A stretch of DNA of 56,662 nucleotides, the filler included, from Dugesia japonica (lineage: Eukaryota): assembly GCA_001938525.1 (NCBI GenBank). It is 4 parts of 4 records of this genome, joined end to end, with 100 filler letters (N's around TTAATTAATTAA, not from the genome) between each part and the next. Parts side by side here need not be neighbours in the genome. Positions count along the whole stretch, not along the records: positions 1 to 12,185 come from MQRL01632059.1; positions 12,286 to 21,635 come from MQRL01340394.1; positions 21,736 to 38,014 come from MQRL01600664.1; 1 more part is not named here. The stretch is one strand, 5' to 3'. Both the position numbers and the translations under genes were made by a program. Below the pieces are notes generated by a model. It saw only the letters and a list, made by a program, of their open reading frames with translations. It searched no databases and had not been told where the DNA came from. This document shows, piece after piece, positions 1 to 56,662 of the stretch (within the stretch, counting starts at the first letter, position 1; each line of letters starts with the position of its first letter).

Positions 1-31
1 ATAAAAAAATCATTTCTATGGTTTCTGTAAA

Positions 32-650
32 ATGTTACTACAAAACAACTCGGATTTTCAAATAGTAGGCCCCAGTGGAAGCGGCAAAACGTTATTTTTT
101 TGCAAATTATTACAAAAAAAGTAGTTTAGGACAAAGTCCAAACATATTTATTGGCACCGAGATTGTGGAGGTGAAGCTGGCTTGACTAATGGTGAATTTT
201 GCAAGTTGAGAAATATTACGATAATTAATGAAGTCGATGATGATTGGTTAAAGAGATTAAATACTGGTGATATTATTGTAATTGATGACTTGTTTCAAGA
301 GACAAAAATGCAGGCTGATTTTAATAATCTCTTTAAAAAATCTGCTCGTCATGGTAATGTAACTGTCATCTTCATCACCTAAAATCTTTTCCATCAAGGT
401 GGCATGCATCGTACACGTAATCTAAATGTTCATTATTTGGTTTTATTCAAGAATCCACGAGATCAAACTGTGGTTGATTATATTTCCCGTCAAGCATCTC
501 CAAAACATAAATGATTTTTATCTGATGCATTTCGTGATGTAACTACAAAACCACATGGATATTTATTTATTGATTTTATGCAACAATGTCTCGATGATGA
601 ACGAATTAAAACCGATATATTCAATTCGGAAGAAATAACAGTTTACAAAC
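32..650 (+). pseudogene. FtsK/A32-like genome packaging ATPase
   Basis: One frame with 3 stops: Walker A IVGPSGSGKT, Walker B IIVIDDL, SARHGNVTVIFIT*NLF, YLVLFKNPRD, KPHGYLFID. Confidence 0.92.
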
Positions 651-682
651 NNNNNNNNNNNNNNNNNNNNNNNNNNNNNNNN

Positions 683-1191
683 GATTAAACAAGTTCTTTA
701 CCAAACAAGGTAACAAAAAATGGATACATGTTTTACCAAAAATGATTTATGCATACAACCATTCTGAACATAGAAGTATTGGGGGAGGAAAAACACCAGT
801 TGATATTACAGATGATGATGATTTTAAACAGTATATCATCAATAAAAAGCAAAAACCAAAATATAAAATTGGACAACATGTACGGATTTCCCGAATTAGT
901 ACTACACCATTCATTGAAAACTTTGATAATAATTGTAGTGATGAAGTCTTTCAAATCTCGAAAATCAACACGAGACAGACCCAAGTCATGTATGTAATAC
1001 ATGACGAAGATGGTAATATTATTTAAGGCAAATTTTATGAGTAGAAGTTACAAGTGTTGCCGGGAAAACCAAGTATATATCGAATCAAATCCATACTCAA
1101 AACCAAAAGTCAAGTACAATATAAGCAATATCTGGTTGAATGGCATGGCTTTTTAAAGCCTACGTGGATTCAAACATCTCAAATCCAATAA
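683..1191 (+). pseudogene. Polinton retroviral-like integrase, C-terminal part with chromodomain
   Basis: YNHSEHRSIG..TP, KPKYKIGQHVRISR, II*GKFYE*KLQ, then YRIKSILKT...YLVEWHGF..PTWI. Its stop overlaps the penton ATG (TAATG at 1189-1193). Confidence 0.88.
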
Positions 1192-2538
1192 TGAGTTTTT
1201 ATATGGTTTTGCCAAGCAATAGTTGTCCAAGAACTCGGCCTAATAACAATACGAGCAATTATTTGGTCGACTATGATAATGCCATCAATTTAAAAGATGN
1301 NNNNNNNNNNNNNNNNNNNNNNNNNNNNNTTTTCAATTATTGTCCACAGACTATACGGAAAGGTTCAAAAATCGAATATAAAATAAGAGAAGTGATGGAA
1401 ATTGAAGATAAATTTTAATTAAGTATTGTAGATGGTAGTCTACAACTTAATAATACCTTCCCTATCAATAAATATAATTGGTATATATTTTCCAATGAAA
1501 AGAAAGTAATATTACAAACATATTGTCAAGTACAAATGGAGTTTAAATCGTTATCAGATGGAAAAAAAATTTGGATTCAATTTAATCAATACCAAAAACA
1601 AGAAGCCATTATTTTCAGTTATTGAATCTGATGAGCAGTATTCTGGAAAATATTCCATCAATATCTTTAAAATTAAAATTTAATACTATTGAGGAAGGAA
1701 AGGCTAAAATAAAAGAAATTGAAGAAAATGTAATTGTTGAGATTAAAAATGGAAAACCTTTTGTTTCTGGATAAAAAATAAAAAGAATTGCGAAATCAGT
1801 TTAAATGGTCAAAAGAAAATAATTATCAAATCTGATTGCAATATAGAATTGGAGTTTTATTCATTGTTTGATACTCGATTACTGGTGTTTCATTCGCGAA
1901 AGACGAAAAACAAACCTATGGATTCATTTATCGAATCAGATACTAAAATGTTGGATAATATCGCCAAAACTGATGTTAAATTAAAATTTACTGAAATCGA
2001 AACAAAAATAAACTATTTTGGATTTGAAAGTGATTTAATGGTTACGAATCTGGATAATCTGATTACATCATTTATAAAATGATGCCATAAAATATTTAAA
2101 GAATTTGTTATAGATTCAAAATTTGGATTGCTCATGTTTAAATTATTTGATAATGTTGAATATGTCTTTGTTGAGAGTCTTTCGCTAATACTCGATCTCC
2201 CTTCGACGAAATTCTACAGATCCACAAAACAAGTAAAGAGTTTGCATAAAATAGTATTCCATGGTGATATTAGACAACTATATATTTACTCATCAATAGT
2301 CGATCAGATTCTGGTTGGTGATGTACGCATGCCACTTTGGAGAAGTATATGGGTTGATAGTAATAAGCATTCATTTGATGATATTGTACATGTAAAACTT
2401 GCAAATTCAATGTATTTACTTGTATCATCATCTTCCATCAACAAAATTGACGTAAATATACGTGATGATGCAAAAAGATTGATTGATTTTCCATATGGAT
2501 CAAAAACAAGTTTAACTCTACATTTTCGACAAGTATAA
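1191..2538 (+). pseudogene. Minor capsid protein (penton, single jelly-roll) with enlarged insert
   Basis: N-terminus MSFYMVLPSNS..PNNNTSNY; C-terminus LYIYSSIVDQILVGDVRMPL..IDVNIRDD..LIDF..SLTLHFRQV*. Internal stops and frameshifts. Confidence 0.9.
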
Positions 2539-2570
2539 ACAATTTGATTACCACGCGATTCATTATTGAA

Positions 2571-2971
2571 ATGGATGATCAAGCTATTATCACAATGTCG
2601 TCCACAAATGGGGTAGAGACTTTCCATACTTTATCGGTAATCAACAACAGCAAGGCGGCGGAATTTGGCTGCATAAAATTGGACGTTTTGCAATTCCATT
2701 TTTGCAGACATTTGAACTTTCCATTGCAAAGTCAGTGGGGTGAGTAGCCCTAAAAACTGTTGATGGTGTTATAAGCAAGAGGCAGTCATTTAAGAAATCA
2801 ATCAAGAACCAAGCAATGAATATGTTGCCGGATGTGAACAAAAATGCACTTAATGCATTAAAGGAATTTGTTGATGGAGAGCATACCAGTGAAATACGTA
2901 AACGGAAAAATAAAATAACATCGACTATAAACAAAAGACGACGATTTGATGAAACCATCCTTGCAAAATAA
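2571..2971 (+). pseudogene. Small Gly-rich/amphipathic virion protein with basic tail (pX/core-like gene of Polintons)
   Basis: After a frameshift: FPYFIGNQQQQGGGIWLHKIGRFAIPFL..VG*VALKTV..FKKSIK..RKRK..KRRRFD. Sits between penton and hexon. Confidence 0.65.
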
Positions 2972-2973
2972 GC

Positions 2974-4076
2974 ATGTATGGCGGAAAAACTGAATTATCG
3001 CTTTTTTACCACAAAATATCGCAAGTTGTTGTTGAAAGCTTCACATTTGAAGAAATCTACCCAAAAGGTTCTATAACTGGGTAAGCTGGACAAAAAATTG
3101 AGTTCAATATTATTGGTTCAGATAGTAATTACTTGGATTTGAATGATACGTTGCTCATTATTAAAGCATGATGGAACGGACTTTGCATCAACTGATACTA
3201 CCAACATGATACAAAAAACACTTTTCTTGAAGCCATTGGTTATCATAAAGAAGATAACAAAAGAAAAGGTTGAATTTAAACATCTGCAAAGCTAACGCTC
3301 CGTGGTGCACTTAATCTGGATTGCTTTTATCCACCAAAGTATTTGTTGCCGGAAGTCAATGTGACAATTAAATTGACGAGAAATGTGAGTTCGGTAATTT
3401 ACAAATATACTAAAGACGCTACAGAAACAGTTGAGATGAATCCACAACCATACATTATAGAAGNAAAATTAGTAGTGCGACGAGTTTGAGTTGATCAGTC
3501 GGTTATGATTGGACATCGTCAAAGATTGGAACATCAAAATGCAATCTACCCTTTCCAGAAAACAAAAATCGTACATTTTACAATTCCGAAAAACTCGCAT
3601 GGGAAATATAAAGACAATCTCTTCTCTGATGAACGATTACCGCAATTTATTTTGATTGCTTTCCAATCGTCGAAACAAGCAAGTGGTGATTACTGTTCAT
3701 TTTGTTCGACATTCTCAAATTTCGGTGTAAATTCAATATGCTTGGCAAGAAACGTTGATTATCGAGAAACATATACTACTGAATTTGATACCGACTATAC
3801 CGAGGCATATTTGTAATTAATTATTCGTAATATGGGTCTGTTAAATGTAGATCGAAACAACGGTATTACAATGAAGGAATTTAAAGACTCGTGTACGTTT
3901 TTCACCTTTGTATTGGCACCGAACTTTGCAGTTGATCAACCGCAATTGCCAAAAACCGAAATCTCAAGTTGGATGTGCGATTTCATGAAGCCTTGATGGA
4001 ATCAGTGACAATGTATAAGTACGGAGTATTTGATTCGGAAATTCAAATCACCAAAAATGCGGTAGTAGTTGTATAA
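2974..4076 (+). pseudogene. Major capsid protein (hexon, double jelly-roll)
   Basis: MYGGKTELSLF..EEIYP..KIEFNIIGSDSNYLDLNDTLL; KYLLPEVNVTIKLTR; NAIYPF..DNLFSDERLPQFILIAF; NLKLDVRF..YGVFDSEIQIT. Stops, frameshifts and an apparent internal deletion. Confidence 0.9.
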
Positions 4077-4146
4077 ACAAAACATACATGTATGTGTGTA
4101 TTGTATAGCATGAAGTATGTATTGATTTTTTTATAAAGAGAATTTA

Positions 4147-4518
4147 TTGATTGCTAGTACTTTACAGATTGAAACAATATTGAAACGTGATTTGGACACC
4201 AGGCGATTCAAAGGAATGTATCCACTGGAACGATTACCGGGATTTTTACAAAACGGATCCTATGTAATTAATACACATACCTTGAATTTGGATGGTGCAC
4301 ATTGGATTGCCATTCACGTTAAACTAAATATTATTCGTGTATTTGATTCAATGGGCATGTTTTATCCACTATTGGTGTTAACAAAATTGGAGCNNNNNNN
4401 NNNNNNNNNNNNNNNNNNNNNNNNNNNNNNNNNNNNNNNNNNNNNNNNNNNNNNNNNNNNNNNNNNNNNNNNNNNNNNNNNNNNNNNNNNNNNNNNNNNN
4501 NNNNNNNNNNNNNNNNNN
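4147..4518 (+). pseudogene. Adenain-like cysteine maturation protease (C-terminus in N gap)
   Basis: FKGMYP..LP..YVINT..GAHWIAI..VFDSMG carries the catalytic His and Asp; the Cys region falls in Ns. Confidence 0.85.
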
Positions 4519-4527
4519 ATATTTAAA

Positions 4528-5205
4528 ATGCCTGTGTTTTTTATTTATTATGAAGCCTTTCAGGATAATAATGCCGACTATTTAATTAAAGTATTATGTA
4601 TAATGAGTGTGGATAATATTCTTCAACTGTTTTATTACATGTTTGCCATGACGGAATCAATAGGTAGTATGAGGAAATAATTATTATTCAATAATTTTGA
4701 GCCAATAGAATAGTTCATTCCGAATAAAGATTTTTAAGCTACTATTCAATTATCATTTNNNNNNNNNNNTTTAGAGTTGAAGTAGAAAAATAAATTATGT
4801 CTAAAAATATTAGTTCTGATTTGAATAATCAATTACCAATTGAAGATTTACCTAACAGGTAGTTTATCAAAATCTGATCAAACAACTAATGAGTACTTAC
4901 GGATCTGGCGTCATCATCTGAGTTGGATTGATGGAGATTTAAACTTTTATTCATCTAGAATAATGAATAACTTGAAAGCAATTCCATACGATGCGCTGTT
5001 TTATGTAAATGATCAGGTAAATGGAAAAAAATTAATACTCTTAAACACCTTTTCCCAAGTCTTTGAACTGTTAATTATAACTCAAATGAGCATCAATAGC
5101 TATGTATACCGAATAACATTTTCTGTCCATATTATAACCACGGATATTATTGTGCATATAAAAAATGTTTAAAGCTCTGTGTACATTACCTGTCATGTAA
5201 ATATA
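4528..5205 (+). pseudogene. Polinton accessory ORF, probable DEDD/RNase H-like exonuclease fold with C-terminal Cys/His motif, split by a ~195-nt insert
   Basis: FIYYEAFQ..YLIKVLCI / SLSKSDQTTNEYL..HHLSWIDG..FYVN..K..LKHLFP / CPYYNHGYYCAYKKC. Fold assignment is by motif resemblance only. Confidence 0.5.
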
Positions 5206-5334
5206 TATTTTTTAAAATTTCTTTTGTTGCTTTAAGTAATTAATAATAGTATTAATAATAATCATTATTATTATTTTATTTTTTTTTAAAATAATATTTG
5301 AGGCTCATTATTTTTTATGAAAAATTGTAAAAGT

Positions 5335-5797
5335 TAGGGTGTGAAAGTTCATGCAAAAGGTGTGCAATTTCACAGTTTACCTTAAAGTGTGAAAGATCAC
5401 ATCATAAATAAAACATTTTAATTATACAATTTATATATAAATGCTTAATGCCTTTAAAGTTTTTTACAAACTCATATTTAAAGTGTGATAATTCACATGC
5501 TAATAAAAAAAATTATTGTTTCATTGTTTACTTTTCGAACGTTTTAAACAAGTAATTAGGTGTGTAATATAAATGTAAAAGTCAATTGTTTAAAATTAAA
5601 GTGTGAAATTTTGACGCTAAAGGCTTCAATTTTCACACCTATTGTTGTTTACATTGTGAAGTATGAATTTTCACACCTAAAGGATAAAGTTCATTGTTTA
5701 CATTGATGTGTGAAAATTCACACCTATTGTTGTTTATATTATTAGGTGTGAAGTGATCTGTCAATCATCTGAGCCAGACCATGCGTAACCACCTACT
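5335..5797. repeat. Candidate Polinton right terminal inverted repeat region with reiterated GTGTGAA/TTCACAC and TGTTTAC motifs
   Basis: Follows the last gene; about ten GTGTG/CACAC motifs; ends CCACCTACT at 5797 (AGTAG.. on the minus strand, similar to Polinton AGT-type termini). The left TIR is not in the window. Confidence 0.5.
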
Positions 5798-5984
5798 CTA
5801 GATAATTCTTTGACTTTTTTAATCTTTGAACTTACCGGTGACAGAATTCAGTTTTCTATCTACCACCAAGTCCAGCAATTTTATAGACAGCATCATTTCT
5901 TAATTTTCTAACTTTATAAAATTTATTCATAATATAGTGCATTTTTTATATTTGTTCTAACGGATCAATTAAATTATTAAAACC

Positions 5985-6019
5985 GATTCCTGACGAAGAG
6001 AAAGTCGTAAATTAGAATT
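5985..6019 (+). ncRNA. Degenerate minimal hammerhead ribozyme (Penelope-type)
   Basis: GATTC CTGACGA A GAG AAA GTC GTAA AT TA GAATT. Confidence 0.5.
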
Positions 6020-6113
6020 ATTATCAAAAGCACACCAAAATAATTTTTTTCAATTAAATTAAGTTCTATAAATTCCCAATGCTCTACCTGAAATTTATTT
6101 GTAGACATTAATT

Positions 6114-6543
6114 ATGATAACTAATATTATATAAAGAGGTAGAGTGTTGCAAGAAGTAACAAAGAAAATGAACTTCCTTACAGATAAATCTATCAATTCA
6201 ACGTCAGATGGGACAAGTATACAATTAAATTCTTCAGAACCGGAAAATGAAGAATAATAGGATACAATCATAACCCTTATAACCGCAAGATTTGAACGAC
6301 TTTNNNNNNNNNNNNNNNNNNNNNNNNNNNNNNNNNNNNNNNNTAGATGAGAGTTCCAATTAATTTGTATAAATTAGTAAAAATTGTCAACTGTCAGTTT
6401 AAACCAGAGTTATTTTCTGCATTACGGCTTGTAAAATATGATTTTATGTAATACTTGAACTTCAAAATTTAAATTTTCAAGACGACTTGGACAACATAAC
6501 ATCATATTTATCCAATCTTATTGAAAACATTGATAACATTTAA
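6114..6543 (+). pseudogene. Intronless TATA-binding-protein-like gene (decayed)
   Basis: MITNII*RG.. / YTIKFFRTGK*RIIG (TBP repeat 1, cf. LIFSSGKMVCTG); MRVPINLYKLV..CQFKPELFSALRL (cf. FPIRLEGL..YEPELFPGLIYR); VILELQ..*. Confidence 0.7.
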
Positions 6544-6724
6544 AACAATAATATAACAAATTAAATAAAACAATTTTACTTGATATTGTTAAAATGGCAA
6601 AATAATGATGAAATAATATGAAATTATTCCATTCNNNNNATATTTAATTAATATGATTAAACACAAATCAATTTTAAAACGCATTTTTTAAAACATTAAT
6701 TATAAGTTAATTAATTCTAAACTG

Positions 6725-7165
6725 ATCAATTATTAAACGATAAATTTTAAATCCTATGAATTTTAAGCTGTTAAACTTTGATGCTCATGAATTTTAAGCT
6801 GATAAAATCTTATTCTTATTAATTATAAGTCGCTAAAATTTGATTCAAATTAATTTCAAACTGATAAATTTTAATTTTTATTAATTTTAAACTGTTAAAT
6901 TTTGATTCTAATTAAACTTAAACTGATGAATTCTTAAAATCTTATGAATTTTTAGGTTTATGGTGAGAGTTGTATTTTCAATGAGGAGTTCTATACTTTC
7001 TATGCAGTTGTCTTTAATTTTCTGTGATGACTCATGTATTTACCATGATGATACCTGTACATTCTATGATAAATTGTCTATGGTTTTTAATGAAAATATA
7101 ATTTTCCATGACAAAGTGATTATTTTCCATGTCGAAATGTTTATTTTCAATAATGAATCATATGT
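6725..7165. repeat. Degenerate minisatellites: ~31-bp unit (6725-6950), then ~21-bp unit (6955-7165)
   Basis: Units such as ATGAATTTTAAGCTGATAAAATCTTATTCTT and CATGACAAAGTGATTATTTTC. Confidence 0.8.
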
Positions 7166-10100
7166 TTGACATGTTGACTTAGAAATTTTATGTGTTGTTT
7201 TAGAATTTTGTGTGATGAAATGTAATTTTAGAGTGTTGACTTAGAAATTTCAATGTGATAAACTATATTTTTAGTGTGATGGATTATAAGTGTATATGTT
7301 TGTTTGAATTTTTATCTGCTGACTTATTATTATTATCTATGTAATCTATGAATGTTACTGAATACTTCTGTGTAATTTATAAAACATTTGAATAGAAATA
7401 TACAATGTTTGAAATGTTTTATTGACTTATATGTAATTTTTAATAATTTTAATGACTTTCATACGAGGGCTGTTTGAAAAGCTTTGAAAATGAAAAGAAA
7501 AAAACAACATTAATTGTTTAAAAATCAAATTAATTTTCTACAAAATCTCCTTTTAGCTGAACACATTTAGTCCAACGTTTTTCTAGCAACTGAATACATT
7601 GCTTGTAATGACTTTCACCAAGGCTTTTANNNNNNNNNNNNNNNNNNNNNNNNNNNNNNNNNNNNNNNNNNNNNNNNNNNNNNNNNNNNNNNNNNNNNNN
7701 NNNNNNNNNNNNNNNNNNNNNNNNNNNNNNNNNNNNNNNNNTGAATAGGGTGGATGGTCAAGCAACTCGTACTTAAATTCATTGAATTTTGTCATGGTCA
7801 AAGTGCTTTGTGGTCAGGTGCATTGTCTTGCACAAAAAAGATTTTTTTTCTTTTGAAAACCTGGTCGTTTCCCATGAATTATGTCATCCAATTGGTCCAA
7901 TAGGTTTACATAATACTGGGAGTTGATTGTTTTTCCTTTTCTAAGGTAGTTTAATAAAGAAATTCCTTTTGCATCCCAAAATACAGATGCCAAAACCTTC
8001 CCTGCTGATAAAACCATCTTGGCCGTCTTTGGTGCATTCAAACAAGCTTCCATCTACTATTTGGATTGTGCTTTTGTCTCTGGTGCGTCCAGGTTTTATC
8101 CATAGTTACAAGACGACTCATAAAATCTGTTTTATAATGATTAAATCTATCCAGACATGATAGAGGAAATTGCATTTTAATGCGCTTTTCATCGATTGTT
8201 AGCAGATGCAGCCCCTATCTTGCACAAATCATTTTCATCTTCAAATCTTCATGCAAAATATGCCAAACTATTTCATCTAAAATGCCTGTGGCAGAAGCTA
8301 TTTATCTAACCTTTATTCGTCGATTATCCAAAATAATATCATCTATTTCATGAATGATTTGTGGTGTTGTCGCGCTTTTTGGGCGTCCACTGCGTAGATC
8401 ATTTTCAATCATCGTATGGCTACGTCGAAACTTCAAAGCCCATCTGTGAACTGTTGAAAACGAAGGAGCACCTTCTTTTAATACTTTGACCATCTTTGTA
8501 TGGATTTCCGTTGTTGATAATCCTTCCAGGACAAAGAATTTTATGATCGTTATATATTTAATTTTTTCCATTTTAAAATTAATGNTGGTAAGTCAAATTA
8601 AAATAAGTAATTTAAACAAATTACTTTACATATGGGAATGCTATTATAAATAAGTTAGTATTAAAGATGAAATATTAAAACGGTTTATAAATTTTTTGTT
8701 ATTTTGTTAAATTAATCCTGTCGTTTTCAAAACTTTTCAAACCACCCAAGTATAACTTTAGCATGATGAATTATAATTTTTATGTACTGGTTTCGAAATT
8801 TTATGTGACTGCTTAGAATTATACTGTAATCNNNNNNNNNNNNNNNNNNNNNNNNNNNNNNNNNNNNNNNNNNNNNNNNNNNNNNNNNNNNNNNNNNNNN
8901 NNNNNNNNNNNNTTTTTGGTCTTCTATGTGTATTAAGTTTAATACGGTTATTAATTTAATAAGTTTATTGGTTAAAAATGTTTAATAAATATATCAAATT
9001 TAATAGGTTTATTAGTTTAACAAGCGTTTTGAGTTTATTGTTTTTTATTTCTTGGGGACATCTAATCTTAATGTTAATATTGTCCATGGGGAACATTTAA
9101 TATCATAGGAAAAATAAAAGTTTGTGTATATAATTTTAAGGATTTTCTATGGTTTTTTAAGTGTGGTCAGGATTTGAATTCGGGTTAGGATTATGGTTTT
9201 CTAAGTTTTTATAGAATTAAATAAAAATTTCTAGGATTTTAAAAAATTTTCCAAAACTTTTATAGAATTGTTTAGTGTTAAAGTTATTGTTATGGTTAAN
9301 GTTGCCGTGGCATTTACATTAAATAAAATAAATTTTTAAACCAAAACATAAATTCTAAGATCAACTTTCTAAGTCAACCCACATAAATTACAGTCTGTCC
9401 CATTAAAATTATATTCAATCACATAAAATTCCATCTCAACTCATAAAAAAATATTCTTTAAGTTAACATTATAGTTCGTCAGGCTAAATTGTAAACCATT
9501 TATAAAACTTAATAGTCTGCACATAGAAATTTAATGTCAACACGTTAACAGTACATTTCATCACAAAAAAGTCAGCACGAAACCTTTAAGCTCATAATCC
9601 TTCAACTCTAAAAATATAAAGAAGTAATAAAACATTTTCAAAAATTTTATAGAAGTCATCATATTTTATCATTAATTACATAAAAGTAATAATAATTTTC
9701 AAAAATTACACAGAAGTCCATAAACCTTCTAAGTCAGCACATGAAAATTCTAGCAAACATGTTAAACTTATAATTCAATACACTAAAACTATATTCTGTT
9801 ACAATAAAATTCTAATCCATCACATTGAGTTGTAACACATGTCTCTAAAATTACAATCCATTACACAAAATAGTAACACATTATACTTGATTTATAATTC
9901 ATCACACAAAACTTTCATTCCATCCCAGTAATATTAACACTTACATGTACAACCATTGAGCCAACATATGAATTATAATTCATCACGCTAAAATTACATA
10001 GACGTTATTAAAAATGATCATAAATTACAGAAGGCAATAAAATATTTCAAACATTACATACTTCTATTAAAGATTTTCATATGTTACAAAGAAGTATTCA

Positions 10101-10690
10101 ATACCTTTCAAACATTACAAAGAAGACAATAAAATTTCTAAGTCAACATATATAAAACTTCTAACCAACAAGTTAAACTTATAATCTATCACACTAAAAA
10201 TATATTTCATCACATTGAAATTTTTAAGTCATCACTTTAAAACTATAATCCGTACACTAAAATTATATTTCCTCACATAAAATTCTAAGTCAGCTCCTAA
10301 AATTTCTAAACCATCACACAAAATTACCACTCTAAATGTAAAATCTTTAAGTCAACAAATACAATTTATAATCCATCACAGTAAAATTACATTTCATCAT
10401 AGAATAATAGTATTCATTCACACAAAATTCCAACTCTACTAATGAAAATGAATGATCAATACGTTAAAATTATAATGCATCTCACGAAAGGCTAATCTCG
10501 TCCAAATAAAATTGACACTCAACAAGCAAAATTCTAAGTCAACACATACAATATCTAAGCCAACACATAAAAATTATAACACTGAAATTACAATCCATAA
10601 CACATAATTGTAATACATTTCACTAAAATTATATTCTGTTTCACAAAGGTTTCATTCAATCACAGTAAAATTCTAAGTAGTCACATAAAT
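6960..10690. repeat. Large fold-back structure with internally repetitive (~19-20 bp unit) inverted arms
   Basis: The reverse complement of 7170-7460 plus 8753-8830 aligns colinearly with ~9930-10330. The arms are built from AAATTCTAAGTCAACAC-like units. Confidence 0.8.
7464..8750 (-). mobile_element. Full-length decayed mariner transposon
   Basis: TA flanks; imperfect TIRs CGAGGGCTGTTTGAAAAG / CTTTTCAAACCACCCAAG; ~1.29 kb; transposase pieces RSGRPK, GKVLASVFWDAKG, LLDHPPYS. Confidence 0.95.
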
Positions 10691-11619
10691 AGTTTTAATT
10701 ATAAAATACGTGCCTGGAAAAAATAATAGAAAACATAATACTTTCTACCATGATGTTGTGGAGAAATATAGTATTATTTATTACATGATTAAATATTAAA
10801 TATGTCCTGCATGCACCACTATAGGATTAGGAACATACCAAGATTTTTATAGGATGTATGGACATATAGATTTATTTACAAAAAATAAAAATAAAATTTA
10901 TTAATTGAAATAAAAAAGAAAAATGACATGTATGCTCAACCCTTTTAGACATTTAAATCTGTGGTGATAGATGATAGTGACGAGGAAATTAATAAGATGG
11001 AACCAGAGGTAATTTTTATTGAAGAGGAAATCCAACCATCAGAACTAGAGAATATTCAGCCATAAGAACCAATATATGGTCGACAAGAGGATTGGATAAT
11101 ATAGTTATAATTTCTGAATGGAATGGAAATGAAATAAACGATAAAGATGAAGTTTTACAACAATGTTTAGAAGAAGAAGCACTGGTTNCATTGTTCAATC
11201 AGTTATTGTATCTGATTTATATAAATGTCATAAAATTCTTAAGTTAGATGTACCACGTTTCAATATGAGGGAAATAGTTATTCCAGATACATTGATACAA
11301 AACATTTTAAGATAATATTAGAAATAAAAAATTTAAAAATCCAGTTTNNNNNNNNNNNNNNNNNNNNNNNNNNNNNNNNNNNNNNNNNNNNNNNNNNNNN
11401 NNNATCTAGCTGTCTCACTTAGTAATAAGTTTATGAAACTTATATACATTAAGTTCATAAACTTAATATGCTCATAATTATGTACCTAAAATTTAATTAT
11501 TGTGTTTGAATATATTTAAACATTTTAAATTTAAAACAATATTTATAAATCATTTAAATTGGCTTGATAGATTTTTAAAGTTGTTTTCTGTTTTATTGAA
11601 GTATATTTAAGTTTTAAAT

Positions 11620-12164
11620 AATATTTAATTAACGGACATTCTGAAAGAACAAAGCATCAATCAACTGAACGTAGAATGCCTACATGCAGGTAAAGAAGCT
11701 CCCCNNNNNNNNNNNNNNNNNNNNNAATTTGAATCGTTGGATGTGCATTGATGTGCTGGACAATGAAATTCGTACATCAATGTATTATTTGCGGGGATGC
11801 AGTTAAAACATTAATTTATTCGATTATAATGAAACAAAAAAAATATTTGTTTTACCATATTTTTCTACTTTGTATTTTTTATTAGCAATTACATTTTCCT
11901 ATCAAATGATAGATCGTGCTTAATATGCTTTGTTAGTAACATTGATAAACTTAGCCTGTGCATATCCACAGTAATATTTCTACAATATTACTGAAAAAAA
12001 TTATAAGTTCTTTAAAATTCGTCAGTAATTATGATGTCTTAACAAAACATTCAGAATTTGAAATAAAAATAAAATATTTTATTTTTACCGTCGCTACCAG
12101 AAAGTCTATTGTTCACCACGAATTATCCGTGACGAATTGTTCTGCAACTAATTGCCTTAGAACC
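11620..12164 (+). mobile_element. Possible Mutator-like element 3' end
   Basis: Decayed tail ..MYYLRGCS and a terminal GACGAATTGT subrepeat ending in GAACC. Confidence 0.3.
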
Positions 12165-12185
12165 CAAGATTATTGCTAGTAAATA

Positions 12186-12285
12186 NNNNNNNNNNNNNNN
12201 NNNNNNNNNNNNNNNNNNNNNNNNNNNNNTTAATTAATTAANNNNNNNNNNNNNNNNNNNNNNNNNNNNNNNNNNNNNNNNNNNN
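12186..12285. other. Artificial contig linker N44-TTAATTAATTAA-N44
   Basis: Identical 100-nt six-frame-stop spacer occurs three times in the window. Confidence 0.95.
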
Positions 12286-12331
<46 letters not shown>

Positions 12332-12360
12332 TAATAATAATTATTATAATAATAATAATT
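12286..12360. repeat. (AAT)n microsatellite
   Basis: Direct reading. Confidence 0.95.
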
Positions 12361-13224
12361 TAAAGTATTTTTAAATAAGCTGATAATTTTATATTCGCAG
12401 ATTATTATATCCAAATTTTATGTACAAATTCAACTCTCGAATAATTAAATTAAGTAATGATAATAAAATTCACATAAATGAGTAACTAAAAAATTCATTT
12501 GTTTAAATGAGCCGATATAACGATTCTATTTGTAATGTTTTGCATGCTTATGCAAATTATGCTTGTCTTTTTTTATATATTTAATGTTTTTATTCTTACC
12601 AATAATTCTTTAACAATAACAAAAAAATTGTTTTCAAAAACAAAAATTTTTAATTTTATGCAATTGAAGAAAGAAAATTTATTTCAATAAATTCAAATTA
12701 ATTAAAGTTTTAAGAAAATCCAAATATTTTTGAAAGAAAAAAAAACAAATTTCATTAAATAAATATTTAAAATTATTTTGACAGATAAAACAAGATTATT
12801 TAATCAACGAATCAAAACTAAAAAATTGTGTAAATAAATCTAGATATTTCAATTAATACGAGTCCAATATAACTTTTTCTTTTTTATTATATTTAAATTT
12901 TTAAATTCTTGTTAAATTAAACTTTATTTCCTTTGTTTTATTTCCTATTTTAATTGAAAAGCATTCTTTTTGATAGTTGGTTTCCGTTATTCAAAGAAAC
13001 AATTGAAATCAATTGCGTTTGTATTTATCCACGGATTACAATGTTTTATTTATAAAAATTAATTTTCTTTTAATATGTAATTTGATATATCAAAAAAAAG
13101 TATAAACGTCTGAATTTCTTTTTTATTTTAATTTTAACGTATCCTAATAAAAATAATTTTTTTTCAATGAAAAATTATTTTAAAATTTGTCAAAAAATAA
13201 AGTTAATTTAAAATAAATTAATTT

Positions 13225-14241
13225 AAATTAATTAATAAAAAAATAACAGAACAATCGTTAGAGGAAACGTTTGTTGCAGTTTGAATATTTAAATCAACAA
13301 AACTAAATAAATCCATAAAGAATTATTCGAATCGAATATTTAAATAAATAATTATTATTTAAACAAATTTAACTTTTTTATTTTTGTATTTTAAATTTAA
13401 TTTAAATCATCTAAAATTTAATTTTTAATTAAAATAATAGATTTTACTTTCCTTTTATTTTAATTTTCAAACGAAATAAAACTTAATTTTCTTTTTAATT
13501 TTAAACAATTAAATTAAATTGATTATAATACCAAACGAAGTTTTATTTTAATAAAAAAATAGCATTGTGAAAATGTATATATAGATATTTTAATTTAATA
13601 ATGAAAACAAAATAATTTTATTTATTTATATGTGAAAATGTTATTTATATATAAACAGAATAATAAAACAGTTACTATTTGATTATTTGTATCAAATTAT
13701 AATTAAAAAAGACAAGTTTTTAAAATACAAAAAATTATATTTTTAAATGATATTATTCAAACAAATTTATTTTCTCAAGCTATTTACTAAACATTTAATT
13801 TAGTTTCCAATTTAAAATAATTTTTAAAAATATTCTATCCAATGATTTTTTATCGGAATGGAAAACTCTGTTTCATTATCTGGCATGTAAATAATGTCTA
13901 TCTTTCTTAAAAATAGGTCAGGACTGAATTTCAATTAAAAAACGTTATAATTAATTAACGTATTTGCAACCTTAAGAATATTAATTAATTATTGTGTAAT
14001 TTATAATTAACATTCTATTCAAATTAATTAATAAAATATAACAGAACTATCGTTAGAGGAAACGCTTGTTGCCGCTTGAATATTTAAATCAACAAAAACT
14101 AAATAAATCCATAAAGAATTTTTCGAATCGAATATATATAAATAAATAATAATTATTCAAACAAATTTACCTTTTTTTATTGGAAATTTAATTTTAAATT
14201 AAAATAAAAGATTTCACTTTCATTTTATTTTAATTTTCAAA
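13225..14241 (+). repeat. ~240-bp direct duplication (13225-13470 and 14022-14241)
   Basis: Shared core AACAGAACWATCGTTAGAGGAAACGYTTGTTGC...CGAATCGAATAT. Confidence 0.9.
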
Positions 14242-14974
14242 ATTTTTTTAATGAAAATAAATCTTTCTTTTAAAATTATTTATTAATGAATACAAAATGG
14301 TTTAATTTTATTTTCGTTTTTCCTGAGCAGAGGTTTAGAACCCCTCATTTATGATAATGAACTACTGAATGATTTTTATTGTTTAATTTTTTGTAAAAAT
14401 TATAAACAAAATTATAGCAACATGCATATTGTGGTAATTTTGCCAATCGGAATAATTTTAGTGGCAATCTTTAGAACAAATAATAAACAACTTACATTTT
14501 GAGTTTCAGAAATTAAACATCATTAAAAAATGATGATCTTATTAATTTAAGTGTTAAAATTATGCTTCCGGTAAATAATAACGAGTGTTAATAAATAATA
14601 GTTTTGTAATTATGTCCCATTATAATGTGAACATTAGCGCACCCTCTACCGATCGTTGGCGTACACCTGGTTGAAAACCACTGTTTTATATCTTTAAATT
14701 AATGTTAAATTGAGATGTAGCATATTTTTTTCAGTTTGCAAGTTTTAATATAAATTGAGTTTATTATACTGTACAAATAGTATACAAGAACTGATTTGTT
14801 AGTATTTATTCTTTTATATAATTGTAATTTATTTTAAGTTGTTAAGTGTGCATTCTATCATATGAAATTCTAGTGAATAAAGTTAAAGTTTATCTGCTCC
14901 TATTTCTTCTCCATAAAATATCTGTACACTACAAAGATTTCTTTTACAATTTTCTATAAAATTTTCAAACTTTA

Positions 14975-15477
14975 ATTTATCGAATCATCCGGAAAGTCCA
15001 GTGGATTTAGGCAGACATATTTTAAGTGAAAAGTTTGAAATATTTAAACACTTTTATTTAACAAAATATGGTTTATTCTTTTGAATCACCCTTTGCAATC
15101 AGTTGAACAACAGAAAAATTCCTCGCTTATAGAAATCCATTGGGCTGTGGTCGAAAAAGTCATCTAGGCACTTTTTTATGGCCTCTAATGAAGTGAGAAT
15201 GTCAGATGACTATGGGGGATGAACTGTAAAGTCCCAGCTGTACTCCTGTACTACTTGCGGAGAAATCAGTGAAATGTGTGGTGTAGCATTATGATGATGT
15301 ATCACAGCGCTCATTCGTTTGGTCAATTCTAGTCGATTAGCATCGATGGCGCCATTAAGATTTGTTAACTGAGAGGAATACGTTTGAGAACCGATCATCT
15401 TATTGCGTGGCAGGAATTTATAGTGAACCATCTCTTTAGAACATGGTCACACTGGACTTTTCGGACAACCTAAAATA
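14975..15477 (-). mobile_element. Internally deleted mariner
   Basis: TIR remnants TCCGGAAAGTCCAGTG / CACTGGACTTTTCGGACAACCTAA; HHHNATPH..VHPP transposase C-terminus. Confidence 0.85.
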
Positions 15478-16138
15478 AGTTTTCCACAAAGTTTTTTATA
15501 ACCAATTTTTACTGATGTTACCGAATAATATTAAATAAAAATTCTTTAATGTTATTAAAAAATGTTTATGTAAACATTAATTTAAATTTTTTTTGCGGAA
15601 TTAATTTTAATTAAAATTCTAATTGAAATTAAACTTTAATTTACATTCAAACTTTGTGTAAATATTTTAATTAAATAACTAGTTAAATATGACAGGAGAA
15701 TTAATTAAACATAAAATTTTACTAGTTTCTATTTTTTTGCCCTGTTAATTATTTTAGAATATTTTTATCGCTTAAAATGAAGTCGATTATGAAAAACGGA
15801 TTTTATGATGTCTCAGTTTTTTTTTCAAAAAAAAAACCAATTACATTAATGATTCATATGCAATTAATTTTATTTGATGTTGATTAAAAAATTTGGATTT
15901 TATTTAATTATAATATTTAGTCTGTTAATTGAAAGAAAAATAACTAACTAACTATTTAATTTTTAGAACATTCAAAAAAAATTTTTTCAGTTTTTGTATT
16001 AAAAAAAACCTAAAATTTAATACAGCAATGATTGGCAACATATTAACACGCAAGAAATTAGTGAGTGGCACACAAGAGAACTTTAATATTTATTAATAGT
16101 TCGATAATGAATCATGATTGATGCCATTATTACACATA

Positions 16139-16300
16139 CAGTGGACACCTTTATAACGTGACGACAATTTTACGACAAGAACTCATACAGCGCGATAAAC
16201 AGTCCAGAATAGCATAAAAGATTAATTTTTTTTTTCTATAAATTTACGTGATTTTTTACAACGCGGAACGTATGTCCCCAAGTTTTTCGAATGTCTACTG
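16139..16300. mobile_element. Tc1/pogo-type MITE
   Basis: TA|CAGTGGACAC...ATGTCTACTG|TA, 162 bp. Confidence 0.6.
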
Positions 16301-16649
16301 TATTTGCTATTTCATTTCAATTTCATTGTAATTGAAATTTTTTTAACTAACTTTGTTGCTACTTAATGTACACGCGTTGTAGAAAGTATTCAATCAAACA
16401 AAGTATTCAGTTAATTATATAACTATATATTCATTAAATTCAAAAACAACTTCCAATAAATTTACAATTAAATATACTAGGTTTAGGCATTAATTTTAAA
16501 GGCTTGGAAATCGATTGCCTTAATAGTATTATATTATTATATCGATCAAAATATGTGCCATCCTCCTGTCAATTAAACATTATCTACCTATTGTTTTCAG
16601 TATGTTTCATTTAAAAATAATCTAATTTGTTTTTATTTTTATTATTGAT

Positions 16650-17030
16650 TATAACGAAATTTAGCCAAACAAAAAACGATTTGTGAGAAGCTTTGCTTTT
16701 TTGCTTCCATTTTAAAAAAAGTATTATGGAAAGTCAAAAAATGTGCTTGGAAGTATATAGCGATTGTAGTCTGTCGATTCAGACGTGTTAGTACTGGTTT
16801 CGCCGTTTTAATAGTAGTGTATTTGACACTGATGCATTGAACGTCCAGAACAACCAAAGAAATTAAAGATATGAAATTGGAGGCTTTAGTCGATCAGGAC
16901 CGAAATTTAACGCAATAACTTGCAGAATCATTAAATGTTATTCAATAAACAATTTCTAAACGTTTGAAGGCTCTTGGAATAATTCAAAAGCAAGTAAATC
17001 GGTAAGTTGAAACCGAGAAAAGTGAAAAAA
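16650..17030 (+). pseudogene. Mos1-like mariner transposase N-terminal fragment
   Basis: ALLFCFHFKKS..EVY..TC*YWFRRF..PKK..LEALVDQD..TISKRLKALGIIQKQ. Confidence 0.88.
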
Positions 17031-17701
17031 AGCAAAAGAATTATTAAATTTTTTTTGAAATATATATTACAGAATTATGACTAAGTCTTATATGAATGAG
17101 TTTTTATCTTCTGCTTCTAATAGTAAATGTATTTCCAATTCTTTGCAAAACTAATTTACATCAAAAAAATATTTTAAAGAAAAATTTCAGTTAAGATAGC
17201 AAACAATCTAACTCTGTTTTAATCCAATCTCACAATCGTTATCTTCGTCTTTACTCAAACAACACAGTCACTTTCTGGTAATCTAAGAAACCAGTCAATA
17301 GTGCTACTTCTTTGAATACACATCTCAAAAGTATCAGAAAATCTAAGAACGAAAACTTTAGGGCAATAGATAAATTAATAAATAAATACTTTGATTAACG
17401 TTTTGTTGATTATTTGTGTATATTTACTAATAAATAATTCAATAAAAATTTTTTTTAGAATCTATTTAATACTTGTGAGGTGAAATAATCAAAACATTTA
17501 ATTAATACTAGTAGTCTTAGTAATATGTAAATGTATGATTACTTATGTGTATGAAAATCTGGCATATATTTGAATATATGACGATATAAGTGACAACAAG
17601 TTCAATTGTATAGTTATTGTGTATAACCCCAATATATACAGATATTCTTGGTATATCATTAATGTCTTTAGTTTTATTTAACAAGACTCATTAAAAAAGT
17701 A

Positions 17702-17786
17702 AATTCCTGACGAAAACAAAGTCAAAATATCGAATCAATCTCAAAAAACAAAAAATCTTTTGATCGAAGCTTTTATTTTTAATGAA
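17702..17786 (+). ncRNA. Hammerhead-containing short repeat (Penelope pLTR-derived), degenerate
   Basis: AATTC CTGACGA A AAC AAA GTC AAAA TA TC GAATC plus tail TTTTGATCGAAGCTTTTATTTTTAATGAA. Confidence 0.6.
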
Positions 17787-18179
17787 GACTTATTAATGTT
17801 TGCGTAAGATAAGAAAGAATATAAAATGAAAAAAATATTATAAATGTTTAAAAATGAAAGTTTTATTTAATTTGAAACATTAAATTGTTTTATCGTCGCA
17901 TTTATTTAATATTTGAGATTTTACAACGAATTGATATTTTAAAAAAAACTAGTTAAATAGTTGAGAACCAAATAAATTATTGAACAGATCTTTAAAAAGT
18001 TATCGTCTTATTGTCTTATAGTGGGAATATATCAAATTTAAGAAGTTATTCTAAATCATCTAACTGCTTATTAACTCTATCTATAACATTCATCTTTGCA
18101 TTTAAAAATTTAACACTTTTCATTCTAAGATTTATTTAAAGACAACAACAAAAACACAACATATAAATTAGTCTTTTTA

Positions 18180-18760
18180 AACAAATTTAAAAGTTTTATA
18201 ATTGAGACTTGAACAAAACATATTAGTTTACCAAAATATTTTTTTAAATAAAATTTCAAAATACCATAGCAAATGTTTTAAAGAAAATTACAAAAATAAT
18301 TTTTTTAATTAATTTATTTTATATATTTAAAATTTACTACAAATTATAAATTTAAAGTTTAGTTTTTGTAAACATCTAAATACGTAAAATTTTATGTTTA
18401 CTAATTTCTTTTATGATTTAATTAAAAATATTTTAAAATGTTTAGTTTTGTAAATATTTAAATACGTAAAATTTTATGTTTATTTAACAAATTTATTTTA
18501 TGATTTAATTAAAAATATTTAATAAATAATTTTAATAATTTCGTCTCAATATACAAAAAATTTAAAATTGCTTTAAAAAATTACTTTACATCCCCCTCTT
18601 TAAGAATATTTTTGATCTGCTCTAATTTTCTGTTGTAACATTTTCCCTCTGTGTTGAATAGCATATATTTCTTTATTCTGAATCCAAGCTTTCAATATTC
18701 AATCTTTTATTTTCTTGTCTCGTTTTGCTGGTGTTGGTAAAACATTCTTCCGTTCTGTGT
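18180..18760 (-). mobile_element. Gypsy 3' remnant: integrase tail, polypurine tract and AT-rich LTR
   Basis: Minus strand ..QIKNILKEG then AAAGAGGGGGA|TGTA at 18590, the same layout as at 45460. The LTR-like part has an ~83-bp tandem duplication; the left boundary is uncertain. Confidence 0.5.
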
Positions 18761-18764
18761 ATCC

Positions 18765-19149
18765 AGTTGGATACACTTGAATTTCCGGATAAACAGTAAC
18801 GAGAAGGTTGTCATATTACATATCATTTTAAAGGGTTTAATGAGGCCGATCTTATGCATACGTTTATTTTCGATTTAAAATTGTTAACACAAAAGTAATT
18901 ACTGTTTTAGTATAGAATGGAATACATTTGTGTTTCCTTGAGAACTTTAAAATTTATCATACAGTTATAAACTATGAAAGAATGTAACAACCAACACGAA
19001 CGAACAATTATATACCAAAATTGTGAAAAATTAACATTTATATTTGTAATTTTCAGAAATTCAAAATTCTGTAAAGTGGCACCATTTTTAGAAAAATTAT
19101 TTTTTTGTTCAAAACTTTGTTAAGTAAGTTAAGGCAGTGAAAGGGTTAA
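18765..19149. mobile_element. Possible piggyBac-like terminus
   Basis: Ends GGCAGTGAAAGGG|TTAA; the other end was not found. Confidence 0.3.
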
Positions 19150-20317
19150 ATATAAATTTGTTGATATTTTCAAATTATAAATAATTAAAATATATAATAT
19201 TGAAAATTAAATAAGAATTTCATTTGTCTATTGGAAATTTTTAATAGTTTCATTTTTATATAGTTGTTTTACTGTATGTATATCGAAAATAAAATTAATA
19301 CATTTTGTCAATATTTCAGTGATGTGTAAAGAATTTAAAGTGGAAATTTTTCTATTTTATTTCACAAAAATAAAGATTTAAAATTTTCTATTTTTGTAAA
19401 ATATTAAAATCATGAAATTTCAACTAAAAAGCTATATTTTTTAAATTCAATTTTCCCAATTGGTCAAAACCAAATTGGATATTATCAGCTTGATATTTTG
19501 TCAACAAAATATACCAAAATCTATCATATTTCTGAAAAATATGTCTTTTATTTTTTCCATTTTTATTCATTTTATAATAAAATAAAACTAATTTCAAGTT
19601 TGAAAAAATTAATTGAAATATTTTATATTTCAGTAAAATTAAAAATCATTTTATTTATTACTAATTATTAATTCATTGTAATTGAATTCAAAATGAATTT
19701 TTATGTTAAAATATATATATGTGTGTGTGCGTGGATGTGTGCGTGGATGTGTGCGTGGGTGTGTATAATAGTTTGTAAATGATAAATAAAATGAATAAAT
19801 AAATAAATAAAATTAAGTAAAGCCAACCGAAATTAAAAATTGTAAATTGAACTGTTAATATAATTTTATATTGTAATAATTTTATTTAATACAAATATTA
19901 TAGTCAAATGAATATCATTTCTAGATGTAAAACTTAATGCAAATGAAGATAATGATGTAAATATAACGCTTAAATATTAAAATTATAAAAAGGCTGAAAC
20001 TTTAAAGAATTTTAAATAATAGAAATAGTTAGAAAATTACCCGAACAGAATTAAGTAAACTGAAGATTAATATAAAATATTAATGTTATAAAAGTAATTT
20101 AGTTTTTTAGATTAAAATTTGCCAAAATAAAATCCACGATTCATTTTAAATGATTGGAAGTCATTCTAATGAATGAATCTGCGACAGAATATGTGTTAGA
20201 AACATTTTAAATAATTAAATTCAAAGAAATTAATTAATATACAAAACATTTAGTAATTGTTATCAAAATGATTTTTTTTCTTAATTTTTAGATCTCCAAT
20301 AAAAATGATTTAGTCAC

Positions 20318-20830
20318 ACAGAAATTTCATTGGTCGCACATCATATTTTTACTTTTTGTTAACACAAGATTGTTTGGGATTGAATCTCAAATATTTTAAA
20401 ATAACATTATTTTTTACATTATTTATTGATGAACGTAAGGAAGACCAGCTACGCATTTAGTAATGTTGCAAAGAATAAATCGTAAATAACAAGCACTATT
20501 GATTGAAGTAACATTCCTAGCCTCTTCCGACATCAACTCCGAAAGTGTGCAATTGCTCCCAATCTTATCCTTGATCTTATACCCGTCTTTATTTTGGAAA
20601 ACGCATTTTCAATAGAATTGAGCATGTAAGAGTAAGAAATTTAAATTGAAAATTAAATTGGGATAAGATTTTTCCAAGATTATCTCTTCTATGAATGCGT
20701 GCGTTATCCAATATTAAGCAAGCATTTTCCATTTGTAGGTTATCTCTTAGATATACGCATAATTCGTAAAGGTACTGTGAAAAAACTGAAGCATCCACTA
20801 TTGAATTAGATATTGTTTTATATATATATA
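20318..20830 (-). mobile_element. IS630/Tc1-like transposase 3' fragment
   Basis: LILDNARIH..FKFL / YSYMLNSIENAFSKIK (DD34E-type motif). Confidence 0.85.
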
Positions 20831-21021
20831 TATAAGTAATAGGATTTTTACTTTTAAAATTCAGGGGCCTACCCTAAAAAATAAAATGTAAAATGTAAAA
20901 TGTAAAATGTTACATGAAAATATAAAATGTTACATGGTTAAAATAGCTATTATAATTTAAGAGGAATATATAAAATTAAAGAGGAAAAAAACATCACACG
21001 ATTAAATTATTCCTTTATAAA

Positions 21022-21635
21022 ATGAGTACTCAAATACACAAATGCAATAACTGTAATAAAGAATTTAAAAATCTAGCAGGTTTAAAAAGTCATGTTAATT
21101 CTAAAACATGTCAAAAGTCAGATTTAACATTTCCATGTTTAAAATGTAACAAATCATTTAAATCGCAAAATAGTTTACAAAAACATTTAAATGCATCAAG
21201 TTGTGGAAATTATGATAAGGTTCCATTATTCTGTGAAATTTGTAACAAACATTTTAAAAAATTAAATCAGGCAAGAGAACATTTTAATTCTGATCAACAT
21301 AAAGAAAAAGCAAAAAATGTTTTATTTGATCAATTACCAGGTGAAGAGGCAATTGATTTTGACCCAGAAATTAGAGATACTTTTAGAAAGTATAAAGACT
21401 ATGAAATTACATTTTTTAAAGAAAGTTCAATAGAAATGAAATATAATGTTGAAAANNNNNNNNNNNNNNNNNNNNNNNNNNNNAACTTATTTTATAATAG
21501 AGTTAAAGAAATATTTATTACTTATTTAGAATATGGTAGAAATATTATTGTAAACATGGGCGTTAAATGTAGATATACAAACACAATAAATAATCAATTT
21601 GTAGAAAGAGATTTTTCATCTTATTCTAAAAATAA
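21022..21635 (+). CDS. Intact intronless zinc-finger ORF (two C2HC and one C2H2 finger), truncated by contig end; possibly the N-terminus of a Polinton-type DNA polymerase gene
   Basis: CNNCNKEF..LKSH..C, CLKCNKSF..LQKH..C, CEICNKHF..EHFNSDQH; no stops outside the N gaps. Confidence 0.7.
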
Positions 21636-21735
21636 NNNNNNNNNNNNNNNNNNNNNNNNNNNNNNNNNNNNNNNNNNNNTTAATTAATTAANNNNNNNNN
21701 NNNNNNNNNNNNNNNNNNNNNNNNNNNNNNNNNNN
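21636..21735. other. Artificial contig linker
   Basis: N44-TTAATTAATTAA-N44. Confidence 0.95.
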
Positions 21736-21869
21736 TCGCTATATATTAGATTAATATTCAATCAATTGTAACATAAATAACTACGGTTATGTAGATAAAA
21801 TTATTTAATTTTCGAAAAATCTTCAAGAATAAGTACACTTCAAACTAGATCAATTTTTCATTTCTATAA

Positions 21870-22115
21870 ATTTTTCAGAAACGGGTGCTTTTGTTGTTGA
21901 CTCAGTGGACTTGTCGTTATGGCTACACACTGACCTTTTTTGGCTTTGGCAATTGAGGTACAAAAACTTTCAACTTAATAATCTTTCCCAGTTTATGAAA
22001 ATATTCAAACAAAGTTTACCAACTCGTTCTTTTATAATAATGTCATAATGAAGTCCTTCGTTTAACTACCCACGGCATAACATGACGTAAATGCGGTTTA
22101 CCGTCTTCCATTTTA
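21870..22115 (-). pseudogene. Mariner transposase N-terminal fragment with internal deletion
   Basis: MEDGKPHLRHVM.. / HKLGK..VFVP..HPFLK. Confidence 0.6.
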
Positions 22116-23476
22116 AGATAAAAACTATAGAAATATTGATAAGATTTAAACCACTTGTACCTACTCAATTCTTATTGAAAGTAATTGCGATTAACTGATT
22201 GGATATTAACTGAGTTGTAAATACAAATTTGTTTTTACTTTTTAAACCACCGTTATTTAATGTTACCACTCAATATGTTTGTTATATGTACTTTTCATAT
22301 TTTTATCATTAATATCATTTAACACTTAATTACGTATCCAAATAAATGTATCACTAGGCGAATTAGAACGCCCTACTTTACATATTCAAGTTTAAACTAC
22401 GAGATTACATATGTTTATTTAATACACCTTTGAGTTGAAATTTTTATTGTTGAACAAGATGTCATCCAAATTATTCATAGTAAAGCAGCATTAAATATTC
22501 GAATTAGAATATCAGACTACATGAATAATTTCTCTATTATTGTTCTTTTGTTTCATCCGTAATAAAAAAAAATTCTTTAAATATAGTTTTTGCGATGTTT
22601 CATTGTTTCTTTCTGAATTTTTTTAAATGTTTCAGGACAAGAAAAAGGCTCGTATTTTTATTTTGTTTAATAAATAACAGGCTGGGACGAAGCTTTTTTT
22701 TAATATTACCATTAGCAATTGTTCATAACGCATTGACTAGGAAAACTTGTACTAAATAATCTATTAAAATACATATCTTTAGAATTTTTCTTTAGTTATT
22801 TTCAAAGGAACAGGTAAAATTTTAGACAAATCTTTCATTTTTCTAAATTAAACTTATGAATCTTGAAAGTATTTATTAAATAATTCGACAATATCAGTAA
22901 AAAAATTACACTACTAAATATAAAAAATTTATTACTATTTTTTTAAACTATTATTTTAAACTTCGATAGTTAATGTGTGATATGCCTAGAAATATGTACA
23001 AACACTAACAACAATAATTATATATAAAAAAAAATGTTAGATTTATTCGTTTTCATCATTTAATTACATTTCAAAAAAATACTTTCTGAATTCATTTAAA
23101 ATAAAATCTTCGATCAAAATCCACGAAAAAAACAAATTTTGATCAAAGCTTTTATTTTAAATGAATTCTGAAAAACGACCAAAAATTATCCAATAATTAT
23201 TCTCGCAATAATTGCAATTGTAAAAAAATACTTTCAATTCAAAACTTTATTAAAATACAGACAGTTAGCCTCTTTAAAATTCTTCTTGACTTTCTGAAGG
23301 TTAGCTTCCAAAATAGCCTTAAATGCAGTTTATATTTTATAAAATTAATTTAATCAAATTATTATATTTATTAAAAAAATTTATTTTACATTTTTTTNNN
23401 NNNNNNNNNNNNNNNNNGAAATAATTTAATCAAATAATTTAAAACAAAGCAAAACCATTAAAATTTTTATTAATAA

Positions 23477-23799
23477 CTAGCCATACCCGGTCATGCGTGT
23501 TGCTGTGGTTCTGTTTTGTTGAATGAAACAGAAAAGAAAAGAGTGAATATGTTTCTAATATATTTAATTTTACAATGCTTATGGATGCAAAATATTTTTT
23601 GCTGTTCCATTGTTTGTGCAGATATAAAGATTGCGTGGTTTACCGACTCTAGAAAACGCAACATACAATTCGTCAAAATTTCAATGTTCAACATGCCTGG
23701 ATTCGAATGCGACGTCTAAATTTCAATACCATCAGTGAAATATTTTCGGAGTTTTTCGATCTTGAACAAACGAACATTTTAAATTTTTATTTATATAGA
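23477..23799 (-). mobile_element. Non-autonomous Helitron
   Basis: Minus strand A|TCTATATAAATAAAA ... GC-rich subterminal segment then CTAG|T. Confidence 0.8.
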
Positions 23800-25051
23800 T
23801 TTGTATTCTAAACATTTATATTTAAAACACTTAAAATTAAACATTTGAAATTAAAGTTTTACACTAAACATTTACAGTTAAAACTTTTGCAATTAAATAT
23901 TTCATTTTGAAAATCTATACAATTAAATTTTACATTTCTCAACTTATGCTAATGAAAAATATACCTAATAAAACAAATCTCAATATTTCAAAACCGAGGT
24001 AAGCACCTTAAGACCAAAGAGAAAATTTGATTGGAACACGAAATAGTAATATTAATCAATTTAAGTTAAGTTGCATAATAAAACTATTTAGTAATTTTCC
24101 GACAAAAAAATTAAAATTTCCCAGGCCTTGTTTAAAACAATAAAATTTAAAATTAAATTTCTATTGATTTAATAATATAATGTTCTGAATTTCATTGATA
24201 TTTCATTAAAATTGAATGGATTAAATATAAATTTTCTGATTGACAAATTATTTACACTGGCATTATTTACATTGCTTATTCACATGGTGAATTTCAATAG
24301 AAAACAAGACAAAACTCATTTGAACATAAATGACTTAGCATTCAGTTATAATTTTCTTTTGCTAACAAATTCAATAAGAATTTTACTATTTAAAATATTC
24401 TAGTGTATTGAAAATATTAACCAAATCATAATTATTAGATTTGGTAGTCGGCATTTCAATTATCTTTAAACTTATTAACATGTTTACTTTTATTTTCAAT
24501 TTTTTTTCAAACTTTATCGGGGATAAAACAGCTGCTGTGAAATATTTTGATATCGATAATGTCAATGAAATATTTTAAAGAAATATTATTATCATCTCAT
24601 ATGCAGATTTCTCTTTCATTATTTGATTAGAGATTTATTTATCGTTTAACTTTGACCACATGAAACTTTCCTTTGATGGGCTTAGTTTTATCTAAATATT
24701 TTTCTTCCTTTTCGCAAAATGGTTGAATATTTTTTACAAAACCATAATATAATAAATTAAAATATTATAAACAAAAAATTTAATATTTTTTTAATTTTTA
24801 TTTCAATTCAATATACAATGAAATTTTTACCGATTTTTTTGCTTTATTTTATTTTAGATAAAGTTTCTAATTATTCATTAAATCAGGTTTAGATTTCTGA
24901 TATTTCTTTTTCGAAATTGTCATTTTAATGACAGATTTAAAATTCATTAAAAGAAAAAATATTATTAAAAATTTTTCAAGAATATTTACATATAAAATAT
25001 GGTTTTATTGTTTTTTAAATAATGTTTTAACACCATCAAATTTTATTTCAG

Positions 25052-25560
25052 TCCACAGTCAATCAACCTTCCTCCAAACTTCCAAAAACGTCTCAATTAA
25101 CATTTGAAATATCACTAAATTCCAAACGAAAAGAAAATCAACAACTTGGTCTTAATATTCACTATCGAAATGAAAAAGACAATCCATCACTTGGTACAGG
25201 AATATATATTCACTCCATTCTTATTAATAGTCTTGCTGCACAGCAAGGAGGATTGCAAGTTAATGATAAATTGATTGGAGTAAATGGAAACAGCCTTTCA
25301 GAGATAACTGTTGAAGAAACAATTAATTTTCTTAAAACTGCTATGCAAAACAATTCGGTTCTCGCTATTACAGTCATGAGAGAATCATCCTATGAGGAAT
25401 TTTCAGATGTTACAGACAACAATCATATCAGATCTATATCTAATTTGGCAAACACTGAAACTGCTATAAAGTCTGATTTGTCTAAATGTATTCTACCAAA
25501 CAAATTAATAATGGAAAGTAAACCAAGAAAATCTAAACAAAAACATTCATCAAATCATAA
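25052..25560 (+). CDS. par-3: par-3 exon encoding the PDZ3 domain
   Basis: TTTCAG acceptor, GT donor (phase 2). LTFEISLN..LGLNI..GIYIHSIL..AAQQGGLQVNDKLIGVNGNSL resembles Par-3 PDZ3. Confidence 0.85.
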
Positions 25561-25897
25561 GTAGGAATTAATAATTAATCTAATTAAACTTTTATTGGTT
25601 TTCTACTAGAAGAATATATAGATCACATAAAATTAGGCAATCAAATATATCTAGAAATTTTGTTAAATAATAAATTTAATTTAATTTAATTGAAATCTAA
25701 AATTTAGGGATGCATTTATTAATAAGCTTATTAATTAATTAATTCTTAATAATTATCATTATTCTCCAATAAGCTTAATAATTGACCCACCCACGTATTT
25801 TACTTCTAATACCCTAATGATTTCTTAATATTAATAAGCAAAATTAATAATAAAAATATTAATTAAAGCTGAAGAATAATCAATCAATAAGAATAAA

Positions 25898-26588
25898 CTA
25901 GGTGGTTTATGAGCCGCAAGTCGCCCCGTGATCAAAGAAAAATCATTTATAGAATTATTTTTGAATTAAATTTTTTTATCCATAATATTTCTACAAAAGA
26001 AAAGATAAAAGGATACATACTTACTGCCAATGTGGCATGCAAATGAAGTCTGCTAAAAGAGTTCACAACAATCACACGCCTTTTAGGCACCTCATTTTTG
26101 TCTTATTCATTTGTTTGCTAAGATCAAGAGATCTTATTTTGTTCGATATCAGTACCGCCTGTTTGCTCTCTTTTTTCCTGTTGTCCAACGTACCTCATGT
26201 CCACTTTACTTTTTCCACCAACCACCCACCATATTTGGCACATAAATTACTTCAGGAAGTTGCCTGATCATGTTCATTCTGCGTGTTTTTATCTTTTAGC
26301 TTTAGTTTAAAATTTTAAATTTTGAGTTTTAACTCGTACAGATAAATCGTACGCCAATGCATTTTTCTCATTTTTGAATTTATCAATTAAAATGGAGTCT
26401 TACCAATTAGTATTAAAACGAAGACGACATAAGCATTTTTATACAAGTTTATCAAATATTATTACTTATTATTTGAACTTGAGTTTTTTGAGTTTAAAAT
26501 TAAAGATTGAAAAACGAATTTATTTTCTTAGCAACGTAATATTAAATAATTTAATTTCTAAAAATTTTTAATTCATCTTTTATGTAGA
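25898..26588 (-). mobile_element. Probable non-autonomous Helitron
   Basis: Minus strand A|TCTACATAAAAG ... GC-rich segment then CTAG|T. Confidence 0.45.
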
Positions 26589-27938
26589 TTCAAAAATACA
26601 ATAAATAATTTTAAATTTCGATTTACAATATGCTTCTAGAAAAAAACTCTAATTGCAAAAATTTTTAATTTAATGATTTATTAGAAATTTGTTTTTTCAT
26701 GTAAAAATAAAATTACATTCTTATTGTTTTCATAATGTATTAAATAGAATCTGTAAATAATTTTTACGTTTCCTCACCATTTCATTGTTTTCATTTTTTA
26801 TTGAACATTCTTTTTTCTAGATTAAATACTAACTAATAAGATGTTAACTAATAACTGTTAAGATGTTTTTTTAGAAAAGCAATTATGATGGCATCTAAAG
26901 AATTAATTTTTCGGTGGTTATTTTTTTACAAATTTAACAATCAGTTTTATAGCGATTTTTGTCTCGATGGTTTTCTTTATTAATTTAACTGAATTTTTAC
27001 ACAGTTCAAGAATGTATTATGTAATGACTATTATAAATTTTACCAGAATTTTGCTTTTTATTAAACTTGTTTTTATAATTATGATAATATTCTTGATCAT
27101 TTATTTCCATGCAAAGTTGATATGAATGTTTTTTNNNNNNNNNNNNNNNNNNNNNNNNNNNNNNNNNNNNNNNNNNNNNNNNNNNNNNATAAAATGTAAA
27201 AAGTTAAAAAAACTTCGTGTAATTTATTATAATATTAATAACTTTATATCTTAGAGAAGCATGATATTATTGGCTTTAATTAATTAACACGAATTTTTAG
27301 AGCAATCAAAGAATAGTTATATTTTTTGTAGATAAAGTATGAATTTCAGTGAATGTATACATTTACGAGAATTTTTAGAGAAAGTATGCATTGAATAATA
27401 AGGTAAATGTAACATGCTACAAATATTTATAACTATATTTTATCTCATATTTGAGACTGTTAAAGGTCAGTTAATTTAAAATATTTAAAGTTTAACTAAA
27501 GCTTTGCTGAGAATGAATGCAATGCCTAGTGAATGATTTAAAAGATATTTTGATAAAACATTAGTGGAATACATTTAAAATGTATATTTTCAATTTTTAA
27601 TTTTCTANNNNNNNNNNNNNNNNNNNNNNNNNNNNNNNNNNNNNNNNNNNNNNNNNNNNNNNNNNNNNNNNNNNNNNNNNNNNNNNNNNNNNNNNNNNNN
27701 NNNNNNNNNNNNNNNNNNNNNNNNNNNNNNNNNNNNNNNNNNTAACTATTTATCTTTTAATAATATTTGACTTTTCACTATCCGTGTCATTTTGATTTAA
27801 TAAATTTTCTTATAAATTTTCTGATTAAATAAATAGTAATCAGTCCATTTTGTTTTTAAAATTTATTTGAAAATAATTTGAGACATTATTTTACATTGAA
27901 ATTTTCCATAACTTAACTAATTAATTTTATTATAGTAG

Positions 27939-28115
27939 GAATTCATCTAGTGATAGCTGTTCACAGAATGAATGTGAGCTATCTTATTCTCACGCATCAA
28001 ACCAATTTGAAAGAGAAGGAAAAGGTCGTCGAAGTATGTCTGAAAAAGGGAAATTTCATGAAGATGCTACTCAGTTCGAAATTTATCGTAAAAGAATTGA
28101 TAGTGTTGCTTTTAA
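27939..28115 (+). CDS. par-3: par-3 exon encoding the aPKC-binding CR3 motif (end in N gap)
   Basis: Phase-2 acceptor matches the previous donor. FEREGKGRRSMSEKGKFHEDATQ compares with vertebrate FQREGFGRQSMSEKR..DASQ. Confidence 0.88.
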
Positions 28116-28400
28116 NNNNNNNNNNNNNNNNNNNNNNNNNNNNNNATTTCTAATTAACTCTATAAGTATTATCGAATAATAATAACAATATGGAATTATT
28201 TAATGGAATATTTTATGGAATAATTTAATGTAATATTGTGTGAAAGAATGAGGATATAGTGAAATTTATAATTACCTTACTTGATGTTGAAAAGAGATAC
28301 CAAAGAATGAATAATTAAAATAAACCAATAAAATTTCGATAAAATCTAAAGAATTGAGTAACAAAGATCTATTGCGTTGAATCTATCAAGAAATCGTCAT

Positions 28401-28551
28401 GTTCCTGAAGAAGGCTGTTGTCGAAAATTTGAATTTCTTTACAAATACATTTTATTTTGATCGAAGCTTTTTCTTNNNNNNNNNNNNNNNNNNNNNNNNN
28501 NNNNNNNNNNNNNNNNNNNNNNNNNNNNNNNNNNNNNNNATTTTAATGAAA
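28401..28551 (+). ncRNA. Minimal hammerhead ribozyme with complete core (28401-28435) plus family tail
   Basis: GTTC CTGAAGA A GGC TGTT GTC GAAA AT TT GAAT; tail TTTTGATCGAAGCTTT. Confidence 0.7.
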
Positions 28552-28976
28552 TACCAAAAAATGATTTTAATTTCTTAATTGTCTATGCCAAGGCTGAATA
28601 TGGGTCACATGGAAAAAATTTTTTATTTCTATTAAATTTACCTTTACGTTATTTACTTTAACAGCACACAGAAACGAGCTTTCATAAAAAATAATCATTA
28701 ACATGTTACTCAGCATATTATTGCAGATGACCAGACATAACGGCATATAAAGAAGTCTAAACACATAGAAGCATACACGGATAAAATATACACGAATAAA
28801 AGCTCACATTTTGTATTTATCGGACATATTTATTATTAAAATTTCAATACATCAGGTATGAAAGTTCACATTTTAGACCAAGATGTGTAAGTTCACTATT
28901 CTAAATTAAAATAAAATTATTTTTGTTTTTAAAAAACCATTATAAACAGCTTGAATATATATTTTATTATCTGATA

Positions 28977-29160
28977 ATCTTCTTCTTCTTCTTCTTCTTN
29001 NNNNNNNNNNNNNNNNNNNNNNNNNNNNNNNNNNNNNNNNNNNNNNNNNNNNNNNNNNNNNNNNNNNNNNNNNNNNNNNNNNNNNNNNNNNNNNNNNNNN
29101 NNNNNNNNNNNNNNNNNNNNNNNNNTTATTATTATTATTATTATCATTATTATTATTACT
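28977..29160. repeat. (TTC)n/(TTA)n microsatellite across a gap
   Basis: Direct reading. Confidence 0.9.
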
Positions 29161-29897
29161 GAAATATCTAAACTCATAATTAAAGATAAGACTCACTAAT
29201 TACATTAATAATATGATTTTAAATGTTTATAATTCCTTTACAAATATGTATTACTTATGATATTTTCATTTAAACTTTAAGGTTTGATATTTAATGTTTT
29301 TTGAAAATAATATTGAATATTGTTTTATAATAGTAATTATGTTAGATGAGTTTGAAGTACTCATCGAATCATTAATGTCAAAACTCATTTCCATAAAAGA
29401 TTTATTCACAAAACAAAACTATATCCAACACTATTTGTTTATTCAAACAAATTAAAATTCCATGTTTTAATTGGTGATCATTTTTCAAATATTAAAATTT
29501 TTCACAAAATTTTTACTTTATTATTAAATTATCATTTAAAATTTTAAAACAAATACTCATAGGTTATTTAAATTTTCATCTAAAATTTAAATATTTTTAA
29601 AAAAGAAGATTATATGAAAAATGATCTCCAACCACAAACAATTTCAACTCGTTTTTCAAAACATACTCGCAAAATACATATTAGTTATTATTATTTTAAA
29701 TATCTTTGACTAAAATTCTATTGCATGAAAACTTATTTATACATGAAAACTTTCTACAAAAAATTATTTCATTTTTATACAACATCCAAACTTTTATATA
29801 ACAGTTCAAAACAAAAGCTATTAATCATCAAATAACACTACTTTAATCAACAAGAAAAAATTTAAATTGAAATCATAAATATATTTGATAAATACAA

Positions 29898-30146
29898 CTG
29901 TGACGTGACTAGAGTGGGCAAACAGGATATTTGCCCCAGGCGCCAAACCTATTTTTTGATAAATTTTCAATAAAATTTGCATTTTTGAGTAATTATTGAT
30001 ATTTTCTTTCAGGTTTTTTCATTTTTTTAAATGAATTTCATTATGAAAAAAAATATTGCAAAAGTTGGAATTAAAAAATGTTAAGAGTGAATTGGGGTGA
30101 AATTTCTAAACTTTCCCGAGCTCCGAAAACTCTAGTTACACCACTG
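29898..30146. mobile_element. hAT-type MITE
   Basis: TIR CTGTGACGTGACTAGAG / CTCTAGTTACACCACTG; 8-bp TSD AAATACAA/AAATACGA. Confidence 0.75.
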
Positions 30147-30712
30147 AAATACGATGTAGGCTTTTGTTCATGTGAATGTTTGTTGTAGAACCGTTATTAC
30201 ATTATCTGTTACTCATTTTTACAATAATTGCCTTTTATTGAGTTGAATATATTTTTAAATACANNNNNNNNNNNNNNNNNNNNNNNNNNNNNNNNNNNNN
30301 NNNNNNNAAAAAATTCAATTTTATGGCTTCCTTCAATGGACTACAATTAACAATTGAAATGAAAAATTTACAATTATCCATTTCTTAGTTTATATATATT
30401 TGGATATTTATTAATTTTATCAATATTATAACCAATCTTCCTGCTATTTGAGATCTTTTGATTTCACTATGAATATATTTAAAAAAAAATATTATATAAC
30501 CACTTATATTTTAAGCCAATTAGAAATTTGAATTACAACTCCTTGATATAACTGANNNNNNNNNNNNNNNNNNNNNNNNNNNNNNNNNNNNNNNNNNNNN
30601 NNNNNNNNNNNNTATATAAAATTATATTAATATAATTGATATTTAATTTTCAGATATTTATAGTTACAATAGATTAAAAATCTTAGCTTAAAATGAGGTT
30701 TTATCTGTTCGC

Positions 30713-30748
30713 AATCCTAATTTTCGACGATCGTTTCCTTCAGGGATT
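30713..30748 (-). ncRNA. Minimal hammerhead ribozyme variant
   Basis: Reverse complement AATCC CTGAAGG A AAC GATC GTC GAAA AT TA GGATT; compensatory stem I change. Confidence 0.55.
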
Positions 30749-30839
30749 GGATTTATGCCAATTCCAAAAGTAAACTCCTGAAGGCAACTTTTTACATTTA
30801 CAGCTTAAAATGTCGATTACATAGATTAAAAAAAATACA

Positions 30840-31610
30840 GCAAATGAAACATCCAAAGATTCCTCAATTTTTTCATCGAAATGAAAGTATACACAAAAAT
30901 TCAGACACACGATATCAACTTACAATTCTCCCATTATGGAAATTGATAATAACATTGAGGACCTTCAATTTAAACTAATACAAACATATAAACACAACAA
31001 AAATAACAATAAACAAAGTAAGGAAAATCCAATTATTAAAGAAATTAAAAACAGACAAAACAAATAAATGAATTTTTTTTCTGAACATTTAAATAATTAT
31101 AAAACAATAGCTCACAAAAGACTACCAACTACAGAATAAATTAAATTCAATAAATAATTAATTCAAATAGCAAAAAAATATAATATAAAAATTTAGAAAT
31201 ATATGCAATAAAAAAATGTCACTTATAAAATAACATGTACCCTTTGTCAAGAAACATATATAGGTAAAACATGCAGAACCATCCGTACAAGAATTAAAGA
31301 ACATCTCAAACAAAAAGAAAGTGAAGTCTTCAAAAACTTTCAGCACAAACAATATTTCACCAGAAAAACATCACATAACATGGAAAACATTAGGAACAGG
31401 TTACATTTCCATATTTCATCAAAAAAGATAATTCTAAAATCAATGTAATTTATATAATTAAAATCAAAAAAAAAAAAATTTAACCAATTAAAATTCAGAA
31501 AATTTAATTAATTCAAAAAAATATTTCCATTATTAACATAAATCTTGAATAAATAAAAAAACGTTAATTCCTGACGAAGACAAAGTCGAAAATAAGACTT
31601 ATTATCCAAA
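30840..31610 (+). mobile_element. Penelope-like retroelement 3' remnant: GIY-YIG endonuclease followed by hammerhead (31566-31600)
   Basis: NVTYKITCTLCQETYIGKTCRTIRTRIKEH at ~31215-31305; AATTC CTGACGA A GAC AAA GTC GAAA downstream. Confidence 0.88.
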
Positions 31611-31614
31611 ATAT

Positions 31615-31800
31615 TTGGTTGCATTGAAAACACTTTTTCGACCAGATGAAAATTCTCGGATCCAGTTATAAATGGTCGCCTTATATGGGGCTTTTTCACC
31701 ATATACCTCTTGAAGCTGATTAAAATTGCCTTCTTGCCAACTCCCTTTACTTGTAAAAATCGGATCATACTGCAAAATTCAACATTATCGAACAGTTTTT
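31615..31800 (-). pseudogene. Mariner transposase HTH fragment
   Basis: MIRFLQVKG / LQEVYGEKAP..TIYNWIREFSSGRKSV. Confidence 0.75.
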
Positions 31801-32074
31801 TTTTAATTATTCTAATCTAGTGCAAACAAAAATTATCATATNAAAAGAAATAATACATTTCATACCTATATTTTTGATAGAGTTTAAATTTCTGAAATAA
31901 TTATTGAAATAATTTTTATTTTTACTATTAAAATTTTTAAAATTATTTCTAAATTTATTTTTAATATTTTTGGAATTCGAAATATTTTCAATGAAGTTTC
32001 TATTATTATTATTGAATTAATTTTTATTTTAACTATTAAAACTTTTAAAAATCAAAATTTATATTAACTTTTAT

Positions 32075-33192
32075 AACTGGATCTTTCCGACAAATTCGCA
32101 TAACAGATGTAGCAAATTATATATTAAAACATTAGTTCCAAACATGAAATTTTCATCGCTTGAATCAAATAAGTTAAAAGATGCGACCGTGTTGGTCATC
32201 GATGAAACGCTGTATTTTCATTTGCTTCTTGATACTAATCTTTCGCCACTAGAAATAATGATGTATTCCTTCGATGGAAAGATGTTGATGTTGAGTTGTG
32301 GTTTTCATCAAAAATCAAATTTAGTTAACCAACATAATCGAATTATGTGCCAAAAATTAACTATTGTGGCGTTAGGTAAAGTAAATAAGCTTAATTACCA
32401 ACATAAATTCTGCCAGTCAACAAGATTTTAACGACTGGGTTCTAAAAATAAACGATTAATAATTAAGGAATGATTTTNNNNNNNNNNNNNNNNNNNNNNN
32501 NNNNNNNNNNNNNNNNNNNNNNNNNNNNNNNNNNNNNNNNNNNNNNNNNNNNNNNNNNNNNAAATGAAAGAATAGATAAAATTTCTTAAAACGTCATTTT
32601 ATGTCAAAAGATTTTGATCTTATATAGCTAAACCATGTAAAGTTGAAAACAGCTAATTATAGTAGCATTGATTTGATGGTGTCCAATATTCCACATGACA
32701 ATTAATTTCCCAGTTGAATTTTTCAACAGGAAGTGCACCTCATTTATTGAAACTAAAAGATTGTTACGTTGAAATTTCTCAACATGATAAATATAGTATT
32801 TATTGTGTATTTGCCATTTCGTTGAAAATTTTTAACGCAAAGAAACAAGTACTTAATAAAAACTGTAACAGAGCAAAAATCATAACATTGAGTAAAATGT
32901 GGGGAGATTTGCATTCTTATAATTGAAAGTGATAGTATTTTATCTTTGAAAATAAAGCGTCGTCAATTTCTGACGATGTTAACATTTGCCATGGCTATAA
33001 ACAAGGCACAAGATCAGTCATTTGATCCTATCGGTATTTATTTATCTGAACCAGTTTTCCGTTGTGATCAACTATACATATCTGTAACTTGATACCATAA
33101 TCACAAAATTCTAAGGGTGTGAATCAGCAATACACTTTACTGAGGCAAAATTATTGGTGACGAATGTTCATTTATAAAGAATATTGTATAAG
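32075..33192 (+). pseudogene. Helitron RepHel PIF1-type helicase remnant
   Basis: VLVIDE, FDGKMLMLSCGFHQ (cf. FGGK..LGGDFRQ), RRQF..TFAMAINKAQDQSF..GIYLSEPVF..QLYI, KNIV. Confidence 0.88.
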
Positions 33193-33530
33193 TTTCAATA
33201 AGTAAAAACTTCCAGATCAAAAATATTTTCATTAATTTCTTGTGAAAGGTTTTCTTCGGAGATTCACTTTTTTATTATCATCAAAAATATTTTAGTAGAG
33301 TTGTATATTAAATTTTCAAACAATAATATTTCCATAAATTTCTATATATTATTTAAATTTGTTTTATAGTGCCGANNNNNNNNNNNNNNNNNNNNNNNNN
33401 NNNNNNNNNNNNNNNNNNNNNNNNNNNNNNNNNNNNNNNNNNNNNNNNNNNNNNNNNNNNNNNNNNNNNNNNNNNNNNNNNNNNNNNNNNNNNNNNNNNN
33501 NNNNNNNNNNNNNNNNNNNNNNNNNNNNNN

Positions 33531-33740
33531 ATTTCATTAAATTAAAAGCTTCGATCAAATTATTGTTTTTCTTTTTTTACGTTCTTGATAGTATTTTGAA
33601 TTTTCGACTTTGATTTTGTCTGGAAAAAAGTAAATTCCTAACGAAGACAAAGTCGAAAATTCGAAATATTATCTAGAACTAAAAAAATAAATATAAAAAA
33701 AGAAAAAGAATATTTTGATCGAAGCTTTTAATTTAATGTA
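33531..33740. repeat. Palindrome formed by two inverted hammerhead-repeat copies
   Basis: The left arm (33531-33625) is the reverse complement of the right arm (33633-33740), including the hammerhead and the GATCGAAGCTTTT tail. Confidence 0.85.
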
Positions 33741-33952
33741 TTGTCAAATACGACAAATGATTAAGTCTAACAATTTTCTCGCCATAATTGTAATTGAAAA
33801 ATATTTTAATTTACAAAATTATTGCAATAAAAATAAAAGAACCGACGTAAATGTCGAAGTCAAAATAAATCAATTTCATTAACATTTAATGATATTAACA
33901 AGAAAATAAATTGAATATCAAGTGTACATTTCTATCAAACTATGCTGATTAA

Positions 33953-34038
33953 TTCATTAAAATAAAAGCTTCGATCGAAATTGGTTTTTTTGGCTTTTGA
34001 TAATAATTCTATATCTCGACTTTGTTTTCTTCAGAATT
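33953..34038 (-). ncRNA. Hammerhead-containing repeat copy, degenerate
   Basis: Reverse complement AATT CTGAAGA A AAC AAA GTC GAGA TA TA GAATT plus tail. Confidence 0.55.
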
Positions 34039-34137
34039 GATTTTTGCTGATTAATTTGCAAGTTAAATAAAGTTTTGCTTCAAATTTCAAAATTTCATCA
34101 ATATTAACAAATTCAAATTTTTAACTTATTTTTTCAG

Positions 34138-34732
34138 AGCGTCCATATTCTACTTTACCAACAACATCTCATCGAAAGAAAATGCAACAGGATCAATCTC
34201 CTCCTCCACTTCCTAATAAAGCCCCAATGAAACCATCCCAAATAAAAATTAAGAATGCTCAAGAGTCAGGTCCAAGATTGGCAAATTTTACTCCTAATCG
34301 ATCTGCATCTCTACGAGATTCACCAAACACGCCAAACATTGCGCGTACAATTAACTATGAATTTATCAAAATTCATTTAAATACTGTTAATTTAGATAAA
34401 TCACGAAGTCCGAAAAATTATAGTCAAACTCCCACCCATGATTCTCAACCTGTTTTTAATCGTGCAATGAACAACAGCTTCAAAAAAGCTGTTCAGAGAT
34501 CTCTACCAGATGCAAATGAACAGAAAAAATCAACACAATCAAATAATTCACTCCCACATAATACTAATAAACTTTATTCCACTCATGAACCTCCAGTTAC
34601 CAAATCAGAAAATGATTTCAACAATTCTAATCAAATTCAAAATAAAAATCATAAAAATGAAAAAATTCCCCGATCAAATTCTGTCAAAACTGTAGAAAAG
34701 AAAAAATCATTTAATATCAAAGAATTCTTAAA
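34138..34732 (+). CDS. par-3: par-3 exon, low-complexity C-terminal region
   Basis: TTTTCAG acceptor, GTAATT donor, open frame. NRAMNNSFKKAVQRS compares with Par-3 RGRGCNESFRAAIDKS. Confidence 0.75.
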
Positions 34733-37700
34733 GTAATTTTTAATTTTGTATTATTACGATTTTTTTAAATATTTTATTTTCATTAAAAACTTTTAAAGGT
34801 TTTATTTTGATTTTATTTTATTTATATGTTTTATTCATTACAATAATTTAATTCTTGGCAATAATTTCAAACTTCGTCTACTTTCCGCAATTATTTATCT
34901 GTTAATGAATATTTAAATAAATCTTTTTTATGACGTTTCTAAACTAAATAAACTCAAAATATTATTTTATCTAAACCACTGAAACCCAGATTATTTAAAA
35001 TTCTACGTAATTTTAATAATTTATATAATCAAAAAAAATTTAATTTATTCTAAAAGTACTTTTATATTAAATTAAAAAATTAAAATATAAACTCAAATAT
35101 AAATCCTGATTCAAAAATTTAAAATCTAATCTTTAAATAAAATTTAATATTTATCTTAAAAATTTAAAAATAACTTCCGAAAATCAAATCTAAAAAATTC
35201 AACATTCTTAAATATTTTAAATTATCGTTTTAAGAAAATATTACATTTACAAAGTGTTTCAAAAACCAATTTATTATGGGTATCTATTTTTAAAATCCAG
35301 GTTTCTTAGCAGTTGAGTTTGAAATTTATTCAGAATCAAAATTGATAAAAAAAANNNNNNNNNNNNNNNNNNNNNNNNNNNNNNNNNNNNNNNNNNNNAA
35401 TCTACTGATAAGTATTCTTTTGAGATTTTTTTCAATATCAGATAAAATTCCAAATTCATTTTGAAATAAATATCATTTTTTTAAAATCATATCCACTTCC
35501 ACGCAATTCACATATCAAGCTCATTACCATAAAACTAATGGTGATCACTTTCGTATTGACTTATTTTATTGATAAAGTTTGTTATTATTTCATTTGTGCA
35601 TGAATGTAAAATATTAATAATCAATTTCATTAATAAAAAAGAATGCTTTTTGTTAGCAATAAAGTAAAATCAGTGATTAATTTAGGATTTTGATTTCTGA
35701 AGATATATATAATTTAATTACCTTATGTTGTATTGCTTAGAACAAATGTGAACTAATTAAAATCAATTCAAGTGTAGATATTATAAATTTACAAGTCATT
35801 TTCAAGTATTAGAGTATATTAGTATAAAAGTAAGCTCTCTGAAATGTTAATAATACACAGATAAAATGATTTAAAAAAATTAAAGTATTTTCTTTTTGTT
35901 TTTAAGTGATAGGTATTGATGATAATTTTGTAAATTTCCAGCATAAAAAATTTCGCTGTGAAATTAAGTCCTATTTTATGATTGTTCTATCTGATCAATT
36001 ATTCATTTTAACTTTTGGTATTTAAAAACAGTTAAGATTAATTTAAATAAATCAAATAATTACTCTCAGTTGGCATTTAGTAATTTTCGACTTTTAGTAA
36101 TTATGGAAGAATACTTTTTTGCACGCCGTGATAAACATGCCAATCTACATTAATGTAAACAGAAGAAACTTCAATACTGGATAAAATAATTCAGTTGAGC
36201 AGCGTAGATCGGTTATAACAGCTAGCAAGACTCCAACCGTGGCCTAACTATCAATACTTGAGGATTCTTCACGACCTGAAAAAACACAATCAAGTACATC
36301 TGGTCATTTGAATAAGAATCTGTTAGTGAATCTTGCGTTTATTTTTGACGATCAAATGCTAAATGCTGCATATTATTAATAAGATATAATATTTCTAAGA
36401 GAAGTTGAAAGAACTAATACACAAGAACCCGGAATTGAAATGGTGGATAATTATTTGGATTAGAAATGCGCAAAGTTATATCTACCCAAACACGACTCAG
36501 GCTTGCTCATTGTTGTACTAACAAAATCCAAGCCACTTAACATTCGAGATCGAACGAGACTGAGTGTACACTACTTAGTATATCAGTTAAAAATTCCTTT
36601 GTAAGTAAATATCTGGTAATTTTTCACAAATTAATGGTTTGCGAAGGAAGTTTACAAGACTTTATACAGTTTTTTAAATCAAAGAATTTGCTGATCTCAT
36701 CAATGCTGTGAAATTACTGTGAAGTTGATATAAATCAGACAAGAAAGACATTTATAAGAGATATAATTGTATGAAAATGCCGAAATAAACAATTTAATCT
36801 CTAAGACTGAAACATTCCTAAGAGAAATTCTGTTTTTTAGTAGTTTCACAATTGATCTTAAAACTTAGTTACTAGAAAATGTTAAAAATCTAACCCTGAG
36901 GTAAATTTTTATTAAGATTCAAAAAACGATTTATTAAGTTGTTTATTAATTGAAAGCTTATATAATCTTATTTAATTTGCTCCACAAATTTTTCTTTAAA
37001 ACATTTCTAAAAATATTAATAAAAAATTCAACCATTTTTATAAGCACTTTATTATTTTCTGAAAACACAATATTTGTGATTATCCAAGATCACAGATTCC
37101 TCACAAAAATGACTGCTTGTATCTAAATTGAATCAATCTGAATCGCAATTCAACATTTTTATTATTATTTCCCATTTTTTCATTAAAGTTTTAATAAAGG
37201 TTCTCTGTTACGCTCTATTATTTAATAAATATTTTAACATTTATTTTTCATTGTTAATTTTATTTGTATTCCCATCGGATGAAATGAACAATTTAATTGT
37301 AATTTTGCTATAACAATAATTAATAAATCAAATCGATTGGTGATTTTATTGAAATTTGAGTATTTATCATTGATCGAATTGATAATTTGTTATCTCTGTG
37401 TAAATGACTATTTTTTGTCTTTACAATGTATGTATGTAGTTGCATAAGGTGAGATAATTAATCTCACATTTTTATTTGCATAATTTTGTAATAGATTTGA
37501 AAAAATTGTGTTTAACACAAAATTAGATTTGTTGAAAATTTGTCATAATTGCTTCAATAAAATCTTTGATTATATTTTCACTCCTCAGCAATATCTTATT
37601 TTTTAAAAAAATAATCTTTCTGAGTTCAATGTAACTTTATATTTTGGTTTATCGATTCATTTTTGCAAATGAAAATATCTGATAATCAATAAAATGTTTT

Positions 37701-38014
37701 AAAGTATAAAGAATTAAGAATAAATAATACAACTTTATTGAGCTTAGTAACAATAGAAAAATCAGACCAATTGTATGGATATTAGAGTTACTCAAAAAAA
37801 TAAAATAATAAATTAGAACATTAACTTAAGTGGTTTTGAATACCAAAACATTATTAATAGATGTCTTACAAATGAATCGATTTCATTATGTTTCCATCTT
37901 TGTTTGAAATGACCTAAAATTTAAATATTTTAATATGTTCAATATCGATAAATATCGTGCTAATCAGTCTTATTTCTTGGCGAAATTTTTATTTTGTATT
38001 TTCTTTATTTTATA

Positions 38015-38114
38015 NNNNNNNNNNNNNNNNNNNNNNNNNNNNNNNNNNNNNNNNNNNNTTAATTAATTAANNNNNNNNNNNNNNNNNNNNNNNNNNNNNN
38101 NNNNNNNNNNNNNN
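38015..38114. other. Artificial contig linker
   Basis: N44-TTAATTAATTAA-N44. Confidence 0.95.
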
Positions 38115-39168
38115 TAATATGGATGAAACCTGTTTATTTTATCGAGAAATTCCTTCAAAGACCATTTCTAATAAAAACAACAAAATATATAAAAAGATTA
38201 ATGATTTTATGAGCTAAGAAAGAAAAATTTTATTGCACTTGGACAATGCTCCTTGCGATAAAAGTAACATTGAATTGTATTTTTTACCACTCAATAGTAC
38301 GGATATTTTTCAATCACTAGACTCTGAAATTATAAAAAGTTTTAAAGTTCATTATAAGAAATTTTTATTGAGAAAGGCATTGGCTTATTTTGAACAGATT
38401 AATGCTACAGAAGAATGTTTTAAAAATATTAGTTTGAAAGATTCAATTATTTTTGCGAGCAAGGCATATAGTGAAATATCTAAAGTAATGGATTGAAAAT
38501 TGTTGGATTAAAACTAGTCTTTTGACTCAATTCAACGATGAAATAAATATGAACGATATAAATAATGAATAAAAAAATACAGAAGATGCAATCAGAGAAA
38601 TGTCAATTTCACTCAATGATGTGTTATATGATGATGTCTTAACTGCTCAGGATTTTATTGATATTGAAAAAGTTTATGATTCCGTTGAAATAGAAGAGAT
38701 TGAAGCTCAGTTTTTACACAATCAATATCACGAAGAAGATTTTTTTTAGAAGAAACTGCGTTTAATAAAGAATAAGTTGAAAGAACAAATAATGTTATAT
38801 CTGAGTCGGTTATAGAATTTAATGATAATGTAGATAATATTTCAAAAAGCAAAATATCATTTAGGGAGGTATATAAAGAATTCAAAATTTACGAAGATTA
38901 CATCAATCAGAATTTATCCGACTCTGAATAATTATTATTTTAAAGGAGGCTGAGAATATTTTATTTAATAAAATGAACAAAAAAAGAAAGCAAGGGAAAA
39001 TAACCAATTTTTAATTAAAAAAAAACTAGTATGCAGTGTATACTTTTATTAAATATATTTTACATTATTTTTAAAAAAAATTGTTATTATTTTTACTTCC
39101 CCCCATAACGCCAAAAATATTTATTTTAAGCAATTCCAAAATTTTGGCGGCATAGGTAGGGTTGACTG
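38115..39168 (+). mobile_element. pogo/Tigger-like transposon, 3' part
   Basis: NMDETCLFY, LDNAPC, FLPLNST..QSLDSEIIKSFKVHY, KQGKITNF; terminus GGTTGACTG|TA. Confidence 0.9.
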
Positions 39169-39391
39169 TAATTAGTAGTCTACTTGAAAAATAAAAAAGC
39201 TCATCAAAATAAAAGCACTTAATAATTGTTTATGGTAATTGATATAGTTTTATCATTTTTTTTTGACGATTAAATTTATATTTTCATTAGGCAATACTTA
39301 ATTTGGACTAGCAATCAAGTTATTTCATTAAATCAATCTATTTTAAGCACTGGATTTTAAAATACAATTTAATAAATCTTATTATTAAAAG

Positions 39392-39400
39392 TTATTATTA

Positions 39401-39463
<63 letters not shown>

Positions 39464-39513
39464 NNNNNNNNNNNNNNNNNNNNNNNNNNNNNNNNNNNNN
39501 NNNNNNNNNNNNN

Positions 39514-39580
<67 letters not shown>
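39392..39580. repeat. (ATT)n microsatellite
   Basis: Direct reading. Confidence 0.95.
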
Positions 39581-41197
39581 GCTAGTTGTGTATTACGATT
39601 CCAAAAGTAATTTTCAAATTAATGTATTTGAAGCTACTCTTTGTTTACAATAAATAAATAAAATATAACTGAACTCAATATGAAATGTTATGTAGCTGAC
39701 ATTTAATAATCCAGAGTATAACAACTGTTTTCGAATTTTCAAAATATTTCTACTCTTCTTATCTTTAATTAATATTTTTTTTAAATTTTCTTTTATTTAC
39801 ATTTGATTAATTATTTTATTTATTGCGTTTTTGTTGTGTTACCTTTCAACTTCTTTACCTTCGTTTTTGTTTTAATTTTTTATTTCCAAATCTTCTAAGT
39901 TTTATAAAAACTTTTGCCAGATTTTTCAAATAACTCTTTCATGTTTCTCCGTCATTCGGATATCCAATTTATCAATTGTAATATTGTGTCAGAATACAAA
40001 TTGTGATTTGTTAAATTCAAAACAAAAATTTCTATTAATTAGTGCTCACTATTATTCTAATTTCCACGCATAAAAATGATGGAACTAAAAATTTTAGTTT
40101 TTGTTTCAAAATTTCTTAACAAATGATATGCTACTCATAATGATGTAATATTAATCGAATTTATTGATATTTTATTTGGAAAAATAAAACTTTCATATCA
40201 TTTATTCGAAAAATAGAATTAAATTTGTTGTTTAATTGAAAAATAGAATTTATTTAAAAAATAAAAGAATCAATGAAAACATAAATTTTAAATAATGAGA
40301 TAAATTCAAAAATAAATGTATTTTCAAATAGTTAAATGAACAAAAATTTTGAAAAAATAAAACCAAAAATAGCAATTATATTTAAATATTTTGAAAGGTT
40401 TTCATTTTACTAAAAGAGAACTATGATAACTGACGAACAACTTTCGTAGAAAACAAGACATTTCAAATGTCTCTCTCATTATGAATAATAGTTTATATAA
40501 ATTTAAACAAAATACTTCATTTCAAATTATTGTTTAAATTATAAACGATCATATCAGTTCCGGACTAAGGTTTTCAGACGCCCTTGTAATATAATTTAAT
40601 TCAATCCTAAAAACGATCAATAATAAATATTTAAATGTTTTCAATGTAGAATTTTAGTGTACTTTGGTTATTGAACGGTACAGAAAACAACGAATTAAAA
40701 GTTTATTAATGAAAGTTTTAAAAATCTTACGAATAGAAGAATGGAACCCGAAACGCATCGTTAAATGCATCTAATAACTTACATAAACAAATGTAGACAC
40801 TTAAACTATCTCACCAAACCAATCCGGTTCAACGTATATATATGAATTTCATCTACTTATAAACTTTCTTTTTTATTAAAGATATTAAATTTATGCGACA
40901 AATCGTAAAAAAGACTTTGTAGAGTGAACAAAAAACTTGTGCACTGTTTTTTATTTGACCAAATATACAAATTTTTTCCTTTGAAAACGATAATAATTTT
41001 GCTTGCGGTATTTGGTACATTTGTGATCAAGATAATTAAAGTATTATATTAAATGTTGTTTTTAAACGTTAAACGTTTTCGATTGGTATTTACAATAATT
41101 TTAAAATAATGAATACCTTTATATTATATTCTTACTGTAATTTATATTTAAATTAAATTTAAAAACATTAAAATCGATAATTTTGTATTTATTATAC

Positions 41198-42098
41198 CAG
41201 TGGTTCCCAAACTATGCGCTGTGGCTCCATGGGGAAGCGTGATTGTGTAACATTGGCACCGTAAGAATTTTCTCATATTAAACATCTTCTATAAAAGTAG
41301 CAAATCCAAAGTACAAATAAAAATTCATTGACTTATGTTCGAAATTTGGTGTGACACCAAACTATAAATTTTATAATTTTTTAATAATATAGCAGTAATA
41401 ATATGATATATTAGATTGGTGCATAATTATTGCGACATTTTTCTATAAAAATTGGCTTTTATTTTAATTTAATGGATTTTATTATTTTAGAAAACAATCC
41501 TCTCTTTATAGATAGTATAGATAGTAAAATACAGAAAGTCATATCCATATTCGTCAAATCATTTTGTACCACTTTGAAAACAGTTGGAATGCAGCACATT
41601 TATTTCGGGATCTCAACAAACTAGAATCTATTGTAGAATCTATCGCCAATAACGGCTGGGAACTGCTTCCTCATCCGCCGTATTATTATTATCCAACAGA
41701 AGTCTCTATGGACTATCACGTCAATTGATTGCTGAAATATTGGGTCGCGAACAACGTTTATGACGACTTGCATGACTTGATGGTCGCCGTCAAAGACTTA
41801 ATTGCCTCTAAGAACAGCAAAGTCTTCGCCCATAGAATCGAAGCAGTAAATTGGAAGCAGTGATTAAAGTTGGTGGTGAACACGCACCGAAAAATTAATT
41901 TAAAGATGTTTTGTTAACTGTTGATATTGCTTTTGTTGAATAAATTTTGTTTGATTAAGAAAAGCCACAATAATCTAATAATTAACTCATGATTTGAAAA
42001 AATACATAAAAATAAAACAATATTTTGATTTGGGACACCGTGGAAAAAATTTGATATACTAAGGACGCCACGAATCAAAAAAAGTTTCGGAACAATTG
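41198..42098. mobile_element. hAT (Charlie/Buster-type) MITE carrying a nested mariner
   Basis: TIR CAGTGGTTCCCAAACT / AGTTTCGGAACAATTG; TSD TATTATAC/CATTATAC. Confidence 0.8.
41411..41978 (+). mobile_element. Internally deleted mariner
   Basis: TA|TTAGATTGGTGCA..., right TIR partly deleted; GWELLPHPPY..DYHV..IASK. Confidence 0.8.
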
Positions 42099-44280
42099 CA
42101 TTATACTAAATAAATTAACGGAATGTTTTTTTTATAAATCAAGTCTTTTTTAAATAGAAGGATGTAGTTTTCCAGAGTTTAATTTAATCACAATTCAACT
42201 AATTTGATTTAATTAATTTAATTTGAGTAAATAGTGTAAAAAATAATCATTTAAAATTCTATTTTTAATTTCTAATTTCAAAATTTTCACGATTTTATTT
42301 TCTTGATAATTATTTGATTGGGTTTTGATGAAGTTGAAAATTTTCAAGATTATTAAGACAATTCAAATTTTTTCAATCAAAAACATATGGCAAATAATAT
42401 TTAGAGAATAAATTAAATTATAATTTGAAAAACTAAGTAGATAACTAATGAAACTTAATTATGGATTGAATAAATTTATTAAATACTTTACAATTGAAAA
42501 TTATATTATATTTACTTTATAGTAGTTATATAATGTTCTATTAATATCCATAAATAAACGAAATTTTCTAAAACATATTTTATAATTTTTAAATTCAATC
42601 CAAAACTTTGTTGAAACATTTTTCCTAAAAATTACAAAATGAAATATTCAAGCTTGGAAACGATAAATAAATAATTGATTTTTATGGTGATTCTTAAAAT
42701 TAAATTTCAATTTTAAACACTTCGAAAATTCGTTTTGATACTTTTGATTAAAAAGAAAATAAAACATTACGAAAATTAATAGTGCATTTGAATTTGAAAA
42801 TAAATTTAAAATGTAAAATTTCAGAATAATCATTTAAATCTTTATTAGGTTTTAAATTATAAACGCATAATTTATTAAGTGAAATAAATTTACCTTTTGT
42901 TCTTTAAGTTGTAAGGATTTTGAAAATCTCCTTTCAGTCCATTTAACACTCATTAAAAAAAATAACTAATCAATATTATAAATGAAATTATACTATAAAA
43001 CTATTATAGTAGAAGGTGTGCTTAAGTTTTTCTATCCAAGCAATCAATGACTCATTCAACGTCGACCAATTAAAAAATGCGGAAATAATTTTCTTAAAAT
43101 AAATATGATCCATTGAAAATAGTCAATTTTTATTAATATGAACTTTCTCAATGAAAGTATGCAAACAGAATTAAATAAAAATAATAATGCTAATGTATTT
43201 TTTAAAAAAATAACAATAATAATCGACATTAATTTGAGGTTAAGAATGAGATAAACAAATTTTTAGGCAAATATAATCGATAATTACCATCACAATGAAA
43301 TAATATAATAATTTTAATTCAATACCAAAATGTCTTTTATTGAAACATCACAATATAAATAATTCTTATAACATATTTCAAAAAATATTTCATTAATCTT
43401 TTAAAAATTAAAATCTAAATTATAGTAATAATGTTAATACTGGTTTCTTAAATAGCATAACAATTATAGCATAATCAATAAGACAAGTTAATATTACAAA
43501 GTTTATCTGTTGTTTAGTAAAAAATAATCAATAATAAAATTTTTATCACAAATAAACTTTATAATAATATTAATAAATTGTCAAACAAATAAGTCTTAAA
43601 AAATTTGTCATAAATAAGTTTACATAATTGCACAAAAGCCAGCATGTGGTGAAGCCTTTTCAGACGTTTTTGCTGAATGTGTTCTGCAGAGGAAGCGATA
43701 TTGAGAAATTCGTCAAGCGGTGTGAATTTTATTTTCAAGCTAAAAACATCACCCAGGTAAAATAACAGGAGAGATTAGTCTCTTGTTGGTTAGATGAAGA
43801 TTTGTTGGAAGAATATGCAAAGACGTTGAAATAAGTTAAAGGTTTTTAGGCTCGTTTACGTATGTCATTTGAGAAAGAGAAAGATGTTATCAAAGACTTC
43901 CAAAATTTGATTAATCACAAGTGTGGAAATGAAGAGATTCAAGTTTATTTTAAAAATGTAAAAGATTTAGTAAAATATTATTTACGAATAAAGATTTTAC
44001 TGAGGAAAAATGGTAGCCAAGATGGTGTTATACTCTTCAGATAACAAAAAAGTTGAAGGAGAAGTGACTTTGCGGAAGTGACAGAATATTGAAGAAATTA
44101 AAGAAATAATGACGTTAGTAGATCATGTAGAGAAAAACAGAGATCAAGTTGATGCAGTTAGATGTTACGCTAGAATTACAAGTCGAAATTATCAGAAACT
44201 TGTAAATCATACATTGAATAGACATGTGGATCAAAGAAAGGAAAAAAAATATCGAATGTTGGTTATGTCATAAGATTGGT

Positions 44281-44377
44281 AACGATCAATTTAGAACTGG
44301 CTCAGACCAGAGGAATCCGTCTGTCTTATTAAAACAAAAGCGTTGCGATGGCTGATGAACGGCTTTGACGCAACGTG
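44281..44377 (+). rRNA. 28S: Fragment of eukaryotic 28S (LSU) rRNA (non-functional insertion)
   Basis: TTAGAACTGGCTCAGACCAGAGGAATCCGTCTGTCTTATTAAAACAAAAGCGTTGCGATGG...TTGACGCAACGTG matches the conserved LSU core after D8; the GCGTTGCG/CGCAACGT helix is preserved. Confidence 0.85.
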
Positions 44378-45094
44378 GTAGCTTTAAGATCAGGGCTAGA
44401 AATAGCAAAGTATATCAGCAGAGATGGTGTTAAAACTGATTTGTCTAAAATAGAAGCAATAAGAACATTAAGCAGGCCTAACTACATGAAGAAGTTGCAA
44501 AGCTTCTAAGAAATTTGTAATTACTATAGAAAGTTTATAGAAAACTACGCTAAAGAATCAAGGATCTTAGATCAAGATATTGCAGTTGGGTAACGGACCA
44601 AACAACAAGAAGTTAGAATGGACAGATGAAATAAATGATACTTTTGAAGGCCTGAAGATAACCCTAATGACTGCGCTCATATTGTGTTTTCCAGACATAA
44701 ACAATGAATTTATATTAGATACAGATACCAGTTTCGATACGATTGGAGCAGCATGATCACAGAGAGATGAAGAAGGAAGAGAAAAAGTTGTTGCCTATGG
44801 TGTTACATCACACTCAATGGTGGGTCATGAAAAGGGATATTGCATTACACGAAAGGAATTATTGGCTGTTTATTATTTCTGTATGCATTTCAAACATTAC
44901 GTGTACGGTAGAAGATTTAGTCTTAGAACAGATCACAAAGCTCTAACCTTCATGATGACAATGAAGAAAGAAATCATGTCACAATTCCAAACATGGATTA
45001 ATTATCTGAGTAGTTTAGACATTGTTTTGGAATATAGAAAAGGAATTCAACAATAGTATTGCAGATATGTTATCAAGACAAAGATGTGTACAGT

Positions 45095-48000
45095 ATCAAA
45101 TATATTTTTTAAAAATATCGAGTTTCCTTTTTAAAATATTTTATATATCATAATTTCATAAAACATTTGTTATAATTTTATAATTTTACATAATATAAAA
45201 TATCGATTTTACTTTTAAAGTATTTTATATATCATAATTTCATAAAACATTTTTTATAATTTTATAATTTTACATAAAATATAATATCTATTTTGATTTT
45301 AAAATATTTTAATTTCATAAAATAATTTTTCATAATTTTAAAAATTTATCTTCACTTTTTATAATAATATTTAAAAGTTTCAGAAATAAATTTTAAAATA
45401 ATATATATGTATATAAATTAAAAAATCTCAGACATTTGAAATCCATGAATCGACCATACATCCCCCCTTTTTAAAATGTTTTTTATTTTTTGCACATTTC
45501 TTTTGATCGTCTTGCCTTCTGAATTCTTCATGAATCTGTTTTATCACCTCGTATAGACCTGTGTATTTTTTTTGTCTTTGATTTGCTTTCTGTCTTGATT
45601 AGGACCTCGTCTCTAACTTGAAAATGTCTCTTTGTTGGTGTCAAGTCTTCAGCTTCTTCATTCTTTTCTCAATTATTGAACCATCTTTATGTATCTTCTT
45701 ACCGAATATCACTTCTGCCTGACTTATTTCCGAAGTCTTCAGGCTTGTTGCATTTAGGGTAAATTCGATTTCTGATATTAACTCTGCCCAATTTTTATTC
45801 TTTTTATCTTTTAATGTTGCGTTGATGTAATCTATGATCGTCCTGAATTGACGTTCTACTATTTCGTTTGAATTTTGATGATATGGACTTGAAAATTAAA
45901 TCGTTATATTCATTGAATTTGTCATCTCTTTGAAGTCTTTCGATTCGATCAAGACATAATCTAACGTCGTTCCTTTCTTTTTTCCAAACACATATTAACG
46001 GAGTGTTCCATTGCAAATTACACTTTCTAATAATGCTATTGTCAAAAAAAATTCTTGATAGCTTCATCGATCTTATTTTCTAAATGCATTGGTTGTCTCC
46101 ATGGTTTTGAATTTATTGGTTCTCTATTTGTGATTATTTGATGTTCTTCAATTGTTGTTCTACCGATATTCCAGTTGTCTGCCATGAATATTCCTTTATG
46201 AATCATTATAACTTTCTCTAAATTCTCATTTGACTTGTTAATCAATATTTTTATTGCTCTTAGTACTCTCTCTTCATCCGTTGTATTACGTCCATACTTT
46301 GATTCTATAATACAAAGATACATTTCATTATCCTCATATTTAGTTTCTCTCAGCAGTTGGAATCCAAACTGTTTCTGTATTTCTATTCCTCCAATTAGAT
46401 TTGGATGTATCTCTATCACCACAATTTAACTGTTTTGCTTTTATTCTCGAATTTAACTTCTACCTTTATCGTACCGACGATTTCAAGTGGACTATTATTG
46501 GCACATCTTAAATTGTCTTCACTTTTTAATATATTGACTTCTCTCAATCTTTTCAATATTCTCAAACTCATCACATTAACTCTTGTTCCAGTGTCTAACA
46601 AGCAACCAACTTTTACACCTTGTATTTCAACCGTTATACTTGGTCTACCTTGCATCTTGTCATAACTTATCTCTTNTCGCTTTATCTCTTTTATCGTCTG
46701 AATTTCACTGTCATCTTCTCCATTTATATCATTAATAATCTTTGATTGGCTACTAATCAATTCTTTCTTTACAAACTTATAAAATTTTTCTTTTACATCA
46801 TTGTAATCATCTAATCGTTTATCTTCGTTTCTTTTATTTATCTAATTATTTATACTACATTTACTATAATTAACAATACTGCGATTTTTTGGGATACTTA
46901 ATTCAACGCTCCGACAGTCTTGACTTCGGTCAGAGCTTGGCCATTTGAGTATTCATCTTGATAATTATTTGACCTTTCATTACATGCACAATCTTTCCCA
47001 TTTTCTTCAATTGAATTAACGTGACTTCCATTCATCTTTGTATAATTATTCGTATTATTTGAATAATATCTTTGTTTACCATTTCCGAATTCTTTTCGGG
47101 CCTGTTCACTTTTGTTTTGATAACTAAACTGTCTGTTCATATTTGTTAAGCAGTCCTTTGCGTAATGGCCTTTCTTGTTGCATCTTGAGCAACTAACTTT
47201 GGTACAGTCTCTTCTCAAATGTTTTTCGGATCCACAAGCATATCACTTCTTTTTTCTTTCTTGACAATTTCTGTTTACATGACCTATTTTGTTACAGGTT
47301 CAGCACGTGATTAATCATCTTTCGCTTTTTCTGTTCTTTTGTATTCCTTCATTACGATTCGTGTTGAAATTTCTTTGTTCTGNACTTCTGCAAACAGCAT
47401 CTCTGTAGTTACGAACTACATTTATTTCTTCAGTTTTTACTTCTTCTTTTTTATCTTCCCACTTCTTTATTGCTTTAAATACATCTGCTACTTTTTCTAT
47501 TTTTCCTGATTTGACTTTATTTTTAATCTTTCTGTCATTGCAACTATTCATTATTAGCTTTTTTGTTAAGTCATCTTTGTTCCATTTATGAGCTATTAAC
47601 TTCTCTACCACTTCTTCTATCTTTTTCTTATAGATACTCACATGCTCTATATTCCTTCGATAATTTAGAACTTTCTCCATATCTTTAAGCATTGTAGATG
47701 GTCTAAAGAAATACTTTCTTCAAATTCTAATGCTTCGTCTTCATTTTCATAGATTTTACTCAGTTCTCTATCTTTGAAAGCAAGTACAAACAAACTTATA
47801 TGTCCTTTCTTTGTTCCGGCAATATCAAATAATTTTGTTGTCTTCAAAATAAATATTTCGACATCATCGCCCATTTTGAAAATTCCAAAGTGCATTGCTT
47901 CTTTTAGCAAATCCAATGATGCGTCGGTCGTCATATTAGTTAAATTCAAAATCTCACAACTCTCCATAAAGTTTTATTGATTATTACAAGTTTTTTAAAT

Positions 48001-48345
48001 GAAAAATGATGAAGAACAATTCACAGTATTCAACTAAATAATTTGAGAAATTTTAATCAAATATATTTTTTAAAAGTATTGAGTTTCTTTTTTAAAATAT
48101 TTGATATATCATAATTTCAAAAAATATTTGTTATAATTTTATAGTTTTACATAATATAAAATATCTATTTTGATTTTAAATTATTTTAATTTCATAAAAT
48201 AATTTTTCATAATTTTAAAAATTTATCTTCACTTTTTTCAATAATATTTGAAAGTTTCAGAAATAAGTTTTAAAATAATATATTTGTAATATATATATAT
48301 AAATTAAAACTCTCAGACATTTGAAATCCATGAATCGACCTTAAA
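45095..48345 (-). mobile_element. Nested internally deleted Ty3/Gypsy with two LTRs
   Basis: LTRs 45095-45460 and 48056-48345; PPT AAAAAGGGGGGA|TGTA; gag with three CCHC knuckles; protease LLDTG; RT start VRLCLD fused near 45947 to integrase SSPYHQNSN.IVERQFRTI. Confidence 0.93.
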
Positions 48346-51300
48346 ATGCAGAAGTTGAGAAAGTGTACGAGTATATGAGAAACAAATATATTGCAAAGAA
48401 TTTGTGAATCCAAATACAGAAGATAGTTGATAGTTGTGAAATTTGTTAGAAGACCAAAGTAGTGTTAAGTAGTAGTAAAGAGAAGACAAAGAAATAAGAA
48501 GCTACTAATTTGTTTGAAGTTATAATTACAGATATATGTGGGCCAATCCGAGAAACAAGAGGACAGAAAAATATATTCTTGGAATAATAGACCAGTAAAG
48601 TAAATATCTAGTTCTTATAGCAAGGCTAAAAAACATCATCCCCTTTGTTGTCGTTTTCTCTCTCAGAATTATTGTCATTATTCTCTACATAATTAAGAAT
48701 TCGGTAGTTTAGGTTAATTAGGTCCATCGTCATCGTCTGTTTTATCGTGTCTATTTATTGTAGGTTTAACAGTTTCAACAACATCAGATATTGTATTTGG
48801 TTGGCTATCTCCAACGACTAAGATTTCTCCATGTTCAATTTCTTTAATGAGATTAAACCTCCCAAATTTTCCTGGTGTATCAATTTGTATTAATTCAATC
48901 ACTTTCAATTGAGATGGCCTCACTCTAGCAGCATTTGTCAAAATTGAAAAATCTAACTCTGTTTTGTCTTTTTCGGTTAATGTGATTGGAGTATCTACAA
49001 CCATTTATTCAGATAATGTAATTTTAACTTTTTCTGTTTCTGTTTTCTTTTGTTGTTTACCAAATACACTAAAAACTACAGTTTCAACTTTCCCCTCTTT
49101 TTCTCCTTTTCAGTTTGAATTAGTTCTGGATAAGCAAATGTTGATGGTTTTTGGATTTTATTTCTAATTTTGGCATCATCAATTCTTTCTTAAGAACAAT
49201 AACAGAAGTGACTGTGAATGCTAAACTAATAAAATTGGCCAAAAGATACCAAAACCAATAGTTTTGGAAGATTAATAAACTTCTGCTTATTCAACTGTAT
49301 AAACNNNNNNNNNNNNNNNNNNNNNNNNNNNNNNNNNNNNNNNNNNNNNNNNNNNNNNNNNNNNNNNNNNNNNNNNNNNNNNNNNNNNNNNNNNNNNNNN
49401 NNNNNNNNNTCGATGATCTCGGCTTGCTCATCGGCTCCAAAAATGTATCTTCTTCAGCCATCAAATATGGCCATAAACCGATTTCTTTTTGTCTCTTCGC
49501 ATCTCTTCTTCAATGAAAGTCACTCTTTATGTTAGTTGAACTCGGAAATTTGGATGGTGGGGTAAGTAATAGAGCTTGTTTGCCTGCATTCTTTCTATTT
49601 AACAGCGGAGGCTGGTAAATTTCTATTGAATGTACATCTGGCAAGGGCTCACCACACTTTTCTTCAATTTTTGATTTCCTATTAACAATTGCCTAATCAT
49701 ATTTTGAAAGTTCCGCATGATTGCTTCGTCATCGTCTCGTTTGTCTTTGAATTTCTGTATTTCACTTTCCAATTATCTTTGCTTTCAGCTAACTCTTTGA
49801 CCTGCTCAAAGTTCATTTGATGGCTCACTAGCCTCACTCAATTACTTTCTTTTAGGGCCTTCTCTAACACTCACACTTTTCCTTTGTTCCACTTTATCTC
49901 GGTCAACATCTCATTAACTTCTTTCCTATGCGTTCTGTTTTTACTCGCACTTTATCTGCATCTCTATCAACTTTTGGGACTGCTCTGCACTTCTCTTTCT
50001 CCAATAAATCAATTTTTCATTTACATTTACTCATCTTTCCCGCTTTTTTTTCTCTTTTACCAGCAGTTCTTTATTTTCAACCTCTAACAAGTCTATTTAA
50101 TGATTCATACGTCTTATTGTGCCTTTCTTGTTTATTAGAAAATTTTCCAACTTCTCTACTTCTCGTCTATTATATGCTAATTCTGAATTCTGATTTTCAT
50201 TTCGTCTCTTATTTAATGGACTTTTGGTGAACATTTCTAGAATTAAGAATAATTTAATAATAGTAAAATAATAATAGTGTAAACTGTTTTAACAGAGACG
50301 CGGGCGTGTTGGTCGATCGTTCTAAAATGCCCGCAGTAAAAGCCCGGATAGAGCGAATACGCGATATTGGGGAACGTCGAAGTAATCGTTTACGGCATGC
50401 CCCTCCACAGAAGTTAGCAACCCGATTTACGTATGGGTCACCACCAGTTCCGCTCGAGGTAAGGGCAGATGTAAATAACCTAATATAAAACTTCCGAAAT
50501 CTTACCAATTCGTAAAATGTGGAGAATATTGACCCTGTGCCTATCCACGCGAATATTGAATCCTCCGACATTAAAGAAAATCAGTGACCATTAATTAGTG
50601 TTTCATTCTTTTTGGTGTTTTTATTAATAAAATAAGTGTATCTGGATTTGAGTCTTAAAACACTCTTACTGTTTATATTTTGTCTCCCCTTTTTGTTTTT
50701 GATCTAAGAATGGAGTATATACCAAACCAGTTACTCCTGATTTTGCATTTGTTGCCATCTAATTAATTTTTCTAAAATCAAAATTAATTAGTAATTAATT
50801 CTAGTGCATTCCTCACTCTACCGTTCAGTCGCGCCCACGAAAAATGTCCGAGAAGATAGTGAGAACATAGATATGTCCTGGAACCTTTATAAGTTTGCAA
50901 AACGGAACTGGTAGGTCAAAACAGTCGCCGCAAACCCCAAGGTAAAGCGTTATCCAAACAAATTCCGTAGTTACCGAATAGAAGGGGATGCCTCCCATGC
51001 TCAAGAGCGTATTTGGAAACGCCAGGTTGAGTCATTTGCAGATATTATTCGGTCCCTCCATGACCGTGAGAATAAACTGGTATCTGATCTGCTGGAAATA
51101 CGGAAGCATGTTCCCCTGGAGGCTTTAATGGTGGATAAATCTCCCCAAACTCGAAATTAAATATTTTAATGTTTTGCTTTAAATACATCTTACTATAAAT
51201 ACTTCGATATCTTGATTGTTTCATCTTGTTATGTAAATTCCTCATCTCTTTAATTTTAGTGCCACGAATTCAACTACCAACACGTCTCCGCCGATGTAAT

Positions 51301-54300
51301 CATCTCATCCAAAAGCTCCTTCTTGAGAGACATATTAAGCGTCAAAACGAGCGCGCTCTTCTCCGGCATCTCATCCAAAGAAATAGGCTAATTAAGAAAC
51401 TAGATATCATAATCAAAAAACAAGGCGAGTTGGCGGAACGAACCAAGCAGATTTTGGAGAATAAAATAAATTTTTTAAATAGATACATCACAGATTTGTT
51501 CACCAAATTAAAACTAGGCTTGTGGACTAGGTGGAATAGTGATGATGATGAGGCCGCCTTCAACTTTATGAATGGCGCTAAATTACATGTAGATTAACTG
51601 GGAAAATACCTTTCTTATAATTTTGTTGTTGGAATTTGTTTTTATCTTATAAATTGAAATGTGGGGAATTTTTGAACCAAAATATAAAGATGTGCAAGTG
51701 TGTACTCCAAATAAGCGTTAGGAGTCAACCACTTCACATTGAAAACCTAATAAGGGGCATTAGGTAAATTCTTAAACGGTTCTCCTGAGGGCTGATTTTT
51801 CCCCCGTCTATTTTTCTCTACAACTAACTCAGGTGGAACCCCAACAGTATATATTCATCAATTCAATTTTATTGCTAATACAAAAGTGATCCATTTTTAT
51901 TATTCCATACCTTTAAGTACTAATCAATGTTATAATTAATTAAAATTTCTAACTCTATCCATTTAAATCATTATTCACAAAACTCTCATGCTACTGCATT
52001 TTAGAAATCATCCCTACCAGACTCTCTTTCCGGTCCAAACACCAACTCACATGCATGCAAATATCTATTATCTAGATTCAGTAATTCCTGCCAAAATTTT
52101 AATCCTTTAAATTTTCCGACTTTGACTTTCAACGCTACCATAAGCTCATTACTACGCTAGCTGCTGTTATTGTTCTAATTACTATACCGATAATCCTCGC
52201 TGACCAGTTCCACTCATTTTTCGTCATGTTTGCAGTTGTTGTCATCTCGTGTTTCAACTCCTAATTCGCTGGAATTTCCCTCTTTGAACTGATTCTTGCC
52301 AATTTCTCTAACCACTTATTCACACATTCCTCTTGTTTCTCGTTTAACACATTCAGTTTTTCTTCTTTAGATTTAACGGTCATCTGTATTTCTGTTTTGT
52401 TCTTGTTATTATTCCATTTTTGTTTGCTTGTTGTTTCCGAGATATTTATGATAATTCTCTTTTTCATAATTGTTTTTGTAACGATTTTTAATTTCCTTGT
52501 AATTATTTTCAATCCATTAGTAACTTTATTAGTTTTCCTTGACGATGATCTCTTTTTATTCCGTAGTAATACATGTTCAATTTCTATTCATGGTTCTGTT
52601 AATCAAAATAATCTTCTCGTTATTGCGACAGGTAACTTCAACCATCATCCAGCTTACTGTTCTTTTTTCTGCTGCCCCATCTTCGAAATCTGGGTCTTGT
52701 GATACAAATATTTCTCGTACAATATCTGCTTCTATTTTGAACTGAATAAATGGATACCTAAAAAATTCATCTCTTCCTTCTCTGGGGAAAACTATTCGAA
52801 TCCCACAGTAAACCTTTTCTTCTAATCGAATTATTTCCTGTTTATGCTAGTTTTTTAATCCATCTCTTCTCCATATTAGTCCTGTTAACCCAGCAAAATC
52901 TATTTTCCAATGTGCTGATATATAAATTGCTTGATGTGATAGACAATTTTCGCTATCGTCTCTCAATGTTGGTAGTTTTAATTCTCGTATAACGTACAAA
53001 ATTTGGATAAATTTATAATGATAGGTGCTGAAAGCTCTACTTTCTTTATATTTCTTTGACTTCGTATTGTTGTTTGTTGTCATTAATTAGTGATCATTCT
53101 AATTGTCCGTAAATAACTGTGTTTCCAAACATTCGTTTTCGTCATACTAACTCCCGTATTCGGCCAAAACATTGCAATTATGGTTATTATACACTAGATA
53201 AACATCACCAATGTGGTTGTAAACAGTTTGATTTCATTTGCTTTCTCGCTAATTTCTTTACATTTTTGCATTTCTTTTCCGAATAACCTTTGTGAATATT
53301 TTGAATTAATCTGCTTGCGTTCATCTTCTTCATCTTTGTCTTGTACTGGTAATTCTAGTAGTGGACAACTTTTTGTTTTCTCTTCTTCTTTATGTTTTTG
53401 TGGTTCTAAGTATTCTTGTTTATCTTTTGATATTCTTGATTTTGATCGAGATTCTCTTTTCTTTTCTTGTTTAAACGATTCTTGTCGTAATTTCTGTTTT
53501 CTCTTTTGTTCTGTTGATCCCTATCGAAATTTTAGTTTTTCTTCTTGTTTTATCGATTTTTGTCGAGATCTCCGTTCTTGTTGCTTTTCCTGCTTGGCAC
53601 CACTTTTTTGAGTCCAATCATTGAGAATCTTCTCTAGACCTTTTATATTCTCCTCTATAAGGAGTGGCTTATAATTTTCAATTTCTTCCATTAGTACTAA
53701 TAATGCTGCATCGCATTGTATAATTATTTCCTTCACATATCTTAGTTTATCAAATGTACCTTTTCTTGACGAATCTATTGTTTTAGGTTGCTGTCATTTC
53801 TTCTCTTCAGCCAATATCTTGATTTTTGTTTGAAATTTTTCTGTTGCTTGATGTGGTTTTTCTTGTCTTTAATTTTCCAGATATTGTTGCCAACCTTCTA
53901 CTTTTATTTTCTTCATCTCTCTAATCTAATTCACTAACATGTGGCGGTCTTCCAAATTCTTCACAGTATTCCAGTAAACCATTACTAATTTCCTCCATAA
54001 ATCCATATCGCTGTCTTTTTCGTCTTGCCATGTATCATTTTTATATCTATTCTTCCTTTCCTTTCTTTTCTTTCTTTTTCTTGTAGGGCCATAAAATTGC
54101 TTATTTCGTCAATTTTCTGTAAAGCATTTTATAGTGGTATTTCTTCATTTTTATTTTTCTTAGATTCATTTTGCTTGGTTTGACTTTTATTGTTCATGGT
54201 ATTTTTTTCTCCTTTGTCTTGCTCTTTTAAGCGGGCTCCTTTTGCTTTTTTCACATCAAGCTCCTTTGATCTTTTATTTTACCGAATATCTGATAATTTA

Positions 54301-55032
54301 TATGAATATCTATGAAAAATGAATATCTATCAAATTTGCCTCTTGCATTTTTTTGGTCAGAATCCGGATAGTTCTTTATATGTTCCTCTGCTTTCCGCAT
54401 TAATTCCAGTCATCCCTCTATATTTTCTAACGATTTTAATTATTCTTCTTGATTGCGTTTTTCTTGATTTTTGAGATGATCTTTCCACATTTGTTTCAGC
54501 TACTGTTTTGTTTCTTCTGTAAGTCTCAGATAAACGTTACTTCCTTTTCATAAAACTGCCATTTATTTTGTATTTCCTGAAGTAATCTTCCGAGATTTAA
54601 TTTATTATACCCTGTCCATTCTTTAAAGTCATGTACTAATTGTAGCAGTACTTCTTGATTTTGATTGTTTTGATTTTCTATTCGACTTTGCTTCTTTTTC
54701 TCACTTCTTCCAGATAAATCGACGTTCTTAGCGATTTTTCTCTGTTTCTTCTTCTTGGCTTTCCTCAGAATTTACCAACCCTCTGCTGACTCTTCATCTA
54801 TTTGTGTAACTTCTTTATTTTCTATTTCTTGCATTTTTTCTTTAATGTCTTTATTTCCTACTTTATAAATTCCATTTTTGGTTTCTTCATCAGCCTTCAA
54901 TTTTATTAGTGAAGTATTAAATTCAGAAAATAAATAATTAATCATATTAAATATTTAATTAATTTTGTTTATATCATTTATTTTATTGAAATACATACTT
55001 TTCAAATTGTCTGAATTCTTCTCATTCAAATT

Positions 55033-56662
55033 ATGTCATTCGATTTTGACTACAATGGTGTCAGAAGCAAAGAAGAAAATCACGTTCAGGTGAAAATACC
55101 AAATTATTTCCCGAATTCGATCAATTCGTTCACACAAATAGATGCAGCATTCGAACTTTCCAAAATTCACAATTCAAAAACAAAGTATTTTCATCTGCTC
55201 ACCAGTTTGCCTCCAGATATTTTGGAAATCGTGTCCTATGATTTGAATCCACATTCCAATGTTCCTTATAAAAATCTAAAGCAAACCATATTAACGAAAA
55301 TATCAATGTCAATGACTCAGGCAATCAATCGGCTTACAAATTTAAAAATGGAATTATATAAGCGTCCATCTCAAACTTTATTGGAGCTTATACAATGCTT
55401 CAAAATTATGCAACTTGGTGAAAGTCCAGAAACGTCAAACCTTCTCAGACACAGATTTATGGAGTCAGTGTCAATCAATATTCGACATCATTTGGTACAA
55501 TACCAAACGAAAACTCTGGATGAATAAGCTAGCCGACTATCATTTTGAAATAGAGTCACATTCTCTCAACTCTATTATCAAGAACCATGAAGAAGAGAAT
55601 TCAACTCAAGAAGATCTCAATTCCATTAAAGCAAGAAGGAATCAAAATAATGATAACAATTTCAGAGAACTTTGTTTTTATCATAAAAAATTTGGAAAAA
55701 ATGTTATTAAATATGTCAACAACCATGCTTTTGGTCCACCAAACATTTTCCAGGAAAAGCTAACGGATCTCAGTAGAGCCAACAACTGAGATTCAAATCA
55801 AAACAAAGTTGTCACAATCTATAAACGCAATCTTCACAGTTCCAGTTTTGTCAGAGAAGCTAAAATATGAATTTTTAGTGGGCTCAGGTGCTGACATTAG
55901 CATTGTTCCTATACAGTTTTTCCAGCCAGATAATACGAAAATCAGACATTCTTTAATTACGGTGAACAATGGAGAAATCAAAGTTTTTGGTGAGAAAAAA
56001 TTAACATAATTTATTCCAAGCATTCCAGGAAAATTAACATGGCTATTCACGGCTGCTGATGTACGCCGACCAATCTTAGGATCCGATTTCTTGTCAAATG
56101 TTATATTATTGGTAGATTGTCACAACAATTACATTCTTAGGACACATAAAAACATTATCTGCACTGAAAATCAAACTTGTCTAAGAATAGAAACTTCCGG
56201 AGCACCAGTAAAACAAAGAGTACGCAGATTAGGAGGAATTGTTCTCAGTCAAATAAAAGAAAGAGTTTGATGACATGCTCACAGACGATATTATTCAACC
56301 AAGTAACAGCGAATTGGCTTCACCACTTGTAACTATCAAAAAGAAAGATGGAACGTTTCATCCATGTGGTGACTATCTCATGCTTAATGCAATTACAAAA
56401 CCAGACCGATACCCATTACCCAGAATGAGCAAATTTTGGACAGAGTTACAGGTTGCTTATTTTTTCTACTTTAGATCTTAAGAAAGCGTATCATCAAATC
56501 CCAATCAATAAGAAGGATCGACATAAAACGCTATTATAACTCCATTTGGATTATATGAATACAAAAGTATGCCATTTGTACTGAAAAATGCTTCACAAAC
56601 ATTCCAACGAAACATGGACAAATGTTTGCAAGACTGTTGCGCATTTACTTCAGTATATATTG
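55033..56662 (+). mobile_element. Decayed Ty3/Gypsy: gag, protease, RT (runs off the window)
   Basis: KIPNYFP..TKYFHLLTSLPP..PYKNLK; LCFYHKKFG; FLVGSGADIS; ASPLV..KKDG..CGDY..LNAITKPDRYPLP; LDLKKAYHQIP; [21 protein letters not shown]. Confidence 0.93.

Follow-up and report, generated by a model that had tools for sequence, protein, structure and literature searches.

Minimal hammerhead ribozymes occur in the end repeats (pLTRs) of Penelope-like elements (PLEs), mostly as single copies or as opposite-strand pairs 100–700 bp apart that stem from truncated elements (Cervera and de la Pena 2014, PMC4209133), and hammerhead dimers have been described in PLEs (Lunse et al., RNA Biol, as cited in PMC6765202). 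In the sections of PMC3846280 drawn on here the pLTR takes in the ORF's first 12 amino acids, one of two inverted arms carries a tail, and target-site duplications (TSDs) of 8–10 bp and solo pLTRs are found. Reverse transcription (RT), according to the relevant part of PMC11167929, starts inside the beginning of the ORF at two sites that bound the tail, with uncleaved RNA as the main substrate.

Here we analyse a window of 56,662 nucleotides from Dugesia japonica (GCA_001938525.1; four pieces joined by filler). With a probability that we put at roughly 0.82, the short repeats in it are decayed pLTR pieces of one PLE family, made up of hammerhead, 5′ UTR and first codons, and likely pasted by target-primed RT. 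They are likely remnants of an ordinary, already described kind, and a separate ribozyme SINE is disfavoured.

In the sections of PMC4209133 compared, the minimal hammerheads share with the present family the CUGANGA box, an extra base before G10.1–C11.1, a short stem I, GAAA, a 2-nt palindrome and UH, flanks rich in U and A, a place 3′ of a GIY-YIG ORF, and occurrence as single copies and opposite-strand pairs. Its Fig. S3 includes examples with AU and UA palindromes and a 3-bp stem II, and by eye the family sequence is absent from the 56 examples there. The family differs in having stem II at the short end of the range, an AU-only palindrome and a core that is mutated in most copies. With the EN+ PLEs, as described in the parts compared of the accounts of Adineta (PMC3846280), Craig et al. 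2021 (PMC8557442) and Anolis Poseidon (PMC11167929), it shares a pLTR with an ORF start, a tail at one end, head-to-head junctions, TSDs, solo pLTRs and internally deleted copies. The dimensions differ: the pLTR is about 90 bp here against 193–218 bp in the Adineta Pen families, the tail about 55–60 bp against the 30–40 described, and the TSDs 12–14 bp against those of Adineta. Unlike the EN+ PLEs in those parts, the solo copies here keep their TSDs and a common 5′ start just before the hammerhead.

The family has a type I hammerhead, low GC, long TSDs and a possible dependence on PLE enzymes in common with the non-LTR retrozymes (Cervera and de la Pena 2020, PMC7229834). Retrozymes, however, are tandem units of 150–450 bp with a canonical hammerhead (6-bp helix I, 4-bp helix II, loop–loop contact) and abundant linear and circular monomer RNAs, whereas the present family has solo or inverted copies, a minimal hammerhead and a unit that continues into an ORF.

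Results

Copies of the hammerhead in the window

All eight hammerheads listed in the initial annotation are present, its minus-strand positions being the low ends of the motifs. From stem I to stem I they span 5985–6020, 17702–17737, 28400–28436 (28401+ below), 31566–31601 and 33633–33668 on the plus strand, and 30712–30748 (30747−), 33592–33627 and 34004–34039 (34038−) on the minus strand. Their number far exceeds chance expectation. A 35-nt probe from 33633+ found four further places in the window at up to 8 mismatches, against none in 200 shuffled windows (0.005 per shuffle at 9 mismatches), and searching with a profile built from 8 window stretches gave 10 places at E ≤ 0.009, of which two (30747− and 23115−) lay outside the training set, against a best value of E 0.041 in the reversed window.

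The units are 73–170 nt long and solo or inverted, with three head-to-head pairs. An A-rich spacer and GATCGAAGCTT tail had been described behind most copies; the tail follows five of the eight. Two tail-only arms without a hammerhead, at 23083–23239, had not been listed. At least half of the words of 33531–35354 are contained in 7 sequencing runs from 4 studies under one organism label, one of which may be the source of the window, and there is no RNA run among the runs listed. Eleven further rows at 0.31–0.33 and two at 0.41–0.46 were left out of the evidence. In a viral contig collection we found no relative of P0002, the PLE protein used below for comparison, and 0 matches to the hammerhead pattern.

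The hammerhead motif

By column majority the consensus has the CUGANGA / GAAA / UH core at 12/12 positions and is a textbook minimal type I hammerhead, in agreement with the initial annotation. The core is complete in one copy, 28401+, and mutated in the other seven, of which six keep 11/12 positions and one 10/12. All eight have an extra A between positions 9 and 10.1, and the G10.1–C11.1 pair is G–C in four and broken in four. Helix II is 3 bp with a 3–4-nt loop and helix I up to 5 bp; over the eight copies 78% of the cells of the two helices are paired, compared with 16–48% in slid controls. As to the covariation noted for stem I, AATCC/GGATT is found in one copy only and significance was not reached, since 63 of 500 shuffles equalled the two-sided changes and 25 of 500 the covariation score of the eight copies. 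Stem III had been read as one pair within a palindrome. The A15.1-NN-U16.1 palindrome is there in seven of the eight copies (five AATT, two ATAT); its loop being 2 nt, the pair cannot form within the monomer.

An Rfam scan at E ≤ 1 returned no hammerhead family and only a weak 5S-like match. Folding z-scores lay between −0.70 and +0.27 in all five sequences, and nearest-neighbour energies lend no support to the AU-only stem III (−1.4 kcal/mol, against −5.0 without it). From its motif the end-repeat hammerhead is predicted to be self-cutting. The ancestral form would have cut only weakly, assisted by protein or as a dimer, through a shared AU-only stem III of 4 bp; the genomic copies are likely inert.

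It would seem very improbable that 28401+ has been kept as a working host ribozyme in the probable intron of a PDZ gene, although it has the only 12/12 core and is the sole match in the window to a strict descriptor. With about one core change per copy, drift would be expected to leave one core in eight intact. The copy folds no better than shuffles (z 0.23) and in an 84-nt context the predicted fold differs from the hammerhead, while the predicted dimer is less stable with stem III (−0.8 kcal/mol) than without it (−5.0), and the nearest same-strand partner lies 3.2 kb off and is mutated. For the PDZ exon no longer homologue was found at E ≤ 1e-10.

Link to a PLE reading frame

P0002 is an intact PLE protein of 843 amino acids; it and a further relative, P0004, are single ORFs with RT and, at the C-terminus, GIY-YIG. 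Broken remains of such an ORF precede the hammerhead at 31566. An ORF fragment at 30796..31181 (+) corresponds to amino acids 207–352 of P0002, with 56% identity over 219–352, stops, one frameshift and small deletions. The RT core, amino acids 353–751, is deleted, and a GIY-YIG endonuclease fragment at 31212..31460 (+) covers amino acids 752–824 (tblastn 87% and 68%; Pfam 27.2 bits, cutoff 22.6), its C-terminus being set by eye at about 31460. There follow, at 31461..31612 (+), an A-rich 3′ UTR and the 3′ pLTR hammerhead with U16.1 changed and a short, degenerate tail. The initial annotation placed this copy directly behind a GIY-YIG ORF; that frame, however, is interrupted, and a stretch of 3′ UTR of about 105 nt intervenes. 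BLAST of this 3′ UTR gave AT-rich matches only, none upstream of another copy.

Immediately ahead of the ORF fragment lies a probable ninth remnant, a 5′ pLTR start at 30766..30788 (+) that is broken off past the first half of the core and has 15 of 16 nt the same as 17695–17710; taken by itself it is weak (E 0.41). It is head to head with an inverted, divergent pLTR copy at 30677..30754 (−), which has a degenerate tail and in whose hammerhead A9 and G10.1 are changed and a U–A of stem I has become C–G. The N7–A9 letters of the remnant differ from those of the 3′ hammerhead at 31566, and the two may be separate insertions. Around 30660–31620 no TSD was found, the longest repeat being 6 nt.

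At the other end of the element the tail proves to be the 5′ UTR and start codon of the ORF that carries RT and GIY-YIG, in frame. Right behind the tail, 23189–23236 matches amino acids 7–22 of P0002 (11/16 identical, E 0.017), and 33633+ matches 23128–23257 as DNA (77% over 133 bp, E 4e-17). The ATG of the 33633+ tail is in frame with R-x-M-x-K-S-N-N, for which P0002 and P0011 may be compared; BLASTP of the 13-amino-acid start of 33633+ gave no alignment. Pieced together from the window copies, the family order is GIY-YIG end, 3′ UTR, hammerhead, spacer, GATCGAAG motif, ATG and ORF start, a link thus assembled from separate copies and a protein from another contig. No full-length copy of the family was seen as DNA, and the N-terminal match is short.

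The same order is found in two distant PLEs, L001 and L002 (33% amino acid identity to P0002): stop, about 35 nt, a minimal hammerhead with an A-CG-U palindrome, GGTCGAAAG, a T-rich stretch and ATG, with a 28-nt tail common to both. The descriptor matched in 2 of 14 related loci, 8 of the 14 being examined at the endonuclease end. The earlier assignment to PLE-derived minimal type I hammerheads of the kind that requires a dimer is supported.

P0002 has CxxC and two His in the endonuclease, a C-terminal GIY-YIG with the CCHH residues and, ahead of it, a Cys linker in reduced form (C-x-C ... C). Its CCHH and reduced linker resemble Nematis-type PLEs, the nearest by eye being the PNL2_SM row in Fig. 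S2 of Craig et al. DKT and a CxCx5C-like linker are present as well, both of them Hydra-clade marks in that work (PMC8557442), but the Hydra clade is without CCHH, so that in this comparison of motifs by eye P0002 falls outside it.

Boundaries and target duplications

Four insertions have TSDs of 12–14 bp. The solo piece at 5977..6049 (+), comprising a hammerhead with A13 changed and the spacer, stops short of the GATCGAAG motif and is flanked by an exact 12-bp repeat (5965–5976 and 6050–6061). The solo pLTR at 17695..17784 (+), with hammerhead (G12 and G10.1 changed, ATAT palindrome), spacer and tail, ends at the ATG of 17782–17784 between 17683–17694 and 17785–17796, which agree at 11 of 12 bp. 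For this copy a rival 12-nt repeat lies farther out; inverted ends were also considered and rejected, the 12-bp direct TSD fitting better. The solo pLTR at 33955..34044 (−), with A14 and G10.1 changed, the ATAT palindrome and a tail, likewise ends at the ATG and has an exact 12-bp TSD (34045–34056 and 33943–33954). In a restricted null 1.3% reach a TSD score of at least 12 and 4.5% at least 10, the geometry having been chosen after seeing the data; unrestricted, 5% score at least 12. The head-to-head pair of tail-only pieces at 23087..23221 (both strands), in whose plus arm (copy 23141+) ATG 23161 is followed by 61 nt of the PLE ORF start, has an exact 14-bp TSD (23073–23086 and 23222–23235; null 0.17%).

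Of the other copies, that at 28392..28475 (+), whose intact hammerhead has a G–U in stem II and U at position 17, runs with its tail into an N stretch, the ATG context resuming at 28540. In the head-to-head pair beyond, the inverted arm, 33531..33627 (−), has a hammerhead with U4, G8 and stem II changed, spacer and tail, and ends at an N stretch just beyond the ATG. The direct arm, 33626..33796 (+), has a hammerhead with G5 changed, spacer, tail, ATG 33736 and about 60 nt of ORF start behind it.

The 5′ ends cluster 10–13 nt before the core, with all three ends defined by TSDs, the junction at 33626 and the remnant at 30766 lying at −10 to −14; the 23087–23221 pair is cut off inside the pLTR, so the 5′ end is not fixed in every copy. 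Most 3′ ends coincide with the ATG or lie some 60 nt inside the ORF; both long copies stop at about ATG+61, and one copy ends before the GATCGAAG motif. Because every copy spans the cleavage site, none derives from a cleaved RNA end.

These boundaries bear on the proposal in the initial annotation of a separate non-autonomous retrozyme or SINE-like family of about 90 nt, stemming from the pLTR and copied by a PLE in trans, which we now regard as unlikely. Three TSD-bounded copies do begin within 4 nt of each other, and two end at the same ATG and have the ATAT palindrome and a G10.1 to A change in common. These two ATAT copies, however, differ at N7, the tail leads in frame into the ORF of the PLE, and the 3′ ends fall into at least three classes (before the GATCGAAG motif, at the ATG and at about ATG+61), two copies ending inside coding sequence; moreover the ORF-bearing copy has a probable 5′ pLTR that begins at the same −12 place. 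Solo copies with TSDs, head-to-head pairs and a tail on a single arm are also the arrangements known from pLTRs of autonomous PLEs. As to a retrozyme, none of the 44 tandem-repeat rows in the window overlaps a copy, the hammerhead is minimal rather than canonical, and the boundaries lie away from the cleavage site, unlike those of a ribozyme-cut circular intermediate.

If the copies belong to the PLE itself, the short ones could be solo pLTRs left by recombination between two pLTRs. The TSD would then be kept, the 5′ pLTR supplying the constant 5′ end and the 3′ pLTR the 3′ end that varies, and recombination or deletion is invoked for solo pLTRs in PMC3846280. We consider it rather doubtful: the homology is only about 90 bp, over which recombination would presumably be inefficient, the solo pLTRs in the consulted part of that work are without TSDs, and the hammerhead-less pair at 23087–23221 requires truncation anyway. 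It is doubtful too, if a little less so, that they are 3′ ends truncated at their 5′ side, RT stalling past the hammerhead and jumping to the target by pairing with an upstream A-run. The long copy has such a run at 31550–31561, left TSDs end in A, and the choice of copies for holding a hammerhead biases their 5′ ends; the 3′ UTR, however, is A-rich over 105 nt, yet the ends fall at −10 to −14.

Sharp 5′ ends together with two 3′ classes suggest that the 5′ end of the PLE transcript served directly as the template from which the short copies were reverse transcribed. More specifically, and tentatively, they may be a product class of internal priming, in which RT from the first pLTR–ORF junction runs off the transcript 5′ end.

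Discussion

For the decayed pLTR pieces of one PLE family we envisage that the GIY-YIG domain would nick AT-rich DNA with a 12–14-nt stagger and that RT would start inside the RNA at one of two main places, either the ATG or a point some 60 nt within the ORF, which gives the tail. Priming of both strands would leave a head-to-head pair with the tail on one arm. Were the short copies run-off products, each stub of about 90–150 nt would mark a transcription start about 12 nt before the core and the RT starts (ATG and ATG+61), an in vivo footprint of the internal initiation seen in vitro for Anolis Poseidon, and this would account for the solitary occurrence of most minimal hammerheads in genomes. 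Should the stubs also carry the internal promoter, more stubs could arise from them, as very small retroelements with a hammerhead. In the openly accessible literature consulted, subscription journals and Repbase being outside the search, we found neither this family nor run-off stubs whose 5′ end is fixed.

As a class the copies matter little, since publications have reported minimal hammerheads, solo and inverted, from the end repeats of PLEs from 2013–2014 onwards. For annotation, such stubs should be recorded as pLTR fragments and not as retrozymes or SINEs. A sharp 5′ boundary with two 3′ boundaries offers a cheap genomic handle on how PLE reverse transcription starts, and the same boundaries bear on whether hammerhead cleavage plays a part in it.

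The repeat copies and their hammerhead core

The initial annotation counted eight hammerhead-bearing copies, and all eight were located in the window above chance, at 5985+, 17702+, 28401+, 30747-, 31566+, 33592-33627-, 33633+ and 34038-. A 35-nt probe found 4 places at ≤8 mismatches in the window versus 0 in 200 shuffles, and a profile search recovered ten members, including two that had not been used for training (best control E = 0.041). When the columns are read as a hammerhead, their majority sequence shows 12 of 12 core positions, with an extra A preceding a 3-bp stem II, then GAAA, a 2-nt spacer that gives an A-AT-T or A-TA-T palindrome, UH and a 5-bp stem I. As had been proposed, this is the minimal hammerhead of Penelope-like elements (PLEs), as defined in the accessible part of PMC4209133. 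Single copies are decayed, with the core at 12/12 in one, 11/12 in six and 10/12 in one, and the changed position differs from copy to copy. Departures from the majority affect 8/88 core cells and 40/184 cells in other columns; this difference is what past selection on several source copies would give, and is biased because copies were picked by their core. Across the eight rows covariation was not significant (63/500 shuffles matched the two-sided changes and 25/500 the score), and the stems pair in 78% of cells versus 16-48% in slid controls.

The majority sequence is predicted to fold into an open hammerhead that lacks stem III (-3.0 kcal/mol), and a swapped dimer with a 4-bp AAUU helix reaches -1.4 versus -5.0 kcal/mol without the helix. 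For the ACGU versions in two distant PLEs, L001 and L002, the dimer helix is about break-even. These nearest-neighbour energies, which omit tertiary contacts, suggest that the majority sequence is a weak ribozyme. Because close neighbouring copies have opposite orientations, transcription through both would give a hairpin, not a dimer.

The tail precedes the start of a PLE ORF

The broken GIY-YIG frame at 31215 scores above the Pfam cutoff. Three relatives were found among 9 candidates, the best being P0002, an intact 843-aa RT + GIY-YIG protein 86% identical to the frame over the matched part. At this locus P0002 matches 30796-31181 (aa 207-352) and 31212-31428 (aa 752-824), so the element is a PLE with its RT core deleted. 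Residues 7-22 of P0002 also match 23189-23236 (11/16 identical, E 0.017), immediately after one copy of the tail, the stretch that follows the hammerhead spacer. DNA of that region is present at copy 33633+ too (77% over 133 bp), where the frame from the tail ATG reads R-Q-M-I-K-S-N-N, similar to the N-termini of P0002 and P0011; BLASTP with the 13 residues at the start of this frame alone gave no match. Since the ORF start lies directly behind the tail at both places, the tail is, judged by sequence, the 5' UTR plus start codon and the repeat a pseudo-LTR (pLTR).

This reading was checked outside the window on 14 related loci from metagenomes, 8 of the 14 being examined at the endonuclease end. 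In L001 and L002, 33% identical to P0002, ~35 nt separate the stop codon from a minimal hammerhead whose palindrome is A-CG-U; then come a GGTCGAAAG motif, a T-rich stretch, an ATG and a 28-nt tail common to both, an order that agrees with the tail and pLTR assignment. A descriptor search of the 14 loci gave no match in the other 12. In L012 a hammerhead-like variant seen by eye at 2069-2105, ~260 nt past the ORF end of a distant PLE, was missed by the descriptor; its stem II has 4 bp, its palindrome is CATG, and an additional T stands ahead of GAAA.

Another motif, G(A/G)TCGAA(A)G, recurs 20-50 nt 3' of the cleavage site in the window copies (17762, 23141, 28459, 33556, 33717, 33976) and, at 33% protein identity, in L001 (~2428) and L002 (~2087). 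In predicted folds it pairs with the hammerhead 3' half (33633+, 28401+) or the ATG region (L001), and could serve as a promoter element or switch.

Insertion anatomy and mechanism

Target duplications (TSDs) of 12 bp flank three solo copies, exact for 5985+ and 34038- and 11/12 for 17702+; the null is 1.3% (score at least 12) and 4.5% (at least 10) in a geometry chosen post hoc, and 5% and 17% unrestricted. Head-to-head pairs number three: 23087-23221, which lacks hammerheads and has an exact 14-bp TSD (null 0.17%), 33531-33796, and 30747- with 30766+. For 28401+ and the 33531-33796 pair one flank is N, and no TSD was found around 30660-31620. The 30766+ sequence, just 5' of the ORF fragment, is weak alone (15/16 nt, E 0.41) and shares CTGAAGG with 30747-; it is a probable ninth copy remnant. 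In the two readable pairs the direct arm extends to ~ATG+61. The inverted arm stops within a few bases of the ATG, as do solo copies 17702+ and 34038- at their 3' ends. Among 44 tandem-array rows in the window, none includes a copy. Pseudo-LTRs containing the first codons, a one-arm tail, inverted truncated copies, TSDs and solo pLTRs are described for PLEs in the parts available of PMC3846280 and PMC8557442, and the window copies show this pattern of EN+ PLEs.

According to the available portion of PMC11167929, the protein of PLEs cuts nicks into each strand of AT-rich DNA, reverse transcription begins at two tail-bounding sites within the ORF start, and hammerhead cutting requires the protein and is dispensable for insertion. 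The two main 3' end classes of our copies would correspond to two such start sites. If reverse-transcribed, all eight copies derive from RNA uncut at the cleavage site, since all eight span it. The 5' ends are a less usual feature. Relative to C3, they fall at -13, -12 and -10 (TSD-bounded copies), -12 to -14 (33626 junction) and -12 (30766 remnant), a clustering inflated by ascertainment via the hammerhead. Its likeliest cause, at about 45%, is reverse transcription that was primed at the first pLTR-ORF junction and ran off the transcript at its 5' end. Truncation at the A-run is a distinctly less probable cause, and pLTR-pLTR recombination slightly less probable again.

Setting of the window

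The window (26% G+C) has animal-like content, comprising a PDZ exon, a C2H2 zinc-finger frame (20980-21687), and Gypsy, DDE and Polinton-like remnants. At least half of the words of 33531-35354 occur in each of seven sequencing runs from four studies, all with a single organism label, and the assembly may derive from one of these runs. The PDZ exon at 25031-25564 (+) (Pfam E 1e-13), with DLG4 as best solved matches, is presumably Par-3-like; a 203-aa low-complexity frame lies on the same strand at 34125-34736 (+). The interval between the two contains six of the eight copies, probably inside introns of one gene. A frame at 32033-32431 has motifs we take to be Helitron/PIF1 helicase-like, and a degenerate 5S rRNA-like sequence occupies 36480-36591 (-) (25.5 bits versus a gathering score of 38, E 0.51).

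The Gypsy-type remnants at 44757-48343 comprise RNase H on the plus strand (Pfam E 6e-20) and gag/protease-like frames on the minus strand, the latter flanked by 90%-identical direct repeats (45213-45458 and 48090-48343), possibly the LTRs of an element that underwent deletion and sits within another. A DDE_1 transposase fragment lies at 38218-38496 (E 1e-10). The Polinton/Maverick-like remnant at 610-4680 has frames we assume to be integrase-like and capsid-like, and a weak, below-cutoff adenoviral-type protease match (4126-4392, E 0.034). AT-rich nested inverted and tandem repeats at 6695-10690 are foldback- or MITE-like; those at 6695-6950 are inverted and have 31/62-bp units, and 7175-7450 recurs in inverted orientation at 10011-10292 (77%).

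Relation to known elements

The initial interpretation combined a PLE-derived minimal hammerhead with a retrozyme/SINE-like family. Its first half holds, the repeats showing the features that were tested for minimal hammerheads of PLEs and for EN+ PLE pLTRs. The retrozyme half is not supported, since the tandem 150-450-bp units and canonical hammerhead by which the available text of PMC7229834 defines non-LTR retrozymes are both absent from the repeats. As for clade, CCHH in P0002 excludes the Hydra clade as defined in the part consulted of PMC8557442; among the Nematis entries of Fig. S2 there, the reduced Cys linker of P0002 is, by eye, most like the PNL2_SM row. An Atlas search placed P0002 among eukaryotic RT/GIY-YIG clusters bearing no clade name. 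By sequence comparison, the repeats of this Dugesia japonica window belong to an already known kind, PLE pLTRs with minimal hammerheads.

Follow-up and report, generated by a model that had tools for sequence, protein, structure and literature searches.

The window, i.e. the whole analysed stretch of 56,662 nucleotides of Dugesia japonica DNA (GCA_001938525.1), contains a dead copy of a compact gene related to the one encoding TATA-binding protein (TBP). As far as gene content and gene order indicate, this gene is a regular member of one Polinton (Maverick, adintovirus) lineage, and the lineage is widespread. Packaging, virion and adjacent genes of these elements tend to be preceded by a box, YATAAACR, and we consider it fairly probable (approximately 0.65) that the mini-TBP is the element's own late-gene factor: it would be expressed early by the host, bind the box, dock host TFIIB and bring about the start of RNA polymerase II (Pol II) on packaging and virion genes, being free of the N-lobe regulators.

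The window gene occupies approximately positions 6111-6543 of the plus strand and is intronless and decayed, as the sequence-only reading had described it. Both motifs quoted there are present, FFRTGK*RIIG and PINLYKL..FKPELFSALRL sharing one frame and the gene start lying in another, and open relatives align with the window copy over three frame segments, 6111-6191, 6194-6448 and 6448-6519, at E=3e-21 for the best. The main frame, with X at stops, matches the Pfam TBP profile PF00352 at E=0.005 and 17.1 bits, under the cut-off of 22.9 bits, and open relatives of 149-156 aa are over it (E=1e-12 to 1e-19, 48-70 bits). Stops interrupt the gene several times, its frame changes at least twice, and in comparison with its kin some 27-30 bases are missing near 6448; a 40-base run of N is found at 6304-6343. 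As the closest scored copies are only 74-84% identical to it in DNA, the window copy is old and dead, and such a fragment is itself capable of none of the functions proposed here. The features of the window that bear on the analysis are listed in Table 1.

Table 1. Positions of TBP-related, Polinton-related and repeat features along the window.
Feature	Position	Strand	Remarks
Separate broken Polinton copy, same TBP-bearing lineage	14..5195	+	
ATPase	14-649	+	copy at 14-5195
rve integrase	685-1185	+	copy at 14-5195
Conserved gene c6	1188-2535	+	copy at 14-5195
Gene c10	2612-2944	+	copy at 14-5195
Putative major capsid	2974-4073	+	by size, position and a relative's weak Capsid_N match (E=0.007)
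Protease	about 4126-4389	+	copy at 14-5195
Gene c4	4861-5195	+	copy at 14-5195
ATAAAC boxes	2535, 2927, 4073	+	just before c10, putative capsid and protease, respectively
5' stub of Polinton A32-like packaging ATPase	5844..5923	-	head-to-head with the TBP gene; tblastn E=2e-5 vs L121 ATPase; DNA match to L027, L030
Divergent intergenic region between ATPase and TBP	5924..6113	.	in relatives, ATAAAC on the ATPase strand
Broken compact (~150 aa) Polinton TBP-like gene	6114..6543	+	profile and frame-piece matches; tree placement
High-copy minisatellite repeat pieces, inverted arrangement	6547..10689	.	separate from the TBP system
Mariner-type insertion	about 7461-8753		HTH_48 match at 8302-8589
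Likely decayed 5' part of Polinton pPolB	10690..11340	+	homologues at pPolB 5' regions

The gene had been placed outside the Polinton, and this has to be revised. Because it stands head-to-head with the 5' stub of a packaging ATPase, it should be a part of a second, broken Polinton copy, which faces the copy at 14-5195, and its membership in a Polinton is almost certain. Hence the proposal of a virus-like mobile element carrying its own TATA-binding factor stands, and the suggestion that this element was something other than a Polinton falls, given the ATPase stub and the occurrence of the relatives in Polintons. Part of the segment 5850-5984 is also matched by 27 of 39 related contigs; the box before the stub is not intact (site near 5940-5955). 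We also considered that the copy at 14-5195 might end with this gene, in the order protease, c4, TBP seen in L066, L078 and L081; this is disfavoured by the opposed ATPase stub directly upstream, as in the kin.

The window gene belongs to a large family. The PF00352 search of the own genome yielded 1511 candidates, of which 150 were scored, all over the cut-off; the at least 150 matches mostly belong to the Polinton family of ~150 aa. Host-type TBPs accounted for ten rows on six contigs (L001-L007); the host has several divergent TBP paralogues, some of them intronless (L003, L004), and several TFIIB/BRF-like genes (L250-L258). For 71 non-host-type TBP loci we surveyed the neighbourhood: a recognised neighbour gene was present in 28 of 31 loci and a core Polinton gene in 16 of 31 (L008-L038), with the respective fractions of 32/40 and 19/40 in L260-L299. 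In all ten of the first long loci that hold both genes TBP is head-to-head with the ATPase, and in the window's subfamily this arrangement was observed in 15 of 24 loci, the other nine being without ATPase within the retrieved sequence. In a second own-genome subfamily TBP is surrounded by the unknown genes c24, c26 and c16, and its tie to core Polinton genes relies on few loci (L012, L018, L028, L264).

The profiles recovered from TBP-bearing loci were rve integrase (PF00665, L027 and L050), packaging ATPase (PF04665, over the cut-off in L081), protein-primed polymerase B, pPolB (PF03175, L096 and L106), and adenain-type protease (PF00770, L081, E=1e-7); pPolB adjoins TBP in L023 and L148. 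Of the neighbours to be looked for at intact copies, pPolB was found, and the capsid is putative, being a conserved gene of 410-430 aa before the protease, a relative of which has a weak Capsid_N match (E=0.007). Some loci are organized differently: at L148:672-2920 the TBP-like gene is head-to-head with pPolB rather than the ATPase, a third arrangement; two TBP-like copies lie close together at L281:542-1532, L282:81-917 and L284:877-3585; and at L020:1477-9990 a reversed TBP/c16/c26/c24 block is situated between pieces of a TBP-less Polinton lineage, probably by nesting.

Outside this genome, a single open copy used as a protein query retrieved 115 proteins among 126 candidates, and an alignment of 107 rows retrieved 2998 among 4940, of which some will be cellular TBPs. 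The metagenome contigs yielded 187 confirmed stretches, and 80 of these were retained. In viral contigs the single-copy query found no relative and the alignment query found one locus, L039, with an ordinary two-lobed TBP; the ATPase and capsid alignments gave no match there, and no TBP-less control came from outside the own genome. The 80 metagenome loci and L039 make up 81 outside loci, mostly on short contigs, which contain ATPase (28), c4 (24), PLA2X (17), integrase (15), putative capsid (11), pPolB (9) and protease (8); the usual order is TBP followed by ATPase on one strand (25 of 28). ORFs with KilA-N/DUF3627, RING finger, dual-specificity phosphatase, LRR and E2 ubiquitin-conjugating domains were also seen in or beside the TBP-bearing metagenome Polintons L049, L060, L065, L083, L089, L098 and L106.

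The predicted structure of a natural open copy (L024, 147 aa; pLDDT 94.3, pTM 0.82) agrees with the TBP fold anticipated for the family: every one of its best Foldseek matches in PDB is to a TBP chain (E between 3e-9 and 4e-6, TM by query near 0.7), the matches to viral TBPs in BFVD being weaker (E=4e-8 and up). The model is without the second helix of the N-lobe, as no helix of at least four residues occurs between the strands 45-51 and 65-77. This compact family is under purifying selection, the median dN/dS being 0.21 for 7 own-genome and 0.29 for 106 metagenome pairs, which are not independent, with all values below 1 (only dS of 0.05-1.5 counted). Its median length is 153 aa (107 sequences); to our knowledge, it is the smallest two-lobed TBP known.

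In the same 107 sequences, the C-lobe glutamates that contact TFIIB are kept (E96 in 99%, E98 in 100%), and so are three of the four intercalating phenylalanine sites (F41, F100 and F116, each 100%); the first N-lobe site has no conserved phenylalanine. Of the central asparagines, N4 is retained in 96% and the second site is serine in 98%. N6, R47, M49, T73, R104, C112 and N114 are found at 90-100%, unlike the host paralogues, and S71 is also fixed or nearly fixed, the host paralogues differing. In the alignment R104, C112 and N114 occupy the three positions at which the altered-specificity yeast mutant TBPm3 departs from wild type, which we take to be I194, V203 and L205 in yeast numbering. 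The available text of PMC1636458 lists I194, V203 and L205 as the sites changed in TBPm3 and says of cellular TBP that the P101 site restricts position 1 to T; that of PMC7221094 assigns the TFIIB contact to two C-lobe glutamates and contacts with TFIIA, TAF1, Brf, NC2 and Mot1 to the N-lobe.

We counted words in the 60 bases before the first ATG of the recurring genes of L040-L119, near-duplicates being removed. After an initial inspection of the sequences nine gene classes (packaging, virion or adjacent) were chosen, in which ATAAAC was the top 6-mer, present in 81 of 124 upstreams compared to 8.3 in shuffled ones; on the reverse strand it occurred in none of the 124. Most occurrences (56 of 88) are located 30-44 bases before the ATG, and the base before the box is usually T (58) or C (26) and the one after it A (68) or G (15), which gives YATAAACR. 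The fractions by class were 22/26 for ATPase, 6/11 for putative capsid, 11/15 for PLA2X, 10/17 for c6, 5/8 for c9, 9/10 for c13, 17/27 for c4, 0/4 for protease and 1/6 for c10, and outside the nine classes 3/12 for integrase, 1/9 for the zinc-finger gene, 1/5 for pPolB and 3/18 for c3; some of the start codons behind the low counts may be mis-picked. Both TBP clades have the box (30/48 and 41/56), and one or more boxes were present in 39 of 48 loci. The own genome showed the same tendency, with the box before 19 of 22 ATPase genes (2.0 expected) and 11 of 13 in a second locus set, and, in 100-base windows, before 6 of 7 putative capsid and 14 of 18 c9 genes.

The TBP genes themselves rarely have the box (2/59; 2.1 expected). 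Instead, 27 of 59 have a canonical TATA (10.5 expected), often 28-30 bases before TCA[TC][TA]; in the window's own subfamily no clear canonical TATA was seen within 100 bases of the TBP start. Before the nine classes, TATAAA[AT] occurred in 10 of 124 upstreams (9.3 expected) and TATAAAG in none; a TATAAG box was found in 1 of 124 metagenome and 0 of 35 own-genome upstreams. CATAAAC is present in 26 of 124 upstreams although the family keeps P101, and in L026 of the own genome, which has T rather than M at position 49, the box is still present. We rejected the idea that the hexamer derives from a poly(A) signal (AATAAA 16/124 vs 17.8, AATAAAC 1/124; box before own-genome ATPase genes without a co-oriented upstream gene). 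A forkhead site, which we take ATAAACA to resemble, was rejected as well, GTAAACA occurring in 2 of 124 upstreams (1.8 expected) and the reverse orientation being absent.

As a control, 40 loci on 30 own-genome contigs were picked by a match to PF21738 (capsid) or PF03175 (pPolB); these contigs represent mostly another Polinton lineage. No TBP-like match was found in any of the 40 loci, several of which span polymerase to capsid (Pfam was run on 31 of their proteins). The box frequency before the genes of this lineage was at the background level (7/167 upstreams; 9.4 in shuffled ones), and de novo counting of 6-mers gave no dominant word. Similarly, PLA2X is preceded by the box in 11 of 15 cases with TBP vs 0 of 15 in a PLA2X/integrase cluster without it. 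The absence of the box from the TBP-less lineage lends support to a functional tie between the gene and the box; since the comparison relies on one TBP-less lineage, shared ancestry without a functional tie might also account for it. No viral TFIIB was recovered, as PF00382 had no match among the element proteins scanned, and genome-wide it gave 11 matches vs 1511 TBP candidates. As many element genes are without a Pfam match, a divergent viral TFIIB or some other partner is possible.

TBP and TFIIB form a DNA-dependent pair, and we know of no Polinton that encodes an RNA polymerase. In the proposed scheme, host factors would transcribe the TBP gene early, judging by the canonical TATA of many copies, which is followed about 29 bases downstream by TCA[TC][TA]. 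The mini-TBP would then read the YATAAACR box through its altered DNA face and dock host TFIIB via the acidic stirrup, as suggested by the retention of this stirrup and by the fact that no viral TFIIB was found, and it is predicted to recruit Pol II in this way. The loss of the N-lobe helix may free the protein from control by TFIIA, TAF1 and factors of the Mot1/BTAF1 type, and Pol II would start on packaging and virion genes after the mini-TBP has bound. To the stricter version, in which one protein is sufficient for the late switch, being a TBP stripped of host regulatory contacts, re-specified to YATAAACR and plugged into host TFIIB and Pol II, we give even odds.

If true, the TBP and its promoter would be a pair that is orthogonal by nature, and a staged, virus-like expression programme of these elements in animals would be strongly supported. 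For the timing of Polinton genes and the making of Polinton particles in animals, a private TBP with a matching box would offer a concrete early-to-late mechanism; the box could serve as a sequence mark for late genes, including the unnamed ones, and the protein as a natural altered-specificity TBP for the study of TATA recognition.

Two other explanations accept the Polinton origin. Host TBP or TFIID could read the box as a weak TATA, the mini-TBP acting as a decoy that binds TFIIB or host promoters and damps host transcription. The TFIIB glutamates are the best-kept surface of the protein, and one of the four phenylalanines and one of the two asparagines are lost, both in agreement with a decoy; moreover, host TBP may bind a C-containing site, as a wild-type plant TBP was crystallised on a C(-25) TATA variant according to the title of entry 1qn3. 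However, canonical words are not enriched before the nine classes, the new DNA-face residues are nearly invariant rather than degenerate, and the TBP-less lineage is without the box; the word with C is constant among elements even though their TBPs match the query at 33-52% only, and C at this position is disfavoured in the TBPm3 and TFIIIB selections described in the available part of PMC1636458. We therefore regard the decoy as unlikely. Somewhat less likely still is that another element or host factor reads the box, the mini-TBP being a co-factor in a larger complex comparable to the six-protein herpesvirus late complex. A partner could supply the missing N-lobe helix, the conserved unknown genes c3, c4 and c21 and a C2H2 zinc-finger gene travel near TBP, and ATAAACA resembles a forkhead site. 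Against this, only c4 of the four was seen in both TBP clades, and its model is exonuclease-like, under the naming bar; GTAAACA is not enriched and the reverse orientation is absent, and the spacing of the box fits a core promoter.

The remaining explanations would separate the gene from Polintons. The sequence-only reading had joined it with the minisatellites, the fold-back and the unknown ORFs at 10690-11325 into an element of a different kind, and some 900 bases do separate the gene from the last one of the 14-5195 copy, with minisatellite pieces 2.6-4.2 kb from TBP in L025 and L027. In addition to the opposed ATPase stub and the relatives in Polintons, the behaviour of the repeats elsewhere argues against such an element, which is very improbable: their copies extend past both window junctions, mostly without Polinton genes, a TBP or Polinton gene being near the 6540-7000 repeat in none of 19 other loci within the retrieved flanks, and, among 29 loci with the 10000-10700 repeat, 3 containing pPolB and 1 an ATPase. 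The minisatellites form a repeat of their own, outside the TBP system. The segment 10690-11340 is likely a 5' fragment of the polymerase, judging by its homologues: in 9 of 14 loci they coincide with the 5' part of pPolB or adjoin it, two of these nine appearing to be a single contig in duplicate. Finally, an origin from host TBP or TRF2, as a retrocopy or a decayed paralogue, for which the intronless host paralogues could be a precedent, has a negligible probability, and here the initial view was right. In a tree of 39 rows (5 host TBPs, L039 and 33 element rows, with 27 of 69 open metagenome copies picked by hand), the five host TBPs and L039 split from the element rows with support of 100/99 and a branch of 1.97, and the window copy joins L121 among the Polinton TBPs at 99/89; its end branch is long because a part of its row is out of frame, so its exact place is unsure. 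The family is thus multi-copy, separate from host TBP/TRF2 in the tree, and recurrently accompanied by Polinton genes.

Compared to known systems, the mini-TBP shares with cellular TBPs (eukaryotic TBP/TRF and archaeal TBP; PF00352) the two-lobed saddle, the acidic C-lobe stirrup, three of the four phenylalanines and the first asparagine. It differs in being about 30 residues shorter, in having no N-terminal extension and, in the model, no second N-lobe helix, in the lack of conservation of the first phenylalanine, the replacement of the second asparagine by serine and the new fixed polar residues of the DNA face, and in residing on a mobile element. The vTBPs of beta- and gamma-herpesviruses (KSHV ORF24 and kin; TATT late box) likewise have a more polar DNA face and are paired with a variant TATA before late genes, as far as the available text of PMC12529657 goes; according to it, ORF24 is large, is one of six members of a complex, contacts Pol II directly by its N-terminal domain and is without the TFIIB glutamates. 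Unlike ORF24, UL87 and BcRF1, the mini-TBP is a bare core of 150 aa that keeps these glutamates. With the TBPs of large dsDNA viruses, poxviruses included, it shares an eroded regulatory surface of the N-lobe, and in the available part of PMC7221094 the first glutamate site is kept in about 40% of those proteins, nearly all of which are accompanied by a viral TFIIB; by contrast, Glu occupies both sites in 99-100% of the Polinton family, and the scanned element proteins included no TFIIB. Thus, relative to the herpesvirus (large vTBP, no TFIIB contact) and giant virus (own TFIIB) solutions, this Polinton lineage would appear to have kept the contact with host TFIIB.

In gene content (pPolB, rve integrase, packaging ATPase, adenain-type protease, PLA2X, putative capsid) the elements resemble the animal Polintons/Mavericks and adintoviruses in the available text of Starrett et al. 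2021 (PMC8502044). Neither that text nor the preprint 10.1101/697771 describes a transcription factor or promoter for animal adintoviruses; the figures and supplementary maps may annotate the gene. A bare 'TBP' label occurs in one figure legend of PMC8502044, on MELD viruses, and PMC12220804 has the relevant terms only in its references. Viral TBPs are already known, and the legend label was the only mention found in the publications searched.

The copy at 14-5195 has no TBP position on its contig, because the contig starts at the ATPase of this copy. A fourth plus-strand ATAAAC, at 2008, falls inside c6. The model of c4 (window 4861-5195; L081:5843-6352) resembles folds of DEDD-type 3'-5' exonucleases, under the naming bar. 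RNA reads of four runs with the same species label were compared with window positions 1-6634; since they are mostly 85-95% alike to the window, they come from related copies, and related copies of the element at 14-5195 are transcribed at low depth. The depth over 6217-6634 was below 7, the signal at 5995-6216 comes from reads that match a short repeat in part, and the reads on 1-6634 revealed no transcription starts. Three runs of one study contain a GT..AG joint at 4662-4858, with 195 bases skipped just before c4, which may reflect splicing of a Polinton transcript.

Positions 5201-5780, between the two Polinton copies, form a short region of repeats in which GTGTGAAA/TTTCACAC words abound, with little match in the retrieved loci, and a tandem unit near 5708-5752 is seen in the RNA reads. 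Further along the window, an ORF with C2H2 fingers (20980-21687) has a start resembling the pPolB N-terminus of the TBP-less lineage (cf. L249) and is perhaps a further Polinton fragment. We also observed a host PDZ exon at 25031-25564, a decayed Ty3/Gypsy element at 44757-47973, and the C-terminal exon of RPN2 at 48714-49004.
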